64,000 nucleotides of DNA from a virus. Lineage: Duplodnaviria; Caudoviricetes. The stretch lies in IMG/VR virus record IMGVR_UViG_3300042477_000769. One strand, 5' to 3'. Positions 1-64,000 of this stretch are shown here, piece after piece (within the stretch, counting starts at the first letter, position 1; each line of letters begins with the position of its first letter). The notes beneath the pieces are model-generated. The model saw only the letters and a list, made by a program, of their open reading frames with translations, did not search any database and was not told the DNA's origin. The translations under genes and the position numbers were made by a program.

Positions 1-1
1 T

Positions 2-715
2 TTACCATATAATAATGTTCCAAGTAATAAACAAGGAAAAATTAATAGAAATATTATTACTTGGTTTATTCCACAATTTGGAATTGTTAGAATGTTTATT
101 AATCCCAATAATATTGTCTATACTCATAGAAAATTAATTGGTAAAGAACCAACTAAAGGCGGATTTACTTTACAATATTGGGGAGAAGATTTAACAACTC
201 TTAACATTAGAGGAACGACTGGTAGTTCGGGCATTGAAGGAATCAATGTCTTATATGAAATGTATCGAGCAGAACAATATGCTTTTGATTCGGTTGGTTT
301 AACTTTAGCAGCTAATAATTTTAATAATGATTTAAGTAATAATCTTATTAATGGAGCTAGTAGTTTATTTGGTGGTAGCGAAACTACACAAGCCGGCACT
401 GCGGGTATATTAGGAGGTGTCTTAGGATTAAATTCACCCAATAATTCTTTGGCTCCTAGAAATATTCCTTCTCTAGCGCAATTAGCTTTTGGAGTTGAGA
501 TGTATTATAATGGTTGGGTATTTCGAGGTTATTTTGAAAATATTAATATTACTGAAAGTGCAGAAAATTTCCTCATGAATTATGATATAACTTTTATAGC
601 GACTCAAAAACGCGGATATCGAACCAATTATTTCCCCTGGGCCAGAAGCGCCAAAGATGGACCCTCAAATTATACTACATCTAATAGTTTTAGTGGAAAT
701 GTGATTGGAGAATAA
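2..715 (+). CDS. Tail-tube-like / tube-initiator baseplate protein (5' truncated by window edge)
   Basis: Frame is open from position 2 (LPYNNVPSNK...ITWFIPQFGIVRMFINP), so the ATG at 92 is internal. The pattern MFINP..I...K.I....TKGGF.LQYWGEDLTTLNIRGTTG resembles tube-fold baseplate proteins, and it lies directly upstream of the hub-like gene. Confidence 0.5.
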   Translation, partial: LPYNNVPSNKQGKINRNIITWFIPQFGIVRMFINPNNIVYTHRKLIGKEPTKGGFTLQYWGEDLTTLNIRGTTGSSGIEGINVLYEMYRAEQYAFDSVGLTLAANNFNNDLSNNLINGASSLFGGSETTQAGTAGILGGVLGLNSPNNSLAPRNIPSLAQLAFGVEMYYNGWVFRGYFENINITESAENFLMNYDITFIATQKRGYRTNYFPWARSAKDGPSNYTTSNSFSGNVIGE

Positions 716-723
716 AGATAATT

Positions 724-3700
724 ATGAGTTTTTTAGGAGAATTAGCCAATCAGATATCATCTCAATTTTCATTAGGAGAAAATACTAATACTACGTTAGA
801 TTCTATTGATTTACAAACTGGTAAGACTATTCCATATGGATCTTTGGGTGAATTTGCTAAGAATTTTGATCAATCCGCAGAACGAAGATATGTAGAAGAG
901 GGCTATTTAAGAAAAGATCCGTATAATGTAGATCCTAAAAAATTTGAAGTGTTATTACAGGAGCCGAGTGCGACGGTCTTAATTAAAAAGAAGATGTTCT
1001 CGTCTGTGGGTGAGAATTTTCGTCCTGATTATATGGACCAAGAGGAAAAAGTATATTATCGGGCGATGCGATTTTTGTTTCAAAACAAATGTCGCCAGAT
1101 TGCCAATTTAGAAAAACTGTCTAAAATACAAAAGATAACTTCTGCAATGGGCAGTTTACCAGACCAATTAATGCCTATTATTTTTACTTTATCTGATGAA
1201 TTAAGCGACGGATTATCCGGAGGGAATTCGGCTATTAGTGGAAATAGTGTGTTAACACAAGAAGCTGGTTCCGTGAGTGATACTCTGAATCGATTACGTA
1301 GAATTTATGCCTTTAATACCACTAGCAAAATGACTAGTTGGATTACTGATGCTACTAATTTGTATCAATCACAATTAGGACAGGGTACTGGAGTTATTGA
1401 AATAACTAATTTTACTAATTTAACCACCAATGTTACTACTAGTTTAAATAGTCCAGGTAGTTTCACTTTATCAATTAGTGACCCTTATGAATCTATGTTG
1501 ATTACAGAGTATGATATTGAGCGAGCTATTAGTGATGCTACTAATATGTTTTATAATAGCCGATTAACTGAATTTTCTAGTGAAAGTGCTGGAACTTTAA
1601 TCAATGATTTGTTGGCAAAAATTAATTATATCAGATCAGAACGCAAAGCCTCACCAATTAGTATTAAAGTCAATCCAGATACCTTATTAGGTAAAAGGGT
1701 AGTTGTTATTTTAGATAGACGTGGAATTGAATTGCCTTTTACTTATGATAGTACTAGTGCTCAATCTATTTTTTCTGGTGGTGCCTTAGGAGGCGGAGTG
1801 ACAGTAGCCTCTCAATATTTAAGGGGAGGTATTATTGCCGGAGAAGATGGACTAGATACTCAGCCTCAAACTTTTAATAATTTTCCCTTTTCCTCAGTTA
1901 ATCCGGGAACACATAATGGAATTGATTCAGAATTTTCTATTTTTAATAGATTAATTTCTACCATTTTTAGTAAAATTAGTTTAGAAGCTAATTCTAAAGG
2001 GGCATTTCAAACTCAAAATAAAGAAACGAATTATGCTAGAAGAAAAATGAGATTTAATTTTTCTGGTAAATTATTAATTCAGCCGATGGATACGATCCAT
2101 ATCTATATTAATTCTAAAAGTAGATATGATAATAAGTTATTATCTGGATTGCCCAATATGTTTAATGGTTTGGGCATGTTACAAAATCTGAACAACACTT
2201 TAACTAATTTACAAAATGCCGTGGGAGCATTAGATCCCGCTGGAAATATTGGGTTACAAATAGAAAAATCAGTCTATGTCGGACAAGAATTTCCTAATTT
2301 TTTGTGGAATTTAATTCGGGGACAGTTCATTTCTGAAAATGAAGGCACTCATGTCTTTGCAGGCGTGGTGCAAGGAGCTAAATCTAACTGGTCTAACGGA
2401 CGATTTCAGGTAGATATTAATGGGGGAGACAATACCGTTTATTTTGATCAAGGAAAAGTTAACTTTAACCCTGGAGCTGATGCATTTAATGGAGCCATGT
2501 TTGATCCTTTAACTCCATTTAAAAGCAATTTTGACAGCATTAATAGTAATGCTAGTGATGCTATTCCAGAATTATTAGAAGACAATAAAGTATTATTAGG
2601 CACTCGTCAAAATCAAAATGGTGGAAGCAGTGGAGCAGCTTTAGTTAAAAATAAATTAGGAAGATTTGCGGGAGAATTAGTTAACGAACAAAATATTATT
2701 CAAGATCGTAATTTTGATCCTATTACTGGGCGAATTACTAAAGTGTTTTATGCTCCCGATGGATTAGTATATAAATGGAAAGAAGGCATTGGCGTTTTCG
2801 TTCAATTTGGCAGCAATTTATCGTTAAATAATCCGGCTTTAGTTGGCAATCCCAATACAGCTAAAGAGCCGTTTGCTGGCCAAAATGTCATGAATGTGTT
2901 ATCATTATTAATTACTGGAGTTCCATATAATTTTGCTACTTATTTTAAAGCGGCCGTAGAATTTGATAGTATTACGGCGGATCCTCAAAGTAAACAAAAT
3001 GCAGTTAATTCGTTTTTGCAAGGACTGAGAACTGATTTAACTAAAAGTAATACTTTATGGGGAAATTTTATTCCTTTTAAAAACCTTAAGGTTGATGAGC
3101 CGTCTTTTGTTCAAGCTATCAATAAAACTGCGACAGTAGTTCAAAAAAATCAAGTTTTAGATAATCAAATTAGAAAATTACAAGATTTCCAACAGGAAAG
3201 AATGATTAATGGAGCGGCGACTTTAGTTAGCGCTTATACTACTAAAAATGAGAAAGTTGCCTCTGAATTAGACAATAGAATTCAATTATTACAACAAGAC
3301 ATACAAACTACTATTAATGATATTGCTAGTGCGGATGCTTCTTTTATTCAAGAAGTAGGAGACGATATTTCCTTTGATTCCAATCAATTTATTGATTCAG
3401 GTCAAGATAAAAAAACTGCCGGTGAAACTCGTCGTTTCTTACGTCGACAGTTAAATCATTTAACTCGACGGATGTCGTATAATGTCAGAGCTAATGAAGA
3501 TAAAAATCTATTTATTGTGGATGATTTTTATGATAAAGATTTTGATATTTTAGCTTATGAAAAGGCTTTATCCGATGGAATTAAACTATATAATAGTGAA
3601 TTCACTTCAGTGCGTCAAAAGATTAACCATGTAGCTCAATTATTAGATTTAGAAGTCTTTTGTGATACTCAAGGGCATATTCGATGTCGCCCGCCGCAAT

Positions 3701-5775
3701 ATAATAGAATGCCGAGTTCTGTGTTTTATAAGATGATGTATCTTAAACAGGCACTAGATATTCAAATCTTTCCTCAATTTTTAGCTGATTTATTTAACAC
3801 CAAATTAGAAACTTTAAGAACTCAAGTAGAAATTATAGAAGATGAAATTAGATTAAGTTGTGCTTTATTAGCTAAAAATACAGATGAAGAAGCCGTTAAT
3901 TTTATTTTATATAATGGCAGCTCTTTAAGCACTAATAGTCCCACGGCTGGTACTGGAGACACTTTCTCTTTCTTATCGGCAGAAGACAGCGGAATTGTGT
4001 CTAACATTTCATTGTTATTAAAAGCGGCTAACCCTGATGAAAGAGATGATTTACAGCCACAAGATTTAGATACTTTTGATACTTTAGAAAAAAATGCTTT
4101 ATCTACTAAAAATTTATTTAGTATGAGAGCTAAGTATTATAGTATAGTTAATTCTTTAGTGAGTCAAGAATTAACGACGGCAGGGTTTCCAGAGATTATT
4201 ACTGATGAAGTATTTAATAGTGAAAGAGTGAATGAATTAGTTAATAGAATTCAAACCAAATCTGGTCAACGTGTTGCCTTAAATGATTATTTAATTAAAA
4301 GAGATACTATTACCGTCATAGAATTGCCTGATAATTCAACTATTGATGTTTTTAAAGTTATCAAGGATTTATTCTTTCAAATTGGTAAGCGTCAAAAAGT
4401 AATTAAATTATTTTATCATACTTTGAAAAATGCACAAGAATTCAAATCATTGGATGATAACGATGATACCACCGGAAATGCATTAATTACTCCGGGAGTA
4501 TATGGTAACTCAAATATTCCAGAAGTATTTGAGCATATGATAGAAGATGAAACTTTTGATGATTATGGCCTTAATTCCGGGCAAAGATATATTATTAAAA
4601 GAAGCCAAATTAAATCATTAAATATTTCAGAAAATCCTCCGCCATTTACTGCAGTAGAAGTACAAGGAGTCTTGGATCCATTTATTAGTAATAATGATTT
4701 GCCACCAGGTTTAGTTGGAGCGTTTGATGGCAATGGAAATGGCATGACCACGGCTAAGGCTATTGATTACGATATGTGGAGAATGTATGGCTATAAAGAA
4801 GGTGCACCGATTAATGTGCCATTTTTATCTGACCCTACTTCGCAATGTGGGCCCTATGCCAGTATGATACTAAGTAAAAATAGAAAGAATATTTTACAGG
4901 GAACAGTTACTATTTCTGGTAATGAATATATGCAACCAGGAGAAGTAGTTTTTCTAGAAGACAGACAAATGTTATTTTATGTCTCTTCTGTAAGCCACAC
5001 TTTTACTCAAGGTCGTTCTTTTGATACTACCTTAAATTTAACTTATGGTCATACTCCAGGAGAGTATATTCCCAATGTGACTGATATTATTGGTAAATTA
5101 ATTTATAATAACCGAGATGTTGCCGAGCTAGTTATCGATAGACAGAGCAGTTCGTCAAATGAATTAAGTATTGGTGTCATTCAAAGAAGCAATGATGATT
5201 CCGGTATCGATAATTCTGCTAATTTAAATAACTTATCTAAAACATTTGATGTATTTAATGCTCAAACTATTGAAAATATTTTATATACTACTCGATATTT
5301 ATTAAATGCAAATGAATCAGAAAATCAACAAGCCATTGCATCCATTGAGTTAAGAATTTATCATGACAATAATAATAAACCAGATCCTGATTTAGAAGGT
5401 TATGCTAATGGAATTAGAGATATTCTACTTGGTAGAAATGATGCTACCGATTTAGCTAGTAAAGATTTAATAGTTCCTCTTAATATTAAGCAAGTAAAAC
5501 CAATTGAAGATAGTTTTGTTAATTTAGATGATACCGATGACCGCCGCTCTCCTTCTCAAAAAGCTATTGATGCAGCGCGCAACCACAAAGAGACAATATC
5601 CACTAATGGTGGAGGAGCTTCTAATCCTGGGACGGAGGATGATGGTGGGCAAGCGACGGAGACAGAGTCCCCAAATATTAATAAAGATAGTATTAGGGTA
5701 TCTTTATTTAAGTATATAATAGATTGTTGGGTAACTATCCAGCCAATATTTCCTCAAACTTCTAATGGGTCTTAA
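724..5775 (+). CDS. Baseplate hub protein (gp27/VgrG-N/late control D-like), very large (1683 aa)
   Basis: C-terminal part has GTVTISGNEYMQPGEVVFLEDRQMLFYVSSVSHTFTQGRSFDTTLNL and VFCDTQGHIRCRPPQ, typical of hub-fold proteins. Followed by spike-like and gp25-like genes. Confidence 0.6.
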   Translation: MSFLGELANQISSQFSLGENTNTTLDSIDLQTGKTIPYGSLGEFAKNFDQSAERRYVEEGYLRKDPYNVDPKKFEVLLQEPSATVLIKKKMFSSVGENFRPDYMDQEEKVYYRAMRFLFQNKCRQIANLEKLSKIQKITSAMGSLPDQLMPIIFTLSDELSDGLSGGNSAISGNSVLTQEAGSVSDTLNRLRRIYAFNTTSKMTSWITDATNLYQSQLGQGTGVIEITNFTNLTTNVTTSLNSPGSFTLSISDPYESMLITEYDIERAISDATNMFYNSRLTEFSSESAGTLINDLLAKINYIRSERKASPISIKVNPDTLLGKRVVVILDRRGIELPFTYDSTSAQSIFSGGALGGGVTVASQYLRGGIIAGEDGLDTQPQTFNNFPFSSVNPGTHNGIDSEFSIFNRLISTIFSKISLEANSKGAFQTQNKETNYARRKMRFNFSGKLLIQPMDTIHIYINSKSRYDNKLLSGLPNMFNGLGMLQNLNNTLTNLQNAVGALDPAGNIGLQIEKSVYVGQEFPNFLWNLIRGQFISENEGTHVFAGVVQGAKSNWSNGRFQVDINGGDNTVYFDQGKVNFNPGADAFNGAMFDPLTPFKSNFDSINSNASDAIPELLEDNKVLLGTRQNQNGGSSGAALVKNKLGRFAGELVNEQNIIQDRNFDPITGRITKVFYAPDGLVYKWKEGIGVFVQFGSNLSLNNPALVGNPNTAKEPFAGQNVMNVLSLLITGVPYNFATYFKAAVEFDSITADPQSKQNAVNSFLQGLRTDLTKSNTLWGNFIPFKNLKVDEPSFVQAINKTATVVQKNQVLDNQIRKLQDFQQERMINGAATLVSAYTTKNEKVASELDNRIQLLQQDIQTTINDIASADASFIQEVGDDISFDSNQFIDSGQDKKTAGETRRFLRRQLNHLTRRMSYNVRANEDKNLFIVDDFYDKDFDILAYEKALSDGIKLYNSEFTSVRQKINHVAQLLDLEVFCDTQGHIRCRPPQYNRMPSSVFYKMMYLKQALDIQIFPQFLADLFNTKLETLRTQVEIIEDEIRLSCALLAKNTDEEAVNFILYNGSSLSTNSPTAGTGDTFSFLSAEDSGIVSNISLLLKAANPDERDDLQPQDLDTFDTLEKNALSTKNLFSMRAKYYSIVNSLVSQELTTAGFPEIITDEVFNSERVNELVNRIQTKSGQRVALNDYLIKRDTITVIELPDNSTIDVFKVIKDLFFQIGKRQKVIKLFYHTLKNAQEFKSLDDNDDTTGNALITPGVYGNSNIPEVFEHMIEDETFDDYGLNSGQRYIIKRSQIKSLNISENPPPFTAVEVQGVLDPFISNNDLPPGLVGAFDGNGNGMTTAKAIDYDMWRMYGYKEGAPINVPFLSDPTSQCGPYASMILSKNRKNILQGTVTISGNEYMQPGEVVFLEDRQMLFYVSSVSHTFTQGRSFDTTLNLTYGHTPGEYIPNVTDIIGKLIYNNRDVAELVIDRQSSSSNELSIGVIQRSNDDSGIDNSANLNNLSKTFDVFNAQTIENILYTTRYLLNANESENQQAIASIELRIYHDNNNKPDPDLEGYANGIRDILLGRNDATDLASKDLIVPLNIKQVKPIEDSFVNLDDTDDRRSPSQKAIDAARNHKETISTNGGGASNPGTEDDGGQATETESPNINKDSIRVSLFKYIIDCWVTIQPIFPQTSNGS

Positions 5776-5777
5776 TT

Positions 5778-7811
5778 ATGATAGATAATGGCGTAAATAA
5801 ATTTGATGAAGTAGTAGGTCTATTAAAAAGGGCTACTATTGTCAATTATTTGCCCGATCGTGATATTATTCAAGTTAAATTAGCTGCGGGTCAATCTGCG
5901 TTAAAGGGGCAAAGCCCCTTAGTCCCTATTGATGTTCCTGCCCCACATGGACTATTTTATAATAATGGTTTATTTATTGGAACCTTGCCGGATATTGGAA
6001 CCCCAGTAGTTATTGGCCAAGGAAGCGGTGGGCAATATCATTTTGTCTCTTTTTTAGCGGAAAATATCACTAAAGTTCCAGTATTAAAATCGGGAGAATT
6101 ATTAATTCGTGGTTCTGAAACTGCGGTTATTACCTTAAATAAAAATAATGATATTTCTGTTGGTTCAGAAACTAATAAAATTCATATTAATGCTCAAAGT
6201 AATTTAATTACTACTAATTTTAACAATGAAAATCATTTTACTCAAGCTTCTAGAAAAATAGAAGGAGTAGTTAAACGAGATTTATTAAGAAATACTAAGT
6301 TTGATCAAAATAATAAGTTAGAAAGTGACGATTACGATTCTAAATTTAAAATTATTGGTATGGACCCCAGCTCTAATGCTAATAGTGTTATCACTGGTCC
6401 CTATAAAAATCCGCCCTTAGTAGAATCACGAGAAATCATTTATGAGTTTCAATTTGAATCAGAGATAGAAAATGATGCTATTGAATCGCTAAGATATAGT
6501 GACATAAATACTGATAATAATTACACTTTTCCAAATCGAAGAAACAGCCGAGCAGATTTACTCAGTTTATCTTTAGTGGCGCCTAATTATTTAATTGAAA
6601 CTGTCAAAGGCACAGTGGTGGATATTTTTGGTAATATTTTAGATCTCAATCGATATCCATTGCCTATTGGAACAGATCAAGCGACAATCAATAAAGATAG
6701 TACTATTGATAAAAGTGAGGCATTTTTATTAATTAAAGAATTAGAACGAAAAAGTTTAGCTTATCATTTTGAAATTAATACTCGCAAAGATTTACAGGGT
6801 CAACCTGCTACTAATTTTATTGATTCTAGTGATGATTATGCAAGAATTAGAAGTCGTTTCTTTTTAGATATTGATAAAGAAGGGCAATTTAAATTAAATG
6901 TTCCGGCTTCTAGTGAAAAGGGTAACATTCCCTTATTAACTAGATATGAAAATTATTCTACTTTTGGGTCAGAAGATAATGGTAATCCTAATAAGTTAGT
7001 TTTTCAAGGGGCAGGTAATAATTTTGATGTTTATCAAGATTCTTTTGCTTCTCCAATTCTGACGCCTAGTGATGGAGGATTTTTACCATCTTCTGATAAA
7101 GGATCCATTACCTTAAAAACTTCTTCTGGAGCTGATGGAGCGCCACAAGACAGACTGACCGGAAATCATATCAAGCATGGAATGGTATTCCATGATATTT
7201 TGCAAACTTGCTTTGCTCATCAAAATAATCAATTCATTAATTATCCTACCAATGCTTACATCTCGCCTATTTTAAATAATATCCCGACATTAAATAATGT
7301 AGTTTCTAAAACTATTGTGATTGATGGAGATGAGGCTCGGGCTGGAGGAAGAAGCGGCTCTTTAAATTTTGATGGGTCCTTAGAATTAAATATTGGAGCT
7401 AATACTATCGATCGTCAATCGATGTGGTGCAGTATGGCTGGTGGGGCAGTGTATAATATTGGTCGAGATATTAATGGTCGAAGCATTATGGCAGCTACGG
7501 GTGGAGATTTTTATTTACAAGTAGGCGGGTTTGGGATTACTGGAGATTCAAGATTTGAGGAAGGCGGAATTAATCCGCAAGATAATTCTATTAAGGGCGC
7601 GGTGTTAGATTTACGTATTTTGAGTAATGGTGGTTATTGTCATATGATTAGAATAGATGACAATGGTATTACTTTAATGACTCCTGGTAATATGGCGATT
7701 CATGCTAAAGGAGCCTTGGAGTTAACTTCTGATCAAAGTATTAGAATAGAAGCTCCCAATGTTACTATGCAAAAACGATTGGTACTTAATGCTCCTATGG
7801 GATCTATTTGA
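5778..7811 (+). CDS. Baseplate central spike (gp5/gpV-like)
   Basis: N-terminal OB-like segment (DIIQVKL...FIGTLPDIGTPVVIG). C-terminal short beta-strand repeats (HMIRIDDNGITLMTPGNMAIHAKGALELTSDQSIRIEAPNVTM). Located after the hub gene. Confidence 0.55.
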   Translation: MIDNGVNKFDEVVGLLKRATIVNYLPDRDIIQVKLAAGQSALKGQSPLVPIDVPAPHGLFYNNGLFIGTLPDIGTPVVIGQGSGGQYHFVSFLAENITKVPVLKSGELLIRGSETAVITLNKNNDISVGSETNKIHINAQSNLITTNFNNENHFTQASRKIEGVVKRDLLRNTKFDQNNKLESDDYDSKFKIIGMDPSSNANSVITGPYKNPPLVESREIIYEFQFESEIENDAIESLRYSDINTDNNYTFPNRRNSRADLLSLSLVAPNYLIETVKGTVVDIFGNILDLNRYPLPIGTDQATINKDSTIDKSEAFLLIKELERKSLAYHFEINTRKDLQGQPATNFIDSSDDYARIRSRFFLDIDKEGQFKLNVPASSEKGNIPLLTRYENYSTFGSEDNGNPNKLVFQGAGNNFDVYQDSFASPILTPSDGGFLPSSDKGSITLKTSSGADGAPQDRLTGNHIKHGMVFHDILQTCFAHQNNQFINYPTNAYISPILNNIPTLNNVVSKTIVIDGDEARAGGRSGSLNFDGSLELNIGANTIDRQSMWCSMAGGAVYNIGRDINGRSIMAATGGDFYLQVGGFGITGDSRFEEGGINPQDNSIKGAVLDLRILSNGGYCHMIRIDDNGITLMTPGNMAIHAKGALELTSDQSIRIEAPNVTMQKRLVLNAPMGSI

Positions 7812-7818
7812 GGTGAAT

Positions 7819-8169
7819 ATGAGAAAATTAAATAGTGTTATTTATAATAAGTTATTAGCTCAAGCAGAAGAAGCGAAAGATCAAGGTCATACTAAATTAG
7901 CTAATTCTATTCATGTGTGTATTGGAGCTTATCCAGAAAATGAAGTGACGGAATATGAATATTCTCAATTAGAAGAAGACCTTAAAATGGAAATGTGGAA
8001 AGCGGCAGCTAATGTTATTAACTACTATGGCGTAGAGAGTGTAGATGCGGAAAAAATGGATGAAGCATTAACCGCCTGTGCTAATAAAATGTTAACAGAA
8101 TTAGAACAAGTATTAGGAATAGAGAACAAATTTGGACCTTTTGAACCAAAAGTATTAGGCCAAAAATAA
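7819..8169 (+). CDS. Hypothetical protein (116 aa)
   Basis: ATG at 7819 is preceded by SD GAGGTG (7810-7815). The ORF-track start at 7759 overlaps the previous gene and is less likely. Confidence 0.7.
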   Translation: MRKLNSVIYNKLLAQAEEAKDQGHTKLANSIHVCIGAYPENEVTEYEYSQLEEDLKMEMWKAAANVINYYGVESVDAEKMDEALTACANKMLTELEQVLGIENKFGPFEPKVLGQK

Positions 8170-8193
8170 TATTTTGAAGTTATATAATAAATA

Positions 8194-10395
8194 ATGGCAC
8201 CCTGTAATCCTAATGATCTTTCTATTCCAGTTCCAGATGGCCCTAGTGGGCCATCCATTCCTGGATTTGGTACACCTTTTATTCCTAAAGGTCCAAATTT
8301 AAATCCTTTTCCAGAAGGGTTTCCTGAAGATATTTTAGAATTATTCAATCAATTACAATTATTGATTCCTCCGGGAGCCTTAAAACCACAATTAAATCCT
8401 AATTATGGTAAAGATGTATTTGATGCTATAATGAAGTTGTTAGATCAATTTATGCCATTTTTAATGTTGTATAAATTTTTCTTACCAGTTTTAGAATTAA
8501 TCATTTGTATCATTGAAGTATTATGCGCACTAATGAACCCCTTTAAATTAGTGAGAGCATTAAATAGATTATTTACTCAATGTATTCCGGCCTTTTTAAA
8601 TCTATTTCCTATTTTTGCTTTAGTAATAATGATTATTTCTTTATTGTTGCTAATTTTGGCCTTAATTGAATATATTGTGGCTCAGATAATTAAATTTATT
8701 GAAATCGTGACTCGTAATATTTTGGCTTTGCAAAAATCATTTGCTGATGGAGATGCCGAATCTATTAAAGCAATTGCCTTGAAGCTGGGTTCGTTATTAT
8801 GTATTTTTCAAAACTTATTTGTTTTGTTTGCAATCTTTAATATTATCATTCAAGTAATTAAAGATATTTTGGCTTTAGTTTTTGCCATTCCACCATGTGA
8901 AGATAGTGCGGCGGAAGATTTAGATGGTTGCTGTACTCCAGATGTCTGTCCTTCCATTGTGAAGGAAGAGTATACTAGAACTACTGGCACTTTACAATAC
9001 TTAAATAAAGTGGGCGTAGAAACTTCTGTGGTGTTACCTCCACAATTTGGCGGAGCTTTTAGTGTAGATATTCGCCCAGAAAGTTGGCAAATCTATGATA
9101 TTCAGCAACCTATCCCACAACAATTTAAAAATATTTATGATGGTTATGATGTACCAGTACCATTTGGTTTAGAGTTTTTGCCATTTGCCAAGCCAGTCTT
9201 TTTCCCCACCGCTTTAACTTATACTGCAGAATCAGATCCTAAGCAGGCTCCATATGTTTTAGATTTACGATTATTTTATAATCCAGCTAATTGGGGTCGG
9301 CCAGGATTAGCACGATATGTTAGATTTACTAATTGTATTATGTTAACAGTGCCATCTAGCACATTAACTTTAGGTAATTTGCTTAAATTACCCATTCCAA
9401 CAGCAGTAGCTAGTATTGCTGGAGGATTTGGTTATGAAGATGATGGTTATACTAAATTAACTGGATTTGATACAGATGGTGTTACTCCAATTGATGCTCA
9501 AGCTACTTTAAATAACTTTTTACATAAAGCAGCAGAAAATTCTACTAATCCTTCTCTTTCCATTACTGATGGATATACTTTCCAAAATATAGAATATACT
9601 TTTAGACCCAATATTGCGCCGTTATTAGCTACTAATTTAGTCACTTTAGGGTGTGCTCCCGATATTGCTATTAATAGGACCTTTGTCAATAATGTATTTG
9701 CTGGTGATATTGCGCTCAAGACGCAATTATTGCGCAATCTATTAAATAATCCTAATTTTACTAATCCAGGAGCGGCCCAACAATGTCTCTCTACCGCAGT
9801 AGCTAATTTAAGTACTAATATGACGTTAGAAGGGGCAGCAGAGTTTCAAACAACGACTACATTATGTTTACAAAAACTCAAAGATGATACGAACAGTGCC
9901 TTAGGAGAATTAATTGGTATTGGTTTTGATCCATGTAAGAGTAGTTTTACTTTAGAGCCAAAAGTTCAATTTACAACTAAACCCATTATTGTTTCTGTTT
10001 CGTTAAATGAACGAAATGGATTATCCTTAACTGCCGGATTATCTGAGGAAGTAGCCGCTAATTTAGCTGATAGAATCTCACCACATATTACTTTTGGCGA
10101 AATTAGCAGATTTAGTTATGATGGATACCAAGCTTTTACGGCCGAATTAACTAGTAAAAATCCAGGGAGTGGAAGTATTATGATTTCTTTTGATAATAAT
10201 ACTTTATGTAATAATAAATTGCCTGAAACTGGTGATTCGGCTGATGTACTACCTGAACATACCTTACAATCAATTGATTATCAATTTATCTATGCACCAT
10301 ATGGTGTTGCAACAGATAGTGATGGTAAGCCACGAAGAGACGCGGGTGACGTGGCTATTACTGGACTAGTTAATCCTGGTAACGGAGGCGGTTAA
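8194..10395 (+). CDS. Virion/baseplate-associated protein with a long hydrophobic helical region
   Basis: 733 aa, with a Pro-rich N-terminus, about 145 aa of strongly hydrophobic helices (approx. residues 86-232) and a Cys cluster PPC...GCCTPDVC. Function inferred only from position in the baseplate operon. Confidence 0.45.
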   Translation: MAPCNPNDLSIPVPDGPSGPSIPGFGTPFIPKGPNLNPFPEGFPEDILELFNQLQLLIPPGALKPQLNPNYGKDVFDAIMKLLDQFMPFLMLYKFFLPVLELIICIIEVLCALMNPFKLVRALNRLFTQCIPAFLNLFPIFALVIMIISLLLLILALIEYIVAQIIKFIEIVTRNILALQKSFADGDAESIKAIALKLGSLLCIFQNLFVLFAIFNIIIQVIKDILALVFAIPPCEDSAAEDLDGCCTPDVCPSIVKEEYTRTTGTLQYLNKVGVETSVVLPPQFGGAFSVDIRPESWQIYDIQQPIPQQFKNIYDGYDVPVPFGLEFLPFAKPVFFPTALTYTAESDPKQAPYVLDLRLFYNPANWGRPGLARYVRFTNCIMLTVPSSTLTLGNLLKLPIPTAVASIAGGFGYEDDGYTKLTGFDTDGVTPIDAQATLNNFLHKAAENSTNPSLSITDGYTFQNIEYTFRPNIAPLLATNLVTLGCAPDIAINRTFVNNVFAGDIALKTQLLRNLLNNPNFTNPGAAQQCLSTAVANLSTNMTLEGAAEFQTTTTLCLQKLKDDTNSALGELIGIGFDPCKSSFTLEPKVQFTTKPIIVSVSLNERNGLSLTAGLSEEVAANLADRISPHITFGEISRFSYDGYQAFTAELTSKNPGSGSIMISFDNNTLCNNKLPETGDSADVLPEHTLQSIDYQFIYAPYGVATDSDGKPRRDAGDVAITGLVNPGNGGG

Positions 10396-12083
10396 TGGCT
10401 AGACCTAATAGTGCTAATACTCCTAATCAAAATATCTTTCAAGACAATCAAAATTATGATATTGATATTGCTCAATTATATAATGATTGGATTGTTCCAA
10501 TTGATAATATTAGAAGTTATTCTAGTATTAATCCTCAAAATACTAATATTTTAAGTTCATTAGCTAAAAGTGAAGTGATTGATATTACAGAAATTGCTAA
10601 ATTAGTTAAAATGGAACAAACGATTCAAGAAAGTCGTTGTCATGCCTTTTTTAGATGGATTGGTTTTCCAGTAGCAGATAAGAGTCATCAAATCTATAAT
10701 CCTGGTTTTGATATTATTAAAGATAAAACTAGAGCGTTAAATAATAAAAAGAAAATAAATATAGCAGTTAATCCAATTGAAAATTTCAATGAATTATCGG
10801 TGAAACGAGAAAATTATTCTAAAAATAATTTGGATATTTTTAACAAATCTAATTCAATTGATGCGGGAACATTGGCGCTCTCCAATGGAGGAACTAGAGC
10901 GTTAAGAAAATTTGTTACTCCGTTAGATCCAGAAAAAAGCGATGATCCGTTTGATATGAATCCAGAAAACCAGTCATATCAAGTTAATTTAGATGCTAGA
11001 GTAGGGAAAACAAAAGTCTCCTTAAAAAACTATCAAGATGTTAATGGTAATTTTCCAACTAAATTATCTGATAAACGGCAGCATTTAATCAAGCCCTTTA
11101 TTGTAGATGCTAGAATTGATTATAGTGTGGCTCCACAATCTCGTTTAATTGCTGTTCCATTTGTTTTTGATAGTTACCAAACTAAAGTAAATTCAGTCAA
11201 TAATGTCACTCGCCCGTTATTAGAAAAAATAATTAGAGATAGGTTTACTAATCAAGATCCCACAGCTAGTGCGGGCACTTCTGCTAACCAGGTATTGAAA
11301 AATATTTCTGAATCTTTAGATATTACGGATAATGAATTAATTCAAAAGGTTAGCAATCAAGATATTTATAATCAATCAGAAACCTCGCAATTTATTCAAT
11401 CTATTAATGTTATTAAATCTATGATGAAAAAATTAGCTGAGGCTCAAAACATTGTAGAAAAAGCTCAAGGGCAATATTATTGGTTACCTATTCCATCTGC
11501 TTCAGGTCCAGAAAAAGGATGTACCGTAAAAGGGATTTTTTTGCCTAAATTCATTAATACTACGTTAGTAACAGAGGCAGATAAAGCTATTTTAACTGCT
11601 TTCTATGATAATATCTTAAATAACTTGACCTCGGAAGGGGCATTAGCGACAGGATCTCCTACTGGATTAGATTTTGGATTATCTACCCCTACGGTAACTT
11701 TTGGGAAAGATACTACTAATGCTTTAGGAGATAATACTAATCAAAATTTACAAGCATTAACGTCTAAAAGATTCAAAATCTTAACCGACGCTAGTGAGGC
11801 GTTAAAAACCATTGAAATCATTATGGGAGATTTTAGCGGACTGGGGTTGTGCGATATTATTGCCATTATTAGCGCTTTAAATATTATGTCTAAAGAGAAT
11901 TTAGTCGGGTTTTTAGATGAAGATGCCAAAGTCAGGATGTATACTTCGCTTAATTTAACGGAACAAACAGTTAATCCTGGAACTTATGATGCGGCGATGA
12001 ATGAATTATTTTCTACAGTTCGAGATTTTTATAATTTAATGGACCAGATTTATAAAGACTTTTCACAAAAGGGCATCTCCTAA
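10395..12083 (+). CDS. Hypothetical protein in baseplate cluster (562 aa)
   Basis: Long ORF coupled to the upstream gene by a TAATG overlap. No family recognised. Confidence 0.6.
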   Translation: MARPNSANTPNQNIFQDNQNYDIDIAQLYNDWIVPIDNIRSYSSINPQNTNILSSLAKSEVIDITEIAKLVKMEQTIQESRCHAFFRWIGFPVADKSHQIYNPGFDIIKDKTRALNNKKKINIAVNPIENFNELSVKRENYSKNNLDIFNKSNSIDAGTLALSNGGTRALRKFVTPLDPEKSDDPFDMNPENQSYQVNLDARVGKTKVSLKNYQDVNGNFPTKLSDKRQHLIKPFIVDARIDYSVAPQSRLIAVPFVFDSYQTKVNSVNNVTRPLLEKIIRDRFTNQDPTASAGTSANQVLKNISESLDITDNELIQKVSNQDIYNQSETSQFIQSINVIKSMMKKLAEAQNIVEKAQGQYYWLPIPSASGPEKGCTVKGIFLPKFINTTLVTEADKAILTAFYDNILNNLTSEGALATGSPTGLDFGLSTPTVTFGKDTTNALGDNTNQNLQALTSKRFKILTDASEALKTIEIIMGDFSGLGLCDIIAIISALNIMSKENLVGFLDEDAKVRMYTSLNLTEQTVNPGTYDAAMNELFSTVRDFYNLMDQIYKDFSQKGIS

Positions 12084-12122
12084 TATCTAATATTTCCACA
12101 TTAAATAGTAGGAGTAACCGGG

Positions 12123-12554
12123 ATGTCTTTTGATTTAAAAATAACAAATGGAGACTTAGTTATCACTCAAGGCCAGATAAAAACGGTGGTTGATAGTGAG
12201 AAATTAATTCAAGATATTCTTAAAATGGCCTTGACCACTGCCGGTACTAATCCGGTTCATCCTTGGTATGGGTCTTTCGTGTCTCGAACTTTAGTAGGAA
12301 ATCCAAATTATACTAGCGTATTAGTTCAAATTGCGAAATCACAACTGACAACTGCCCTACAAAATCTAAAAGAATTACAAGACATACAGATTAAATCTTA
12401 TCAACGAATGAGTGCAGATGAGCAAATTGCGGCTATTTCTGATATTTCTATTGTTAATAGTAGGTCAGATCCTCGATTATTTGATGTCGTTATTAAGGTA
12501 TTAACTAAAGGATTAAAGCCCATTACTACTGCTTTTACTGTCTCAACGATATGA
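12123..12554 (+). CDS. Baseplate wedge gp25/GPW-like protein
   Basis: MSFDLKITNGDLVI...KLIQDILKMALT..GT.PVHPWYGS pattern, 143 aa size, SD AGGAG, and position immediately before the baseplate-J-like gene. Confidence 0.75.
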   Translation: MSFDLKITNGDLVITQGQIKTVVDSEKLIQDILKMALTTAGTNPVHPWYGSFVSRTLVGNPNYTSVLVQIAKSQLTTALQNLKELQDIQIKSYQRMSADEQIAAISDISIVNSRSDPRLFDVVIKVLTKGLKPITTAFTVSTI

Positions 12555-12618
12555 ATAAAATATATAAACAATCTCAAGATAAAAGTATGACTCGTGTTAA
12601 TTTTAAAGGTAGTGTACT

Positions 12619-15600
12619 ATGGTAACAATTCGTAGTTCTAATGAAATAATTTTAAGTTTAATAGACTTTTTTAAATTAGCACAACCAGATTTAGACACTA
12701 AACCTGGTACAGTGTCACGAGATTTATTTATTGAAGGTCCCGCTAGCCAATTATCATTATTATATGATGAATTAAGCGGAGTTTCTAATAAACAATCTTT
12801 ACGATTAGTTATTGGTTCAGATTTAGATAAATTAGCTAAAAATTTTGCTATTGTTAGAAGACAAGCTACTCCAGCCACTGGGGCCGCCATTTTAACCTTT
12901 GCTTCTATTAATGCACCCATTCCTATTAATCGTGGGACCATTATTACGGCTAGTAATGGATTTTCATATTCAGTGACCACGGGCACCGTTGTAACCCCTA
13001 CAGCTATTAATTTTTATAAATCAGTAGCCACTAAATTTAGAGATCAATTAGATTTTGCCGGTATTAGTGATACATTGGCTGTACAAGTCACTGTTACGGC
13101 TACCTCAGCAGGAACTACTGGAAATATTGGTAAGTATTCATTAAGCCGAGCTAATATTCCAGGAGTTAGTAATGTAACTAATGTTAATTCTTTTACTGGT
13201 GGTACGGATCAAGAAACAGATGCAGCTTTTAGAAACAGAATTCTAGCTACTTTTAGTGGTTCTAGTGTGGGCACAGCCTTAGGCTATTTGAATGTTGCGT
13301 TAAGTGTAGATGGTGTAGGTGATGCTGCCGTCATTGAGCCTGGTAATAGTTTAATGACACGAGATGGTACTGAAGTTAATGTGGCGGCCGATGGAACTCG
13401 AACTATCGTCTCCGAAGGTTCCGGTGGCAAAGTTGACGTCATTGTTTTAGGGTCTAATTTAGTAGAGAATTCTGAAAGTTTTATTTTTAGAGATAAAAGT
13501 AATAATAATGATCCAACTAGTTCCAAAAATAATGTAGTATTAGGTCAAATTCCAGAAGACGTTAATAAAACTATTAATCGTAAAAGAATTGATGATATTC
13601 GAAATGGTACCTTACCAGCTCAGCCAGTAGATACTATTTTACAAGTTAGCGGTTCAGTTAGTGGGTCGAATTTCACTCCTAAATCTGTTGATTCTTTAGG
13701 TAGAGTTTCTGGAAATTATGAAATTATTAAAGATACTGGGGTGTATAGTGGAAGCCCATTTGGATTTGATACTTTTCACTGGATTTCTAATAAAATCTCT
13801 TTATTTTCTGAAGATAGATTAAAAGGCCAATTTAATGGTCAAGATTCCACTACTTTTACTGATGTATTAGAGATACCACAAGCACAACAAACAGTATTAA
13901 TTACTAATGAAAATAGTACTGTTACTTCCGATAGATCTATTATTCAATTATTGCATACTCCGGCTACTAATGTCACTCGAGTTTTTAATGTCAATACTGG
14001 AGAAAGATATATTATTACTAATCAAAATTTGGACCAAACAGGAGCAACAAATACTTCTGGTAGAATTCAAATTAGCGGCAATACTTTACCTTCTACTAGT
14101 GATGCTTTACAAGTAGATTATAGTTGGATTGTTAATTTTGATCAGTACTCAGATTATGATGGGCTAGTTAATACTAAAAATTCTAGAGCCACTAATAATA
14201 GTATTGATTGGGGATTAAGCGCAAATATTAGAAAAGAGCCAATCGTCTTTACTCAAAATTTAGGTAATAATTTTTATACAGGTAACACTTCTTTACCAAT
14301 TAGTTCTGTTATTTCTGCTAATAAAAGTACCGTAGTAGATGGTTATGTGGAGTTAATCACCACAGGTACTTTTGCTAACAGATTATCTATAGCGATAAAT
14401 AACTTATTAGAAACAGTTAATTCAGTAGACTCTGTTAAATTTAAAAATAATAATGTAGAATTATATCATACTAGCCAGGGGAATAATTCATTTAGCGTTA
14501 CCACGGCAGTAGTTGGCATTCAAATTGTTTATACATTAAATATTATTTTGCCAACCGATACTTTAGCAGTTAATGGTGATAAAGTAACAGTTACTATTAA
14601 CTCAGTAGATGTATTTAATTCATCAGTGACTCAGGGAAGTAGTTCTGGAACCCAAATTACTATTCCTAGCAATTTAGTTAATTCATCAGCCACGAGTTTA
14701 ATTTTAGAAACTACTTATTTAACTAATGTTGCTGATTTATTCTCTTCAGCTATTACCTCTCTATCAGCTAGTCGAACAGGTAATGGTTTTACTTTGCTCA
14801 ACAATAATGGTTTTAATAATTTTAGTCCAGTTAATATAGCTAGAAGAGAAAATCAAATAGTTCAAAAAAATCTGAGCAATCAATTTTATGTAGACTTATC
14901 TCTTGGAGCCTTAGATTTTAATCTGGCTCCCGAACAAGTATTATCAGTCGTTAGATTGCGAGATGGGTATGAGCTATGGTCTAGTAATCATTTAGGTACT
15001 ATTGCGACTGGAATTAATGGCAATTATCAATTAATTTTATCTGGATTTAATGACCCAGTTATTTCTGATCGAGTATTAGTAATTTACTATGCTAATGATA
15101 TTAGAAGATTTCAACCATTTAGTTTTAGTAATAATTTAATTAAAAGCAGAGTCTTAAATTTAACAGTAGATCCCGGAACTAATAGATTACAAGTCCCTAT
15201 TAATACTTTTACTACACAATTTGATGTGTCATTTACTGTTAAAGATTCCAATAGTGATATTGTCTGGTTCACTATTACTGATGGCGAATTAATTAATAAT
15301 AATGATGGAACTGCCTTTTTAACTAGTACGGCAGTAAATATGTCTACTATCCCAGATTTATTACATAAAAAAGTAAAATTAGTTGTACCTAATTTATTAG
15401 GCGGGCCAACTAATGTTAATAATGATGGGGTGTATGATATTATTAATTATAATTTGACTACCAACACGTTGACTATTACACAGACGCTATCTAAATTAAC
15501 ATATGACCAAGTTTCTATTATTAGATTATTAGATGGACAAGAAGTATGGAATTATAGTGGAACTATTGATGTTGTTAACAATAAATTATTATTACCAACC

Positions 15601-16734
15601 TCTGCAGCTGCTAGTGTAGGTGATTTAGTGGTGGTGATGTTATTTAATTATAATAACCTTCGACAAGCGCCTACTCGAATAGTAGGAACTACAGTAGATC
15701 AATTAGTTAATCCAGGAATTATTACTTTTAGCGGAACTACTTTAAGTAAAGCAGAGAATGTAGTATTTACAGCGACTAATACTGGAGTAAAATTAAATGT
15801 ATCAGAAGCTTTACGTAAAGCATTAAAATTATCATCGATAGCTGTTATTCCTAGTAATATAAAATTAGCAAAAATTTTAAAAGTAGAGAAGGTGGTAACA
15901 GCTAGTAATACCGATGACACTGTGATTCAAGTTCTACATACTTATGATACTACTAATAGTATTATTCAAAATAATTTATTTTTTAATACTGATATGGTAT
16001 CGGATCCTACTTTACAAGCTTTAGAGTTTAAGTTGCCTAATACCACAAATAATACTTTGACCGGTATTACTAATAATCTTCCTACTTTAGGCGATAAAAT
16101 AAGAATCACTTTTTATTTTAGTACAGACAATGATTCAGAGAATTTATCTTATACTCGTAATGGAACACTATATACTAATAAAAAATTTGCTTTAATAAAC
16201 AAAATTTTTGTTTCTAGTGGTTTCAAAAATTCTCTGGCAACTCGTTTAAATGTTAGCTGTTTTAATCAGCCGGGATTAGGAGCCAGATATAAGGTTTTTT
16301 ATGATTATTTAGCCCCAAAACAGAATGAACGGATAGTAATAAGATATAATTATAATAAGTTAATCTCTGATGTTACTTTTGCCGTTGAAAATTCTCGACC
16401 AGTTAATGCAGATGTTTTAGTTAAAGCTGCCAGAGAAACATTATTAGACTTAACTATTAATGTGGTAATTGATCCGGCTCAACTTAGCTCACAAACTACC
16501 ATTTTACAAAACTTAAGAGATAGTTTAGTTACCACTTTAACAACTACTGAGTTAGGCCAAATTGTTGATCAGCCTACTATTATAAATGTAGCTCAAGCAA
16601 CTAACGGTATTGCCAGAGCCAGAATACTGTATTTTAATAAAGCTGGTGGTATAGGTCAAGTATTAAAAGTGCAAGCTCAAGAAGATGAATTCTTTTCTCC
16701 TAATAATATCATCATTAACACCGAAACAAGATAA
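12619..16734 (+). CDS. Baseplate J / gp6-like wedge protein with a large internal insertion
   Basis: N-terminal DTKPGTVSRDLFI, DLDKLAKNFAIVRRQATPATG, VTNVNSFTGGTDQETDAAFRNRI and GGKVDVIVLG are baseplate-J hallmarks. C-terminal IENSRPVNADVLVK...LVDQPTII region completes the fold. Confidence 0.8.
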   Translation: MVTIRSSNEIILSLIDFFKLAQPDLDTKPGTVSRDLFIEGPASQLSLLYDELSGVSNKQSLRLVIGSDLDKLAKNFAIVRRQATPATGAAILTFASINAPIPINRGTIITASNGFSYSVTTGTVVTPTAINFYKSVATKFRDQLDFAGISDTLAVQVTVTATSAGTTGNIGKYSLSRANIPGVSNVTNVNSFTGGTDQETDAAFRNRILATFSGSSVGTALGYLNVALSVDGVGDAAVIEPGNSLMTRDGTEVNVAADGTRTIVSEGSGGKVDVIVLGSNLVENSESFIFRDKSNNNDPTSSKNNVVLGQIPEDVNKTINRKRIDDIRNGTLPAQPVDTILQVSGSVSGSNFTPKSVDSLGRVSGNYEIIKDTGVYSGSPFGFDTFHWISNKISLFSEDRLKGQFNGQDSTTFTDVLEIPQAQQTVLITNENSTVTSDRSIIQLLHTPATNVTRVFNVNTGERYIITNQNLDQTGATNTSGRIQISGNTLPSTSDALQVDYSWIVNFDQYSDYDGLVNTKNSRATNNSIDWGLSANIRKEPIVFTQNLGNNFYTGNTSLPISSVISANKSTVVDGYVELITTGTFANRLSIAINNLLETVNSVDSVKFKNNNVELYHTSQGNNSFSVTTAVVGIQIVYTLNIILPTDTLAVNGDKVTVTINSVDVFNSSVTQGSSSGTQITIPSNLVNSSATSLILETTYLTNVADLFSSAITSLSASRTGNGFTLLNNNGFNNFSPVNIARRENQIVQKNLSNQFYVDLSLGALDFNLAPEQVLSVVRLRDGYELWSSNHLGTIATGINGNYQLILSGFNDPVISDRVLVIYYANDIRRFQPFSFSNNLIKSRVLNLTVDPGTNRLQVPINTFTTQFDVSFTVKDSNSDIVWFTITDGELINNNDGTAFLTSTAVNMSTIPDLLHKKVKLVVPNLLGGPTNVNNDGVYDIINYNLTTNTLTITQTLSKLTYDQVSIIRLLDGQEVWNYSGTIDVVNNKLLLPTSAAASVGDLVVVMLFNYNNLRQAPTRIVGTTVDQLVNPGIITFSGTTLSKAENVVFTATNTGVKLNVSEALRKALKLSSIAVIPSNIKLAKILKVEKVVTASNTDDTVIQVLHTYDTTNSIIQNNLFFNTDMVSDPTLQALEFKLPNTTNNTLTGITNNLPTLGDKIRITFYFSTDNDSENLSYTRNGTLYTNKKFALINKIFVSSGFKNSLATRLNVSCFNQPGLGARYKVFYDYLAPKQNERIVIRYNYNKLISDVTFAVENSRPVNADVLVKAARETLLDLTINVVIDPAQLSSQTTILQNLRDSLVTTLTTTELGQIVDQPTIINVAQATNGIARARILYFNKAGGIGQVLKVQAQEDEFFSPNNIIINTETR

Positions 16735-19700
16735 TGGAAAATCTGAGAATTTTAAATATCAAAGTCATAGATAGCTCCAACATTGAAGCTACTTTTACTG
16801 ATAATTTGATTACTAATTTAATTAAAGAAAATGTAGTTATTACTTCTAATACTGCCAAAGTTCCTAATTCTGAAGTATTAGAAATAACTATTAAAGGTGC
16901 AACTTTATCTATTACTTGCCAACCTCTAACTCCACTAGCAGATTACTTTGTTGAATTTAAATCTGTCTTACCTTTGTATCCATTCCAATCAGTTAATGGA
17001 ACGGCTAGAGTAGTAGAAGATGGTATTTCTAATAAGTATTTAATTACTGCTCCGTTAGGCATTGACAATCCAGTTAAAAATTATTTAAATAGTTATTATA
17101 ATGGAAATATTTATAATCATGAAGATGAGAATAGTATCGTTGCTAAGTTAATAAATTCTTATGCTGTCAATTTCTCTAAGGCATTATATGATATTAGACA
17201 ATTAAAAAATGAAAATTATCTCAATGTTGACATTGTCGATGAGCCTAAAGTAAGAGGAGCCGGACCAGTAGATAGATTAACTGAAGAAGGCGCCTATCAA
17301 ATAGTTCGTGTAGGTCGTACTCCAACTGGTACTTTTGTTAGTAATACTATTCCTTTTGATATTTTTCCTCGTAACCCTATTACTTTACAAAGAACAGTCT
17401 CAGTAGAATTATTAACAGCTAACTCTATTAATGCTAAAACCTTTTTTAATATTAATGATTTAATACTTAACTTGAGTAATGCCCCGGTTACTAAAGTAAA
17501 TAGTATCGTCTTTACTTTAAATTCTGTATCAGCAGTTTATACCTATGATATTGCTAAATATGGATACCAAATATTAGACTCCAGATATGATCAAGAGTTT
17601 GGCTTTACTTACTTATTATTAGAAAATAATCAAATTAAATTAAACGATCAAATTTTAGAAGATCCTTTATTTGAATTAGATAAAATTATTAGAGTAGATG
17701 TTAATTATGAATATAAAAATTTAGGTATCGTAGTTAATCCAGATACTGTTAATGTGTATTCTATACAATCAGCTGTTCGAGAAGTTATTCCACCTATTAT
17801 TAATGTTTTTAGTTTAAAACATGCCCCATTAGTAGACGGAAATAACAATATACCTACTATAGGTGGTATTCAATTTTTAGATCCTAATTCAAATTTAAAC
17901 ACACCACATCCAGCGTTTAAATTTGAATTGCCTTATCGATTAGAAGCGTTACCATCTACTCCGGGACAATACGCAATTGATTATGCTACTGGTACAGTTT
18001 ATGTTTATGGAGCAGATTTAACCAATGATGGTACTGGGCCATTTCCGCCATTAGCTAATTATAAATATCGATTAACCTATCAGTCAGAGATAGATTACGT
18101 TTATGATACAGATTTATTAGATTTAGTGGCACTACCAACTGGAAGCTTATTAGATTTTGATGGAACTATTAATTTTGAATATGAAGAAGTTTTTATTCCT
18201 GGACAAGATTATGAGGCTAATTTACATTTAGAAGAATTAACAGAAAGAGTCGGGAATAATTTAATTGCTTTAAATGCTTTTAGAACTAAAAAAGGCCCCA
18301 TTACTAATGTCTTCAGAATTTTAAATGAAACTTCTGGTGAAATTTATACTTTAAATCGTTGGACTGAAGATAAAGTCTACTTTAGATATAATACGCCGCC
18401 TAGAATTGTTGCTCAAACTGGAGAGAGAGTTTCTTTTGAAACTATTCCTAATGAATTGTTATTTGTTAATACTTCATTGATTAACAGTGGTAGCATTAAA
18501 ATATTTAATATACCACTAAATAATAATAACATTATTTCTTCTTCAGAAGATGGATTAGGATCTTCCATTAATACTAGTGTGTCATTTTCTAATCAAACTA
18601 TATTTGTCTCAGAAAAATGGTTTAATCGAGGATTATCTGTTTCTTTAAATTTAGAAAATTTAAATAATGTAGGGGAATACATGATAGATTATACCAATGG
18701 TATTGTTTATTGTGCAGTCTCTACTAGCCAAGATTTTAATATTGGAACCGTTACTTACAAATATAAAAATATCATTCCAAATTTCCCGCATATTATTACT
18801 GCGGATGATATTTACTATCAAATTAATCCATTATCTAATAAAAACAAAAGTTTTACTGTTTTTTCTTCCGGAGAAAATAGCATTATACCAGAAACATTAG
18901 ATTTTTCTGATGAAACATTTTTAAACAATACTGATTCCTCGCCCTATCAATTGTTTAGTGGGCAAATTGGATCTTTTGTGGGACAAAACTTTGTTGGCGG
19001 AGTAACTAATCAAATTAAATTTATTCGTGGAGTATACGAATTTTTTGATTTACAAAATAGTGCTCATCCTTTTAATTTTTCTGGATTTGCCGCACATGAT
19101 GGATTTAATATTACACTCAATCCCACAGTTAAGCAAACACTAAGTTCAGTCCAATATGATGGAACAGATTATTTTGTGTTAATTAATGAGAATATTCCAT
19201 ATCTCTCTCCTAGTATTAACTATACTTTTAGCATTATTCGGTCCTCTGATTCTCAAGAGTTATGGGATGTCATGGGCACAATAGTTCCAGGTAATCCATT
19301 AAAACTAGTTTTATCAGGACTTAACTCGCCTCAAACTAATGATCAAGTAACTGTTAATTATACAATTGAGATTAAAGACTTATCAAGAGTAATTGTTGAT
19401 TACAATAAAGGAGATTATTTTATTGATTATACTTATTTGGCTGATGAAATTGTAGTTAGTTATGAATACGGTGATAACGTATTAGATTTTCGTCGTAGTA
19501 CCAATATTCCAACTAATACAGAATATTATGCCTCCTATAAAGTTGGCGCTTTACGCGATGCATTATTAAAGAATTTTGGAACCTTAGTCAATGTAGCAGA
19601 GTTATCGGTATTTGATGTGGATTTTAAGCGCGAGCGTTATCGAGATGCATTATTAGCTGCCTTATCTTCTTTTATCCAAGGGGCGACATTAACAGCTATT

Positions 19701-22700
19701 AAAAATATTGGAAAAACAATTTCTCATATTGAGCCAATAGTAACCGAATCATCATTTATTAATTGGTCATTAGGAAATAGTTTATTATCTCCTCAAATGA
19801 TAGAGACTACTGGAGACATAACTTTATTACCTGCTAAATTTGGTAATGGAGCTTTATTAACTCATGAAGGTCAGACTATTTCTGTCCCAGTAAATAGCAA
19901 TATTAGATTAGAAGAAGGGACTTTTGAAACTTGGATTATTCCTCAATGGAATGGATTAGATAATGATGCCGTTCTTACTTTTAATGTTTTAAAAGATGGA
20001 TATGCCATGCCAGCCAATCAAATATTTATTGGCGCAGAAGAATACCATCCCACGTTAGTGAGTGGCAAGTTTTCTGTTAATAAAAATATTTTAGGAACAC
20101 CTAATACTAATAAAGATGGAGTCTTTATTTATTATGATAAAGATTTATCTGGAGATTTCAATCGTTGGTATGTTCAAGTAATTGATGGCTATGTAAATTC
20201 TATAAGCTCTACTTATAAAATTACTATTCAATCTACTGGCAGCTTTTATGATAGCAAAAGTTTAGTCTTGCCAAAATCTAATAATGTATCTATTACTACG
20301 GGAACTAATTCTTTAACGTTAAATATTACTGGAGGATCTGCTCTTGATGAAGGTGTGACATTTATTTCCGATGTAGACCATTATGTATTAGATTTTGGCA
20401 AGGAAAAAAATAAAAGTCGAGTCTCTTTATACAAAGATATTTCCGGTTACATGGTATTTAAAGTTTATGATCGATTAGGTACGGCTTATATGGTTAGTGC
20501 CGATGTATCTGCCTGGCGTGCGGGAGAAGCTCATCATGTAGCAGCGTCATGGAAATTAAATAATTTTAATAGTCGTGATGAGATTCATCTATTTTTAGAC
20601 GGATTTGAAGTTCCTAACATCATTAAGTATGGGCAAAAATTGCGCCCATACTTGCATGAAAAATTTAGAGCTATTAATACTGAAGAAATTATTGGTCTTT
20701 CTAATCGAGATATTATTTCTTCTGTGGATTTAGTTACTATAGCTGGTAGCACTCAAGTCACTTCTTCTATTAATTTTAGTAGTTTTAATATTTTTCCAGG
20801 AGATATCATCAATATTGATGAGGTTGGGTTTGCTGAAGCAGGCTATTCTATTGTGAGTATTAGTGGTCAATCATTAACATTAAATACTAGCATGCCAGTT
20901 TCTTTAAATAATGGAAAATTCTCTATTAATAGAACTTCATTTTCAGTTTCTTCAGATATTGATTTAGCTCCTAATATTGCAGTTAGCACTCTGAGTCCGA
21001 TGGTTATTAATAGTGATTTGCAAGGAAGCATTGGATCAAATATTGTTACTTCTACTTCAGTAAATTTTGTGACAGCTGGAGTGAAACCAGGGTTTATCAT
21101 TAGAATTGATAATATTTCTTTAGAATCCACTTATCATATTTTACAAGTCAGTGGAAATACTCTGGTATTAACTGACCCAATGCCTGTTAACTTTACTAAT
21201 GAAGATTTTCAAGTGTACTCTACTACTGAACAAGAGATTCCGGGAGTAAGAGCGGTTCGCCCTTCTTATTCTATTAGTAAAGATCTTAATTTTAATAATG
21301 TTTTAACTATTTCTAATAATGTCTTGGCTAAAGATTTAATTTTAGTGCGTACTTTAGGAATTAATCATCGTAAAGTAAAAAAGCAACATTATGTGTGGAG
21401 CAATGGTGAAGAGAATATTCTGAAAACACAATTACCAGCCCCCGTTGCGTTAGATGAAGTTAAAATAACAAAAATTATTTTGCCTACTACTGCTATTGGG
21501 CCGGCGAATTCTACGTTGACTTTAGGTCAATTTGTTTCTAATAATTTAACTGCTTATCCTACGACCAATGATCAAACAGGCAGAACCATTAGCATAACTA
21601 TTAGTGGAAATAATACAGATTTTATTGCACCAGCAGTAGTAACTATTAATGGAGTCTCTGGAAACGCTACTATTAATGAGAATTTATCATTTACGGAATA
21701 TGGCACTTTAGATACTGTTAATTTATTCCAAAGCATTAATTATATTACGGTAACAGTTACGCCTATTGATTCTACTAAAAATGCCTTAACTTTAATCGCA
21801 AAAGAAAAGTACTCTATTACACAAGTGGAAGCTAGTGGTAGTGTGCCAGTTATTAGATTCAGTTATGTTATTGGTTCTGGTTATACTTTATTTAATGATA
21901 CCTCGTATTCTGTGAGAGATGAAAATTTCTTATTTAGTAGTGTAGATATTGGAAATTATTTATTAATTCAGACTCCTATTACAGTAGCAGGATATTATCA
22001 AATAACCGGATTATCTACAGATAGAAAAACTATTCATATTCAGCCAGCAGCACAGGCAGATCCATTACCTTTAGCTAATTTTACCAATGGTACCTATCAA
22101 GTATTAAATGTAAATCAATCTCGAAGTGGATTACAAAATGGATTCTTTACTTTAGAAAATAAAGAGTTGCCAGGTCAACCATACTTTTTAAGTAATGGAT
22201 TTTATGAATTAGAATATTCTACTTATACTAAAATTAATTTAGACCCTATTAATAGTAAAGCTTTTATTGGTTCTAATTTTGTTGGGAACTTATCAGCGAA
22301 TGCCATTTTAGATCAAGTAAAAACATATTCAGTGATGTTAACTGATACTAGAATAGGGGAATCAATTCCGGCCAATCAAAGATCTATTACTAAAGATTTT
22401 AATTCATTAAAACCATTAACCGCAGATAGTAATACATTAATGTTAATTAATTTTGATAGTGTACCATTTGAAAATGAAGCTAAATTTTATATTAGCTCTA
22501 CCCCTAGCAAAGATCATTTCCAATCTTCTGTAGTTATTAATGAAAACTTTGGTAATAGTATTGCGTTTTTAAATAAACCATTAGTGTTAGATAACGAAGG
22601 AATTTTAAATACTAAAAGAGAAGGCACTATTGAATTTTGGATGAATCCATTATTTGATACCTCTAACGATCCTAATATGAGATATTATTTTGATGCGTTT

Positions 22701-23879
22701 GGTGCCGTTATTGAAGAGACCGTCAGTGTTAATAATACTGCAGTTAAATTAACTGGCCCAGCTAGTAAAATTCTTTATGTAAAATTACCCGGCAATGATG
22801 ATATTGATTATTTTGCGGGCGGAAAAATTGAAATTGACACTCAAAATGCTATTCAAGAAGAAAGCGTTAGTTCTTCCAATAGCAATGTCTTGGTTTCTAA
22901 GCCAATCTTACAGGTAATTAGTGTTAAAATTGTAGGAGATTTAACTAATACTGACTATTTTGCGAATGGCACCATTAGCTCTAATTTAAAAACTATTTTC
23001 TTGGGCAAATTATTGCCTAAAAGTAATTTACCAGTAGTAGTTACTTATCAAACCACTGAAAATAATAACATTAAACTTAATACTCAAGTTATTAGATTAA
23101 ATAGAAAATTACCTTATCAAAATACTAAGGTTACCGTGGCCTATGTACCTCAAGGTTTACAAGGAGATCGAATCTCTATTTTTAAAGATAAAGTCGGTTA
23201 TCTCAATTTCTCGATTACCGCTTCTGGTATGGACCATGTCGTACGAGCACCTACATTGTGGGCTAAAAATACTTGGCATCGAATAAAGGCCAGTTATAAA
23301 ATAAATGGCGGTGCGGGCCAAGATGAAATGAGATTATTTTTAGATGGCTATGAATATGTTAATTTGACATATGGTCAAAACATAATTTATGGAGACTTTC
23401 CATTAGTATATGGAATGGCTATTCCGGGAGGCATAAGAAATCGGGATGGGTATGAATCTTTAATAAATATTAAATTCAAAGATCCTATTAATGAATTATT
23501 TATTGGAACGCAGTATACTAGAACCAGCCCAGCTTTCTGCTTATTAGATAATTTTAGAATCAGTAATATTTCTAGACCTATCTATGCGCCTTTTGGAGAG
23601 CCACTAGATATTAATTACAGTACTAATTTAAGTACAGTCTTTCCTGTCACAGAAGATTTATTTACTACTTATTTAATGAATTTCAATAATTTAGTGTTCT
23701 TAAATGATGATTTTGCTGTGTTAAAAAATCGAAAAACTGGATTATTTGATTTTTCGATAAATATTTTAGATTCTCTGGGTATAGTAAATAGTAATATTAA
23801 AAGTAAAGAAGCATTAGAGGCTTTACTTAAAGTATTGAAACCCGCCAATAGTAGAGTGTTCATCAATTATACTAGGTAA
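16734..23879 (+). CDS. Giant baseplate wedge/fibre protein (gp7/gpI-like core with LamG/ConA-like domains), 2381 aa
   Basis: RERYRDALLAALSSFIQGATLTAIK resembles gpI-like cores. LamG-type motifs EGTFETWIIP...HHVAASWK...HLFLDG and EGTIEFWMNP...WHRIKASYK...RLFLDG...DNFRISN. C-terminal LKVLKPANSRVFI. TAATG overlap with the upstream gene. Confidence 0.6.
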   Translation: MENLRILNIKVIDSSNIEATFTDNLITNLIKENVVITSNTAKVPNSEVLEITIKGATLSITCQPLTPLADYFVEFKSVLPLYPFQSVNGTARVVEDGISNKYLITAPLGIDNPVKNYLNSYYNGNIYNHEDENSIVAKLINSYAVNFSKALYDIRQLKNENYLNVDIVDEPKVRGAGPVDRLTEEGAYQIVRVGRTPTGTFVSNTIPFDIFPRNPITLQRTVSVELLTANSINAKTFFNINDLILNLSNAPVTKVNSIVFTLNSVSAVYTYDIAKYGYQILDSRYDQEFGFTYLLLENNQIKLNDQILEDPLFELDKIIRVDVNYEYKNLGIVVNPDTVNVYSIQSAVREVIPPIINVFSLKHAPLVDGNNNIPTIGGIQFLDPNSNLNTPHPAFKFELPYRLEALPSTPGQYAIDYATGTVYVYGADLTNDGTGPFPPLANYKYRLTYQSEIDYVYDTDLLDLVALPTGSLLDFDGTINFEYEEVFIPGQDYEANLHLEELTERVGNNLIALNAFRTKKGPITNVFRILNETSGEIYTLNRWTEDKVYFRYNTPPRIVAQTGERVSFETIPNELLFVNTSLINSGSIKIFNIPLNNNNIISSSEDGLGSSINTSVSFSNQTIFVSEKWFNRGLSVSLNLENLNNVGEYMIDYTNGIVYCAVSTSQDFNIGTVTYKYKNIIPNFPHIITADDIYYQINPLSNKNKSFTVFSSGENSIIPETLDFSDETFLNNTDSSPYQLFSGQIGSFVGQNFVGGVTNQIKFIRGVYEFFDLQNSAHPFNFSGFAAHDGFNITLNPTVKQTLSSVQYDGTDYFVLINENIPYLSPSINYTFSIIRSSDSQELWDVMGTIVPGNPLKLVLSGLNSPQTNDQVTVNYTIEIKDLSRVIVDYNKGDYFIDYTYLADEIVVSYEYGDNVLDFRRSTNIPTNTEYYASYKVGALRDALLKNFGTLVNVAELSVFDVDFKRERYRDALLAALSSFIQGATLTAIKNIGKTISHIEPIVTESSFINWSLGNSLLSPQMIETTGDITLLPAKFGNGALLTHEGQTISVPVNSNIRLEEGTFETWIIPQWNGLDNDAVLTFNVLKDGYAMPANQIFIGAEEYHPTLVSGKFSVNKNILGTPNTNKDGVFIYYDKDLSGDFNRWYVQVIDGYVNSISSTYKITIQSTGSFYDSKSLVLPKSNNVSITTGTNSLTLNITGGSALDEGVTFISDVDHYVLDFGKEKNKSRVSLYKDISGYMVFKVYDRLGTAYMVSADVSAWRAGEAHHVAASWKLNNFNSRDEIHLFLDGFEVPNIIKYGQKLRPYLHEKFRAINTEEIIGLSNRDIISSVDLVTIAGSTQVTSSINFSSFNIFPGDIINIDEVGFAEAGYSIVSISGQSLTLNTSMPVSLNNGKFSINRTSFSVSSDIDLAPNIAVSTLSPMVINSDLQGSIGSNIVTSTSVNFVTAGVKPGFIIRIDNISLESTYHILQVSGNTLVLTDPMPVNFTNEDFQVYSTTEQEIPGVRAVRPSYSISKDLNFNNVLTISNNVLAKDLILVRTLGINHRKVKKQHYVWSNGEENILKTQLPAPVALDEVKITKIILPTTAIGPANSTLTLGQFVSNNLTAYPTTNDQTGRTISITISGNNTDFIAPAVVTINGVSGNATINENLSFTEYGTLDTVNLFQSINYITVTVTPIDSTKNALTLIAKEKYSITQVEASGSVPVIRFSYVIGSGYTLFNDTSYSVRDENFLFSSVDIGNYLLIQTPITVAGYYQITGLSTDRKTIHIQPAAQADPLPLANFTNGTYQVLNVNQSRSGLQNGFFTLENKELPGQPYFLSNGFYELEYSTYTKINLDPINSKAFIGSNFVGNLSANAILDQVKTYSVMLTDTRIGESIPANQRSITKDFNSLKPLTADSNTLMLINFDSVPFENEAKFYISSTPSKDHFQSSVVINENFGNSIAFLNKPLVLDNEGILNTKREGTIEFWMNPLFDTSNDPNMRYYFDAFGAVIEETVSVNNTAVKLTGPASKILYVKLPGNDDIDYFAGGKIEIDTQNAIQEESVSSSNSNVLVSKPILQVISVKIVGDLTNTDYFANGTISSNLKTIFLGKLLPKSNLPVVVTYQTTENNNIKLNTQVIRLNRKLPYQNTKVTVAYVPQGLQGDRISIFKDKVGYLNFSITASGMDHVVRAPTLWAKNTWHRIKASYKINGGAGQDEMRLFLDGYEYVNLTYGQNIIYGDFPLVYGMAIPGGIRNRDGYESLINIKFKDPINELFIGTQYTRTSPAFCLLDNFRISNISRPIYAPFGEPLDINYSTNLSTVFPVTEDLFTTYLMNFNNLVFLNDDFAVLKNRKTGLFDFSINILDSLGIVNSNIKSKEALEALLKVLKPANSRVFINYTR

Positions 23880-24000
23880 TAGCTCAATAATTCAATATAA
23901 ATGTATGACAGGTAGAAATTTTAATTCCAGCTGGGCCTTGATTAATTATGGGGCACTATCAGCCACAAACCATATTGTAGATAATAATGGGAGATAAATC

Positions 24001-27000
24001 ATGACTAAAAGAAGCCCAGTGTCTGCTGAAAAAAATATTTGGTTTGATGCTCAACAAGTAGATGATACCGACTTAACTGTTGAACAAGACTATAATGATA
24101 CTATTGATTCAGCCATTATCAACAATCATATTGGTACCGGAGTACTTCCTGAAGTATTAGTACAAAATGTTATTTTTGATTCCTCATTAGCTACTGGTTT
24201 ATTAGATGGCGCAGTGATTTCAGTTCAGAATCAACCGAGTGATAATAATTTAGGAAATCAATTAGAAATTTCTTTAACTGGGTCACAAGTTGGTGGCCGC
24301 AAAGCAGTTAAAGTTGCTATCATTGGATTAGATTTTCAAAGTAATCTACAATTTGAAACGTTTTATTTTAGAGCTAATGAAATTCAAGTTAGCAGAAAAC
24401 ATTTTACCCAAATTTTAGTTTTACTATTTAATGATTTAAAAGGAAATCCTAATTTTTCTATGAATCTAGGAGGTCGGTTAGTTATTAAAGAGGCTAAACC
24501 TATGACCCTGTCTCGTTCTGCTATGATGGTAGCGCAAGATATTCAGCCCAATTTATTTTTTAGAGATTTTTTTACTGGAAATGGCACCGATTCATTAAAT
24601 AGCTTATTACAAAACGCATTACCATTTTATAATATTGATTCATTAGGAATTTATACGGCGGGTATTGATAAAAAAGTATTATTAAATAGTGACGTAACTA
24701 CTCAAATTGGAGAAAAGTTTCTAGCTACTACCAATAATATTCAAAAAGTTTCTTTGTTATTATCGGTTAGAAACTTAGAAGTAGGTAGTGAAAATGATTT
24801 GGTGTGGAATGGAGACTTAGTAGTTAGCATTTATCCTTTACAATCTGATTTAGATTGTCCTACTGATATCGCTCCTAGTTTAGCTATTGATTTTGCTCCC
24901 TCTAATATTCCATTAGCACAAGTGAGTGTCAATTATACTACTTTAGCTGAGCAAGGAGTAGTATTAGATTCTGTTCCTCAGCCAGTAGATTTTGTATTTA
25001 GCAATAGTCCAATTGCTACCGGCAATGTGTTAAAGCCTAATACTTATTATGCGGTAGCGATTAAAAGAAGTGGCTCAGCGAATAAGTGTGATATTTTAAT
25101 TGAAACGGGCTCTAATTTAATTGCTAATAGCAGAATAACTACTTTTACCGGAACTTTATGGGTAGATATTCCAGAAGAACAATTATGGTTTAGAGTATGG
25201 AATGATGCTGCTAAAGTATCTGATGGTCAAGGTTATGAATCAGGCCATGGAATTATTATTCCTAAAATTATAGAAGATCAAACTAGTCAAACAAATATTG
25301 ATTATTCTAAAGAAAATATTCAGTTTGTTGGCAATGATGTTTATCGGGCAGTAGTTTCAGCAGTTACAGAAGAAAGTACTCCATTACCAGATCAAAGAAC
25401 AGGCAACTCAGTATTAACTAGACAGCAATTTGTTCCAGAAGTTACTTTATTTAATACCCTAGATATTGCTAATTTAGAAGTGACCGCTGAACCATTAATT
25501 ATTGGATCTATTTCGGATAAAAATAAAAAATTCTTTGATTCTATTTCATCGTTAATTTCTTCTAAATTATATAGTGCTACTTTTGCCAAAGATGAATTAT
25601 TAATTAGAATAGTAGATGATCCTACCGACACTACTCGATATGATACTTCGGTCATTGATTTACAAAGCAAATTGCTAAATGGTGATTTTATTGGCGCTAA
25701 ATTAATTCCTAATGCCAATAATTCTACTTTATTTTATCGAGTAGCTGATGCCAAACTATGTACCTATATCTTAGGAGATGTTGATGGTAATGGCGTTATT
25801 GATAATAATGATTTAGAGTTATTAAATACTTATGTAGGCACTGATTTAACACAAGGATTACCCTTACAATCTATAGTCACTACTAATGGAACCACCACCA
25901 CTTTCACTAATGGCTATTTAACTGAGATTCAAGCATTTACTAATTTATTTGGAGTGACATTTCAGTTAGTAGACGCTACGACTAATGTCGTGGTAGCTAG
26001 TGGAACAGATGGCGTATTAATTGCTAACCCTAACGATGCTAGGTTGGCTCAATTTACTAGCGCGAGCGTTTCTTTTAATAGTGTAGTTGGTATTAGTTCT
26101 TATAAATTAGTAGTCTTGATGCCAGGAATTGACTCTGATTATGGTGGATTTGATATTTCTAGTATTGATGTGCTTACAGATGTTATTACGATTAGAAAAA
26201 TTATTAGATCAGGCGATGTGCTAGGGCAAATGTTACGTGCAGATGTGGATGGAGATTTCCATATCACTAACATTGATGGATATTTATTACAAAGTTATAT
26301 TGATAAGGTTCCTTTAAGTACTTCTCCAGTTTCTTCATATCCAGCACCGGCCACGAATCCATATATTAAAATTGGAACCACATTTAACGTATTACGATTC
26401 AGATTAGAACAATTTATTGATCGAACAGATGATTATAGTACTTTAATTTCTGGTCGACCCACTGTGGTTCATCCTGCTCCTGATATCTTTTTAAATGATG
26501 GATATTTAGCATTACATAATTTTTCACTATTACCTATTCCAATTACTTTTCAAAAACAATTGGTGTGGGATGAATCATTAATTGTGTTTAATAGCCACCC
26601 TAAAATGGTGCCCAGTGTCTTTACTTCTAATACTGGTTTTATTAAAAATGAATGTGAAATTAATGGAATTAATTGCAGCGTATATGGATCTAAACCAGAT
26701 TTTGATCCAGGCAAAGTAGATTACTTTGTGCCAAATAACTTAATTATTGGTGAAGGTGGAGAAGTTTTTCGTCCAGATGGAAATTTCTATAAAGTAGATT
26801 TTGAAGTAGGTACTTTAATTTTAGAAATCCCTGATGGTTTATTTGGAGCGGAACGTACCATCAATATTTTTGATGATTTCATTTCAGATTATAATGGGGG
26901 CGTTACTCGTTTAGGCTTTCCTGCCATGAAATTTGCTGACTGTTCCTATGTTAAAGCAGACGCTTTAGTTAAGGATCAAATTAGATTTTCAGTCTCGGTT

Positions 27001-27564
27001 CAATCATTCTCACCTAATACTAATGGTTTAACTGATGATGGCTATGCTGGCGTTATTGTGGATGGTAAAATGGGAGTAGCTATTGATTATACTACTGGAT
27101 TATTAACTTTAAATTTCACTAACTTATATCAAGATGAAGTCTTACCAACCTTAAGTACTAAAATTCAAGTCCATGTCTTTCTGAAAAAAGGCGGATTTAA
27201 TAATAAAACTATCTTTGTTGATTCTACTAAAGTACAAAATATATTAAAACTAATTAGCGTGTTCAGTGGCGCCAATGATGGCGGACCATCAGCATTAGTT
27301 AATATGGAAACTGATATTACCGGAGTATTACCCATTATTCATGGTGGTATTGGATTAAATGCTATTGGAGCCAGTGGAACCGTGTTAACTAGTAATGGTT
27401 CTGGTTTAAGTTATCAATTCGTGACGGCCAGTAATACTGTTTATACGCCCACTACACCTGCACACTGGGCGGGATCGCCTCCTACTACCGTTCAAGCGGC
27501 TATTGATCGTATTGCTAAGGCGTATGCCACCGCCGCTCCGCTTGGCAGCCCAATTCCAGTTTAA
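24001..27564 (+). CDS. Virion structural / tail-fibre-like protein with dockerin-like Ca-binding repeats
   Basis: Two EF-loop/dockerin-like motifs (GDVDGNGVIDNNDLELLNTYVG; ADVDGDFHITNIDGYLLQSYID). C-terminal fibre-type motif TGVLPIIHGGIG..GTVLTSNGSGLSY. SD GGGAG. Confidence 0.55.
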   Translation: MTKRSPVSAEKNIWFDAQQVDDTDLTVEQDYNDTIDSAIINNHIGTGVLPEVLVQNVIFDSSLATGLLDGAVISVQNQPSDNNLGNQLEISLTGSQVGGRKAVKVAIIGLDFQSNLQFETFYFRANEIQVSRKHFTQILVLLFNDLKGNPNFSMNLGGRLVIKEAKPMTLSRSAMMVAQDIQPNLFFRDFFTGNGTDSLNSLLQNALPFYNIDSLGIYTAGIDKKVLLNSDVTTQIGEKFLATTNNIQKVSLLLSVRNLEVGSENDLVWNGDLVVSIYPLQSDLDCPTDIAPSLAIDFAPSNIPLAQVSVNYTTLAEQGVVLDSVPQPVDFVFSNSPIATGNVLKPNTYYAVAIKRSGSANKCDILIETGSNLIANSRITTFTGTLWVDIPEEQLWFRVWNDAAKVSDGQGYESGHGIIIPKIIEDQTSQTNIDYSKENIQFVGNDVYRAVVSAVTEESTPLPDQRTGNSVLTRQQFVPEVTLFNTLDIANLEVTAEPLIIGSISDKNKKFFDSISSLISSKLYSATFAKDELLIRIVDDPTDTTRYDTSVIDLQSKLLNGDFIGAKLIPNANNSTLFYRVADAKLCTYILGDVDGNGVIDNNDLELLNTYVGTDLTQGLPLQSIVTTNGTTTTFTNGYLTEIQAFTNLFGVTFQLVDATTNVVVASGTDGVLIANPNDARLAQFTSASVSFNSVVGISSYKLVVLMPGIDSDYGGFDISSIDVLTDVITIRKIIRSGDVLGQMLRADVDGDFHITNIDGYLLQSYIDKVPLSTSPVSSYPAPATNPYIKIGTTFNVLRFRLEQFIDRTDDYSTLISGRPTVVHPAPDIFLNDGYLALHNFSLLPIPITFQKQLVWDESLIVFNSHPKMVPSVFTSNTGFIKNECEINGINCSVYGSKPDFDPGKVDYFVPNNLIIGEGGEVFRPDGNFYKVDFEVGTLILEIPDGLFGAERTINIFDDFISDYNGGVTRLGFPAMKFADCSYVKADALVKDQIRFSVSVQSFSPNTNGLTDDGYAGVIVDGKMGVAIDYTTGLLTLNFTNLYQDEVLPTLSTKIQVHVFLKKGGFNNKTIFVDSTKVQNILKLISVFSGANDGGPSALVNMETDITGVLPIIHGGIGLNAIGASGTVLTSNGSGLSYQFVTASNTVYTPTTPAHWAGSPPTTVQAAIDRIAKAYATAAPLGSPIPV

Positions 27565-27572
27565 TTAACCTC

Positions 27573-27600
27573 TTGACAGCATTTTTAAAAAATGTATAAT
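27573..27600 (+). promoter_or_regulatory. Consensus sigma70-type promoter TTGACA-N16-TATAAT
   Basis: TTGACA at 27573-27578 and TATAAT at 27595-27600, in the gap after the structural operon. An ATG lies 6 nt downstream. Confidence 0.85.
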
Positions 27601-27606
27601 GGCGGT

Positions 27607-28302
27607 ATGTCATTCAAAAAAATATTTAAATTACCTTCGCCCGTTGAATTAGGTAAAGCAAAATATAATGCTTTACCTATTCGAAGCTTCGATCCTGATT
27701 GCACCGAATATACCTGGGAAGATTGGAACGAAGAAGTTAAAAGTCTTTATCCTATTAGATACTTTATTTTTCATACGAGTCGAGATTTTATATTATCTAA
27801 ATTTATTGGTCCAATTAAAAGAGGATTTTATTGGTTGAAATGCCATCTGCTGCCTAAACATAAACATCATCTATTAGATTTACGTCAGCCGGTAAATGAG
27901 TATTATATTGATCATTATCGATATGGGTTTATCGATACTTCACATAAAATGTTGTATGCTCTATTTAATTTATTAAAAGAGCATTTAGATCAAAAGCCAT
28001 ATGATGTATCTCTTGATTTTTCTTTAGAAGAAATCGCTAATGATCCTGCGATGCAAGTTCAATTTGATACTTTACAAGAAGCGAAAGCATTAATGTATTG
28101 GTGGGAAGTCACACGTAAGGAAAATTATCAAACATATCACAATATGTTAAAAACTTGGAGTTTCCTACGACAACAAGGAAAGAATAAACAAGACGCTGAT
28201 TTTTATTTGAATCAAATTCAAATCTTTGAAGACGGTTTACAGAAAACGACTGATGAAATGACGTTTCGTCTATTAAGAATTAGAAAAAATTTGTGGGATT
28301 GA
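27607..28302 (+). CDS. Hypothetical phage protein, probably leaderless
   Basis: The ORF-track start at 27592 lies inside the promoter. ATG at 27607 coincides with the expected +1 and has no SD. Confidence 0.7.
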   Translation: MSFKKIFKLPSPVELGKAKYNALPIRSFDPDCTEYTWEDWNEEVKSLYPIRYFIFHTSRDFILSKFIGPIKRGFYWLKCHLLPKHKHHLLDLRQPVNEYYIDHYRYGFIDTSHKMLYALFNLLKEHLDQKPYDVSLDFSLEEIANDPAMQVQFDTLQEAKALMYWWEVTRKENYQTYHNMLKTWSFLRQQGKNKQDADFYLNQIQIFEDGLQKTTDEMTFRLLRIRKNLWD

Positions 28303-28349
28303 AAATAATTAAAAATTATCGATTCCATTATTTTAAAAAATAATGGCGG

Positions 28350-28377
28350 TTGACAATCATTTATAAAATTCTACCAT
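28350..28377 (+). promoter_or_regulatory. Early-type promoter TTGACA-N16-TACCAT with upstream TTTAAAAAATAATGG element
   Basis: TTGACA at 28350-28355 and TACCAT at 28372-28377. The upstream sequence resembles that of the promoter at 48789. Confidence 0.65.
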
Positions 28378-28393
28378 AGTAGATGGAGAAAAC

Positions 28394-28573
28394 ATGAGCA
28401 CATTAAATGGCCCTAGTGAGGGCACATGGTCAGTCTTTGCTTTAAAAGTAGTAGAAGAAAGAGATCGGGCACAACAACAATTACAAGAGGCGAAACAAGA
28501 AATTATTCGTCTGAAAAAGATTATTCAACAATTAGAGCAATCATTAACAGCAGTTTATGGAAAAAATTATTAA
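28394..28573 (+). CDS. Small coiled-coil protein (59 aa, not in ORF track)
   Basis: SD GGAG at 28385-28388. Translates as MSTLNGPSEGTWSVFALKVVEERDRAQQQLQEAKQEIIRLKKIIQQLEQSLTAVYGKNY. Confidence 0.7.
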   Translation: MSTLNGPSEGTWSVFALKVVEERDRAQQQLQEAKQEIIRLKKIIQQLEQSLTAVYGKNY

Positions 28574-28778
28574 AAATAATCTTCGTTCGCTAGAAGAATT
28601 TCAACGAGCAGAAGTTATTCTTAAAAGATGTAGAAATTGTTTAGAATCTATTGATATTGCTCTTAGAGCAGCATCTCAAGATGCCACGCCAATTGGTGAT
28701 AACAATAATTGGGGCTCTTTAGGAGATACTGAAGATAAGTTACATCAACTGTTGATAGAAAATGGAGATAAATCATGA
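28557..28778 (+). CDS. Hypothetical protein (73 aa)
   Basis: Overlaps neighbours in a tightly packed early-type cluster. Confidence 0.6.
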   Translation: MEKIIKNNLRSLEEFQRAEVILKRCRNCLESIDIALRAASQDATPIGDNNNWGSLGDTEDKLHQLLIENGDKS

Positions 28779-28954
28779 CATACGAAGATTTTCAAAAAAC
28801 AAAATGGCTTTCTATTTATGGCGCTTCAGTAGCCCTACAATGTCATCAACAAATTTTAGATGGAAAAGGCAGTGATTTTACAGATAGCATGGAAAATATT
28901 AAAGAAGAAGCCGCCGCTATTGCTGATTGGGCGATGGAAGGCGAACAGCTATGA
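28775..28954 (+). CDS. Hypothetical protein (59 aa, not in ORF track)
   Basis: SD GGAG upstream and ATGA overlaps at both ends. Translates as MTYEDFQKTKWLSIYGASVALQCHQQILDGKGSDFTDSMENIKEEAAAIADWAMEGEQL. Confidence 0.7.
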   Translation: MTYEDFQKTKWLSIYGASVALQCHQQILDGKGSDFTDSMENIKEEAAAIADWAMEGEQL

Positions 28955-29205
28955 GCCTTCTGAGAGCTAATGAGTTATTACATCAAGCTTCTGCTCTGCT
29001 AGCTGAGGCTGACTTACGTTTAAAATTAATGCGCGATCATTTGGCAATAAGTCAAGGTTATCTTCCTTATAATCAAAATAATCTATATAAAGATATTAAT
29101 GCTTCGAAAGCGGAATGTCGTACAGTTCAAGATAAGATTTTTGATGTAAAAGAAGAAATAGACAGTTATTTATCTTCTTTTTCGAAAGATCGGTATGGTT
29201 TATAA
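28951..29205 (+). CDS. Hypothetical protein (84 aa)
   Basis: ATGA overlap with the 28775-28954 ORF supports a start at 28951 rather than 28927. Confidence 0.65.
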   Translation: MSLLRANELLHQASALLAEADLRLKLMRDHLAISQGYLPYNQNNLYKDINASKAECRTVQDKIFDVKEEIDSYLSSFSKDRYGL

Positions 29206-29434
29206 TTGTAAGAATAGAGATTTTGATTTTGAAGAATGGATTTGTGTTTGTCCTCAGGATAGCCAATTAGCCTTAGTTTACATTAGTAAACTAAATAATA
29301 GTTGGGCGATAGAATCTATAAACCTTCTAAAAAAGAAAGCAAATCTTCTGTCAGAAGATCAGGCAATTTTAGAAATCAAAAAAATTGAAAATGAAATAAA
29401 CCACACATATGCTATGTGGAGAAATTGCTTATGA
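29195..29434 (+). CDS. Hypothetical protein (79 aa)
   Basis: Overlapping ORF in the cluster. Confidence 0.6.
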   Translation: MVYNCKNRDFDFEEWICVCPQDSQLALVYISKLNNSWAIESINLLKKKANLLSEDQAILEIKKIENEINHTYAMWRNCL

Positions 29435-29754
29435 ATAACCATGTTGGTTGGGGGCGTAATGGAAGATGTGTCTGGTGTTATTCGGATAATAGCTCAACCT
29501 CATGTAGAGATTTAACTTCAGAAGAATTACGTCAAATAATTGATCAGTTAGAACAGCAGGTTCAAACTTTAGACGAAGAATCTTATTTTTGGCAAAACAA
29601 ATATCATCAAGATATAGTGGTAGCTAATTCTTTTAGTCGCCAACAAGGTGCGCAAGAAATGAAATCTCAAATTAAAGAACGACTTTCACAATTAACACAT
29701 GATAGCGATTTAATTATTCAAATAGAGTCCATAGAATATCAAGAACAAAAATAG
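29431..29754 (+). CDS. Hypothetical coiled-coil protein with N-terminal CxxC-type motif
   Basis: ATGA overlap at 29431. GRCVWC...C motif followed by heptad-like LRQIIDQLEQQVQTL. Confidence 0.6.
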   Translation: MNNHVGWGRNGRCVWCYSDNSSTSCRDLTSEELRQIIDQLEQQVQTLDEESYFWQNKYHQDIVVANSFSRQQGAQEMKSQIKERLSQLTHDSDLIIQIESIEYQEQK

Positions 29755-29760
29755 GCAAAT

Positions 29761-29862
29761 ATGTTTTCATATGACGAAATTAAAGAATTTAGGGCTTTAT
29801 ATGATTGGTTGAATAATATTCCAGGCGTTTATCCTGGAATTTTTGTACCAGATATTTTATGA
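29761..29862 (+). CDS. Possible small ORF (33 aa, MFSYDEIKEFRALYDWLNNIPGVYPGIFVPDIL)
   Basis: Fills the gap after 29754 but has only a weak SD (AGG). Too short to be sure. Confidence 0.35.
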   Translation: MFSYDEIKEFRALYDWLNNIPGVYPGIFVPDIL

Positions 29863-29878
29863 TCTTGTGACAAGAAAA

Positions 29879-29899
29879 CCGCCACGCTTGTCGTGGCGG
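29879..29899. terminator. GC-rich hairpin CCGCCACG-CTTGT-CGTGGCGG, terminator-like on the minus strand
   Basis: Perfect 8-bp stem. An A-tract precedes it on +, so a U-tract follows it on -. No U-tract on +. Confidence 0.45.
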
Positions 29900-29922
29900 A
29901 TGAATTGGTAAAAGGATAATCT

Positions 29923-30426
29923 ATGTTTAAAAAATTTGAAGTTAAAGATAAAGATGAATTAGTTAATTCCGGGTTTTCTGAGTACGATGATTCATGGTAT
30001 GAATATACTTTTTTTTTAGTCGCTCTAGATGACCAAGGAAAAATTTTAGAAGTTTTAGGACAAGATGGCGGAGAGCCAGAAGACCAAACTTTAAATCGTG
30101 ATTGGTCTTGGGTGCCAACGTTATTAAACAAAGAACATGACTTTTATCAAAATCAATTGGCGCTTTTACAAGAAAAAAATATGCAACTATCTGCCGCTTT
30201 AGAGGCGGCTAATGATAAAAGTTCTCAATTAACAAAACCCAAAGATTTCTTATCAGCTCTCAAAGAAATAGAGAGAAAAGATAGATATAACGCTATCTAT
30301 CATCAAGAGTGGGAAAATGCACTATTATCTGGAATGTCAAGAGAAGAAGCTCACCAACATGCACGCCAAGCTTGCGTTGAAGCCGGCGTCATGCCAAACA
30401 ATACGGAATCTTCAAATGGAAAGTGA
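29923..30426 (+). CDS. Hypothetical protein (167 aa)
   Basis: SD-like AAGGA. Acidic N-terminal domain plus a coiled coil. Confidence 0.7.
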   Translation: MFKKFEVKDKDELVNSGFSEYDDSWYEYTFFLVALDDQGKILEVLGQDGGEPEDQTLNRDWSWVPTLLNKEHDFYQNQLALLQEKNMQLSAALEAANDKSSQLTKPKDFLSALKEIERKDRYNAIYHQEWENALLSGMSREEAHQHARQACVEAGVMPNNTESSNGK

Positions 30427-30652
30427 AAAAATAAAAGATATATCTGGTTTACTAGAAGATATTCTGGATTCCAGTAAAGAGGAAGACGCTCATTTTAGGT
30501 GCTACACCTACATTAATAAATATCTTTCTAGCCAAGATCTTAGAAATTGCGCTACTGATATTGATCAAATGGATGCTTTAATCTCTGTATTAAGAGAAAA
30601 AATAAGCAAAATTTTATTAGAAATTGCCGAGGATTATGACAAAACAAAATAA
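30416..30652 (+). CDS. Hypothetical protein (78 aa)
   Basis: Start at 30416 gives the short overlap typical of this cluster. The ORF-track extension from 30317 lies inside the previous gene. Confidence 0.55.
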   Translation: MESEKIKDISGLLEDILDSSKEEDAHFRCYTYINKYLSSQDLRNCATDIDQMDALISVLREKISKILLEIAEDYDKTK

Positions 30653-31022
30653 TTTCTTATCAATAGAAGACGAATTAAAAGTACGTGCCCAATTATTAGA
30701 TAATCATAGCGGTATTTCCAAATATCATGTTCACCAATTATTCCAAGAATTGGATCGTTTACGAGAAGATAATAAAATAGATGGGCCAATTTTCCATTGT
30801 GGAAGATTAGAAGGACGAGCAGATATAGCGGTTCAACTAAGAAAAATAGTTGACCCTACTGACCAATATCATCTAAATTTAGATGGCGCACTAAAAATGG
30901 TAAGCCAGCTAGTAGCCTTTAAAAATAAGGCTCAAGAAGTTTTTTCTATGATTAAACAGGTAGATGTTTTAAAAGATTTTGTTTTGGATGATGACCCAAC
31001 TATTGCTACAATGAGCAAGTAA
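30636..31022 (+). CDS. Hypothetical protein (128 aa)
   Basis: ATG at 30636 preceded by GAGGA. Confidence 0.65.
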   Translation: MTKQNNFLSIEDELKVRAQLLDNHSGISKYHVHQLFQELDRLREDNKIDGPIFHCGRLEGRADIAVQLRKIVDPTDQYHLNLDGALKMVSQLVAFKNKAQEVFSMIKQVDVLKDFVLDDDPTIATMSK

Positions 31023-31077
31023 TTGCTTTAAAAAAGTATATCGCCTGTTAGACTTAACATAAGAAAGAAGGTTTCTT

Positions 31078-31308
31078 TTGACTCAAAAACAAAAAACTAT
31101 TATTTCAGGACGAGAAGCATCTATATTATCATTAATTGTACAAACTAAATATTTCTCTGTTAAAGAAAGAAAGCGTATTCTATCTGCTCTTAATGGAAGA
31201 GCACTTCAAATTGCTGAAGTTTTATTAGGTCAAGCCAAGCATTCTAAAAAAATAAGAAGAATTGCCGAAGGTTTTGTTAAATGGGCTAACGAATTACAGA
31301 AAATATGA
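31078..31308 (+). CDS. Hypothetical basic protein (76 aa)
   Basis: TTG start after GAAGG. ATGA overlap with the next gene. Confidence 0.55.
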   Translation: MTQKQKTIISGREASILSLIVQTKYFSVKERKRILSALNGRALQIAEVLLGQAKHSKKIRRIAEGFVKWANELQKI

Positions 31309-31733
31309 AAAACAATAAAAAGCAATTAAATTTCAAACCTCAAATATTGGTTAAACCAATAGAACCTCGAAGATTTCTTGAAAAAGAATATTATGTTGGA
31401 GATAAAAATTATATAGATTTTTCTAAATTTTTAGAAATTAGGTCTGCTATCCCATCTTCCGATGAAGATATTAGAGTAAATATATGCATGTATGGCGGTA
31501 CTTATGATAATTATGGAATAGATGCTATTTATTTAGAAGCTAAGTTGGAAAATAAAAATTTTGACCAGGAAATGGAAGCTTATAAAAAACAATTAGCAGA
31601 CTATGAATTGCAACATTCTCAACAAGAATCAAACAATTTACTTCAAACTCTAGAAAATTTAGAGTATCAAGCTAAAATTTTAGACAAACAAATTAAAAAG
31701 ATAAATAAGCAGCTATCTAAAAAAGATAGTTAG
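31305..31733 (+). CDS. Hypothetical protein with C-terminal coiled coil (142 aa)
   Basis: Heptad-rich C-terminus. Confidence 0.65.
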   Translation: MKNNKKQLNFKPQILVKPIEPRRFLEKEYYVGDKNYIDFSKFLEIRSAIPSSDEDIRVNICMYGGTYDNYGIDAIYLEAKLENKNFDQEMEAYKKQLADYELQHSQQESNNLLQTLENLEYQAKILDKQIKKINKQLSKKDS

Positions 31734-31815
31734 TTTGCTTTTTTAAGCAATAATGCTATCTATCGTAGATATATTCAATCGGCGGCATCATTATTTAATG
31801 TCCTAAAAGGAAATT

Positions 31816-32931
31816 ATGAAAATTTGTTGGTTTGGGTTCTTAGCCAAGAACCATTCTTGGTCGATTGTAGCACAGAACATTACCCGTGAACTCATAAAAC
31901 TAGGTCATCAGGTAGATTTATTTTCTACCAATGGTACTCAATATTTCCCCAATGATCTGCGTCCCCACCTAAAAGGTTATGTCGAAGAAGGCGATGATAA
32001 GGTCATTGGCAAAGAATTAGATTTAGTCTATGACATGCAATTATCATACACCGCATTAAGAAATTTTCCTAATTATTTCCTTCGAGGAAATACTAATAGA
32101 TTTGGTATCTGGAATTATGAAACCACTATCTTACCTAAAGCTTTTGCTAAATACCATAAGTATGTAGATAAAGTGGTCCCCTCGTCTCAATTTTCTAAAA
32201 AAATATTTGTCGATAATGGTATGCCAGAATCTTGTCAAGTGGTTATCCCACATGGCATTACATTGGAGCGTTTTCAAAACTTAGGAAAATACCCATTACA
32301 AACCAATAAGAAAATTAAAATATTAGCCAATATTGCTCAACCTCATCTCCGGAAGAATATTCCAGGGCTCTTAAAAGCCTGGGGTAAAGCATTTACTAGG
32401 GCAGATGATATTTGTTTAGTGTTAAAGATCTCTAAGAGGGGGCCTAATCCCATGTTTGATATACCTTTTAATGAGGTATTTAATCAATTCAAGAAGGAAT
32501 TTAAGAACCATGCCGAGATTGAGATAATTGATACGTTTATTCCGGATATTGAAACGTTGTATAATGCGTGCGAGGGGGTGTTTACGATGACGCACGCTGA
32601 GTGTTTCTGGCTACCAGGCCTAGAGGCGTTTGCCGCCAATAAGCTAGTCATCAGCCCCCGCTACGGAGGTCAACTAGACTATTTAAATGACGATAACTCT
32701 ATTTTAATTGATGGTAAGTTAATTCGAGCCGATACTCGAATGCAATATTGGGAACCATCTCCTTATGCAGCAGTGTTTGATCCTGATATTAATCAAGCCG
32801 CTGAAAAGCTAAAAGATGTCTATCATAATTATGGCGATTATATGAAAAAATTCTCTCCGTTAATGCAAGAGATTATACCTAATTATTCTTGGACTAAAGT
32901 AGCTCAACAATTTGTTGATTTAGCCAAATAA
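31816..32931 (+). CDS. GT-B fold glycosyltransferase, family 4
   Basis: N-terminal MKICWFG...RELIKLGHQVDLF, RKNIPGLLKAW, and the E-X7-E motif (HAECFWLPGLEAFA) followed by RYGGQLDYL. Confidence 0.85.
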   Translation: MKICWFGFLAKNHSWSIVAQNITRELIKLGHQVDLFSTNGTQYFPNDLRPHLKGYVEEGDDKVIGKELDLVYDMQLSYTALRNFPNYFLRGNTNRFGIWNYETTILPKAFAKYHKYVDKVVPSSQFSKKIFVDNGMPESCQVVIPHGITLERFQNLGKYPLQTNKKIKILANIAQPHLRKNIPGLLKAWGKAFTRADDICLVLKISKRGPNPMFDIPFNEVFNQFKKEFKNHAEIEIIDTFIPDIETLYNACEGVFTMTHAECFWLPGLEAFAANKLVISPRYGGQLDYLNDDNSILIDGKLIRADTRMQYWEPSPYAAVFDPDINQAAEKLKDVYHNYGDYMKKFSPLMQEIIPNYSWTKVAQQFVDLAK

Positions 32932-34047
32932 ATGCCACCAGAATTACTTAAGATCCAGGAGTTAATAAAAGGGAAGGGTGCTTGCTTAAGTAAAGATTAT
33001 ATTAATTCTCGGTCTTATTTAGAATTTAAATGTCATAATGGTCATTATTTCAAATCGCCTTATTATCGTATTATTAATGGTCATTGGTGTAGCCACTGCG
33101 CCAACAATGTTAAATTAACTATTAATTCAATTAATGAGCAATTAAAACATAAACATGTTACTTGTATTTCTGATATCTATTTAAATAATAAAGAGCCATT
33201 AACATGGAAGTGTAATTTATGTGATTATCAATTTTCATACAATAAGAACTATATGGATCGTAGCTTTACGCAATGTTATAATTGCAAGATTCAGGCTTGC
33301 GTTTCAAAAATAGAAGAGAGAGTTAAGTTATTAGATGGTTATTGGGTAGAGAAAAACTATTCTCAATCTCATCAAAAATTAAAGTTTACTTGTAGTTCCG
33401 GCCATAGTTTTAGTTTAACTTATAATCGATTAATTAATTTTCAAGCTTGGTGCCCTACTTGTACTAGGCAAAATAATTTGAGTGAAGAAATTTGCCGAGC
33501 CCATTTTGAACAATTATTAGGTTACAAATTTCCATCCGTCAGACCTAATTGGCTTAAAAAAGATAATGGTTATAATCTAGAATTAGATGGTTATTGTGCA
33601 GAATTAAATTTAGCTTTTGAACATCAAGGCATTCAACATTATCAAGATATTTTTAATAAATTGCATCAGACCCAAGAAAATGATAAATTGAAGGCAGACT
33701 TATGCTCACAACAAGGTGTGAAGCTAATTATCATTCCCCAATTATTTAGATTAACTAAATTGTCAGAATTAACTGATGTCATTATTCAAGAGTGTGATAG
33801 GTTAAATATCAGGGTGGAGAAAAAGAATATTGATTATTCTGCTTGTTATAAGCCAAAGTTTTTGAAGAAATATCAGGAGATAGCGGCTAGTCGTGGAGGT
33901 AAGTGTTTGTCGACTGAATATTTAGGAAGTACTACTCATAAATTATGGTGGGAATGTCGAAAGAAACATCGATGGGAACAATTTCCATATGTTATAGATA
34001 AGGGACATTGGTGCCCGATATGTAAGGATAAGAATGTCAAAATATGA
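32932..34047 (+). CDS. Free-standing endonuclease: four Zn-ribbon repeats plus a Vsr/PD-(D/E)XK-like domain (putative homing endonuclease)
   Basis: Repeats of GxCLSxxYIN...LxWxCxxGH...WCPxC. Nuclease-like EEICRAHFEQ...RPNWL...LELDGY...AFEHQGIQHY. Abuts the GT4 stop codon and overlaps the next gene. Confidence 0.7.
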   Translation: MPPELLKIQELIKGKGACLSKDYINSRSYLEFKCHNGHYFKSPYYRIINGHWCSHCANNVKLTINSINEQLKHKHVTCISDIYLNNKEPLTWKCNLCDYQFSYNKNYMDRSFTQCYNCKIQACVSKIEERVKLLDGYWVEKNYSQSHQKLKFTCSSGHSFSLTYNRLINFQAWCPTCTRQNNLSEEICRAHFEQLLGYKFPSVRPNWLKKDNGYNLELDGYCAELNLAFEHQGIQHYQDIFNKLHQTQENDKLKADLCSQQGVKLIIIPQLFRLTKLSELTDVIIQECDRLNIRVEKKNIDYSACYKPKFLKKYQEIAASRGGKCLSTEYLGSTTHKLWWECRKKHRWEQFPYVIDKGHWCPICKDKNVKI

Positions 34048-34729
34048 TTTTAAATTAGATATGTCATCTGATAATTCTAATTCGGTAATATTAAGAAATA
34101 TCAAGCCTAATTCTAAAGTATTAGAGTTAGGTTGTGCTTATGGAAGAATGACTAAATACCTAAAACAAGAATTAAATTGTCAAGTAGATGCAATTGATGT
34201 TGATGAAGCTGCCGGATCGGTAGCCGCTAATTGGGCCCATAGAAGTTTTGCGGGCGATTTAGATGATCTTAATTTGTGGACTGAATTGCCTCCTGATTGT
34301 AATAATTATGATTATATTATTTTAGCAGACGTGTTAGAACATTTAAGAAAACCAGCTGACGTCTTATTAGCCGCCAAAAAGCTGTTGAAAAAGAATAGTT
34401 TAAGCCATGAAGGTGGTTCCTTATGGATTAGTATTCCTAATACGGCGCATAATGCAGTCTTAATTGATTTATTAAACGATAAGTTTATTTATCGTCAAGT
34501 AGGTTTATTAGATGAAACTCATATTAAATTATTTACTATTAATTCATTATTAGAAATGATTCAAGATACTGGATTAACAGTTAAGTCTAGAATTGATTTA
34601 CCATTAGCAGTAGAGCATACAGAGTTTAATAATAGTTATAGCGATCTTCCTCCAGAAGTAACTAGCTTTCTCCAGCAAAGAGAATTAGGAGAAATTTATC
34701 AATTTGTTATGGAATTAAAGGATTTATGA
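34034..34729 (+). CDS. Class I SAM-dependent methyltransferase (glycan-associated type)
   Basis: Motif I VLELGCAYG, YDYIILADVLEHL, ISIPN, GLLDETHIKLFT. This type is commonly found beside or fused to glycosyltransferases. Confidence 0.85.
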   Translation: MSKYDFKLDMSSDNSNSVILRNIKPNSKVLELGCAYGRMTKYLKQELNCQVDAIDVDEAAGSVAANWAHRSFAGDLDDLNLWTELPPDCNNYDYIILADVLEHLRKPADVLLAAKKLLKKNSLSHEGGSLWISIPNTAHNAVLIDLLNDKFIYRQVGLLDETHIKLFTINSLLEMIQDTGLTVKSRIDLPLAVEHTEFNNSYSDLPPEVTSFLQQRELGEIYQFVMELKDL

Positions 34730-35418
34730 TATTATCAATAGTTATTCCAGTTTATAATAAATATAATTTTACTCGCGCTTGTTTACAAGATTTATCTCAA
34801 TTACCCAAAGACCATGAAATTATTGTGGTAGATAATGGTAGTTCTGACGAAACCGAAAGCCAGTTATCAACTATGCCTGGTATAGTTTATCATCGTAATG
34901 TTGAGAATTTAGGCTTTGCTAAAGCATGCAATATTGGTTATGGTCTAGCTACGGCGCCTAATGTTTTATTTTTAAATAATGATATTCGAGTTCAATCCAA
35001 TCATCAAACTTGGACTCAAGAAATTATTAAGCGGTGTCCCTATGCTTTAGTTGGGCCCACCATGGGTCAATTAGATAATAATTTAGCTTTTGTCCAAGAA
35101 GCCAATCGTGCATTACCTGGAAAATCTTATATGTCAGGTTGGTGTTTAGGAGCTTCGAAAGAAATTTGGAATAAATTGGAGATACCGAGAGAGAGTGGCG
35201 GGGGAGCGCCGCAGGTTTTTTCGGAAGAGTTTGGCTTGGCGTATTTTGAAGATACAGACTTGTCTTTCCGTGCTAAAAAACTCCACCTTCCCACCCAAGT
35301 CGTTTCCATTCCAGTCGTACATTTTGGTAAACAAACTAGCAAACAACTCAATACTCATCAATTATATTCTCAAGCTCGCCAAATTTTTATTAAAAAATGG
35401 CGCAATGAAAAAATATAA
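34726..35418 (+). CDS. GT-A fold glycosyltransferase, family 2
   Basis: LSIVIPVYN, IIVVDNGSSD, NLGFAKACNIG, LFLNND, YFEDTDLSFRA. Confidence 0.88.
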   Translation: MILSIVIPVYNKYNFTRACLQDLSQLPKDHEIIVVDNGSSDETESQLSTMPGIVYHRNVENLGFAKACNIGYGLATAPNVLFLNNDIRVQSNHQTWTQEIIKRCPYALVGPTMGQLDNNLAFVQEANRALPGKSYMSGWCLGASKEIWNKLEIPRESGGGAPQVFSEEFGLAYFEDTDLSFRAKKLHLPTQVVSIPVVHFGKQTSKQLNTHQLYSQARQIFIKKWRNEKI

Positions 35419-36358
35419 CAAATTATCTAAATCAGATTATTTAGCAATCTGTCAGCAATTAGCTGAGCGTCAAGGTGGCAAATGTGTATCTGAGTGTTAT
35501 GTTAATACTCACTCCCATTTATTATGGGAATGTCAGCAAGGTCATACTTGGCAGGCGATGCCCTCTAATATCAAACAAGGAAAATGGTGTCCTTATTGTC
35601 AGGGGAATGCGAAATTAACTCTTGATAAATGTCGCCAAGTAGCCAAGAAAAATAAAGGTAAATGCTTATCTGATAACTATATTAATAGTTCTAGCTTATT
35701 GGAGTGGCAATGTCAATATGGTCATATATGGCAGGCTACTTATAATAATGTTAATAGTAAGCATTCTTGGTGCCCGCAATGTTCCAGTTTGATTGGAGAA
35801 AAAATTTGTCGTTTATTTTTTGAACAATCATTTGGTGTAGCTTTCAAGAAAACCCGGCCAGAATGGTTACTTGGTGTTAATGGGGCTGTTTTAGAATTAG
35901 ATGGATATAATCCGCAATTAAAAATTGCCTTTGAATATCAAGGAAAACAGCATTACCAAATAGATTGTTTTTTTGTTAAAAACCAGCAGCAGTTATGTCA
36001 AAGAATGGCAGCTGATTCTTTAAAAAAAGAGTTGTGCTGTAGAAATAACATTATTTTATTTCAAATTCCTTATTTTAATAAATTAGACATCGAGGAGATC
36101 CATGATTATCTATATCAAGCGGTCAGTCAGCGCTTTCCGATCCAGAGAATAACTCTAAATTTAGAATCTTTATATGATTCAAAAATTGAAAAATATAAAG
36201 AATTAGCAAAATTGAATGATGGATATTGTGTGTCTGATCATTATATTAATAGCTATCAAAAATTGAGGTGGCAATGTCAAGAAGGCCATCAATGGCAGGC
36301 TTTGGGATATTCTATTGAACGAGGGCATTGGTGCCCTAAATGCAGGAATAAAAAGTGA
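35405..36358 (+). CDS. Second Zn-ribbon repeat / Vsr-like endonuclease (paralogue of 32932-34047), 317 aa
   Basis: Three CxxGH...WCPxC repeats and EKICRLFFEQ...RPEWL...LELDGY...AFEYQGKQHY. Likely start is ATG 35405; the track extension from 35195 lies inside the GT2 gene. Confidence 0.7.
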   Translation: MKKYNKLSKSDYLAICQQLAERQGGKCVSECYVNTHSHLLWECQQGHTWQAMPSNIKQGKWCPYCQGNAKLTLDKCRQVAKKNKGKCLSDNYINSSSLLEWQCQYGHIWQATYNNVNSKHSWCPQCSSLIGEKICRLFFEQSFGVAFKKTRPEWLLGVNGAVLELDGYNPQLKIAFEYQGKQHYQIDCFFVKNQQQLCQRMAADSLKKELCCRNNIILFQIPYFNKLDIEEIHDYLYQAVSQRFPIQRITLNLESLYDSKIEKYKELAKLNDGYCVSDHYINSYQKLRWQCQEGHQWQALGYSIERGHWCPKCRNKK

Positions 36359-36816
36359 ATATATTAAAAAAATTGATCTACCGTAGTTTTTATTTTTTAT
36401 CCTCTTGCATAAGAGGGCAAGACAAATTTAAAAAAATTGTAATAGATGATTATGGAAGCATAAAATATTATTTCAATAGCCAGCTACATCGAGAAGATGG
36501 TCCAGCGATAGAAGGTGCTCGTGGCCATAAAGAATGGTGGATTCATGGCCAACGACATCGAGTAGATGGTCCGGCCATAGAATATGTTTATGGAAATAAA
36601 CATTGGTATCTTCATGGTGAACTCCATCGAGAAGATGGTCCAGCAGTAGTATTAGCTAACGGATAGAAAGAATGGTATCGTCATGGTCAACTCCATCGAG
36701 AAGATGGGCCAGCCATAGAAAAGGCTAATGGCTATAAATATTGGTACCTGCAAGGTAAAGTATATAATACAGAAGAAGAATATTTGCGAGTAATTAAGCT
36801 AAAAGCTTTATGGTAA
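36355..36816 (+). pseudogene. HREDGPA-repeat protein A with one in-frame TAG at 36664-36666
   Basis: The frame continues past the TAG with a further intact repeat and the same C-terminus (KLKALW-stop) as paralogues B and C. The TAG sits where sister repeats have TAT/AAT/CAT. Confidence 0.75.
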
Positions 36817-37471
36817 AGTATGCAAGAAATTAAAATAGATGATCATGGAACTAAATATTATTATTGGAATGGTAATCTTCATCGAGAAGATGGTCCGGCA
36901 GTAGAATATGCTAATGGATATAAAGCTTGGTATCGTCATGGTCTACGTCATCGAGAAGATGGCCCAGCCAGAGAATATTCTGATGGACTAAAAGAATGGT
37001 ACCTTCATAATAAACTTCATCGAGAAGATGGTCCAGCCATAGATCAGGCTAATGGATATAAACACTGGTATCTTCAGGGTAAAAAATATTCTAAAAAAGA
37101 ATATTGGCGAATGGTTAAGTTACAGGCTTTATGGTAAACTTATGCAAGAAATTGAAATAGATGAATATGGCACTAAAAGATATTATTGGAATGGTCAGCT
37201 ACATCGAGAAGATGGTCCAGCCATAAAATATCCTGATGGATCTAAAGAGTGGTGGCTTGAGGGTCTTCTCCATCGAGCAGATGGTCCTGCTCAAGAATGG
37301 CCTACACATAGATATAAAGCTTGGTATCTTTATGGGAAATTCCATCGAGAAGATGGTCCTGCTAGAGAATGTGTTGATGGAAAAGAATGGTATTATCATG
37401 GGAAACTCCATCGAGAAGATGGCCCAGCCATAGAGTATACTAATGGAAATAAAGAATGGTATCTTCAAGGC
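36481..37471 (+). repeat. Eleven coding repeats of about 69 bp (23 aa) across three tandem paralogues
   Basis: Near-invariant core CATCGAG(A/T/C)AGATGG. Four units in A, three in B, four in C. One 72-bp and one 66-bp variant in C. Confidence 0.9.
36820..37137 (+). CDS. HREDGPA-repeat (MORN-variant/YwqK-like) protein B
   Basis: MQEIKIDDHGTKYY, three repeats, then KLQALW. Confidence 0.8.
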   Translation: MQEIKIDDHGTKYYYWNGNLHREDGPAVEYANGYKAWYRHGLRHREDGPAREYSDGLKEWYLHNKLHREDGPAIDQANGYKHWYLQGKKYSKKEYWRMVKLQALW

Positions 37472-37528
37472 ACAGAATATACAGAAGAAGAATATGGGCG
37501 GTTAGTTAAATTAAAAGCTTTGTGGTAA
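37142..37528 (+). CDS. HREDGPA-repeat protein C (128 aa)
   Basis: ATG 37142 gives MQEIEIDEYGTKRYY, matching the start of paralogue B. Four repeats, then KLKALW. Confidence 0.8.
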   Translation: MQEIEIDEYGTKRYYWNGQLHREDGPAIKYPDGSKEWWLEGLLHRADGPAQEWPTHRYKAWYLYGKFHREDGPARECVDGKEWYYHGKLHREDGPAIEYTNGNKEWYLQGTEYTEEEYGRLVKLKALW

Positions 37529-37546
37529 GAAAGTATTAGGTGTAAC

Positions 37547-38383
37547 ATGCCGGAAGGCGTTGAAGTTTTAATTAGTTCAGAAATGATTAAGCCATTAGTG
37601 ATAAATCAAACTATCACCAAGTTACAAATCGGACCCACTAGCCGATATGCTCGACAGCCATTAAAAGGCTTTACTCAATTTGAAAAACTGATTCCACAAA
37701 ACAATTGTGTAATTAAGGATATTAAAACTTATGGAAAATTTATGTATTGGTCCTTTACTAATGATTGGTACATGTTCTCTACTTTTGGCATGAGCGGTCA
37801 GTGGAGCCCATCGGCTACTCATCATTTATGTTTACAATTAGAATTAATTGATGAAAATCAGACGCAAACTACAATCTGTTTTAATGATCCTCGCCATTTT
37901 GGAACAATTCAATTTACCAATAATAGTCAAGAACTATCTAAAAAATTAGATAGTTTGGGCTGGGATCCATTATCTCAAGCTAATAATGAGCAATATATTA
38001 ATTTTGTTATTAATTCGTGTAGAAAAAAACATAAGCCGATTGGTCAGTTATTAATGGATCAAAGCTTATTTGCCGGTGTTGGCAATTACATTCGAGCCGA
38101 AGCGTTATATTTATCTAGAATCTCTCCTTGGAGATTAGGGTCTTCTTTATCTAAAGAAGAATTATCTCAACTATGTCAAGATATCATTAAAGTCATGAAA
38201 GATTCTTATCAACATCAAGGCGCTACTATCCGAACTTATGAGGATGCGTTTGGAGCCGAAGGTAAACATGCCAACTTTTTCAAAGTTTATGGGAAATCTC
38301 ACGATGAGATGGGTAATTTAGTAATTTCTGAATTAACTCCAGAAGGTCGAACTATTCACTGGTGTCCTGCCGTACAATTCTAA
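37547..38383 (+). CDS. mutM: Fpg/Nei family DNA glycosylase/AP lyase, zincless-finger type
   Basis: N-terminal PEG catalytic motif (MPEGVEV), YGKFMY, FNDPRHFG, H2TH LLMDQSLFAGVGNYIRAEAL. C-terminal GRTIHWCP lacks the four-Cys finger. Confidence 0.88.
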   Translation: MPEGVEVLISSEMIKPLVINQTITKLQIGPTSRYARQPLKGFTQFEKLIPQNNCVIKDIKTYGKFMYWSFTNDWYMFSTFGMSGQWSPSATHHLCLQLELIDENQTQTTICFNDPRHFGTIQFTNNSQELSKKLDSLGWDPLSQANNEQYINFVINSCRKKHKPIGQLLMDQSLFAGVGNYIRAEALYLSRISPWRLGSSLSKEELSQLCQDIIKVMKDSYQHQGATIRTYEDAFGAEGKHANFFKVYGKSHDEMGNLVISELTPEGRTIHWCPAVQF

Positions 38384-38404
38384 ATTTTACAGAAAGATTA
38401 AAAA

Positions 38405-39391
38405 ATGAAACTATCTACCAAAATTCTTATTGGATTAAGTGCTTTTTTAGTAATTTTAATTTTTGCTTTTATGATTTTCAATCAAATCAAAATGCAATTA
38501 CAACAAGAGGCCATTCAAAATCAGTTAATTGAACAAAAAGAATTAACTGATAATATCATGCGCAGTCAAAATAGTGTAGTCACTAAAGATGATTTGCTAA
38601 AAATGATTAAAGATAATAATATGGATTTAGATGCTATTCAAAAAGATTTAGCTTCTTTGAAAGCCGAAATCCAAGCGGTTAATATGTTAATGGTGAAAAG
38701 TCAACGTCAATATGCGAATAATATTCCCACTACTCCAGGAACAGTAACTAACCCTAATCCTGTAGATCCTGCTAATCCAGATCCTTTTGGATACATGCAA
38801 CGCCAACAATCGTTAGCAATCTCAGAACAATTTCAAGGACTGAGCATTCCTTTTGGAAGTGTAGGATTTAGCGCCTGGCAAGAGAAGCCCTGGAATATAG
38901 ATATTTTTGCTAGAGAATATCATGTCAATACAGTAGTCGGTAAAGATGAGAATGGTAGAAGTCATTTTTATAATAAATTTAGTATTAAAACTAACGGTCA
39001 AGAATATGAAGTACCGATTACAACAGCTATCAGCCAGCAAACATTACCAGAACCTAAATGGTATTGGTGGAATCCGCAATTATTCTTAACGGCTGGAGGA
39101 AGCATTAATGTTACTGAGTTACCAGTAAATGGTACTTTTAATGCCGGTATGACTTTTGGATTTATGTCATGGGGTAAATTTAGATATGCGCCTGATATTA
39201 GTGTGCTCCAGGCAGGTGTTGGATACTCATCTAATAGTAATGAATTTGCGGTGATTATTAATCCAGTAGCATTTAATATTGGCAATGCAGTAGATGCTGA
39301 TATATTAGGCAATACCTACCTAGGACCCTCTTTGCAAGTTACACATACAGGAAATGTATTTGCTGGGACCAATTTAAGCATAGGATTCTGA
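38405..39391 (+). CDS. Membrane-anchored protein: N-terminal TM helix, coiled coil, C-terminal beta-strand-rich domain ending in Phe
   Basis: ILIGLSAFLVILIFAFMIF TM segment, heptads LDAIQKDLASLKAEIQAV, amphipathic strands ending GNVFAGTNLSIGF. A spanin-like role is inference only. Confidence 0.5.
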   Translation: MKLSTKILIGLSAFLVILIFAFMIFNQIKMQLQQEAIQNQLIEQKELTDNIMRSQNSVVTKDDLLKMIKDNNMDLDAIQKDLASLKAEIQAVNMLMVKSQRQYANNIPTTPGTVTNPNPVDPANPDPFGYMQRQQSLAISEQFQGLSIPFGSVGFSAWQEKPWNIDIFAREYHVNTVVGKDENGRSHFYNKFSIKTNGQEYEVPITTAISQQTLPEPKWYWWNPQLFLTAGGSINVTELPVNGTFNAGMTFGFMSWGKFRYAPDISVLQAGVGYSSNSNEFAVIINPVAFNIGNAVDADILGNTYLGPSLQVTHTGNVFAGTNLSIGF

Positions 39392-39393
39392 TA

Positions 39394-40230
39394 ATGTCAC
39401 ATTTATATATATTTACTTTAACTTGGAACGCTGTTGATAAATTATCTAAATTAAAAGAATCATTGTTACCAGCTTTGCAGGAAATTGATTACACTTGGCT
39501 TATTAAAGATAATGCTTCTAAAGATAATACAGTAGAAGTAGCGTCAGCCTGGGGCGATAATATCAAAGTTCTTCCTTATAAAGATAATAGGCAGAATTTT
39601 TCTGAAGGAATGAATTATTGTTTTAATGCGGCTACCCCTAAAGATAATGATTTAGTATTATTATTAAATAATGATGTCATCTTTAATGACACTAAATCAT
39701 TAAAACATATGATACAAATCATGACTCATAATCCAGAAGTTGGAGTAGTGGGGAGTCGATTATTATATAATAATACAAATAAATTACAGCATGCAGGAGT
39801 GATTTTTGACTCTCATATGAGAATGCCATCTCATTTTAGGCTTAATGAAATAAGTGATGCTTCTGCTGAAAAAAATAGAGAGTTTCAAGTTGTTACTGGG
39901 GCAGTTTTATTAACTACTGGGGAAAACTATAAAAATATTTGTACTACTAATGCATCTTCGAATAAAGGGATGGATGAGAAGTATCATTGGGCATTTGATG
40001 ATGTAGATTTATGTTTATCTATTAAATATAATTTAAATAAGAAAATTGTATATTGCGGGCAAACTAATATCTTTCATGAAGAAAGTGCTACCTTGAAAAA
40101 GAATCCAGTTAATAAACTGTTTATGAGTCATAATGCCAATTATTTAAGAGATAAATGGAAGGGTCGCTACCTAGCTGACAAAGAGTTATATTATAGCAAT
40201 ATTAATCAAGGATTATTTCAATCTAAATGA
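39394..40230 (+). CDS. GT-A fold glycosyltransferase, family 2
   Basis: LIKDNASKD, NFSEGMN, LLLNNDV, VGSRLLY..KLQHAGV, VVTGAVLL, FDDVDLCL, HEES. Confidence 0.88.
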   Translation: MSHLYIFTLTWNAVDKLSKLKESLLPALQEIDYTWLIKDNASKDNTVEVASAWGDNIKVLPYKDNRQNFSEGMNYCFNAATPKDNDLVLLLNNDVIFNDTKSLKHMIQIMTHNPEVGVVGSRLLYNNTNKLQHAGVIFDSHMRMPSHFRLNEISDASAEKNREFQVVTGAVLLTTGENYKNICTTNASSNKGMDEKYHWAFDDVDLCLSIKYNLNKKIVYCGQTNIFHEESATLKKNPVNKLFMSHNANYLRDKWKGRYLADKELYYSNINQGLFQSK

Positions 40231-40243
40231 GGGCCTAAAGACC

Positions 40244-41194
40244 ATGAATAAAATATTAATAACAGGTACTTGTGGATTCATTTTTAGCAATTTTATTCGT
40301 CGAGCTATTTATGAAAAGCAGCCCTATACTTTTGTCAGTATCGATAGGGTAGCTGGCAATGCTAATACTCTATATTCTCATAAGAATCATATTTTTCATT
40401 TGGCTGATATTCGAGACCAACATATTATAGATAAGATTTTTCAATTTGAACAACCAGATATTGTTATCCATGGTGCAGCTGAAAGTTTTGTTGATTATTC
40501 TTTAACTGACCCTAATTCTTTTATTACCAGTAATGTTCTCGGAACTCAAGTAATTATTAATGCCTGTCTTAAACATAAAATTAAAAAACTAATTTATATT
40601 AGCACAGATGAGGCCTATGGTCAATTAACTAGTGAATCTGACGCCTCTTGGACCGAAGACGCTCCACTCAATCCTAGAAATCCATATGCGGCTTCTAAAG
40701 CAGCAGGAGAGCTGATGGTCAAGGCGGCCCACCAATCTCATGGCCTAATTTATAATATTACTCGTAGTTCTAATAACTATGGTCCTCGTCAAACTCCAGA
40801 AAAGTTAATCCCAAAGGCAATTAAATGTATTATGGAAAATCATAGTATTCCAATTTATGGTCAAGGATTACAAATTAGAGATTGGACTCATGTGTCTGAT
40901 AATTGCTCCGCTATTTTAACTGTTCTTAATCATGGGCAACCTAATGAAATATATAATATTTCCGCCAATCAAGAATTTCCCAATATTGAAGTAATTCAAA
41001 AGATTTGTAATGCTATGGAATCAGGACACAATTTAATTCAGCATATTACGGATCCTAGAGGAGGCCATGATTTTAGATATAGTGTAGACTCTTCTAAGAT
41101 TAGATCGTTAGGATGGAAACCCAATTATAAATTTAAAAATGGTATTGTAGAAACTGTGGAATGGTATAAACTTAATCAGTGGTTTCTCAAGTGA
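40244..41194 (+). CDS. rmlB: dTDP-glucose 4,6-dehydratase (RmlB/RfbB-like)
   Basis: HGAAESFVD, STDEAYG (TDE catalytic), YAASK, NNYGPRQTPEKLIP, RDWTHVSD, GHDFRYSVD. Third Gly of GxxGxxG is replaced (TGTCGFIFS). Confidence 0.85.
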   Translation: MNKILITGTCGFIFSNFIRRAIYEKQPYTFVSIDRVAGNANTLYSHKNHIFHLADIRDQHIIDKIFQFEQPDIVIHGAAESFVDYSLTDPNSFITSNVLGTQVIINACLKHKIKKLIYISTDEAYGQLTSESDASWTEDAPLNPRNPYAASKAAGELMVKAAHQSHGLIYNITRSSNNYGPRQTPEKLIPKAIKCIMENHSIPIYGQGLQIRDWTHVSDNCSAILTVLNHGQPNEIYNISANQEFPNIEVIQKICNAMESGHNLIQHITDPRGGHDFRYSVDSSKIRSLGWKPNYKFKNGIVETVEWYKLNQWFLK

Positions 41195-41245
41195 TATATA
41201 TCAGGCACGGCGATATGGCCTTATATTAAATAAATTAGGAGAATA

Positions 41246-42604
41246 ATGTCTGCGACAACAATAACAGAAGAAAATAAGTCAGAACCAATAGTAGATGATC
41301 TCTCGCAAGTAGAGGTAAAAAAAGAAAATAATGTAGATCCCAATATATTAGCAGCTTTAAAAGCTAAAAGTCAAGCCAAACAACAGGAGAGTAAGATGGC
41401 CAATAAAATTGTTTCAAAAAAAGAACGCAGTATTGTGTTAGGAGTATTAGGCTCAGGACAAGCTGGTTCCAGATTAGCTGAAGCTTTTTATAAATTAGGA
41501 TATGATTCTATTGTAGTAAATACTGCCATGCAGGATTTAAAGTTTATTGATATTCCAGATTCTAACAAATTATTATTAGAGTATGGTTTAGGTGGCGCGG
41601 CTAAAGAAATAGAAATTGGCAAAGCAGCCGCAGAAGCTCATCGAGGAGAAATTAGCCAACTAATAAATGATAAGTTGTCAACTAGTCAGGTCAATGTCTT
41701 ATGCCTCAGTTTAGGTGGAGGATCGGGAGCTGGTTCATGTGAAACTATAGTAGATATTTTATCTGAAACAGGTAAACCGTTAGTAGTCATGACAGTCTTG
41801 CCCATGGATACTGAGGATGCTCAAACTAAAGCTAATGCCTTAGAAACATTATCTAAATTAGCTAAAGCTACACAAAATAAGAAAATAAATAATCTTATTG
41901 TCGTTGATAATGCTAAGCTGGAAGCTATTTATTCTAATGTTGGGCAAATGGATTTCTTTGGTGTAGCGAATAAAGCGATTGTAGAAACTATTGACGTTTT
42001 TAATACCTTATCGGCCATGCCTTCTTCTGTGAAAAGTTTAGACCCTATGGAATGGGGTAAATTATTTACTGATGGTGAGGGATTAACCGTGTACGGCGAA
42101 TTAACGGTAAATAATTTTGCTGAAGAAACGGCTATTGCTGAAGCAGTAGTTAATAATTTAAATGGTAATTTGTTAGCTGGAGGATTTGATTTAAAACAAT
42201 CTAGATATGTTGGTGTTATTATTGCAGCCAATAAAGAGACTTGGGCTAAAATTCCAAGTTCTAGCATTACATATGCCATGGCCATGGTAAATGATCAGTG
42301 TGGAAATCCAAAAGGAGTTTTCAAAGGAATCTACACTGTAGAAACTCCAGATCCTGTAGTAAAAGTTTATTCTATGTTCAGCGGATTACTATTACCAATG
42401 TCACGTGTAGAACAATTAAAGAAAGAAACTCTTGAATTACAGAATAAAACAAAAACTAAAGATGAACATCGAACACTTAATTTGCAACTAGATTCAGGAA
42501 CTAACGAATCCGTCTCTGCCGCACAAAAAGTGAAAGAAAAAATCGCTGCCAAAAACTCAGCTTTTGGTAAGCTGGTAGGCGGAATAGTGGATCGTAGAAA
42601 ATAA
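41246..42604 (+). CDS. Tubulin/FtsZ-superfamily GTPase (PhuZ/TubZ-like)
   Basis: GVLGSGQAGSRLA, VNT, GLGGAAK...GKAAAE, tubulin signature LGGGSGAG, VLP...E, IVVDN, plus a retained C-terminal domain (YSMFSGL). Confidence 0.85.
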   Translation: MSATTITEENKSEPIVDDLSQVEVKKENNVDPNILAALKAKSQAKQQESKMANKIVSKKERSIVLGVLGSGQAGSRLAEAFYKLGYDSIVVNTAMQDLKFIDIPDSNKLLLEYGLGGAAKEIEIGKAAAEAHRGEISQLINDKLSTSQVNVLCLSLGGGSGAGSCETIVDILSETGKPLVVMTVLPMDTEDAQTKANALETLSKLAKATQNKKINNLIVVDNAKLEAIYSNVGQMDFFGVANKAIVETIDVFNTLSAMPSSVKSLDPMEWGKLFTDGEGLTVYGELTVNNFAEETAIAEAVVNNLNGNLLAGGFDLKQSRYVGVIIAANKETWAKIPSSSITYAMAMVNDQCGNPKGVFKGIYTVETPDPVVKVYSMFSGLLLPMSRVEQLKKETLELQNKTKTKDEHRTLNLQLDSGTNESVSAAQKVKEKIAAKNSAFGKLVGGIVDRRK

Positions 42605-42645
42605 ATAGTTGTGGCATCCAAGGAATTGGCTGCCATAGCCCAGTT

Positions 42646-42852
42646 ATGTATTTTAAAACTATTCAAGATAATAATTCTTCTATTGAAGACATCCATTATG
42701 AATTAATGGTTGCCATTAAGCTGGCATTAGAAAATCTATCAACCTCTTCTATAAATATTGCAGAAAAAGAAAAGAAGATAAAATATCTACAAACTTTACA
42801 GAATAAAATTATTAACTCTCCAGAAATAGTAGAATTCTTTTCTTCTACCTAA
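42646..42852 (+). CDS. Hypothetical protein (68 aa)
   Basis: Fills the gap between the tubulin and lysin genes. No TM segment. Confidence 0.5.
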   Translation: MYFKTIQDNNSSIEDIHYELMVAIKLALENLSTSSINIAEKEKKIKYLQTLQNKIINSPEIVEFFSST

Positions 42853-42881
42853 TCAATATTAAATCATTAGACAGAGGTCTT

Positions 42882-43598
42882 ATGATTGAAGGAATTGACG
42901 TTTCTAGATGGCAAGGTAAAATTGATTGGCAAAAAGTGGCTGATAGCAAATTAATAGAATTTGCCGTCTGTAAAGCTACTGAAAGAAATAAAGTTGATAG
43001 AGAGTTTAAAAATAATTGGGAGAAAATACCCCAAGTAGGTTTAATTAGAGGCGCCTATCATTTTGCTAGAACAGATAATACTTTCATTCAAGAGGCTGAC
43101 CATTTTTTAAATACTCTTGGCCCGTTAACGGCTACTGATATGTTGGTTTTAGATATTGAAGAATCAACTATTAAAGGAACTGCCTTTACAGATTGGGTCT
43201 TGGGTTGGTTAGAATATGTCGAACAAAAAACTGGAAAGGTTCCCTTTGTTTATACGTATGGCCCATTCTGGGCAGCTCATATTGGAAAGCCATCTTTAGA
43301 TGTTATTAAAAAATTTCAAAAATATCCATTATGGTTAGCAGCCTATACTAAGAATCCAGATATTTTTATTCCATCTATTTGGAAACAAAATAGTTGGACT
43401 ATTTGGCAAAAAAGTGGAAACATTGCTGCGCCTGGAGAACCATTATTTTACGTTCCTGGCATTACCGGACCTGTGGATCGTAATGTATTTAGAGGAACAT
43501 CTGTAGAATTTAAACAGTTATTATTAAACTTACATGTTCCTTTGGTTGGAATGACAGGTGAGGCGGTTGATACTATTATTGATAGTTCAGAAGATTGA
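42882..43598 (+). CDS. GH25 muramidase, probable endolysin
   Basis: GIDVSRWQGKIDW, KATE, RGAYHFAR, LVLDIE (DxE), LWLAAY, WTIWQ, VDRNVF. SD GAGG. Confidence 0.9.
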   Translation: MIEGIDVSRWQGKIDWQKVADSKLIEFAVCKATERNKVDREFKNNWEKIPQVGLIRGAYHFARTDNTFIQEADHFLNTLGPLTATDMLVLDIEESTIKGTAFTDWVLGWLEYVEQKTGKVPFVYTYGPFWAAHIGKPSLDVIKKFQKYPLWLAAYTKNPDIFIPSIWKQNSWTIWQKSGNIAAPGEPLFYVPGITGPVDRNVFRGTSVEFKQLLLNLHVPLVGMTGEAVDTIIDSSED

Positions 43599-43664
43599 AT
43601 TTTAGCAAAATAATAGCCATTTATGCAAGATATATAATCTAGCATAACCCTTGCTATTATCATC

Positions 43665-45179
43665 ATGACTAAAATATTAATTAAAGAAAATAACTGTCAA
43701 ATAACAGAAGAGAACGATGCTAATCATCTATTAGCTTTAGATAAACATTTATCCTTTTATGTTCAGGGAGCGGAACATACTGCAGCTTATCGTGGATTTT
43801 TTAATCGTGAAGGTGATTTTATTAAGTGGGATGGTTTTAAGAAGTTATTAACCCCCACCTTACAATTCCCAAGCGGATTATTAGACAGAGTTAAAGATTT
43901 TTATTATGAAGCTAATAAAACTTTTGAAATAGTAGATAAGCGAGCCCCCAAATCTATAGGAAACGAAAGGCTAATAATTCATAATTTAAAAAAAATGGGC
44001 AAGCCGCCCTACCCCTATCAGTTAGAAATTCTGGATGTCATTGACAAAAATGATCGAGGAATTATTAAAGTAGCTACGGGCGGAGGCAAGAGCCTCATTG
44101 CGGCCTTAATTTCCGCTAAATTAGGAAAAAAAGCAATTATTTATGTTATTGGAAAAGACTTATTATATCAATTTCATGACTTCTTTAGCGAAGTGTTTGA
44201 TGAAAAGATAGGTATTATTGGTGATGGTAAATGTGAAATATATGATATTAACATTGCCAGTATTTGGACTATTGGTCAAGCTATAGGAATGGATAAGAAG
44301 AAGATCCTGTTAGATAGCGAAAATGATGAGGAAGAACTTAATACAAATAAATATGCTGAAATTCTCAATATGATGAAACAAACTAAAGTTCATATTATTG
44401 ATGAATGCCATATGTCAGCCTGTGAAACAATTCAGCAAGTTTTTAAAAAAACTCATGCAGAACACCTTTATGGTTTAAGTGGAAGTCCTTGGCGAGATGA
44501 TGGTGCCGATTTATTAATTGAGTCAATCTTAGGAAGATACATCGTAAATATTTCGGCATCTTCTCTAATAGAAAAAGGTTATTTGGCCCAACCTCTAATT
44601 AGATTTAGAGTAGTACCACCATATCATTATGAATTAGATGGAGGTTACCAATCTATTTATAAAAAGTATGTAGTAGAAAATGAAGTTCGAAATGGTTTAG
44701 TGCTAGAAGCTACTCGTACTTTAGTTGATAAAGGTTATCAAACTTTAGTGCTATTTAATAGTTTAAAGCATGGTAAAATTTTGCATTCATTGTTTAAACA
44801 ACATATGAAGGTAGCTATTTTAGATGGCTCTAATTCTAAAGAAGAAAGAGAGCAAGTTAAAGAAGATTTGCTTAATAAAAAAATTGATTGTGTCTTAGCC
44901 TCTAGAATTTTTGATATTGGAGTAGATATTCCAAGTTTAGCTGGTTTGGTAATTGCGTGTGGAGGCAAATCCAGCGTCAAGGCGTTACAAAGAGTAGGCA
45001 GAGTAATTAGACGTTATCCGGGTAAAAAATTTGCAGTTATTATTGATTTTATTGATCAAGTAATGTATTTAGAGCATCATTCAAAAGCACGGTGTAAAAT
45101 TTATAAATCAGAAAAAGGATTTGATGTCTCTTGGCCTTCTTCTTATAAAAAGAAAAAATCTAAAAAACAAGTCGAGTAA
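43665..45179 (+). CDS. Superfamily 2 DNA helicase (UvsW/XPB-like)
   Basis: Walker A ATGGGKS, DECH, GLSGSPWRDDG, IFDIGVDIPSL, QRVGRVIR. Confidence 0.9.
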   Translation: MTKILIKENNCQITEENDANHLLALDKHLSFYVQGAEHTAAYRGFFNREGDFIKWDGFKKLLTPTLQFPSGLLDRVKDFYYEANKTFEIVDKRAPKSIGNERLIIHNLKKMGKPPYPYQLEILDVIDKNDRGIIKVATGGGKSLIAALISAKLGKKAIIYVIGKDLLYQFHDFFSEVFDEKIGIIGDGKCEIYDINIASIWTIGQAIGMDKKKILLDSENDEEELNTNKYAEILNMMKQTKVHIIDECHMSACETIQQVFKKTHAEHLYGLSGSPWRDDGADLLIESILGRYIVNISASSLIEKGYLAQPLIRFRVVPPYHYELDGGYQSIYKKYVVENEVRNGLVLEATRTLVDKGYQTLVLFNSLKHGKILHSLFKQHMKVAILDGSNSKEEREQVKEDLLNKKIDCVLASRIFDIGVDIPSLAGLVIACGGKSSVKALQRVGRVIRRYPGKKFAVIIDFIDQVMYLEHHSKARCKIYKSEKGFDVSWPSSYKKKKSKKQVE

Positions 45180-45182
45180 AAA

Positions 45183-45779
45183 ATGAAAAATAAAGTAGAA
45201 ACTAATATTTCATTAGAAGGTGCGCCTAATGAAAAATATGCTAAGTTCTTTGAAAAATTTAAAGAAATAGAAACTTTAGAAGTAGCTAAATGGAATGCGA
45301 CCCATGTGTTAGCTTACTTTTGCAAGAAGTATGAAGATCAATATCAAGTAAAGTATTCTTTTAAATTTAATAGTTCATCACCTATTAAATGTTTTGAAGT
45401 ATTTCAAATAAAAAGATTAGCTATGTTGTTAAGCAGTAACCCAACTATATTAAAAGAATATATTGATTGGGTGTATGAAAATAAGGTAGTAAAAGCTAAA
45501 AGAAGATTAACCTCTATTTCATTTTTAACTAATGAAATTTTAGTTGCCGATTATAAAAATAAAGTTCTTTTATCTGGAAAGCGCAATCTTAATGTCGATC
45601 GTTCTTCTCCTTTGCCAGCTGAATATCAGTCTGTTTTTCAGGAAATTGGAATTTTTGCACAAAGTTATGGCGATTTAGCCTTTTTATTTCAAATGGAAAA
45701 AACCCCAGAATTAGAATTAGCCATTCAAAAATTAAATGAAATGGGCTTTGATAATTCTATCATTGCTAGAATAGTCTAA
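45183..45779 (+). CDS. Hypothetical protein, possibly replication-initiation related
   Basis: Helical protein two genes upstream of the DnaC-like loader. Role inferred from synteny only. Confidence 0.45.
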   Translation: MKNKVETNISLEGAPNEKYAKFFEKFKEIETLEVAKWNATHVLAYFCKKYEDQYQVKYSFKFNSSSPIKCFEVFQIKRLAMLLSSNPTILKEYIDWVYENKVVKAKRRLTSISFLTNEILVADYKNKVLLSGKRNLNVDRSSPLPAEYQSVFQEIGIFAQSYGDLAFLFQMEKTPELELAIQKLNEMGFDNSIIARIV

Positions 45780-45781
45780 TT

Positions 45782-46183
45782 ATGTTTCCTCAAATTGGTC
45801 AACATGTTAAATGTGTATTTAAAACAGGATTTATTGCAGAAGGTATAGTAGAGGAATGGTCGCCTCAAGGCGCCAAATTACTATCAATAGATAAAAAAAG
45901 CTATTTATTAATAGTAAATCCGTCTCAAGACTTAATGTTAATTAAAATTATTTTTTCTACAATAGAAAAAAATAATGAGACTTATTCAATCGAAAAAAAT
46001 AATTCAACTATTGATCCTTTTAATCCTGATTATAATAAAAATTTAACTCAGCTATATAGAGAAAAAGCCGAACAAGATCGAAAAATTCTTATTGAAAAAA
46101 TAAGAGAACATCGCCCCTCGATAAGTGCACCAAAGGTAACATATGAGCAACCTAGATTTAGTACGAAGCCGAGCCTTAAATAA
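45782..46183 (+). CDS. Hypothetical protein (133 aa) with a small beta-barrel-like N-terminus
   Basis: IGQHVKCVFKTGFIAEGIVEEW...KLLS pattern. Confidence 0.55.
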   Translation: MFPQIGQHVKCVFKTGFIAEGIVEEWSPQGAKLLSIDKKSYLLIVNPSQDLMLIKIIFSTIEKNNETYSIEKNNSTIDPFNPDYNKNLTQLYREKAEQDRKILIEKIREHRPSISAPKVTYEQPRFSTKPSLK

Positions 46184-46850
46184 TATTCCATATAAAAAAT
46201 TATTAGATATCTTAGAAACTATTAATAATAGCGAAGATACACTTCAAAATAAAAGCGTAAAATTAACTGCCATTAACAGATATGCTGAAAGTAATATTCC
46301 AATTGAATATTGGCCATTAAAAATGGAACGCGATTTTAATGGAGATCCTAGGTTATTAGCTAAATACAATGAATATATTGCTGATGTGAAAAAATCTTTT
46401 ATTGATGGAACATCTATTTGTTTGGCGGGCAATCATGGGTGTGGTAAAACCATGACCACCACCTGTATTCTTAAAAAAGCATCTCACAAAGGATATCAAT
46501 GCTTATATACTACTTTAAGCGATATTGTTTCAGTATTAACAGCAGGATCTGGAGAAGATAAGTATTTAGCTAGACGCGAATTAGTATTAGTCGATTTTTT
46601 AGCTATTGATGAATTTGATTCTAGATTTATGCCATCAGAAAATGCTTCTGATTTATATGCTAGAAGTTTAGAAAGTGTATTTAGAACACGAAGCCAAAAT
46701 AAACTTCCAACTTTAATGTGTACTAATAGCCCTAACCCTATTGAAAGTTTCAACGGACCGTTAAAGGCAAGTATTGATTCTTTAATGAAAGGATACATTA
46801 AAGTATTTTCTGTGGCGCCTGGTAAAGATTTTAGAAAGGAAAAAGCATGA
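46143..46850 (+). CDS. DnaC/IstB-like AAA+ ATPase (helicase loader)
   Basis: Walker A GNHGCGKT, Walker B LAIDEF, R.QNKLPTLMCTN. ATGA overlap with dnaB. Confidence 0.8.
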   Translation: MSNLDLVRSRALNNIPYKKLLDILETINNSEDTLQNKSVKLTAINRYAESNIPIEYWPLKMERDFNGDPRLLAKYNEYIADVKKSFIDGTSICLAGNHGCGKTMTTTCILKKASHKGYQCLYTTLSDIVSVLTAGSGEDKYLARRELVLVDFLAIDEFDSRFMPSENASDLYARSLESVFRTRSQNKLPTLMCTNSPNPIESFNGPLKASIDSLMKGYIKVFSVAPGKDFRKEKA

Positions 46851-48250
46851 GCAATAATTTAGATCTAGTAGTATTAAAAACGTTATTAAATCATAAAAAA
46901 CATGCTCTTGACTTTGTGAACGAATATGATGCTAAATTATTTGCGCCAGAAGTTTGGAATTTTGCCAATGTAGTTATCACCTATATCAAAACGTATAAAG
47001 AACTCCCTACTCTTCGAGTCTTAACAGAAAGATTATCTAAAACAAATAATCCTAATTTTGTTGATGCTATTACTAAAATATGGGAACAAACTGAAAATGT
47101 AGTCGCTCATGATAATGAGTATAAACATGATTTAGATAAGCTCAAAAAAAGATTTGCCGAAAAACAATTATTACATGTTAAGGATAATTTTTCTAAATTA
47201 GAACCAGGCGCTATTGATGTTAATAAAACAATAATTGATCTACAAAAAACAGTTCAATCAATTAAGTCTTTAAATCAAGTTAAAGCATATGAAAGAAAAA
47301 CTTTAAAAGATGCGGTGCCTGTCTTTCGAGAAGAATATAATGCTAAATTAAACGATCCTCATTTTGATCAAGGTATTAAAACACACTATTCTTATTTAGA
47401 TAGTGTAACAGATGGTTTACGCCCCGGAGAACTACTATTAGTAGCCGCTGAATCTGGTGCTGGTAAATCAATGTTGCTTATGAATTTGGCCATCCAAATT
47501 TGGATGCAGAAAAATACTATAGAGATGACTTCTGATTTTACTGAGGGACATAGCGTGCTGTATTTTTCTTTAGAAATGCCCTTTAAGCCTTGTCTTAATC
47601 GCGTACTCTCTCGTTTATCGTGTACTCCTTCGAAAAAAATTCGAGCTGCGACCTTAGAACAAGAAGAGGCTACGAAACTAAAAAAAGCCTTAAAATTTAT
47701 TAATAATTACCCTCATCAATTTGAAATAGTAGATATTCCTCGTGGTGCCACAATGGAAAGTTTAGAACTGATTTATGAGGAAGCTAAAGCTATTTATGAT
47801 CCTAAAATAATCGTTATTGATTATTTAGGCTTAATGGATTATGATGGCGGCGAGATGGATGATTGGTTAAAACTAGGTAAAATTTCTGAAAAAATACATG
47901 AATTTGCTAGAGTTCATAATTGCATCGTATTAAGCGCAGTTCAATTAAATAGAAGTAAGGGGAAAGATCAAGAAGATAAAATTGGATTGCATCGTATTGG
48001 TAGATCTGCATTAATTATGCAAAATGCCAATATTGCCATTCAAATTGAAACTAGACCCAATGAAAAAGATTATCCTGATATGAAATATCACCTGATTAAA
48101 AACAGAGATGGTGAATTAGGATATGCTAGTTTAACAAAAAATTTATCTTATGGCACATTATTGGATGTTGCTCCAGATGAAGATGATACTCATTTTGAAA
48201 TGAGAAATCCAGATGATATCTCTGCCAAGATTGAATTATTAGATATATAG
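46847..48250 (+). CDS. dnaB: DnaB-like replicative helicase
   Basis: GLRPGELLLVAAESGAGKS, YFSLEM, IVIDYLGLM, SAVQLNR, IKNRDG. Confidence 0.9.
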   Translation: MSNNLDLVVLKTLLNHKKHALDFVNEYDAKLFAPEVWNFANVVITYIKTYKELPTLRVLTERLSKTNNPNFVDAITKIWEQTENVVAHDNEYKHDLDKLKKRFAEKQLLHVKDNFSKLEPGAIDVNKTIIDLQKTVQSIKSLNQVKAYERKTLKDAVPVFREEYNAKLNDPHFDQGIKTHYSYLDSVTDGLRPGELLLVAAESGAGKSMLLMNLAIQIWMQKNTIEMTSDFTEGHSVLYFSLEMPFKPCLNRVLSRLSCTPSKKIRAATLEQEEATKLKKALKFINNYPHQFEIVDIPRGATMESLELIYEEAKAIYDPKIIVIDYLGLMDYDGGEMDDWLKLGKISEKIHEFARVHNCIVLSAVQLNRSKGKDQEDKIGLHRIGRSALIMQNANIAIQIETRPNEKDYPDMKYHLIKNRDGELGYASLTKNLSYGTLLDVAPDEDDTHFEMRNPDDISAKIELLDI

Positions 48251-48258
48251 GCAAAAAA

Positions 48259-48444
48259 ATGAAAACACCTGATGAAGAGGTCGTGGCAGAAGCTGCCAGA
48301 ATTGAATATGATGAACACACTGGAGATTTATTTATTGTTTTTAAAATTACCAATGAGAAATACAAACAAAAAATAAAGAAGACTTGGACTCAAGATATAG
48401 AATATAGAATAATTGAGAAAAATTTAGTAATGATTAAGGAGTAA
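48259..48444 (+). CDS. Hypothetical protein (61 aa)
   Basis: Short ORF filling the gap between dnaB and the first FmdB-like gene. Confidence 0.55.
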   Translation: MKTPDEEVVAEAARIEYDEHTGDLFIVFKITNEKYKQKIKKTWTQDIEYRIIEKNLVMIKE

Positions 48445-48446
48445 AT

Positions 48447-48758
48447 GTGCCTACTTATTTATACTTATGTGAACAACATGGTGAATTTGAACAAGAGCAT
48501 TCTATTAAAATAAAATTAGAAGTTTGCCCTAAATGCCAGGAAGAAAATATAAATCCTCCATTACCTGTTACTCGTTTAATTAATAATTGTACTATTGGAG
48601 TAGTTGAGTTAACTGGCCAAGATTTAGTGGATAAAGTAAAATCTGATGCTCAAAATTTAAAAAAAGAAATGAGTAAATCTACTAATACCTATGCTAACAT
48701 GTTGGGAGAGTCGCGTTATCATCAATTACAAACAAAATTAGATAGACGCGGGAAATAA
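48447..48758 (+). CDS. FmdB-like zinc-ribbon protein 1
   Basis: GTG start after AAGGAG. MPTYLYLCEQHGEFE...CPKC. Confidence 0.75.
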   Translation: MPTYLYLCEQHGEFEQEHSIKIKLEVCPKCQEENINPPLPVTRLINNCTIGVVELTGQDLVDKVKSDAQNLKKEMSKSTNTYANMLGESRYHQLQTKLDRRGK

Positions 48759-48788
48759 TTTTTATTTTATTTAAAAAAATTAATGGTG

Positions 48789-48816
48789 TTGACAGAAAAG
48801 TTAAAGAAATTAAGTT
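48789..48816 (+). promoter_or_regulatory. Promoter TTGACA-N16-TAAGTT with upstream TTTAAAAAAATTAATGGTG element
   Basis: TTGACA at 48789-48794 and TAAGTT at 48811-48816. Downstream SD GAGGAG and ATG at 48850. Confidence 0.6.
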
Positions 48817-48849
48817 CTTATGTAGACTATCCTACCCAACGAGGAGAAA

Positions 48850-49041
48850 ATGCCAACCTATACTTATAAATGTGAACATCATGGAGAATTTGATATTGAG
48901 CACTCTATTACTGAAAAGTTAGAAGATTGTCCTAAATGTCAAGAAGAAGGTTTAACGCCACATAAGGTGGTACGACTTATTTCTGGAACTGGAGGATTTA
49001 TTCTACAAGGTGGTGGTTGGGCACGTGAAGGTTATTCGTGA
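48850..49041 (+). CDS. FmdB-like zinc-ribbon protein 2
   Basis: MPTYTYKCEHHGEF...CPKC...VVRLIS..GGFILQGGGW. SD GAGGAG. Confidence 0.85.
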   Translation: MPTYTYKCEHHGEFDIEHSITEKLEDCPKCQEEGLTPHKVVRLISGTGGFILQGGGWAREGYS

Positions 49042-49099
49042 TCACCTCTAAACATTATTAAATTGAGTCGTCTTTTTAATTTAAACTAAAGTACATAAA

Positions 49100-49255
49100 A
49101 TGACGAAAAAATATAAAGACAGTGAGAATAAAAAAGAGAGACTGCAAAAAGCTGTTAATTTGCTAAAATTTATTCTCACCTTTGATGATAAAGAAATCAT
49201 CAATTCCACGATTGAATCAATTATAGAAATTTTAGAAGAAGAAATTAACGATTAA
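49100..49255 (+). CDS. Small helical protein (51 aa, not in ORF track)
   Basis: MTKKYKDSENKKERLQKAVNLLKFILTFDDKEIINSTIESIIEILEEEIND fills the gap. Confidence 0.55.
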   Translation: MTKKYKDSENKKERLQKAVNLLKFILTFDDKEIINSTIESIIEILEEEIND

Positions 49256-49267
49256 TAGGTTAATTTC

Positions 49268-49299
49268 TACTTGTCAAGTACTGTATCAATAATACAGTA
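49268..49299 (+). promoter_or_regulatory. Promoter TTGTCA-N16-TACAGT overlapped by two inverted repeats, upstream of the sigma gene
   Basis: TACTTG-T-CAAGTA (49268-49280) and TACTGTAT-CAATA-ATACAGTA (49279-49299). -35 at 49271-49276, -10 at 49293-49298. Confidence 0.55.
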
Positions 49300-49335
49300 T
49301 CTTAAATACTTTCGACCATAAAGTGAGATAGAATA

Positions 49336-49965
49336 ATGATAAATGAACAAGAAGCTCAAGATTTAATGATCAAATTGATTGAACTACGAGAACAAGTTAA
49401 AAACTCTAAAGATAAAGCCTTAATAAATAAATTTAAAAAACACGAAGCATTATGTATCAAAAAGTTTAGTTATTTAGTAACTATGAAAACAGGTCGGTAT
49501 AAAGCTTTTAATAATTATGATGACTTAAATCAAGAAGGTTTTGAAGCTTTAGTAAAAGCGATGAATAATTATAATCCACAAAAAGGATCTTTCTTTTGGT
49601 GGGCACATAAATATATTGATACTAGAATCTCTAGAAGTGCCAACTTACATACTACTATTCGATATCCACTTAAAGTAGCTAAAGAAAACACTCCTCATAA
49701 AGAAACCATGATGCCTCTGTTAGTTGAAAGTCGTTATTGTCCAGATGAACAGGTAGAAGAATATCAAAATTTAAAAGCACTTACTAAAGTATATAGTAAA
49801 TTAAATACTGAACAACAATCAGTAATTGATTTATCATTTGGAATTAATGGAGATAAACCAATTTCTATTAATAAAATATGCAAACAATTAAATATATCAA
49901 GGGTAAATTGTATTAAGAAAATTAATTCTGCCCTCTCTATTATGAAAGATAATATAGAAATTTAA
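49336..49965 (+). CDS. Phage-encoded sigma70-family sigma factor (regions 2 and 4)
   Basis: YDDLNQEGFEALVKAMNNYNPQKGSFFWWA (region 2) and LNTEQQSVIDLSFG...SINKICKQLNISR (region 4 HTH). Confidence 0.85.
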   Translation: MINEQEAQDLMIKLIELREQVKNSKDKALINKFKKHEALCIKKFSYLVTMKTGRYKAFNNYDDLNQEGFEALVKAMNNYNPQKGSFFWWAHKYIDTRISRSANLHTTIRYPLKVAKENTPHKETMMPLLVESRYCPDEQVEEYQNLKALTKVYSKLNTEQQSVIDLSFGINGDKPISINKICKQLNISRVNCIKKINSALSIMKDNIEI

Positions 49966-50044
49966 TTATATTTTATTTCTATACCTACTGCTTAGTTTTA
50001 TCTTAAAATTAAGTCCTGGTCCCCTTTTCTTAAAATAGGAAAAT

Positions 50045-51010
50045 ATGAGCTTATTGACACCTAGACCTACATATGCACCTTTTGAGTATCCCCAAGCATA
50101 TCAATATTGGGAGTTACAACAACAATCACATTGGCTTCATACTGAAATAGCTATGGCGGCTGATATTAACGATTGGAAGTTAAACTTAACGCCTTCAGAG
50201 AAACATGTTATTGGTCATATTTTAAAAGGATTTACTCAGTCTGAAGTTTTTATTCAAGAGTATTGGGGACAAATGGTAGGTAAGTGGTTTAAAAAACCTG
50301 AAATACAAATGATGGCCGCCACGTTTTCTGCTTTTGAATCAATTCATGCTGTCTCTTATGCTTATCTTAATCAATCTTTAGGTTTAGAAGATTTTGATTC
50401 CTTTTTACATGAACCAACAGCCAAAGCGAAGATTGATCGTTTAATCACTACTAAAGGAAAATCCAAAGAAGAGATTGCTAAAAGTTTAGCAATTTTTTCG
50501 GCTTTTAATGAAGGCGTTAATTTATTTTCTTCTTTTGCCGTGTTATTGAATTTTTCTAGATTTAATAAATTAAAAGGGGTAGGTCAAATTATTGCTTTTT
50601 CTATTAAAGATGAATCTTTGCACTCTAATGCCGGTTGTTGGTTATTTAGAACTTTAGTGGAAGAATTCCCAGAAATAATGACTGATGAATTAAAATCAGA
50701 AATAAATGATGCTGCTAGACTAACAGTAGAATTAGAAGATGCCTTTATTAATAAAGCTTTTGAACAAGGTCCCATTGAAGGTTTAGATCCTCATGATCTA
50801 AAAGCTTTTATTAGATATCGAACTAATACAAAACTAAATGATTTAGGTTTAAAAAAGATTTGGAAAAATATAGATAAACAAGCTATGGAACGTATGTCTT
50901 GGTTTGATACCATGTCAGCAGGAGTGGCTCATGCTGATTTTTTTGCCGCACGAGTATCTGATTATGCCAAGGGCATTATGGACTTTTCTACTATTTGGAG
51001 TGATGAATGA
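50045..51010 (+). CDS. nrdB: Class I ribonucleotide reductase, beta subunit
   Basis: PFEYP, HWLHTEI, GFTQSE, FESIHAVSY (radical Tyr retained), FNEGVNLFSSF, IKDESLH, DFFA. Confidence 0.93.
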   Translation: MSLLTPRPTYAPFEYPQAYQYWELQQQSHWLHTEIAMAADINDWKLNLTPSEKHVIGHILKGFTQSEVFIQEYWGQMVGKWFKKPEIQMMAATFSAFESIHAVSYAYLNQSLGLEDFDSFLHEPTAKAKIDRLITTKGKSKEEIAKSLAIFSAFNEGVNLFSSFAVLLNFSRFNKLKGVGQIIAFSIKDESLHSNAGCWLFRTLVEEFPEIMTDELKSEINDAARLTVELEDAFINKAFEQGPIEGLDPHDLKAFIRYRTNTKLNDLGLKKIWKNIDKQAMERMSWFDTMSAGVAHADFFAARVSDYAKGIMDFSTIWSDE

Positions 51011-52704
51011 GCGATTTAGAAACATTAAAAAAAAATAATGAAGCTCCTGACTGGATGAATGATGAAGGCTACCGTACTTTGTCTGGTGGATATTTATTAG
51101 AGAATGAAACTCCTAAACAAATGTATAAAAGAGTAGCTCAAGCGGCAGCATCTTATTATGATAATTCTGCATATTATGCAGAAAAGTTTTTTGATATTAT
51201 GTGGAAAAATTGGTTATGCCCAGCTTCTCCAGTATTAAGTAATATGGGAACTAATAGAGGTTTACCTATTTCCTGCAATACCATTCATGTAGGTGATAGT
51301 ATTGATTCTATTTTTTCTAAAAACTATGAATTAGCCATCTTATCTAAAAATGGTGCAGGAGTAGGCATTTACTTTGGCGATATTCGAGGGCGTGGAGCTA
51401 AAATTAAAGGGAACGGATTATCAGAAGGAACGGTTCCCTGGGCAAAAGTCTTTGATACTACCACCGTGTCAGTTAATCAAGGCTCTACTAGACGTGGCGC
51501 TTCTGCTATTTATTTACCTATTGATCATCCAGATATTGAAGAATTTATTAATATTCGGCGACCTATTGGGGACATGAATCGTAGATGTTTAAATATTAAC
51601 CATGCCGTCTGTATTAGTAATTCTTGGATGGAGCAAATGTTAGCTGGAGATTCAGCTAAAAGAAAATTATGGGAAGAAATCCTAAAAGCTAGAGTAGAGA
51701 CTGGTGAGCCATATATTTTCTTTACTGATAATGTAAATGAACAAAGCCCGGATTGTTATAAGCATAATAACTTAACAGTTAAAGGATCTAATATTTGTAG
51801 TGAAATTACCCTGTATACTGATCCTGATCATAGCTTTGTCTGCTGCCTATCATCTCTAAATTTAGTTAGATGGGAGGAGTGGAAAGATACTGATACCGTG
51901 CAATTATCTGTCAGATTTTTGGATGCGGTACTGTCTGAATATATTAAAAAAACAGCAGGCGTTAAAGGATTTGAAGCATCTAGAAATTCCGCTATTAAAG
52001 GAAGAGCTATTGGTATTGGAGTTCTAGGTTGGCATACACTATTACAACAGCGCTGGTTGGCTATGGATAGTTTTGAAGCCATGCAATTAAATGGCCAAAT
52101 TTTTAGAAATATTAGATTAAAAGCCGAAGAAGAAACCAAACTCTTAGCCCAAGAATTGGGGGAACCTGAGTGGTGTCAAGGATTTAATCGTCGAAATACT
52201 CATTTAATTGCGGTAGCGCCGACTGTGTCTAATTCTACCATTTCTGGAGGACATAGTGCTGGAGTAGAGCCTATTTCAGCTAATATTTTTATTCAAAAAT
52301 CGGCTAAAGGGACGTTTATTAGAAAAAATTCTACCCTAGAATCTTTATTAGAAAGTAAAAATAAAAATACTTCCGAAGTATGGAAGTCCATAAACGAACA
52401 AAATGGCAGTGTGCAACATTTAGAGTTCTTAACTGAACAAGAAAAAAATGTATTTTTAACAGCCAGAGAAATTAATCAACATACCTTAATTAAACAAGCC
52501 GCTCAGCGTCAAAAATGGATTGATCAGTCACAATCAATTAATTTATTTTTTGCGAATAATTCAACTCCTAAATATATACATGATGTTCATATTGCCGCCT
52601 GGAAAAATGGACTAAAAACATTATACTATTTACGTAGTGATGGCGTTATACGAGGAGATCTCGCCTCTCGTAGTGAGGCAGAATGTAAAGCTTGCGAAGC
52701 TTAA
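51007..52704 (+). CDS. nrdA: Class I ribonucleotide reductase, alpha subunit, short form without ATP-cone
   Basis: PASPVLSN, ISC, GSNICSEI (N-C-E), VCCLSS, APTVSNS, SQSINL, TLYYLR, C-terminal CKAC. ATGA overlap with nrdB. Confidence 0.93.
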   Translation: MSDLETLKKNNEAPDWMNDEGYRTLSGGYLLENETPKQMYKRVAQAAASYYDNSAYYAEKFFDIMWKNWLCPASPVLSNMGTNRGLPISCNTIHVGDSIDSIFSKNYELAILSKNGAGVGIYFGDIRGRGAKIKGNGLSEGTVPWAKVFDTTTVSVNQGSTRRGASAIYLPIDHPDIEEFINIRRPIGDMNRRCLNINHAVCISNSWMEQMLAGDSAKRKLWEEILKARVETGEPYIFFTDNVNEQSPDCYKHNNLTVKGSNICSEITLYTDPDHSFVCCLSSLNLVRWEEWKDTDTVQLSVRFLDAVLSEYIKKTAGVKGFEASRNSAIKGRAIGIGVLGWHTLLQQRWLAMDSFEAMQLNGQIFRNIRLKAEEETKLLAQELGEPEWCQGFNRRNTHLIAVAPTVSNSTISGGHSAGVEPISANIFIQKSAKGTFIRKNSTLESLLESKNKNTSEVWKSINEQNGSVQHLEFLTEQEKNVFLTAREINQHTLIKQAAQRQKWIDQSQSINLFFANNSTPKYIHDVHIAAWKNGLKTLYYLRSDGVIRGDLASRSEAECKACEA

Positions 52705-52709
52705 TTTTT

Positions 52710-52735
52710 AAAAGGCGTCTTTACAGGCGCCTTTT
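52710..52735 (+). terminator. Intrinsic (possibly bidirectional) terminator after nrdA
   Basis: AAAAGGCGTCT-TTAC-AGGCGCCTTTT, an 11-bp stem with one G-U, starting 6 nt after the stop codon. Confidence 0.85.
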
Positions 52736-52791
52736 GTATAAGTATTATTGACTAAAATTTGTTACTACTAATTAAAACATATTATTATAAA

Positions 52792-53175
52792 ATGAAAGCC
52801 ACGATTCTTCTCAATCATAATGAGAATACCCATCAAGTAGAAGAAGAAGAAAAAACTAGATTTCTTCGAAATTTATTAGACCAGATTGGTCTACCAATTC
52901 AAGAATTTTGGAATGAAGAGCTATCCTTATCTGTTCATCAACGGATGAAATTACGTTCATTATTAACAACTTATGAAATCCAAGTTATAGATGATTTGGA
53001 TAGTCATATGCAGGTCTTTGTAGAAGGAGAATTAATTGCCGAGTGGTTTAAGCCTACTTATAAATTAAAACGAGATCTAAAAGAAAGAGATCCGAAAAAA
53101 CAAATGTATCTTGAAATGGAAGTTAATTGTTGGTCACTTTTTGAAGAATCTGAAAATCAGGAACACACACTATAA
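52792..53175 (+). CDS. Hypothetical protein (127 aa)
   Basis: First ATG in frame is at 52792. TAATG overlap with phoH. Confidence 0.65.
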   Translation: MKATILLNHNENTHQVEEEEKTRFLRNLLDQIGLPIQEFWNEELSLSVHQRMKLRSLLTTYEIQVIDDLDSHMQVFVEGELIAEWFKPTYKLKRDLKERDPKKQMYLEMEVNCWSLFEESENQEHTL

Positions 53176-54488
53176 TGAGAAAAATTTATATCTTTGATAC
53201 TTCCGCCTTAATTTATGACCCTTGTGCCTGGAAACAATTTGCCGATAGTGATATCATCATTCCCATAGCTGTTCTCAATGAATTAGATAAACTAAAAAAA
53301 CAATCTGGTGAAGTCGGTAGAAATGCTCGGGTCTGTATTAAATCATTAGATGAATTATCGAATGATTCAGATATTATTACTGGAGTTTTAATACCAGATC
53401 TAAATACAGTAGTAAAAATTGATGCTACTTATCGTAATACTAATAATCCTGAATATGCTGGATTTGGTGACCCAGATTATGGTGATACTCAAATTTTAGC
53501 ATGTGCTTATGATAATTTAAAAATTTACCAACATAATGTCTATTTTGTTAGCAATGATATTAATCTGAGAGTTAAAGCTAAATCTCGAGGCTTAAATGCT
53601 ATTTCTCATGAAAATGATAAATATCATTTAACTGAATTATACCCGGGATTTATTACTATAGAAGATGAAGAAGCAGGCGTAAATCTTCAACAAGAAGGTT
53701 TTATTGATCCCTTGCAATATGGATTTTTCCACCTGAATCCTAATGAATGCATTTTGTTTACTGATTCTAAAGGTGAAGGGATTGCCTTAGGTCGTAAAGT
53801 TTCTAGAAATAAAATAAAATTTGTGAAAAAACAGTTCCCATGGAATATCAATAGTCGAAATCAAGAGCAAATCTTTGCCGTAGATTTATTAATGGATAAA
53901 TCCGTTAATTTAGTAACTCTCATTGGTCAAGCTGGAACCGGTAAAAGTTTATTGGTATTAGCTTCCGCATTAGAATTGGTAATTAGCAAAAAGGAATATA
54001 ATAAATTTGTTATTTATCGACCTATTCAGGCAGTAGGCAATGAAATCGGTTATTTGCCGGGATCATTAGAAGAAAAACTAGCTCCTTGGTTCCAAGCTAT
54101 CATGGATAATTTTGAGGTATTATTTAGCAACAAAGTTAATGGAGATTGGCGTCGAGATTTAGAAATGTTCCAAAAAAAAGGTAAAATTGAAATGGAAGCG
54201 ATTACCTATATTCGTGGTAGAAGTATTCCCAATTCTATAATTTTGGTCGATGAGGCCCAAAACTTATCTAAAGAAGATGTGAAAACAATTCTAACTCGTG
54301 CTGGAGAAGGAACTAAAGTTATTTTAACTGGCGATATAGAGCAAATTGATAATAATATTTTGGATGCTTCCAATAATGGTTTAACTCATGTAATTGAAAA
54401 ATTTAAAACTTCTGATCTAGCAGGTCATATTACTTTGACCAAGGGAGAGCGTAGTAGATTAGCCTCCGAAGCAGCTGAAATTTTGTAA
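53175..54488 (+). CDS. phoH: PIN-domain / PhoH ATPase fusion (PhoH2/YlaK-like)
   Basis: PIN: IFDTSAL, IPIAVLNELDKLK, SNDINLRVKA. PhoH: GQAGTGKS, GYLPGSLEEK, YIRGRS, VDEAQN, TGDIEQID, ERSRLA. Confidence 0.9.
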   Translation: MRKIYIFDTSALIYDPCAWKQFADSDIIIPIAVLNELDKLKKQSGEVGRNARVCIKSLDELSNDSDIITGVLIPDLNTVVKIDATYRNTNNPEYAGFGDPDYGDTQILACAYDNLKIYQHNVYFVSNDINLRVKAKSRGLNAISHENDKYHLTELYPGFITIEDEEAGVNLQQEGFIDPLQYGFFHLNPNECILFTDSKGEGIALGRKVSRNKIKFVKKQFPWNINSRNQEQIFAVDLLMDKSVNLVTLIGQAGTGKSLLVLASALELVISKKEYNKFVIYRPIQAVGNEIGYLPGSLEEKLAPWFQAIMDNFEVLFSNKVNGDWRRDLEMFQKKGKIEMEAITYIRGRSIPNSIILVDEAQNLSKEDVKTILTRAGEGTKVILTGDIEQIDNNILDASNNGLTHVIEKFKTSDLAGHITLTKGERSRLASEAAEIL

Positions 54489-54497
54489 GAGGTTGTT

Positions 54498-54758
54498 ATG
54501 AATGATTCTTCTGAAATTAAAACAAATACGGCTAAACTATCTGAAGTAGATAGATTAACATTAGAATTGGCCAAAAGTAGAAAACAAATCGCTTTAGCGG
54601 AAGCTAAAGCGGCGTTGGCTAATAATGAAAATGCCGAATTATCATATAAGTATGTAGTATTACAATTATATATGAAATATGGATTAACTGAATTGGATGC
54701 CATTAATGAAAATGGCACTATAATTAAAAATGGAGCGGTTACATATGATAAAGAATAA
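54498..54758 (+). CDS. Hypothetical coiled-coil protein (86 aa)
   Basis: SD GAGG. Heptad-rich sequence. Confidence 0.7.
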   Translation: MNDSSEIKTNTAKLSEVDRLTLELAKSRKQIALAEAKAALANNENAELSYKYVVLQLYMKYGLTELDAINENGTIIKNGAVTYDKE

Positions 54759-55113
54759 AGTAGTCAGAGTCTCTGAAGAGACTTCAAAAGTAGTAGCTGC
54801 ACCTCAAACATTAGACGTTGAACCTAAACTATTGGAACATAAAATTCCAGTAGAAGAATTGCCTCCAAAACCTGAATTTAATTTTGAAGAATTAATCTCT
54901 CTAATTAAAGTAAGAGAGTATGTTCATAATTCTATTGGAAATTTTATGATCGACCGCCCGACGATTAATTATTTAAATCAATCACTATCTATGATTGATA
55001 AAAAAATTATTACTCAATTGAAATCAACTGATTTTAAAAATTATCTTAACCCGACAGAAGTAAAAGAATCTGCTACTGAAGTAGCAGTAATAAAATCTAG
55101 CATTGTTAAGTAA
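54745..55113 (+). CDS. Hypothetical protein (122 aa)
   Basis: ATG 54745 gives the short overlap typical of this window. Confidence 0.6.
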   Translation: MIKNKVVRVSEETSKVVAAPQTLDVEPKLLEHKIPVEELPPKPEFNFEELISLIKVREYVHNSIGNFMIDRPTINYLNQSLSMIDKKIITQLKSTDFKNYLNPTEVKESATEVAVIKSSIVK

Positions 55114-55128
55114 TGCTACTTAAGGTAA

Positions 55129-55974
55129 GTGAAAATGAGAGTAGCTAGCAAAAGTTCTTTTAATGATAACAATTTAATTAAATTAAAAGACCAATTATGG
55201 ATTGATAAGCAAAGAATAGCGGGAAGTATTGTTGCTAAAACATTATCTAAATTAGAATCTTTAGTATTAGATAAATGCCAATTTTCTGCTGTAGAATTAA
55301 ATGAAATAGGGGAAGCAATCATTAAAGAATCCGGTGGTAGCCCCACCTTTAAAGGTTATAAGGGATTTCCAGCCGGAGTCTGTATTTCTATTAATAAACA
55401 ATTAGTGCATGGTATTCCTAAAGATATTTCCTTAAAAGAAGGAGATATTATTAGTTTTGATTTAGGAGTTACTTATGAAGGTGCTATTGCAGATAGTGCC
55501 ATTACTTGCATTTATGGAAAGCCAAAAACTAATAGACATGTAGAGTTACTGCAAGCTACTGAAGGAGCTTTGCTAGAAGGAATACGAGCTATTGGACTAG
55601 GTAAAAGATTAGGATGTATTGGTAAAGCTATTTATAAATATGGCAGGAATAAAGGATTTAGTGTGGTCAATAACTATGGAGGACATGGTTTAGAATGGGA
55701 TCAACCTCATGCCGCTCCTTTTGTCGCTAATAAAAGTACAGTAAATGAAGGAATTAGAATAGTTCCCGGATTAGCAATTGCCATTGAGCCTATGTTGGTG
55801 ATTGGGCCAGCTGACACTTATGTTAGTAATGATGGCTGGACTGTGATGACCGGAGATATTGGCGCTCATGCAGAACACTCTATCTTTATTCATCCAGAGT
55901 ATATAGAAATTATGACCTGGCGAGAAGGTTCTACTTACCCCAAAATAATACCATTTAAAAACTATGAAAATTGA
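55129..55974 (+). CDS. map: Methionine aminopeptidase, type I
   Basis: FKGYKGFPAGVCISINKQLVHGIP, DLG, DSAIT, GGHGL, IEPML, AHAEHSI (D-D-H-E-E metal ligands). Start could be GTG 55129 or ATG 55135. Confidence 0.92.
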   Translation: MKMRVASKSSFNDNNLIKLKDQLWIDKQRIAGSIVAKTLSKLESLVLDKCQFSAVELNEIGEAIIKESGGSPTFKGYKGFPAGVCISINKQLVHGIPKDISLKEGDIISFDLGVTYEGAIADSAITCIYGKPKTNRHVELLQATEGALLEGIRAIGLGKRLGCIGKAIYKYGRNKGFSVVNNYGGHGLEWDQPHAAPFVANKSTVNEGIRIVPGLAIAIEPMLVIGPADTYVSNDGWTVMTGDIGAHAEHSIFIHPEYIEIMTWREGSTYPKIIPFKNYEN

Positions 55975-56137
55975 ATTTGAAGATAAAAGCTATATAGAGT
56001 GCACTAATGCTGAGCATCCTGGCAAAATTATTATTACTATTTCTGCCAGAGATCATCAGAATAATTTAAAAAAAATAACTAATGCAGTTGAATTAACGAT
56101 GGAACAGTTTAAACAATTGTTTTCGGATGTTAAGTAA
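55964..56137 (+). CDS. Hypothetical protein (57 aa, not in ORF track)
   Basis: MKIEFEDKSYIECTNAEHPGKIIITISARDHQNNLKKITNAVELTMEQFKQLFSDVK overlaps the map stop by 11 bp. Confidence 0.6.
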   Translation: MKIEFEDKSYIECTNAEHPGKIIITISARDHQNNLKKITNAVELTMEQFKQLFSDVK

Positions 56138-56186
56138 ACTATGCTAAATTTAAGGCATGTAGTTGACACAAACTATAGGAGTTAAT

Positions 56187-56600
56187 ATGAGTGGATTTAA
56201 AAAAGTGAGTGAATTAGCAGATAAGTTTGAGCTAAAACTTAAGACAGCTCAAACAATTGAAGGCGAAGATCCTAAGTCAGTGGTGTCTGATGCTTTTTTT
56301 GGACCACATGGAGAGCAAGAATTTAATGCTGCTATTTTAAATCCTGGTAGTAATTTCTTAAAAGTATTACCTGAAAGCGTCAAGACGTGTCATATCGGAG
56401 CGACAGTTGATTCTTCTGCAGGAATGGCGGATTTTCTAGTGACTTGTGAACCTGTAGCTAATGCTGGCACAGTATCTGCGTTAAAAGCAGCGTTAATGAA
56501 AGATTATTTAGCTGTTTTTAAGAAAACTCCACAAGCTAAAGTAAAAGAAGCTAAAGCGGGAGTTAAAGCATCTCATCCTCGTATTATTCAAGTTTCTTGA
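56187..56600 (+). CDS. Hypothetical protein (137 aa)
   Basis: SD AGGAG at 56177-56181 supports ATG 56187 over TTG 56163. Confidence 0.7.
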   Translation: MSGFKKVSELADKFELKLKTAQTIEGEDPKSVVSDAFFGPHGEQEFNAAILNPGSNFLKVLPESVKTCHIGATVDSSAGMADFLVTCEPVANAGTVSALKAALMKDYLAVFKKTPQAKVKEAKAGVKASHPRIIQVS

Positions 56601-56636
56601 ATAGCATACTAGCAACCATAACTATATAGGTTATAT

Positions 56637-57293
56637 ATGTCTTTTCCACAATTAGTACAAGCGGCTCAACAATATTTTCCTAAACTTAAAGTTAAATATA
56701 AAAATAATTCTAAGTTCATGAAATTGTTATCATTTTTATTGTTTTTCAATAAAAATTTCATGACTAGTTATACTACGACTATTGGATCAACCATTTATTT
56801 TCCGTCTAAAGATACAGTATTGGGCAGACCCACTTCATCTATGATAACATTGATGCATGAGTTAGTTCATATTTATGACGCACAAAAACTAAATACCTTA
56901 GTATTTAGTTTATTATATTTAACTCCTCAAATTTTAAGCTTATTATTAATGCCATTATTTTTTGTCTTACCTTGGTGGCTAGTATTATTGATGATAATGG
57001 TATTAGTAGCTCCTATTCCTTCATTTTTTAGAATGAAGTTTGAAAAGAGAGCATATTTTGTTTCGCTATATGTGATGCATAAATTATCTAGTAAGTTTTC
57101 TTTTAAGCTGTCTTTAGAGGCCGAGAAAGATTCCATGTTGCGGCAATTTAAGGGAGCTGATTATTATTTTATGTGGCCTTTTTCATCTTTAGAAAAAGAA
57201 TTTGACGCTGGCTTGTTAAAAATCAAAAATAATCAAAGACCTATAGAAGATCCAGTTTTCGACATTATCGATGAATTATTAGAAAAAGTTTGA
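56637..57293 (+). CDS. Membrane-associated zincin-type metallopeptidase (HExxH)
   Basis: TLMHELVHIYD, then a hydrophobic hairpin LVFSLLYLTPQILSLLLMPLFFVLPWWLVLLMIMVLVAP and FEKRAY (candidate third ligand). Confidence 0.6.
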   Translation: MSFPQLVQAAQQYFPKLKVKYKNNSKFMKLLSFLLFFNKNFMTSYTTTIGSTIYFPSKDTVLGRPTSSMITLMHELVHIYDAQKLNTLVFSLLYLTPQILSLLLMPLFFVLPWWLVLLMIMVLVAPIPSFFRMKFEKRAYFVSLYVMHKLSSKFSFKLSLEAEKDSMLRQFKGADYYFMWPFSSLEKEFDAGLLKIKNNQRPIEDPVFDIIDELLEKV

Positions 57294-57317
57294 AAAAAAC
57301 TACTTGCCTGATATAAT
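57290..57317 (+). promoter_or_regulatory. Promoter TTGAAA-N16-TATAAT with extended -10 (TGA-TATAAT)
   Basis: -35 at 57290-57295, TG at 57309-57310, -10 at 57312-57317. ATG lies 7 nt downstream. Confidence 0.7.
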
Positions 57318-57324
57318 AGAGGTC

Positions 57325-58071
57325 ATGGCAAGTAGTTTTTATATTTATATGATTCATAACATTATCAATAATAAAGTGTATGTTGGTAAAACTTATCATG
57401 TAAATAATCGTTGGTCTAAACATTTAAAAGTGGCGAGCTCCTCTCGTATTCGTGAAAAATTTCATCTGCATTATGCTATTTCTAAGTATGGTAAAGATAA
57501 TTTTGTCTTTTCTATTCTTCAAAGTTTTCCTTGCGAACAATTAGCTAACCAAGCAGAAAAATATTGGATTAATTATTTTAATTCTATTGCTACTGGTTAT
57601 AATTTAACTGCTGGTGGTGAAGGTTGCCTAGGTAGAAAATTATCTGAGGAAACAAAGAATAAAATACGGCAAAAATCTTTGGGAAGAAAACACTCCAGCC
57701 AAACAAAATCTTTATTAAGAGAATTAAATCGCGGTAAAATGCCAAGTAATATTAGCCAGTTAGCGGCATTAAATTCTGGTAAAAAACTAACTATTCAACA
57801 TAAAAGTAATATTAGTTTATCTAAAACTGGTAAATCTTTTAGTAAGCAACATAAACAAAATTTATCTGCTAGTCTAAAAGGATTATTTAAAGGTGAGAAG
57901 AATCCTCAAGCAAAACTCACAAAACAATTAGTCTTAGAAATAAGAAATAAATATCACAGTAATCAATATACTAAAACTGCCTTAGCACAAGAATATAATA
58001 TTTCTAGAAGTCAAATTAATAGAATTATTAGCAATAATACCTGGAAAAATTTAGGAAGCACTGATGAGTAA
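57325..58071 (+). CDS. Free-standing GIY-YIG homing endonuclease with NUMOD3-like repeats
   Basis: FYIYMIHNIINNKVYVGKT...RWSKH, EKYWI, GYNLTAGGEG, then repeats GRKLSEETKNKI / GRKHSSQTK / GKKLTIQHKSNIS / GKSFSKQHKQNLS, and GEKNPQAKLT plus an HTH. Confidence 0.88.
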   Translation: MASSFYIYMIHNIINNKVYVGKTYHVNNRWSKHLKVASSSRIREKFHLHYAISKYGKDNFVFSILQSFPCEQLANQAEKYWINYFNSIATGYNLTAGGEGCLGRKLSEETKNKIRQKSLGRKHSSQTKSLLRELNRGKMPSNISQLAALNSGKKLTIQHKSNISLSKTGKSFSKQHKQNLSASLKGLFKGEKNPQAKLTKQLVLEIRNKYHSNQYTKTALAQEYNISRSQINRIISNNTWKNLGSTDE

Positions 58072-59278
58072 TACTTTTGATGTTGGAATTATTGGCGCTG
58101 GCATGGCTGGGTCTTTTGCGGCTATGAAGCTAGCTAAAGATTGTAAGAACGTGAAAGCGATTATGTTTGATTTGGGACGACCGCCGCTGAAGCGCAGACG
58201 GCAGCTAGAGGGCTGGCTGGGCTGTCTCCCCAACAGCGACGGTAAACTTTACCTCAGTAATTTACAAAAAGTCACGGAGGTGGTCGGGGCTCGTAAATGC
58301 AAATCGTCATATAATTTTTTTGAAAAAACGATAGGTAATATAGGAACTTTTAAAACTACTAAAGACAAATCTCCACATCTCTCCATGGAGAAAAAAATAA
58401 AAAAAATAGGATATGATATTTCATTAAATGATTATATTCAAATATATCCTAAAGAGATCCATGCATTATCTAAGTATATGTCGGAATTTATTGAATTACA
58501 AAACAATATTACTTATAGTTTTGATAATGAAGTAAAGGCTATTCATAAACAAAAAGGTAGTTTTACTATTACCACAGATACTCAAGAATTTAAATGTAAA
58601 AAAATAATTATTGCTGTTGGTCGAAGTGGATGGAGATGGGTCAAGAATTTATTCTCTAATTTTGGTATTATAGAAAATAATGATATAGCTAAATTTGGCA
58701 TTAGAATTGAATTAAACGCTCCGAATATGAAAGACTTTAATAAGTCTAATTGTACGCTTTTAAAAAATGATGATATTGAAATTGGTCCGTTTTCCTGGTA
58801 TGGGACAGTGATACCAGAAGATCATTTAGATATGGCGATTTCTGCCTTTCGATCAAATGAAAATAGATGGAAAACAGATAAAGTATCTTTTAATTTAATT
58901 GGTCATCGACCATTTCCTGGCACTGGATTTGAACAGACAGATAGAATTGGAAAATTAACTTTCATTCTAGCAAATGATAGAATTATTAAAGAAAAAGTTA
59001 GCGCTATTATTAGCGGGAAAAGTAAAATTTCTATTATTCCAGAGTATAAATGGTTACAAGATATATTAGTAGAGCTATCTTTAGCTATACCAGAAATTGC
59101 TACTAAAGCATATTATCATGTCCCTACTATCATGCCACTGGCTCCTAAAATAAATTTAGGAAATAATTTAGAGTCAGAAATAACAGGTATGTTTGTAGCC
59201 GGTGAAAGTGCCGGAATTCATGGATTATTAGCAGCGGCTACTACTGGAATTGTTGCAGCTACAGAAATTATTAAATAA
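58064..59278 (+). CDS. FAD-dependent oxidoreductase (COG2509-like)
   Basis: Rossmann GIIGAGMAG, SDGKL motif, IAVGRSG, C-terminal GMFVAGESAG..GLLAAATTG. Confidence 0.75.
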   Translation: MSNTFDVGIIGAGMAGSFAAMKLAKDCKNVKAIMFDLGRPPLKRRRQLEGWLGCLPNSDGKLYLSNLQKVTEVVGARKCKSSYNFFEKTIGNIGTFKTTKDKSPHLSMEKKIKKIGYDISLNDYIQIYPKEIHALSKYMSEFIELQNNITYSFDNEVKAIHKQKGSFTITTDTQEFKCKKIIIAVGRSGWRWVKNLFSNFGIIENNDIAKFGIRIELNAPNMKDFNKSNCTLLKNDDIEIGPFSWYGTVIPEDHLDMAISAFRSNENRWKTDKVSFNLIGHRPFPGTGFEQTDRIGKLTFILANDRIIKEKVSAIISGKSKISIIPEYKWLQDILVELSLAIPEIATKAYYHVPTIMPLAPKINLGNNLESEITGMFVAGESAGIHGLLAAATTGIVAATEIIK

Positions 59279-59286
59279 AAAAATAT

Positions 59287-59634
59287 ATGAAAATCTCTAA
59301 ATCAAATTTTTTATCAGTCACTGATGAATTAAAAGAAAATAGTCAAAAACATAATCTCTCCAAAATAGAGATGGATCTCTATCATGATGAATATAATGTG
59401 GTAGAAAAATTAATTCGTGTTAAAAGATTTTCTCTTCCTAATAAAGGTGAAAAATGGAAAATCTTTGAAGATAATAAATTAATCCATACTATTGAAGGAA
59501 CAAAATTAACTCTTAAAGAAAGAGAATTCTTAAGAACTGTGGATGGCGCTAATTGGTTATTACAGCAAGCAAAATTAGGCATTAAATCTTTTAATTCTTT
59601 TAAAAAAATTTTAAAAGAAAAATTATCCCATTAA
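59287..59634 (+). CDS. Hypothetical protein (115 aa)
   Basis: Full-length ORF filling the gap. Confidence 0.7.
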   Translation: MKISKSNFLSVTDELKENSQKHNLSKIEMDLYHDEYNVVEKLIRVKRFSLPNKGEKWKIFEDNKLIHTIEGTKLTLKEREFLRTVDGANWLLQQAKLGIKSFNSFKKILKEKLSH

Positions 59635-59644
59635 ATTTTTGTTC

Positions 59645-59672
59645 TTGACACCCTAATTTTAGTGATTATTTT
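59645..59672 (+). promoter_or_regulatory. Promoter TTGACA-N16-TATTTT
   Basis: TTGACA at 59645-59650 and TATTTT at 59667-59672. SD GAGG upstream of ATG 59699. Confidence 0.55.
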
Positions 59673-59698
59673 CGTTAAAACCACAACGAGGTATTTTA

Positions 59699-60280
59699 AT
59701 GGAATATGTTATATATGTTGCTGACGTAGAAACTACTGGATTAGATGATCGAACTAATGATATTATTGAGTTATCTTTATATCGTTTAACAGACCAGGTT
59801 CAAAAAACCTGGTGTATCAAACCTTTTAATGTTCAGGCTATTGATGCTGATTCTTTAAGAATAAATGGTCATAAAAGGGAAGATCTATTACACCAAACTA
59901 AAGGTAGTTCCAGTGTTTATATTGATCCCAATAAAGTTATTATTGAAGTTGAAAATTGGGTAATGGAAGATGGCGTTCCGACTACTCAACGTATTTTGGC
60001 TGGACAAAATGTTGCCTTTGATAAAGGATTTTTAGAGCAGCATTGGATTAAAGGTAATTCTAAAGATTCTTTTCCATTTGGCCGCCGATTATTGGATACC
60101 ATGCAAATAGAATTTTTCTTAGATTTATGCCAGGGCTCTATGGCTGAAGGATATAGTCTAAATAACTTAACTAAAAAATATGGTTTAAAAAATGAAAAGG
60201 CCCATAGTGCGGCTGCTGACGTTAAAGTAACTAAAGATGTATTATTGAAGCAAATAGAATTCTTTAAAAAGAAACTTTGA
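59699..60280 (+). CDS. DEDDh 3'-5' exonuclease (DnaQ-like)
   Basis: ExoI ADVETTG, ExoII GQNVAFD, ExoIII AHSAAAD. Confidence 0.88.
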   Translation: MEYVIYVADVETTGLDDRTNDIIELSLYRLTDQVQKTWCIKPFNVQAIDADSLRINGHKREDLLHQTKGSSSVYIDPNKVIIEVENWVMEDGVPTTQRILAGQNVAFDKGFLEQHWIKGNSKDSFPFGRRLLDTMQIEFFLDLCQGSMAEGYSLNNLTKKYGLKNEKAHSAAADVKVTKDVLLKQIEFFKKKL

Positions 60281-61251
60281 TGGCTCATGTTAAAATATTA
60301 TATGCAGCTCAAAATAGCTACTCCTCAAGAATTCAATTAGAAAGATTCTTAGTAGCCACTAAAGATTTACCATTTATTATTAAAATAGCTGCTTTTAAAA
60401 AATCAAGTCCAATTAATGTTAATATTGATTGGACTTTAGACTGTTTACATAATATTTTTAAACCAGATCATATCTCTATAGATAATGATAATTTCCATAT
60501 TTATTTAAATCAAATTAAATCTTTTAATCCTGACCTAATAATTAGTGATATGGAATATTTTTCTTCAGAAATAGCCATTTCTTTAGGAAAAGAATTGTGG
60601 CAAGTTAGTTCGTCTTTAATTAATTTTGCTATTCCTTATGACTATAAATATAATTTGGGGCTATTTAAAAAATATGCCTATCTTTTAAATAGAATCCCTG
60701 TTCATACTCAAAGAATGGTCAATATTCAAGTAAATTCTAATTTGAATTTAATTCATTCGCATTTAGGAGATTATGATCAACCTCCTCCTATCAAAGAAAC
60801 TTACCAATGGATACGTCCCTATTTTTCTATTGGTAAAATTCATAAACCTTGCCATCACCAGGTAGTAGGTGTAATGATAAAAAAGAATAAACAACTACTT
60901 CAAACTCTGAACAATTATTCAGATGTAGTTTGTTTTACAGAAAAAATTGATGAATATTATTCAAATATTACCTTAAAAGATCTAAATCATATAGATGAAT
61001 ATTACTGTAATATCAGAAATTCTGACATTTTCATTTGTAATGGCCAGGCTAGCTTTTTATCAGATAGTTTTTATAATAATAAATTCGCTCTTACCATTGA
61101 TCCAGAGCCCGAAGATTTGGCAGTTTGTTTCATTTCTGAAAAATTAAATTTAAGTTCCAGCACTGTCGCACAATCCGATCAAATACAGTATCATTTAAAT
61201 CCTAATATTGTATTTTTACATGAAAAAATATTAGAACATTATAACATGTGA
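60280..61251 (+). CDS. Divergent GT-B fold glycosyltransferase-like protein (MJ1255-like)
   Basis: KILYAAQ, FNPDLIISDMEY, DIFICNGQASFLSDS pattern. Several canonical residues look degenerate. TGATG overlap. Confidence 0.5.
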   Translation: MAHVKILYAAQNSYSSRIQLERFLVATKDLPFIIKIAAFKKSSPINVNIDWTLDCLHNIFKPDHISIDNDNFHIYLNQIKSFNPDLIISDMEYFSSEIAISLGKELWQVSSSLINFAIPYDYKYNLGLFKKYAYLLNRIPVHTQRMVNIQVNSNLNLIHSHLGDYDQPPPIKETYQWIRPYFSIGKIHKPCHHQVVGVMIKKNKQLLQTLNNYSDVVCFTEKIDEYYSNITLKDLNHIDEYYCNIRNSDIFICNGQASFLSDSFYNNKFALTIDPEPEDLAVCFISEKLNLSSSTVAQSDQIQYHLNPNIVFLHEKILEHYNM

Positions 61252-61290
61252 GTTATATACAAAAACAGAAATTAGGAGTAAAGGATAGAT

Positions 61291-61770
61291 ATGACTCAAG
61301 CAAATAAATTTCAAGCTCGTGGAAAAACTAAAGTTATTAAGGGTAGCATTTTAGCTCCAGAAAATGCTGGTTTAAGATTTGTATTAAGTGTTAATAACTT
61401 AGCGGGCAAATCTGATAGTCATCCATTATACCCATTATTTGAAAAAAAATGGAGAAAAGTAAAAGAAGAAGCTAAAGCCTGGTATGCTACTAAAACAGGC
61501 TCCTATAAATTGGGAGCAGTAAATACTACAGCTGTGCAAAGTGACACCTGGGTAGTTCATATGTTATGCCAGGACGATACTTTAACTACCAATGATGAGG
61601 CTTTAGCTAAATGTTTAAAGGAAGTTTGTAAGATGGCTAAATATGAAAAAGCTACCATTCATGTGTCGACCTTATTAACTGCAGCAATGCCAGAATTAGT
61701 TGATCATTTAAGTAAAGAGTTAGTAGATCAAGGAGTAAGTGTCCTGCTCTATGAAGAGCCTGACGCATAA
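61291..61770 (+). CDS. Macrodomain-like protein with degenerate Gly-rich loops
   Basis: KVIKGSIL, FEKKW..V.E..KAW, KLGAV..V..DTWVVHMLCQ, EALAKCLKEV..A...ATIHV, VSVLLY follow the Poa1p-type macrodomain order. Confidence 0.55.
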   Translation: MTQANKFQARGKTKVIKGSILAPENAGLRFVLSVNNLAGKSDSHPLYPLFEKKWRKVKEEAKAWYATKTGSYKLGAVNTTAVQSDTWVVHMLCQDDTLTTNDEALAKCLKEVCKMAKYEKATIHVSTLLTAAMPELVDHLSKELVDQGVSVLLYEEPDA

Positions 61771-61785
61771 TTTAATATTTAAATT

Positions 61786-62169
61786 ATGGCCAAGCTGAAA
61801 CCTGGTGATTGCATTAATTGTTGCATCAAGGATTATTATTTAGTTAGCCCTTATCACGAATATGATGAGGTTTTAACTTTTGAGGTGGTAGCGGAGAGTA
61901 ATTTTGGATATTATGTCTACGTGCCACATTATATTACCTTAAATAATCTAAATCATTTTAGCGAATCTCAATGCAAATTTTTAGGAATTGACCGTAAATT
62001 TTACGGTCAAAATTTTTTGTACGTGAAAGATAGTTTTATCTATCGTGTCAAATCGGTGCAAGATGGAATGACCTGTCATAAATGCCAAGATTTCTTTTTA
62101 ATGGCTGAAGCCAATCAAGAAGATGGTACTTTAATTTGTTATGCCTGCCGTCAAAACCCATATCGATAA
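61786..62169 (+). CDS. Hypothetical protein with C-terminal CxxC...CxxC zinc finger
   Basis: TCHKC...ICYAC. Confidence 0.65.
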   Translation: MAKLKPGDCINCCIKDYYLVSPYHEYDEVLTFEVVAESNFGYYVYVPHYITLNNLNHFSESQCKFLGIDRKFYGQNFLYVKDSFIYRVKSVQDGMTCHKCQDFFLMAEANQEDGTLICYACRQNPYR

Positions 62170-62184
62170 TATCACATTAATATC

Positions 62185-62868
62185 ATGAACTCTTTTGCTC
62201 AAGATTCTGAAATAAGTGCGCTTTTAAAAGAATTAAAAGATTTATTAGGAGAACCCGAATCTTTTAAACAAGATATTAGTAATAATACGTTTCAATCTCC
62301 CATTAAAGGATCTTGGAAAAACCTTGGAGATTTTAATGTCTCGATGAAGAGACATCATGGCGGCACTGGTCATTTTGGCGTTGATATGAGTATTTCAGGA
62401 GGCACACCAATTTATCCTATGGCTCCAGGTACCGTTACTAAAGTAGATTCTAATGATTTAGGCGGTAATGTGATTGGTATTCAGCATGCAAATAATATTT
62501 GGTCTTATTATGCTCATTTAGGAACTATTAAGGTTCAACCCGGAGATAAGGTTAATAATAATTCAGTCATTGGCTCCGTAGGTAATAGTGGAAATGCCAA
62601 ATCTTCTTGGCCTCATATTCATTTTGGAGTCAAAGTAAATGGTACCTGGGTTAATCCTGCTCAATTTTTTTCTATTCCCAAGTATGACCCGGAATTTGCT
62701 AAGAATCCTAATAAATTCCAATCTCGTTGGGTGACGCCAGAGGCTCAACAAGAAGCAAAGCAATTTAATATTTTAGAGCACAAACGAAAAAAAGAGAGTG
62801 TAGCCACCCCCTCTCAACTGTCTCAGATTATCAAATTAGCCGATTATTTTTATAAATTAACCAAATAA
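62185..62868 (+). CDS. M23-family peptidase
   Basis: HFGVD (HxxxD), PIYPMAPGTV, GGNVIGIQH...SYYAHL, VIGSVGNSG, PHIHFGV (HxH), VNPAQF. Confidence 0.9.
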   Translation: MNSFAQDSEISALLKELKDLLGEPESFKQDISNNTFQSPIKGSWKNLGDFNVSMKRHHGGTGHFGVDMSISGGTPIYPMAPGTVTKVDSNDLGGNVIGIQHANNIWSYYAHLGTIKVQPGDKVNNNSVIGSVGNSGNAKSSWPHIHFGVKVNGTWVNPAQFFSIPKYDPEFAKNPNKFQSRWVTPEAQQEAKQFNILEHKRKKESVATPSQLSQIIKLADYFYKLTK

Positions 62869-63648
62869 TTATTCATAGGCAATAGTTATTCGAGCGCTAT
62901 GGCAAATAGCACGGTCAGCTCCGGCTGGACTAACTTTCCATAATCTTACCTCATAGTAAGTTACTTCATCATTTCTAATATTACCGGCAGCAGATCCAAC
63001 AACTAAGGCTGGACTTTCTAATTCGGTAACATTTTGGTTATTAAATTGAAAATTAGTATTGGTAACTAATACATTATGAGTTACATCAAATAATTGAATA
63101 TAACCATCAATACCGGGATCCCCAGACACCTCTACATCAGCATAGAATTTAACTATTCTTAGTCTGCCATCTCCTAAAACTGAAATAAAAGGTTCCATAT
63201 CTAAATTCCTACCACCAATCGCAGATGCAGTATTGGATCCGCTTAGCTGAGCACCAGAAATAAACGCAATATCAGCAGCACTAACAGCTGATTGGGTGGA
63301 GGTAAAAGAAGGCTTCCAAACAATACCATCCCAAGTTAAAGTTTGATTAAAAGTTGGAGCTACGCTTGATAATGGTCTTCCTTGGATTCCAATAACTATT
63401 GGAATACTATACGTTCCGCCTAAATCACCTGCTAAAGAAATGATATTATTAGTTAATATATTTTCTAATACATCTAATCTATTCCTTAGATTAGTATATG
63501 GCCCACTAGGCTTAACACCCAATTCTTGCTCAATAGCTATTATAGCATTTCTTAATCGATTAACAGTATCTCCTCTTACTGGAGAACTATTATCCATAGC
63601 TAATGGAAGTGTCAGAGAGTTATCGATTTGTGCGGGATATGAAGTCAT
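62869..63648 (-). CDS. Tail-fibre-like structural protein (only well-supported minus-strand gene)
   Basis: N-terminal YPAQID..LPLAMD...NRLRNAIIAIEQELG..PSG...RNRLD attachment-type motif, and LAGDLGGT..P.VIGIQGRP.S..AP...Q.L.WDG.VW.P fibre segment. Confidence 0.6.
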   Translation of the reverse strand: MTSYPAQIDNSLTLPLAMDNSSPVRGDTVNRLRNAIIAIEQELGVKPSGPYTNLRNRLDVLENILTNNIISLAGDLGGTYSIPIVIGIQGRPLSSVAPTFNQTLTWDGIVWKPSFTSTQSAVSAADIAFISGAQLSGSNTASAIGGRNLDMEPFISVLGDGRLRIVKFYADVEVSGDPGIDGYIQLFDVTHNVLVTNTNFQFNNQNVTELESPALVVGSAAGNIRNDEVTYYEVRLWKVSPAGADRAICHSARITIAYE

Positions 63649-63721
63649 AAAATCCTATAAATATATATTAGATTTTTAGTATAGTTTTTCCGTGGGTCAC
63701 TAATAAATTTGCATATATTTC

Positions 63722-63730
63722 TGATATAAT
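63722..63730 (+). promoter_or_regulatory. Extended -10 promoter TGA-TATAAT in a divergent intergenic region
   Basis: TG at 63722-63723 and TATAAT at 63725-63730. SD GAGG and ATG 63747 downstream. No clear -35. Confidence 0.55.
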
Positions 63731-63746
63731 TGTTATGAGGTAATTT

Positions 63747-64000
63747 ATGGCGTTTGTTTTTAGTAAAACTACCCCGGCTACTGGATCAATAGCTGTCTTT
63801 GAATTTAAGGAGCTATTAAAGACTGCTGGTTGGACAGTTTTATCGTCATCTGATGGTACTACTTATAATGCTTCTGGAGACCAGATTAGTACTGGCGCCT
63901 CCGGGGCTAATGGAATGGCTAATAATAGCGCTTGGTTTAGAATAAGGTCTCCGGTAGGAGTAGGTTCTCAAGAATTTACTATTCAACGAGGAACTATTAA
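63747..64000 (+). CDS. Probable virion protein, 3' truncated (not in ORF track)
   Basis: SD GAGG. MAFVFSKTTPATGSIAVFEFKELLKTAGWTVLSSSDGTTYNASGDQISTGASGANGMANNSAWFRIRSP... is open to the window end. Confidence 0.65.
   Translation, partial: MAFVFSKTTPATGSIAVFEFKELLKTAGWTVLSSSDGTTYNASGDQISTGASGANGMANNSAWFRIRSPVGVGSQEFTIQRGTI

Follow-up and report, generated by a model that had tools for sequence, protein, structure and literature searches.

Gene organisation

The window analysed here is a 64,000-nucleotide (64 kb) stretch of an AT-rich lake megaphage genome, in which three free-standing endonuclease genes lie beside conserved genes (Table 1); within the 64 kb no further Pfam-recognisable endonuclease was found. 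An additional 9.3 kb of upstream sequence from the same genome (L138) was also included, and carries two more endonuclease genes. At the first locus, Z1 starts directly after the stop codon of the GT4 gene and encodes zinc-ribbon (DUF4379) repeats flanking a Vsr-like nuclease core. Its paralogue Z2 has three DUF4379 zinc ribbons and a Vsr-like core at residues 128–246; in the AlphaFold model (pLDDT 84) the predicted core superposes on Vsr (1cw0_A; Z 9.4, rmsd 3.0, 106 aligned) and on the homing endonuclease I-Bth0305I (3r3p_B; Z 8.5, 98/98 residues of the catalytic domain). At the second locus, the GIY-YIG product also contains an HTH module, and its gene overlaps the start of the oxidoreductase gene by 8 nt.

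The first-pass annotation took the endonucleases for mobile genes placed near conserved ones, and comparison with syntenic relatives, most of which lack them, agrees. Syntenic homologues of the GT4 gene number 79 in the megaphage contigs of IMG/VR; in most relatives Z1 is missing from between GT4 and GT2 and these two genes are directly adjacent, and the GT4–endonuclease–methyltransferase–GT2 order is also found in L126. The GIY-YIG gene is missing at the oxidoreductase site in ~37 relatives, and homologues occupy the same site in L022, L026, L032 and L136. Judged by gene order, the endonuclease genes are mobile insertions beside conserved genes.

Table 1. Features of the two endonuclease loci in the 64 kb window.
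Feature	Coordinates	Strand	Basis or remark
GT4-type glycosyltransferase gene (carries patch 1)	31816–32931	+	Pfam Glyco_transf_4, Glycos_transf_1
Patch 1	32419–32700	+	Top GC3 window; covers E-x7-E motif (E262-x7-E270)
Endonuclease Z1, free-standing	32932–34047	+	Pfam DUF4379; PHROG 559, 681 "endonuclease"
Class I methyltransferase gene	34034–34729	+	Pfam Methyltransf_23; with Z1 between GT4 and GT2
GT2-type glycosyltransferase gene (carries patch 2)	34726–35418	+	Pfam Glycos_transf_2 (5.9e-18)
Patch 2	35176–35316	+	Third-highest GC3 window; codon alignment with relatives
Endonuclease Z2, free-standing	35405–36358	+	Pfam DUF4379 (5.8e-15); PHROG 559, 681, 9084 "homing endonuclease"
GIY-YIG homing endonuclease, free-standing	57304–58071	+	Pfam GIY-YIG (3.6e-15), NUMOD3; PHROG 314, 7168 "homing endonuclease"
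FAD-dependent oxidoreductase gene (carries patch 3)	58064–59278	+	Pfam GIDA, Pyr_redox_2; >1000 homologues
Patch 3	58094–58288	+	Joint top GC3 window; covers GRPPLKRRRQLEGWLGCLPNSDGKLY
Oxidoreductase codons 40–42 (Pro-Pro-Leu), likely GIY-YIG target core	58181–58189	+	Altered in carrier alleles

Codon patches adjoin the endonuclease genes

GC3 was scanned in sliding windows of 40 codons. Across the 62 genes of the 64 kb the mean is 8.2 (SD 3.1), and the three highest values, at 32556–32673 (26), 58171–58288 (26) and 35178–35295 (21), coincide with the three patches of G/C-ending codons picked out in the first-pass annotation. Such codons are rare in this genome (~13–15% at two-fold sites). Patch 1 as tabulated spans both its maximal GC3 segment (32419–32664) and the limits given originally (32521–32700). 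The patches had been placed on conserved motifs of their host genes, and they do cover the E-x7-E motif of GT4, the YFEDTD core of GT2 and LPNSDGKLY of the oxidoreductase; their switch points, put at about 150–300 bp from the endonuclease genes, lie at ~320, ~160 and ~140 bp for patches 1, 2 and 3.

Over 73.3 kb, all of the top five GC3 windows fall 47–320 bp from the edge of one of the five endonuclease genes, against a chance background of 4.8% of windows equally near (P = 2.5e-7), so the claimed proximity holds; six of the eight highest windows are near such a gene. The two endonuclease genes of L138 adjoin the next-strongest patches after patches 1–3, and an endonuclease-free 9.5 kb of the same genome has no patch (GC3 peak 9/30). 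The association is far beyond chance and is replicated: each endonuclease gene examined in this megaphage adjoins a stretch of G- and then C-ending codons.

Polarity of the patches

The G-ending arm of patch 1 extends to ~32590–32610 and is followed by a C-ending arm, with the four-fold split after 32590. In patch 2 the G arm extends to ~35221–35245 before the C arm begins, with the conserved YFEDTD core mid-patch; in patch 3 it extends to ~58187–58208, the C arm reaches ~58273, and a mixed tail follows. Patch 3 has a GC3 of 0.68 versus 0.17 in the remainder of its gene, the most extreme among 40 homologues. The hand counts of G:C that had been reported are about right, and that of patch 2 (12:2 then 1:9) was reproduced exactly.

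At two-fold codons the polarity is partly forced by the amino acids; among pyrimidine-ending ones, the C-ending share is 9/38 on left arms and 18/32 on right arms (p = 0.007). Amino acids cannot dictate the third base of a four-fold codon, so the polarity at these sites is not imposed by them, and the same amino acids are encoded by CCG, GTG and GCG on left arms and by CCC, GTC and GCC on right arms. In within-patch permutations of four-fold sites, p is 0.012 for GT4, 0.046 for GT2 and 0.26 for the oxidoreductase (0.029 with all codons). The patches of L138 include the 3′ ends of the sheath gene (GGGGG/CCCC; p = 0.0096) and of a 228-aa gene (p = 0.0002), each directly upstream of an endonuclease gene, and the 5′ end of a 224-aa gene, in which no four-fold polarity was found (p = 1.0); for these three patches alone the combined p is 1.9e-4. 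Four of the six patches are individually significant and in the same direction (combined p = 1.6e-5). The shared G-left, C-right polarity originally described thus survives at four-fold sites and is replicated upstream, although it is weak in the oxidoreductase.

When the four-fold switch statistic is ranked window-wide, 32614 comes first, 58205 second and 35272 joint third, its score of 9 shared with 4255, a site away from any endonuclease gene; only 32614 (13) exceeds the shuffled maximum (11). An equally strong four-fold switch of opposite polarity occurs at 52159 in the RNR gene. GC3-rich segments of relatives showed no polarity (combined p = 0.88), and therefore neither the test nor the amino-acid sequences are its source. 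A mirror polarity of the kind proposed exists and is consistent with a process centred on a break; all genes with patches are on the + strand, so polarity linked to transcription or translation is inseparable from polarity centred on a break.

Bias towards a product base on each arm

The substitutions had been described as A>G on the left and T>C on the right. At four-fold sites, G arms have fewer T-ending codons than the baseline (18/69, 26%, versus 44.6%; p = 1e-3) as well as fewer A-ending ones than expected (10/69, 14%, versus 30.6%), and on C arms both A-ending and T-ending codons are depleted. Since both are lost on both arms, the bias is set by the resulting base, to G on the left and to C on the right, and not by the source base. 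Set against the relatives, the patches imply transversions of both T>G and A>C type (CCT>CCG, ACT>ACG, GTA>GTC), as well as non-synonymous changes of T>G; the available relatives have at most 80% amino-acid identity and synonymous sites are saturated against all of them, so that the substitutions are not truly polarisable.

Nor is the protein left unchanged, as had been supposed. Patch 1 carries D253E, V254G, M266L, V277L and M290L, and patch 3 carries M42L, all absent from the close relatives compared; such patch-internal changes are mostly weak-to-strong (GAT>GAG, GTA>GGG, ATG>CTG), and both arms of patch 2 lie in loops with indel variation among relatives. Third-position identity to relatives is lower inside the patches than outside (0.32 versus 0.58, 0.41 versus 0.54 and 0.38 versus 0.56).

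Comparison with relatives and a candidate target site

The patches are not a general companion of these endonucleases: none was found in 12 distinct relatives with homologous enzymes at the same sites. Some endonuclease-free relatives have non-polar GC3-rich segments on the same motifs. From these two observations it follows that the pattern is specific to this genome and is not a general consequence of homing.

Among the endonucleases, comparative support for a target site comes only from the GIY-YIG site. Oxidoreductase codon 42 encodes Met in all GIY-YIG-free alleles with 64% or more identity to the protein of the window; the five GIY-YIG-bearing alleles have Leu (two), Ala (one) or Gln (two) instead (Met lost in 5/5). 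This codon is the best associated of 404 columns (p = 6e-3 uncorrected, lost after correction for the 404 columns), and the best four-fold split of patch 3 falls exactly after it. These alignments point to a GIY-YIG target that plausibly lies in patch 3, with codons 40–42 as its likely core.

Possible origins of the patches

The interpretation offered in the first-pass annotation stands in part. Mobile insertion, the association, a plausible GIY-YIG target and a break-compatible mirror polarity are retained; adenine-directed hypermutation, an unchanged protein and the hairpin alternative are not. The patches probably mark the target sites of the neighbouring nucleases. We tentatively favour, with somewhat less than even confidence, reading them as footprints of the homing cycle at those sites, left by break repair with strand-asymmetric, GC-biased fixation.

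Selection alone, which we consider unlikely but the strongest of the competing accounts, would have carriers recoded because alleles resembling the AT-rich consensus are cut, whether by the resident enzyme or by related ones of co-infecting phages; in an A/T-ending genome nearly all synonymous escapes lead to G/C, giving a GC3 island without biased repair. That free-standing endonucleases spare carrier alleles through polymorphism of the target is known (reviewed in PMC2988022), and the change of codon 42 in all five carriers, the drop in third-position identity and the restriction of two-fold codons to synonymous A>G or T>C all fit. Selection does not predict a G-only and a C-only arm at four-fold sites, where three alternatives are available; the patches span 100–250 bp, several times the usual recognition site, and relatives with the same endonucleases have one or a few changes and no island.

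An expression-linked polarity, in which a G- and then C-rich transcript or non-template stretch (for example an R-loop-prone segment or a rare-codon cluster) tunes the neighbouring endonuclease or gene junction, is improbable. The affected genes are all co-oriented, four of the six patches end 16–90 bp before an endonuclease start codon and G/C-ending codons are rare; however, 230 bp separate the end of patch 1 from Z1, the endonuclease gene beside patch 3 is upstream of that patch, sense-strand RNA folding energies are no better than those of dinucleotide shuffles (z −1.4 to +1.0), and clustering of rare codons leaves the G-then-C order unexplained.

We hold out little prospect for a co-conversion tract imported with the endonuclease gene from a GC-richer relative, even though homing is known to carry flanking markers along by co-conversion (PMC2790892, PMC2988022) and the relatives range from 26 to 46% GC. 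The endonuclease genes are themselves AT-rich (GC3 0.20–0.21 in L138; 29% GC at 57001–58000), as are the codons between patches 1 and 2 and their endonucleases (GC3 0.15 and 0.12); no sampled relative is closer in a patch than in its flanks, and GC-rich relatives lack the polarity. An identical 23-nt C-ending run shared by the window and L007 is to be expected wherever two alleles encoding the same peptide have each become C-ending on their own.

Hypermutation of the target by adenine-specific deamination of 3′ single-stranded tails (A>G left, T>C right) is very improbable. It accommodates the two-fold codons: on left arms G has become the usual purine ending (26/38) and T largely persists among the pyrimidine endings (29/38), and on right arms pyrimidine-ending codons shift to C (18/32). 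It is contradicted by the four-fold depletion of T-ending codons on G arms and of A-ending codons on C arms; the implied transversions and T>G non-synonymous changes also speak against it, and a single event of this kind would be expected to strike non-synonymous adenines as well. Least probable is selection for hairpins that pair a G arm with a C arm, either in RNA or in single-stranded DNA. A hairpin of 64 nt is possible in patch 3, and patch 1 has a closing stem of G5/C5, but minimum free energies match dinucleotide shuffles in the window (z = −0.01, 0.01, −0.32) and upstream (z = −1.4, 0.65, 0.98, 0.12).

Relationship to known systems

Intronless homing (T4 Seg/Mob, cyanophage F-CphI; reviewed in PMC2988022 and PMC2790892) resembles the present case in that the endonuclease lies between conserved genes, is patchy among syntenic relatives, has its presumed target within a few hundred bp in an adjacent conserved gene, and has a carrier allele that differs at the target. 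The known systems, as described, do not include a 100–250 bp island of G- then C-ending codons around the target, full-text literature searches found none, and relatives with the same endonucleases lack it. By its predicted model, the core of Z2 resembles that of the Vsr-like (EDxHD) I-Bth0305I, likewise phage-borne and mobile; the predicted nucleases Z1 and Z2 differ from it in being free-standing rather than intron-encoded and in their 3–4 DUF4379 zinc-ribbon modules. Diversity-generating retroelements (adenine-specific mutagenic homing) similarly produce a targeted local change in a phage gene, but here both a reverse transcriptase and a template repeat are absent, and the changes are mostly synonymous and not adenine-specific.

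GC-biased gene conversion is known from eukaryote recombination hot spots and has been proposed for bacteria (PMC4450053). It shares with the patches a local weak-to-strong enrichment, synonymous and tolerated non-synonymous, where repeated break repair is expected, and a bias set by the fixed rather than the source base; the present case differs in being in a phage and tied to individual endonuclease genes, and the classical process does not predict a G-versus-C strand polarity that flips within a patch. APOBEC mutation clusters occur at breaks. At meiotic breaks, a strand asymmetry centred on the break and arising from single-stranded intermediates of repair is well established (C>N asymmetry; PMC11922761). 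The mirror polarity flanking a break is alike, and its sign fits G-rich, C-poor 3′ tails; in the known cases it is C that is lost from single-stranded DNA, a strong-to-weak and source-defined change, whereas in the phage patches A and T alike give way to G and C.

Within the homing-cycle reading we infer the positions of the cuts, the link to break repair and the mechanism of biased correction. Each endonuclease (two zinc-ribbon/Vsr-like and one GIY-YIG in the window, plus two just upstream), once inserted beside a conserved gene, would presumably cut the endonuclease-free allele in its most conserved motif. In the carrier lineage, the ~100–250 bp around the presumed cut have gathered weak-to-strong substitutions where the protein tolerates them, with a strand asymmetry that reverses close to it: left of the cut the + strand gains G, right of it C. 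G would thereby lie on the strand that forms the 3′ tail on either side of a resected break. Over many homing or repair events, heteroduplex may have undergone GC-biased mismatch correction in which the G-bearing strand wins; as A- and T-ending codons are both replaced, the bias would act on the fixed base, unlike single-base deamination. To our knowledge, no phage enzyme with such G-strand-favouring correction has been demonstrated. A side effect would be a carrier allele far removed from the AT-rich susceptible consensus, which may contribute to self-immunity.

The phage and its endonuclease genes

The window has a GC content of 32.5%, and 61 of its 62 called genes lie on the + strand. Its gene content includes a baseplate-J protein, several very large structural proteins, a TubZ-like tubulin, DnaB, ribonucleotide reductase, PhoH and a glycosylation cluster. 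Homologues of window genes are borne on IMG/VR viral contigs of 200–480 kb, and we therefore take the source to be a freshwater megaphage. Megablast of both endonuclease loci against the INPHARED phages gave zero matches, so that it has no near relative among these sequenced isolates. Contigs covering 56600-59400 at 100% identity are present in at least 10 lake-water metagenome runs (among X1-X13) from different studies, with no variants; the population is clonal at this locus in public lake metagenomes, which suggests a phage that is both widespread and clonal. Neither endonuclease-free nor AT-rich alleles were found in the contigs of four lake metagenome runs, all of which match at 100%.

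Endonuclease genes, neighbouring genes and patches of G/C-ending codons (L138, upstream sequence from the same phage genome)
Feature	Position	Strand	Remarks
GT4-type glycosyltransferase	31816-32931	+	patch 1 host
Patch 1	32419-32700		in GT4 gene
Z1 endonuclease	32932-34047	+	DUF4379 zinc ribbons; PHROG families annotated endonuclease
Methyltransferase	34034-34729	+	with Z1 between GT4 and GT2
GT2-type glycosyltransferase	34726-35418	+	patch 2 host
Patch 2	35176-35316		in GT2 gene
Z2 endonuclease	35405-36358	+	DUF4379 zinc ribbons; PHROG families annotated endonuclease
GIY-YIG/NUMOD3 endonuclease	57304-58071	+	Pfam, PHROG
FAD oxidoreductase	58064-59278	+	patch 3 host
Patch 3	58094-58288		in oxidoreductase gene
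HTH + HNH/EndoVII-like gene	L138:3547-4278		after sheath gene
Zinc-ribbon endonuclease	L138:5011-5895		PHROG 681/559
Upstream GC3 patches	L138:3402-3509, L138:4768-4995, L138:5954-6049		abut the two upstream endonuclease-like genes

The free-standing, Seg-like GIY-YIG gene combines a catalytic domain with a DNA-binding module (Pfam GIY-YIG, 3.6e-15; NUMOD3, 4.5e-6; HTH-like C-terminus) and falls in PHROG 314 and 7168, annotated 'homing endonuclease'. Besides this gene and the free-standing zinc-ribbon genes Z1 and Z2, no further Pfam-recognisable endonuclease was found in the window. The nuclease cores of the Z proteins, scanned by themselves, matched no Pfam family, and a fold search was therefore needed. 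As modelled by AlphaFold (pLDDT 84), the core of Z2 (residues 128-246) has a Vsr-type PD-(D/E)XK-like nuclease fold, aligning with Vsr endonuclease 1cw0_A (Z 9.4, rmsd 3.0, 106 aligned) and with the catalytic domain of the homing endonuclease I-Bth0305I, 3r3p_B (Z 8.5, rmsd 3.4, 98 aligned); a Foldseek search gave no significant E-value. Across 12 homologues, residues E164, D166, E177 and H183 show little or no variation and are candidate catalytic residues.

Z1, Z2 and the GIY-YIG gene are insertions, sporadic at fixed sites in otherwise syntenic genomes. GT4 is immediately followed by GT2 in most of 78 related loci, and Z homologues come after GT4 in four loci and after GT2 in five. A 218-aa gene is followed directly by the oxidoreductase gene, with no GIY-YIG gene between them, in about 37 related loci; the GIY-YIG gene occupies this position only in the window, L022, L026, L032 and L136.

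Several other features of this region were recorded. The order GT4–Z–methyltransferase–GT2 recurs in L126, and L071, L072, L079 and L101 have the methyltransferase but no Z, which suggests that the GT4–GT2 interval is a variable cassette region of the glycosylation cluster. The GT4 homologue of L126, beside a Z endonuclease, is frameshifted in an 11-T run (L126:4290-4320) exactly where its motif corresponds to the switch point of patch 1; the position is noteworthy, but we rejected this as a repair scar, the poly-T run being probably a homopolymer assembly error. Directly after Z2 are three neighbouring genes built of HREDGPA-containing repeat units (MORN-like; 36355-37528), and some 1.2 kb past the endonuclease-rich locus, on its downstream side, a 278-aa protein (37547-38383) resembles Fpg/Nei-type DNA glycosylases by eye.

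Patches of G/C-ending codons adjoin the endonuclease genes

The first-pass annotation had described three patches in which third codon positions shift to G or C, each on a conserved motif of a gene neighbouring an endonuclease gene. In a 40-codon sliding count of G or C at third positions (GC3) over all window genes (mean 8.2, SD 3.1), the three highest segments are these same patches, with scores of 26, 26 and 21, and each covers the motif named (GT4 E-X7-E, GT2 xED, oxidoreductase SDGKL).

Exact-protein look-ups extended the sequence of this genome by 18.8 kb on the upstream side of the window, with 100% identity in the overlap. The first 9.3 kb contains two more endonuclease-like genes, and its three strongest GC3 segments adjoin them. 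When all 73.3 kb are taken together, the five highest segments lie 47–320 bp from the edge of an endonuclease gene (P = 2.5e-7), as do six of the top eight, against a background of 4.8% of segments so near such an edge. The next 9.5 kb upstream, which is endonuclease-free, has no GC3 segment above 9/30. The patches are thus confirmed and strengthened as an observation, and their proximity to endonuclease genes holds and is replicated upstream.

Ahead of its start the Z2 frame is free of stop codons back to a GTG at 35195 (35195-35404), a stretch that crosses patch 2 and overlaps GT2 out of frame; patch 2 is likewise spanned by two antisense ORFs longer than 70 aa. These are most likely by-products of local GC richness, which leaves fewer stop codons, rather than genes.

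Polarity of the patches

The three patches were also said to share one polarity, with G-ending codons left of a switch point (G arm) and C-ending codons right of it (C arm). At two-fold codons the amino acid fixes which of the two bases, G or C, a G/C-ending codon takes, and in patch 3 the sequences KRRRQLE on the left and CLPNSDGKLY on the right partly force this polarity; four-fold degenerate sites alone were therefore tested, within objectively defined maximal GC3 segments and with G/C labels permuted. The polarity stands for GT4 (p = 0.012) and GT2 (p = 0.046) and is weak at the four-fold sites of the oxidoreductase patch (p = 0.26). Two of the upstream patches are cleanly G-then-C, at the 3′ end of the sheath gene (GGGGG then CCCC; p = 0.0096) and at the 3′ end of a 228-aa gene (p = 0.0002), and the one downstream of the zinc-ribbon gene, at the 5′ end of a 224-aa gene, is without polarity (p = 1.0). 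The combined value is 1.6e-5 for all six patches and 1.9e-4 for the three upstream patches by themselves.

The switch is seen for the same residue on the two sides, with Pro changing from CCG to CCC, Val from GTG to GTC and Ala from GCG to GCC, and the C-ending share of pyrimidine-ending two-fold codons rises from 9/38 on the left to 18/32 on the right (p = 0.007). No polarity is seen in a control set of ten GC3-rich segments taken from homologues in other phages (combined p = 0.88). An equally strong switch of opposite sense, C-then-G at four-fold sites (statistic -11), is found at 52159 in the gene for the large subunit of ribonucleotide reductase (51007-52704), where GC3 is not enriched and no endonuclease gene is close by; the switch lies at the edge of the shuffled distribution and may be due to chance.

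The bias is defined by its product

The closest homologues share at most 81% protein identity and synonymous sites are saturated, with third-position identity of about 0.5–0.6 everywhere, so composition tests were used in place of polarised substitutions. Against a four-fold baseline of T.446, A.306, C.144 and G.104, the four-fold sites of the five polar patches are G35 T18 A10 C6 on the G arms and C33 T14 A9 G7 on the C arms. On either arm, codons ending in A and codons ending in T are both depleted (p about 2e-4 to 2e-3). What characterises the bias is therefore the base produced, G to the left and C to the right, and not adenine as a source. Such weak-to-strong enrichment at protein-unconstrained sites, whatever the source base, is one feature of GC-biased gene conversion (gBGC).

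The first-pass annotation had attributed the patches to break-associated, adenine-directed hypermutation that immunises the endonuclease target without changing the protein. The depletion of T-ending four-fold codons on the G arms (18/69 against 44.6% expected, p = 1.2e-3) and of A-ending codons on the C arms (p = 2.3e-3) speaks against adenine as the target. Comparison with relatives points to CCT>CCG, ACT>ACG and GTA>GTC, where the 'ancestral' states represent family codon usage only. Patch 1 also carries the non-synonymous weak-to-strong changes D253E (GAT>GAG), V254G and M266L in GT4, and patch 3 carries M42L (ATG>CTG) in the oxidoreductase, all unseen in the relatives compared; the arms of patch 2 lie in loops variable by indels among relatives. 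Together, these results contradict the proposal on both counts, that the mutation is directed at adenine and that the protein stays unchanged.

Putative target sites in related phages

Close oxidoreductase alleles without the GIY-YIG gene all read GRPPMKRRRQ. Met42 is replaced in all five GIY-YIG-bearing alleles (Leu, Leu, Ala, Gln, Gln), and in two of these, codons 39-41 and 51 are altered as well. Codon 42 is the best associated with carrier status of 404 oxidoreductase alignment columns (p = 6e-3, uncorrected), and the best four-fold split of patch 3 falls directly after it. The replacement fits intronless homing, which is established biology (PMC2988022, PMC2790892), with codon 42 at a putative site of cleavage and resistance. 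The same column-wise comparison in GT4 and GT2 gave nothing convincing.

Across relatives no association was found between GC3 patches and the presence of endonucleases, and the neighbours of the strongest patches in relatives contain no Pfam endonuclease domain. In a few relatives that lack the endonucleases, the same motifs carry GC3-rich segments that are not polar, in the oxidoreductase (L007, L024, L003), GT4 (L067) and GT2 (L123). Relatives with homologous endonucleases at the same sites have no GC3 patches; the strong polar islands therefore belong to this genome and not to homing generally, which suggests a lineage-specific factor behind them. L024 and L100 are parts of one 181-kb IMG/VR contig, with non-polar GC3-rich segments at both the oxidoreductase and GT4 motifs and no adjacent endonucleases; the segments may be resistance alleles or may have been left by endonucleases that once occupied these sites.

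Interpretation and alternatives

The best reading of the patches is a break-centred, endonuclease-linked process at the target site; this part of the original mechanism is retained and adenine deamination is rejected. As the most economical model we propose strand-asymmetric, GC-biased correction in which the G-bearing strand would win. A fuller version, which we consider possible but doubtful, is a ratchet driven by the homing endonuclease that would both write the island and immunise the carrier. Each round of homing or repair would correct the heteroduplex flanking the cut toward the G-bearing strand, perhaps through the Vsr-like cores of the phage's own endonucleases or through another short-patch system. 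G would build up on the 3′-tail strand on both sides of the break, giving a mirror-symmetric GC3 island, and the carrier allele would be progressively immunised.

The setting of the patches is an ordinary one, intronless homing by free-standing endonucleases of the GIY-YIG and Vsr-like kinds. In running from weak to strong and being defined by its product, their bias is similar to GC-biased gene conversion (PMC4450053). Their mirror polarity resembles the strand asymmetry at meiotic breaks (PMC11922761), but the asymmetry there is a loss of C and the patches gain both G and C. In full-text literature searches we found no account of polar GC3 islands next to genes for homing endonucleases.

Because all the genes concerned lie on the + strand, the polarity could be linked to transcription and not centred on a break, a reading that we hold improbable. 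Pure selection for resistance would account for the GC enrichment at two-fold sites, but it leaves unexplained both the arm-specific choice at four-fold sites and the extent of 100–250 bp, and we judge it unlikely. Import from a GC-rich donor is very improbable, since the endonuclease genes are AT-rich, AT-rich codons lie between patches 1 and 2 and their endonucleases, no relative is closer in a patch than in its flanks, and GC-rich donors do not explain the polarity. Hairpins or structured RNA, the alternative offered at first pass, were rejected, sense-strand folding energies in seven segments being no lower than those of dinucleotide shuffles (MFE z -1.4 to +1.0).

Implications

Whatever the mechanism, the association of patches with endonuclease genes (P about 1e-7, replicated) is robust, apparently undescribed, and testable in many endonuclease-rich jumbo phages. 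The cut sites of homing endonucleases are normally found only by biochemistry; if the islands are footprints of break-centred repair, they would provide a sequence-only marker of such sites for free-standing homing endonucleases and for inteins. They would also account for codon-usage anomalies in conserved phage genes that could be mistaken for horizontal transfer or overlapping genes. This would be, to our knowledge, the first indication of a strand-asymmetric, GC-biased signature from phage homing, linking the biology of selfish elements to the literature on gBGC and break-induced mutagenesis, and the ratchet, if true, would amount to gBGC in a phage, marked by a strand signature, and would allow endonuclease target sites to be read computationally, the island pinpointing the place of cleavage.
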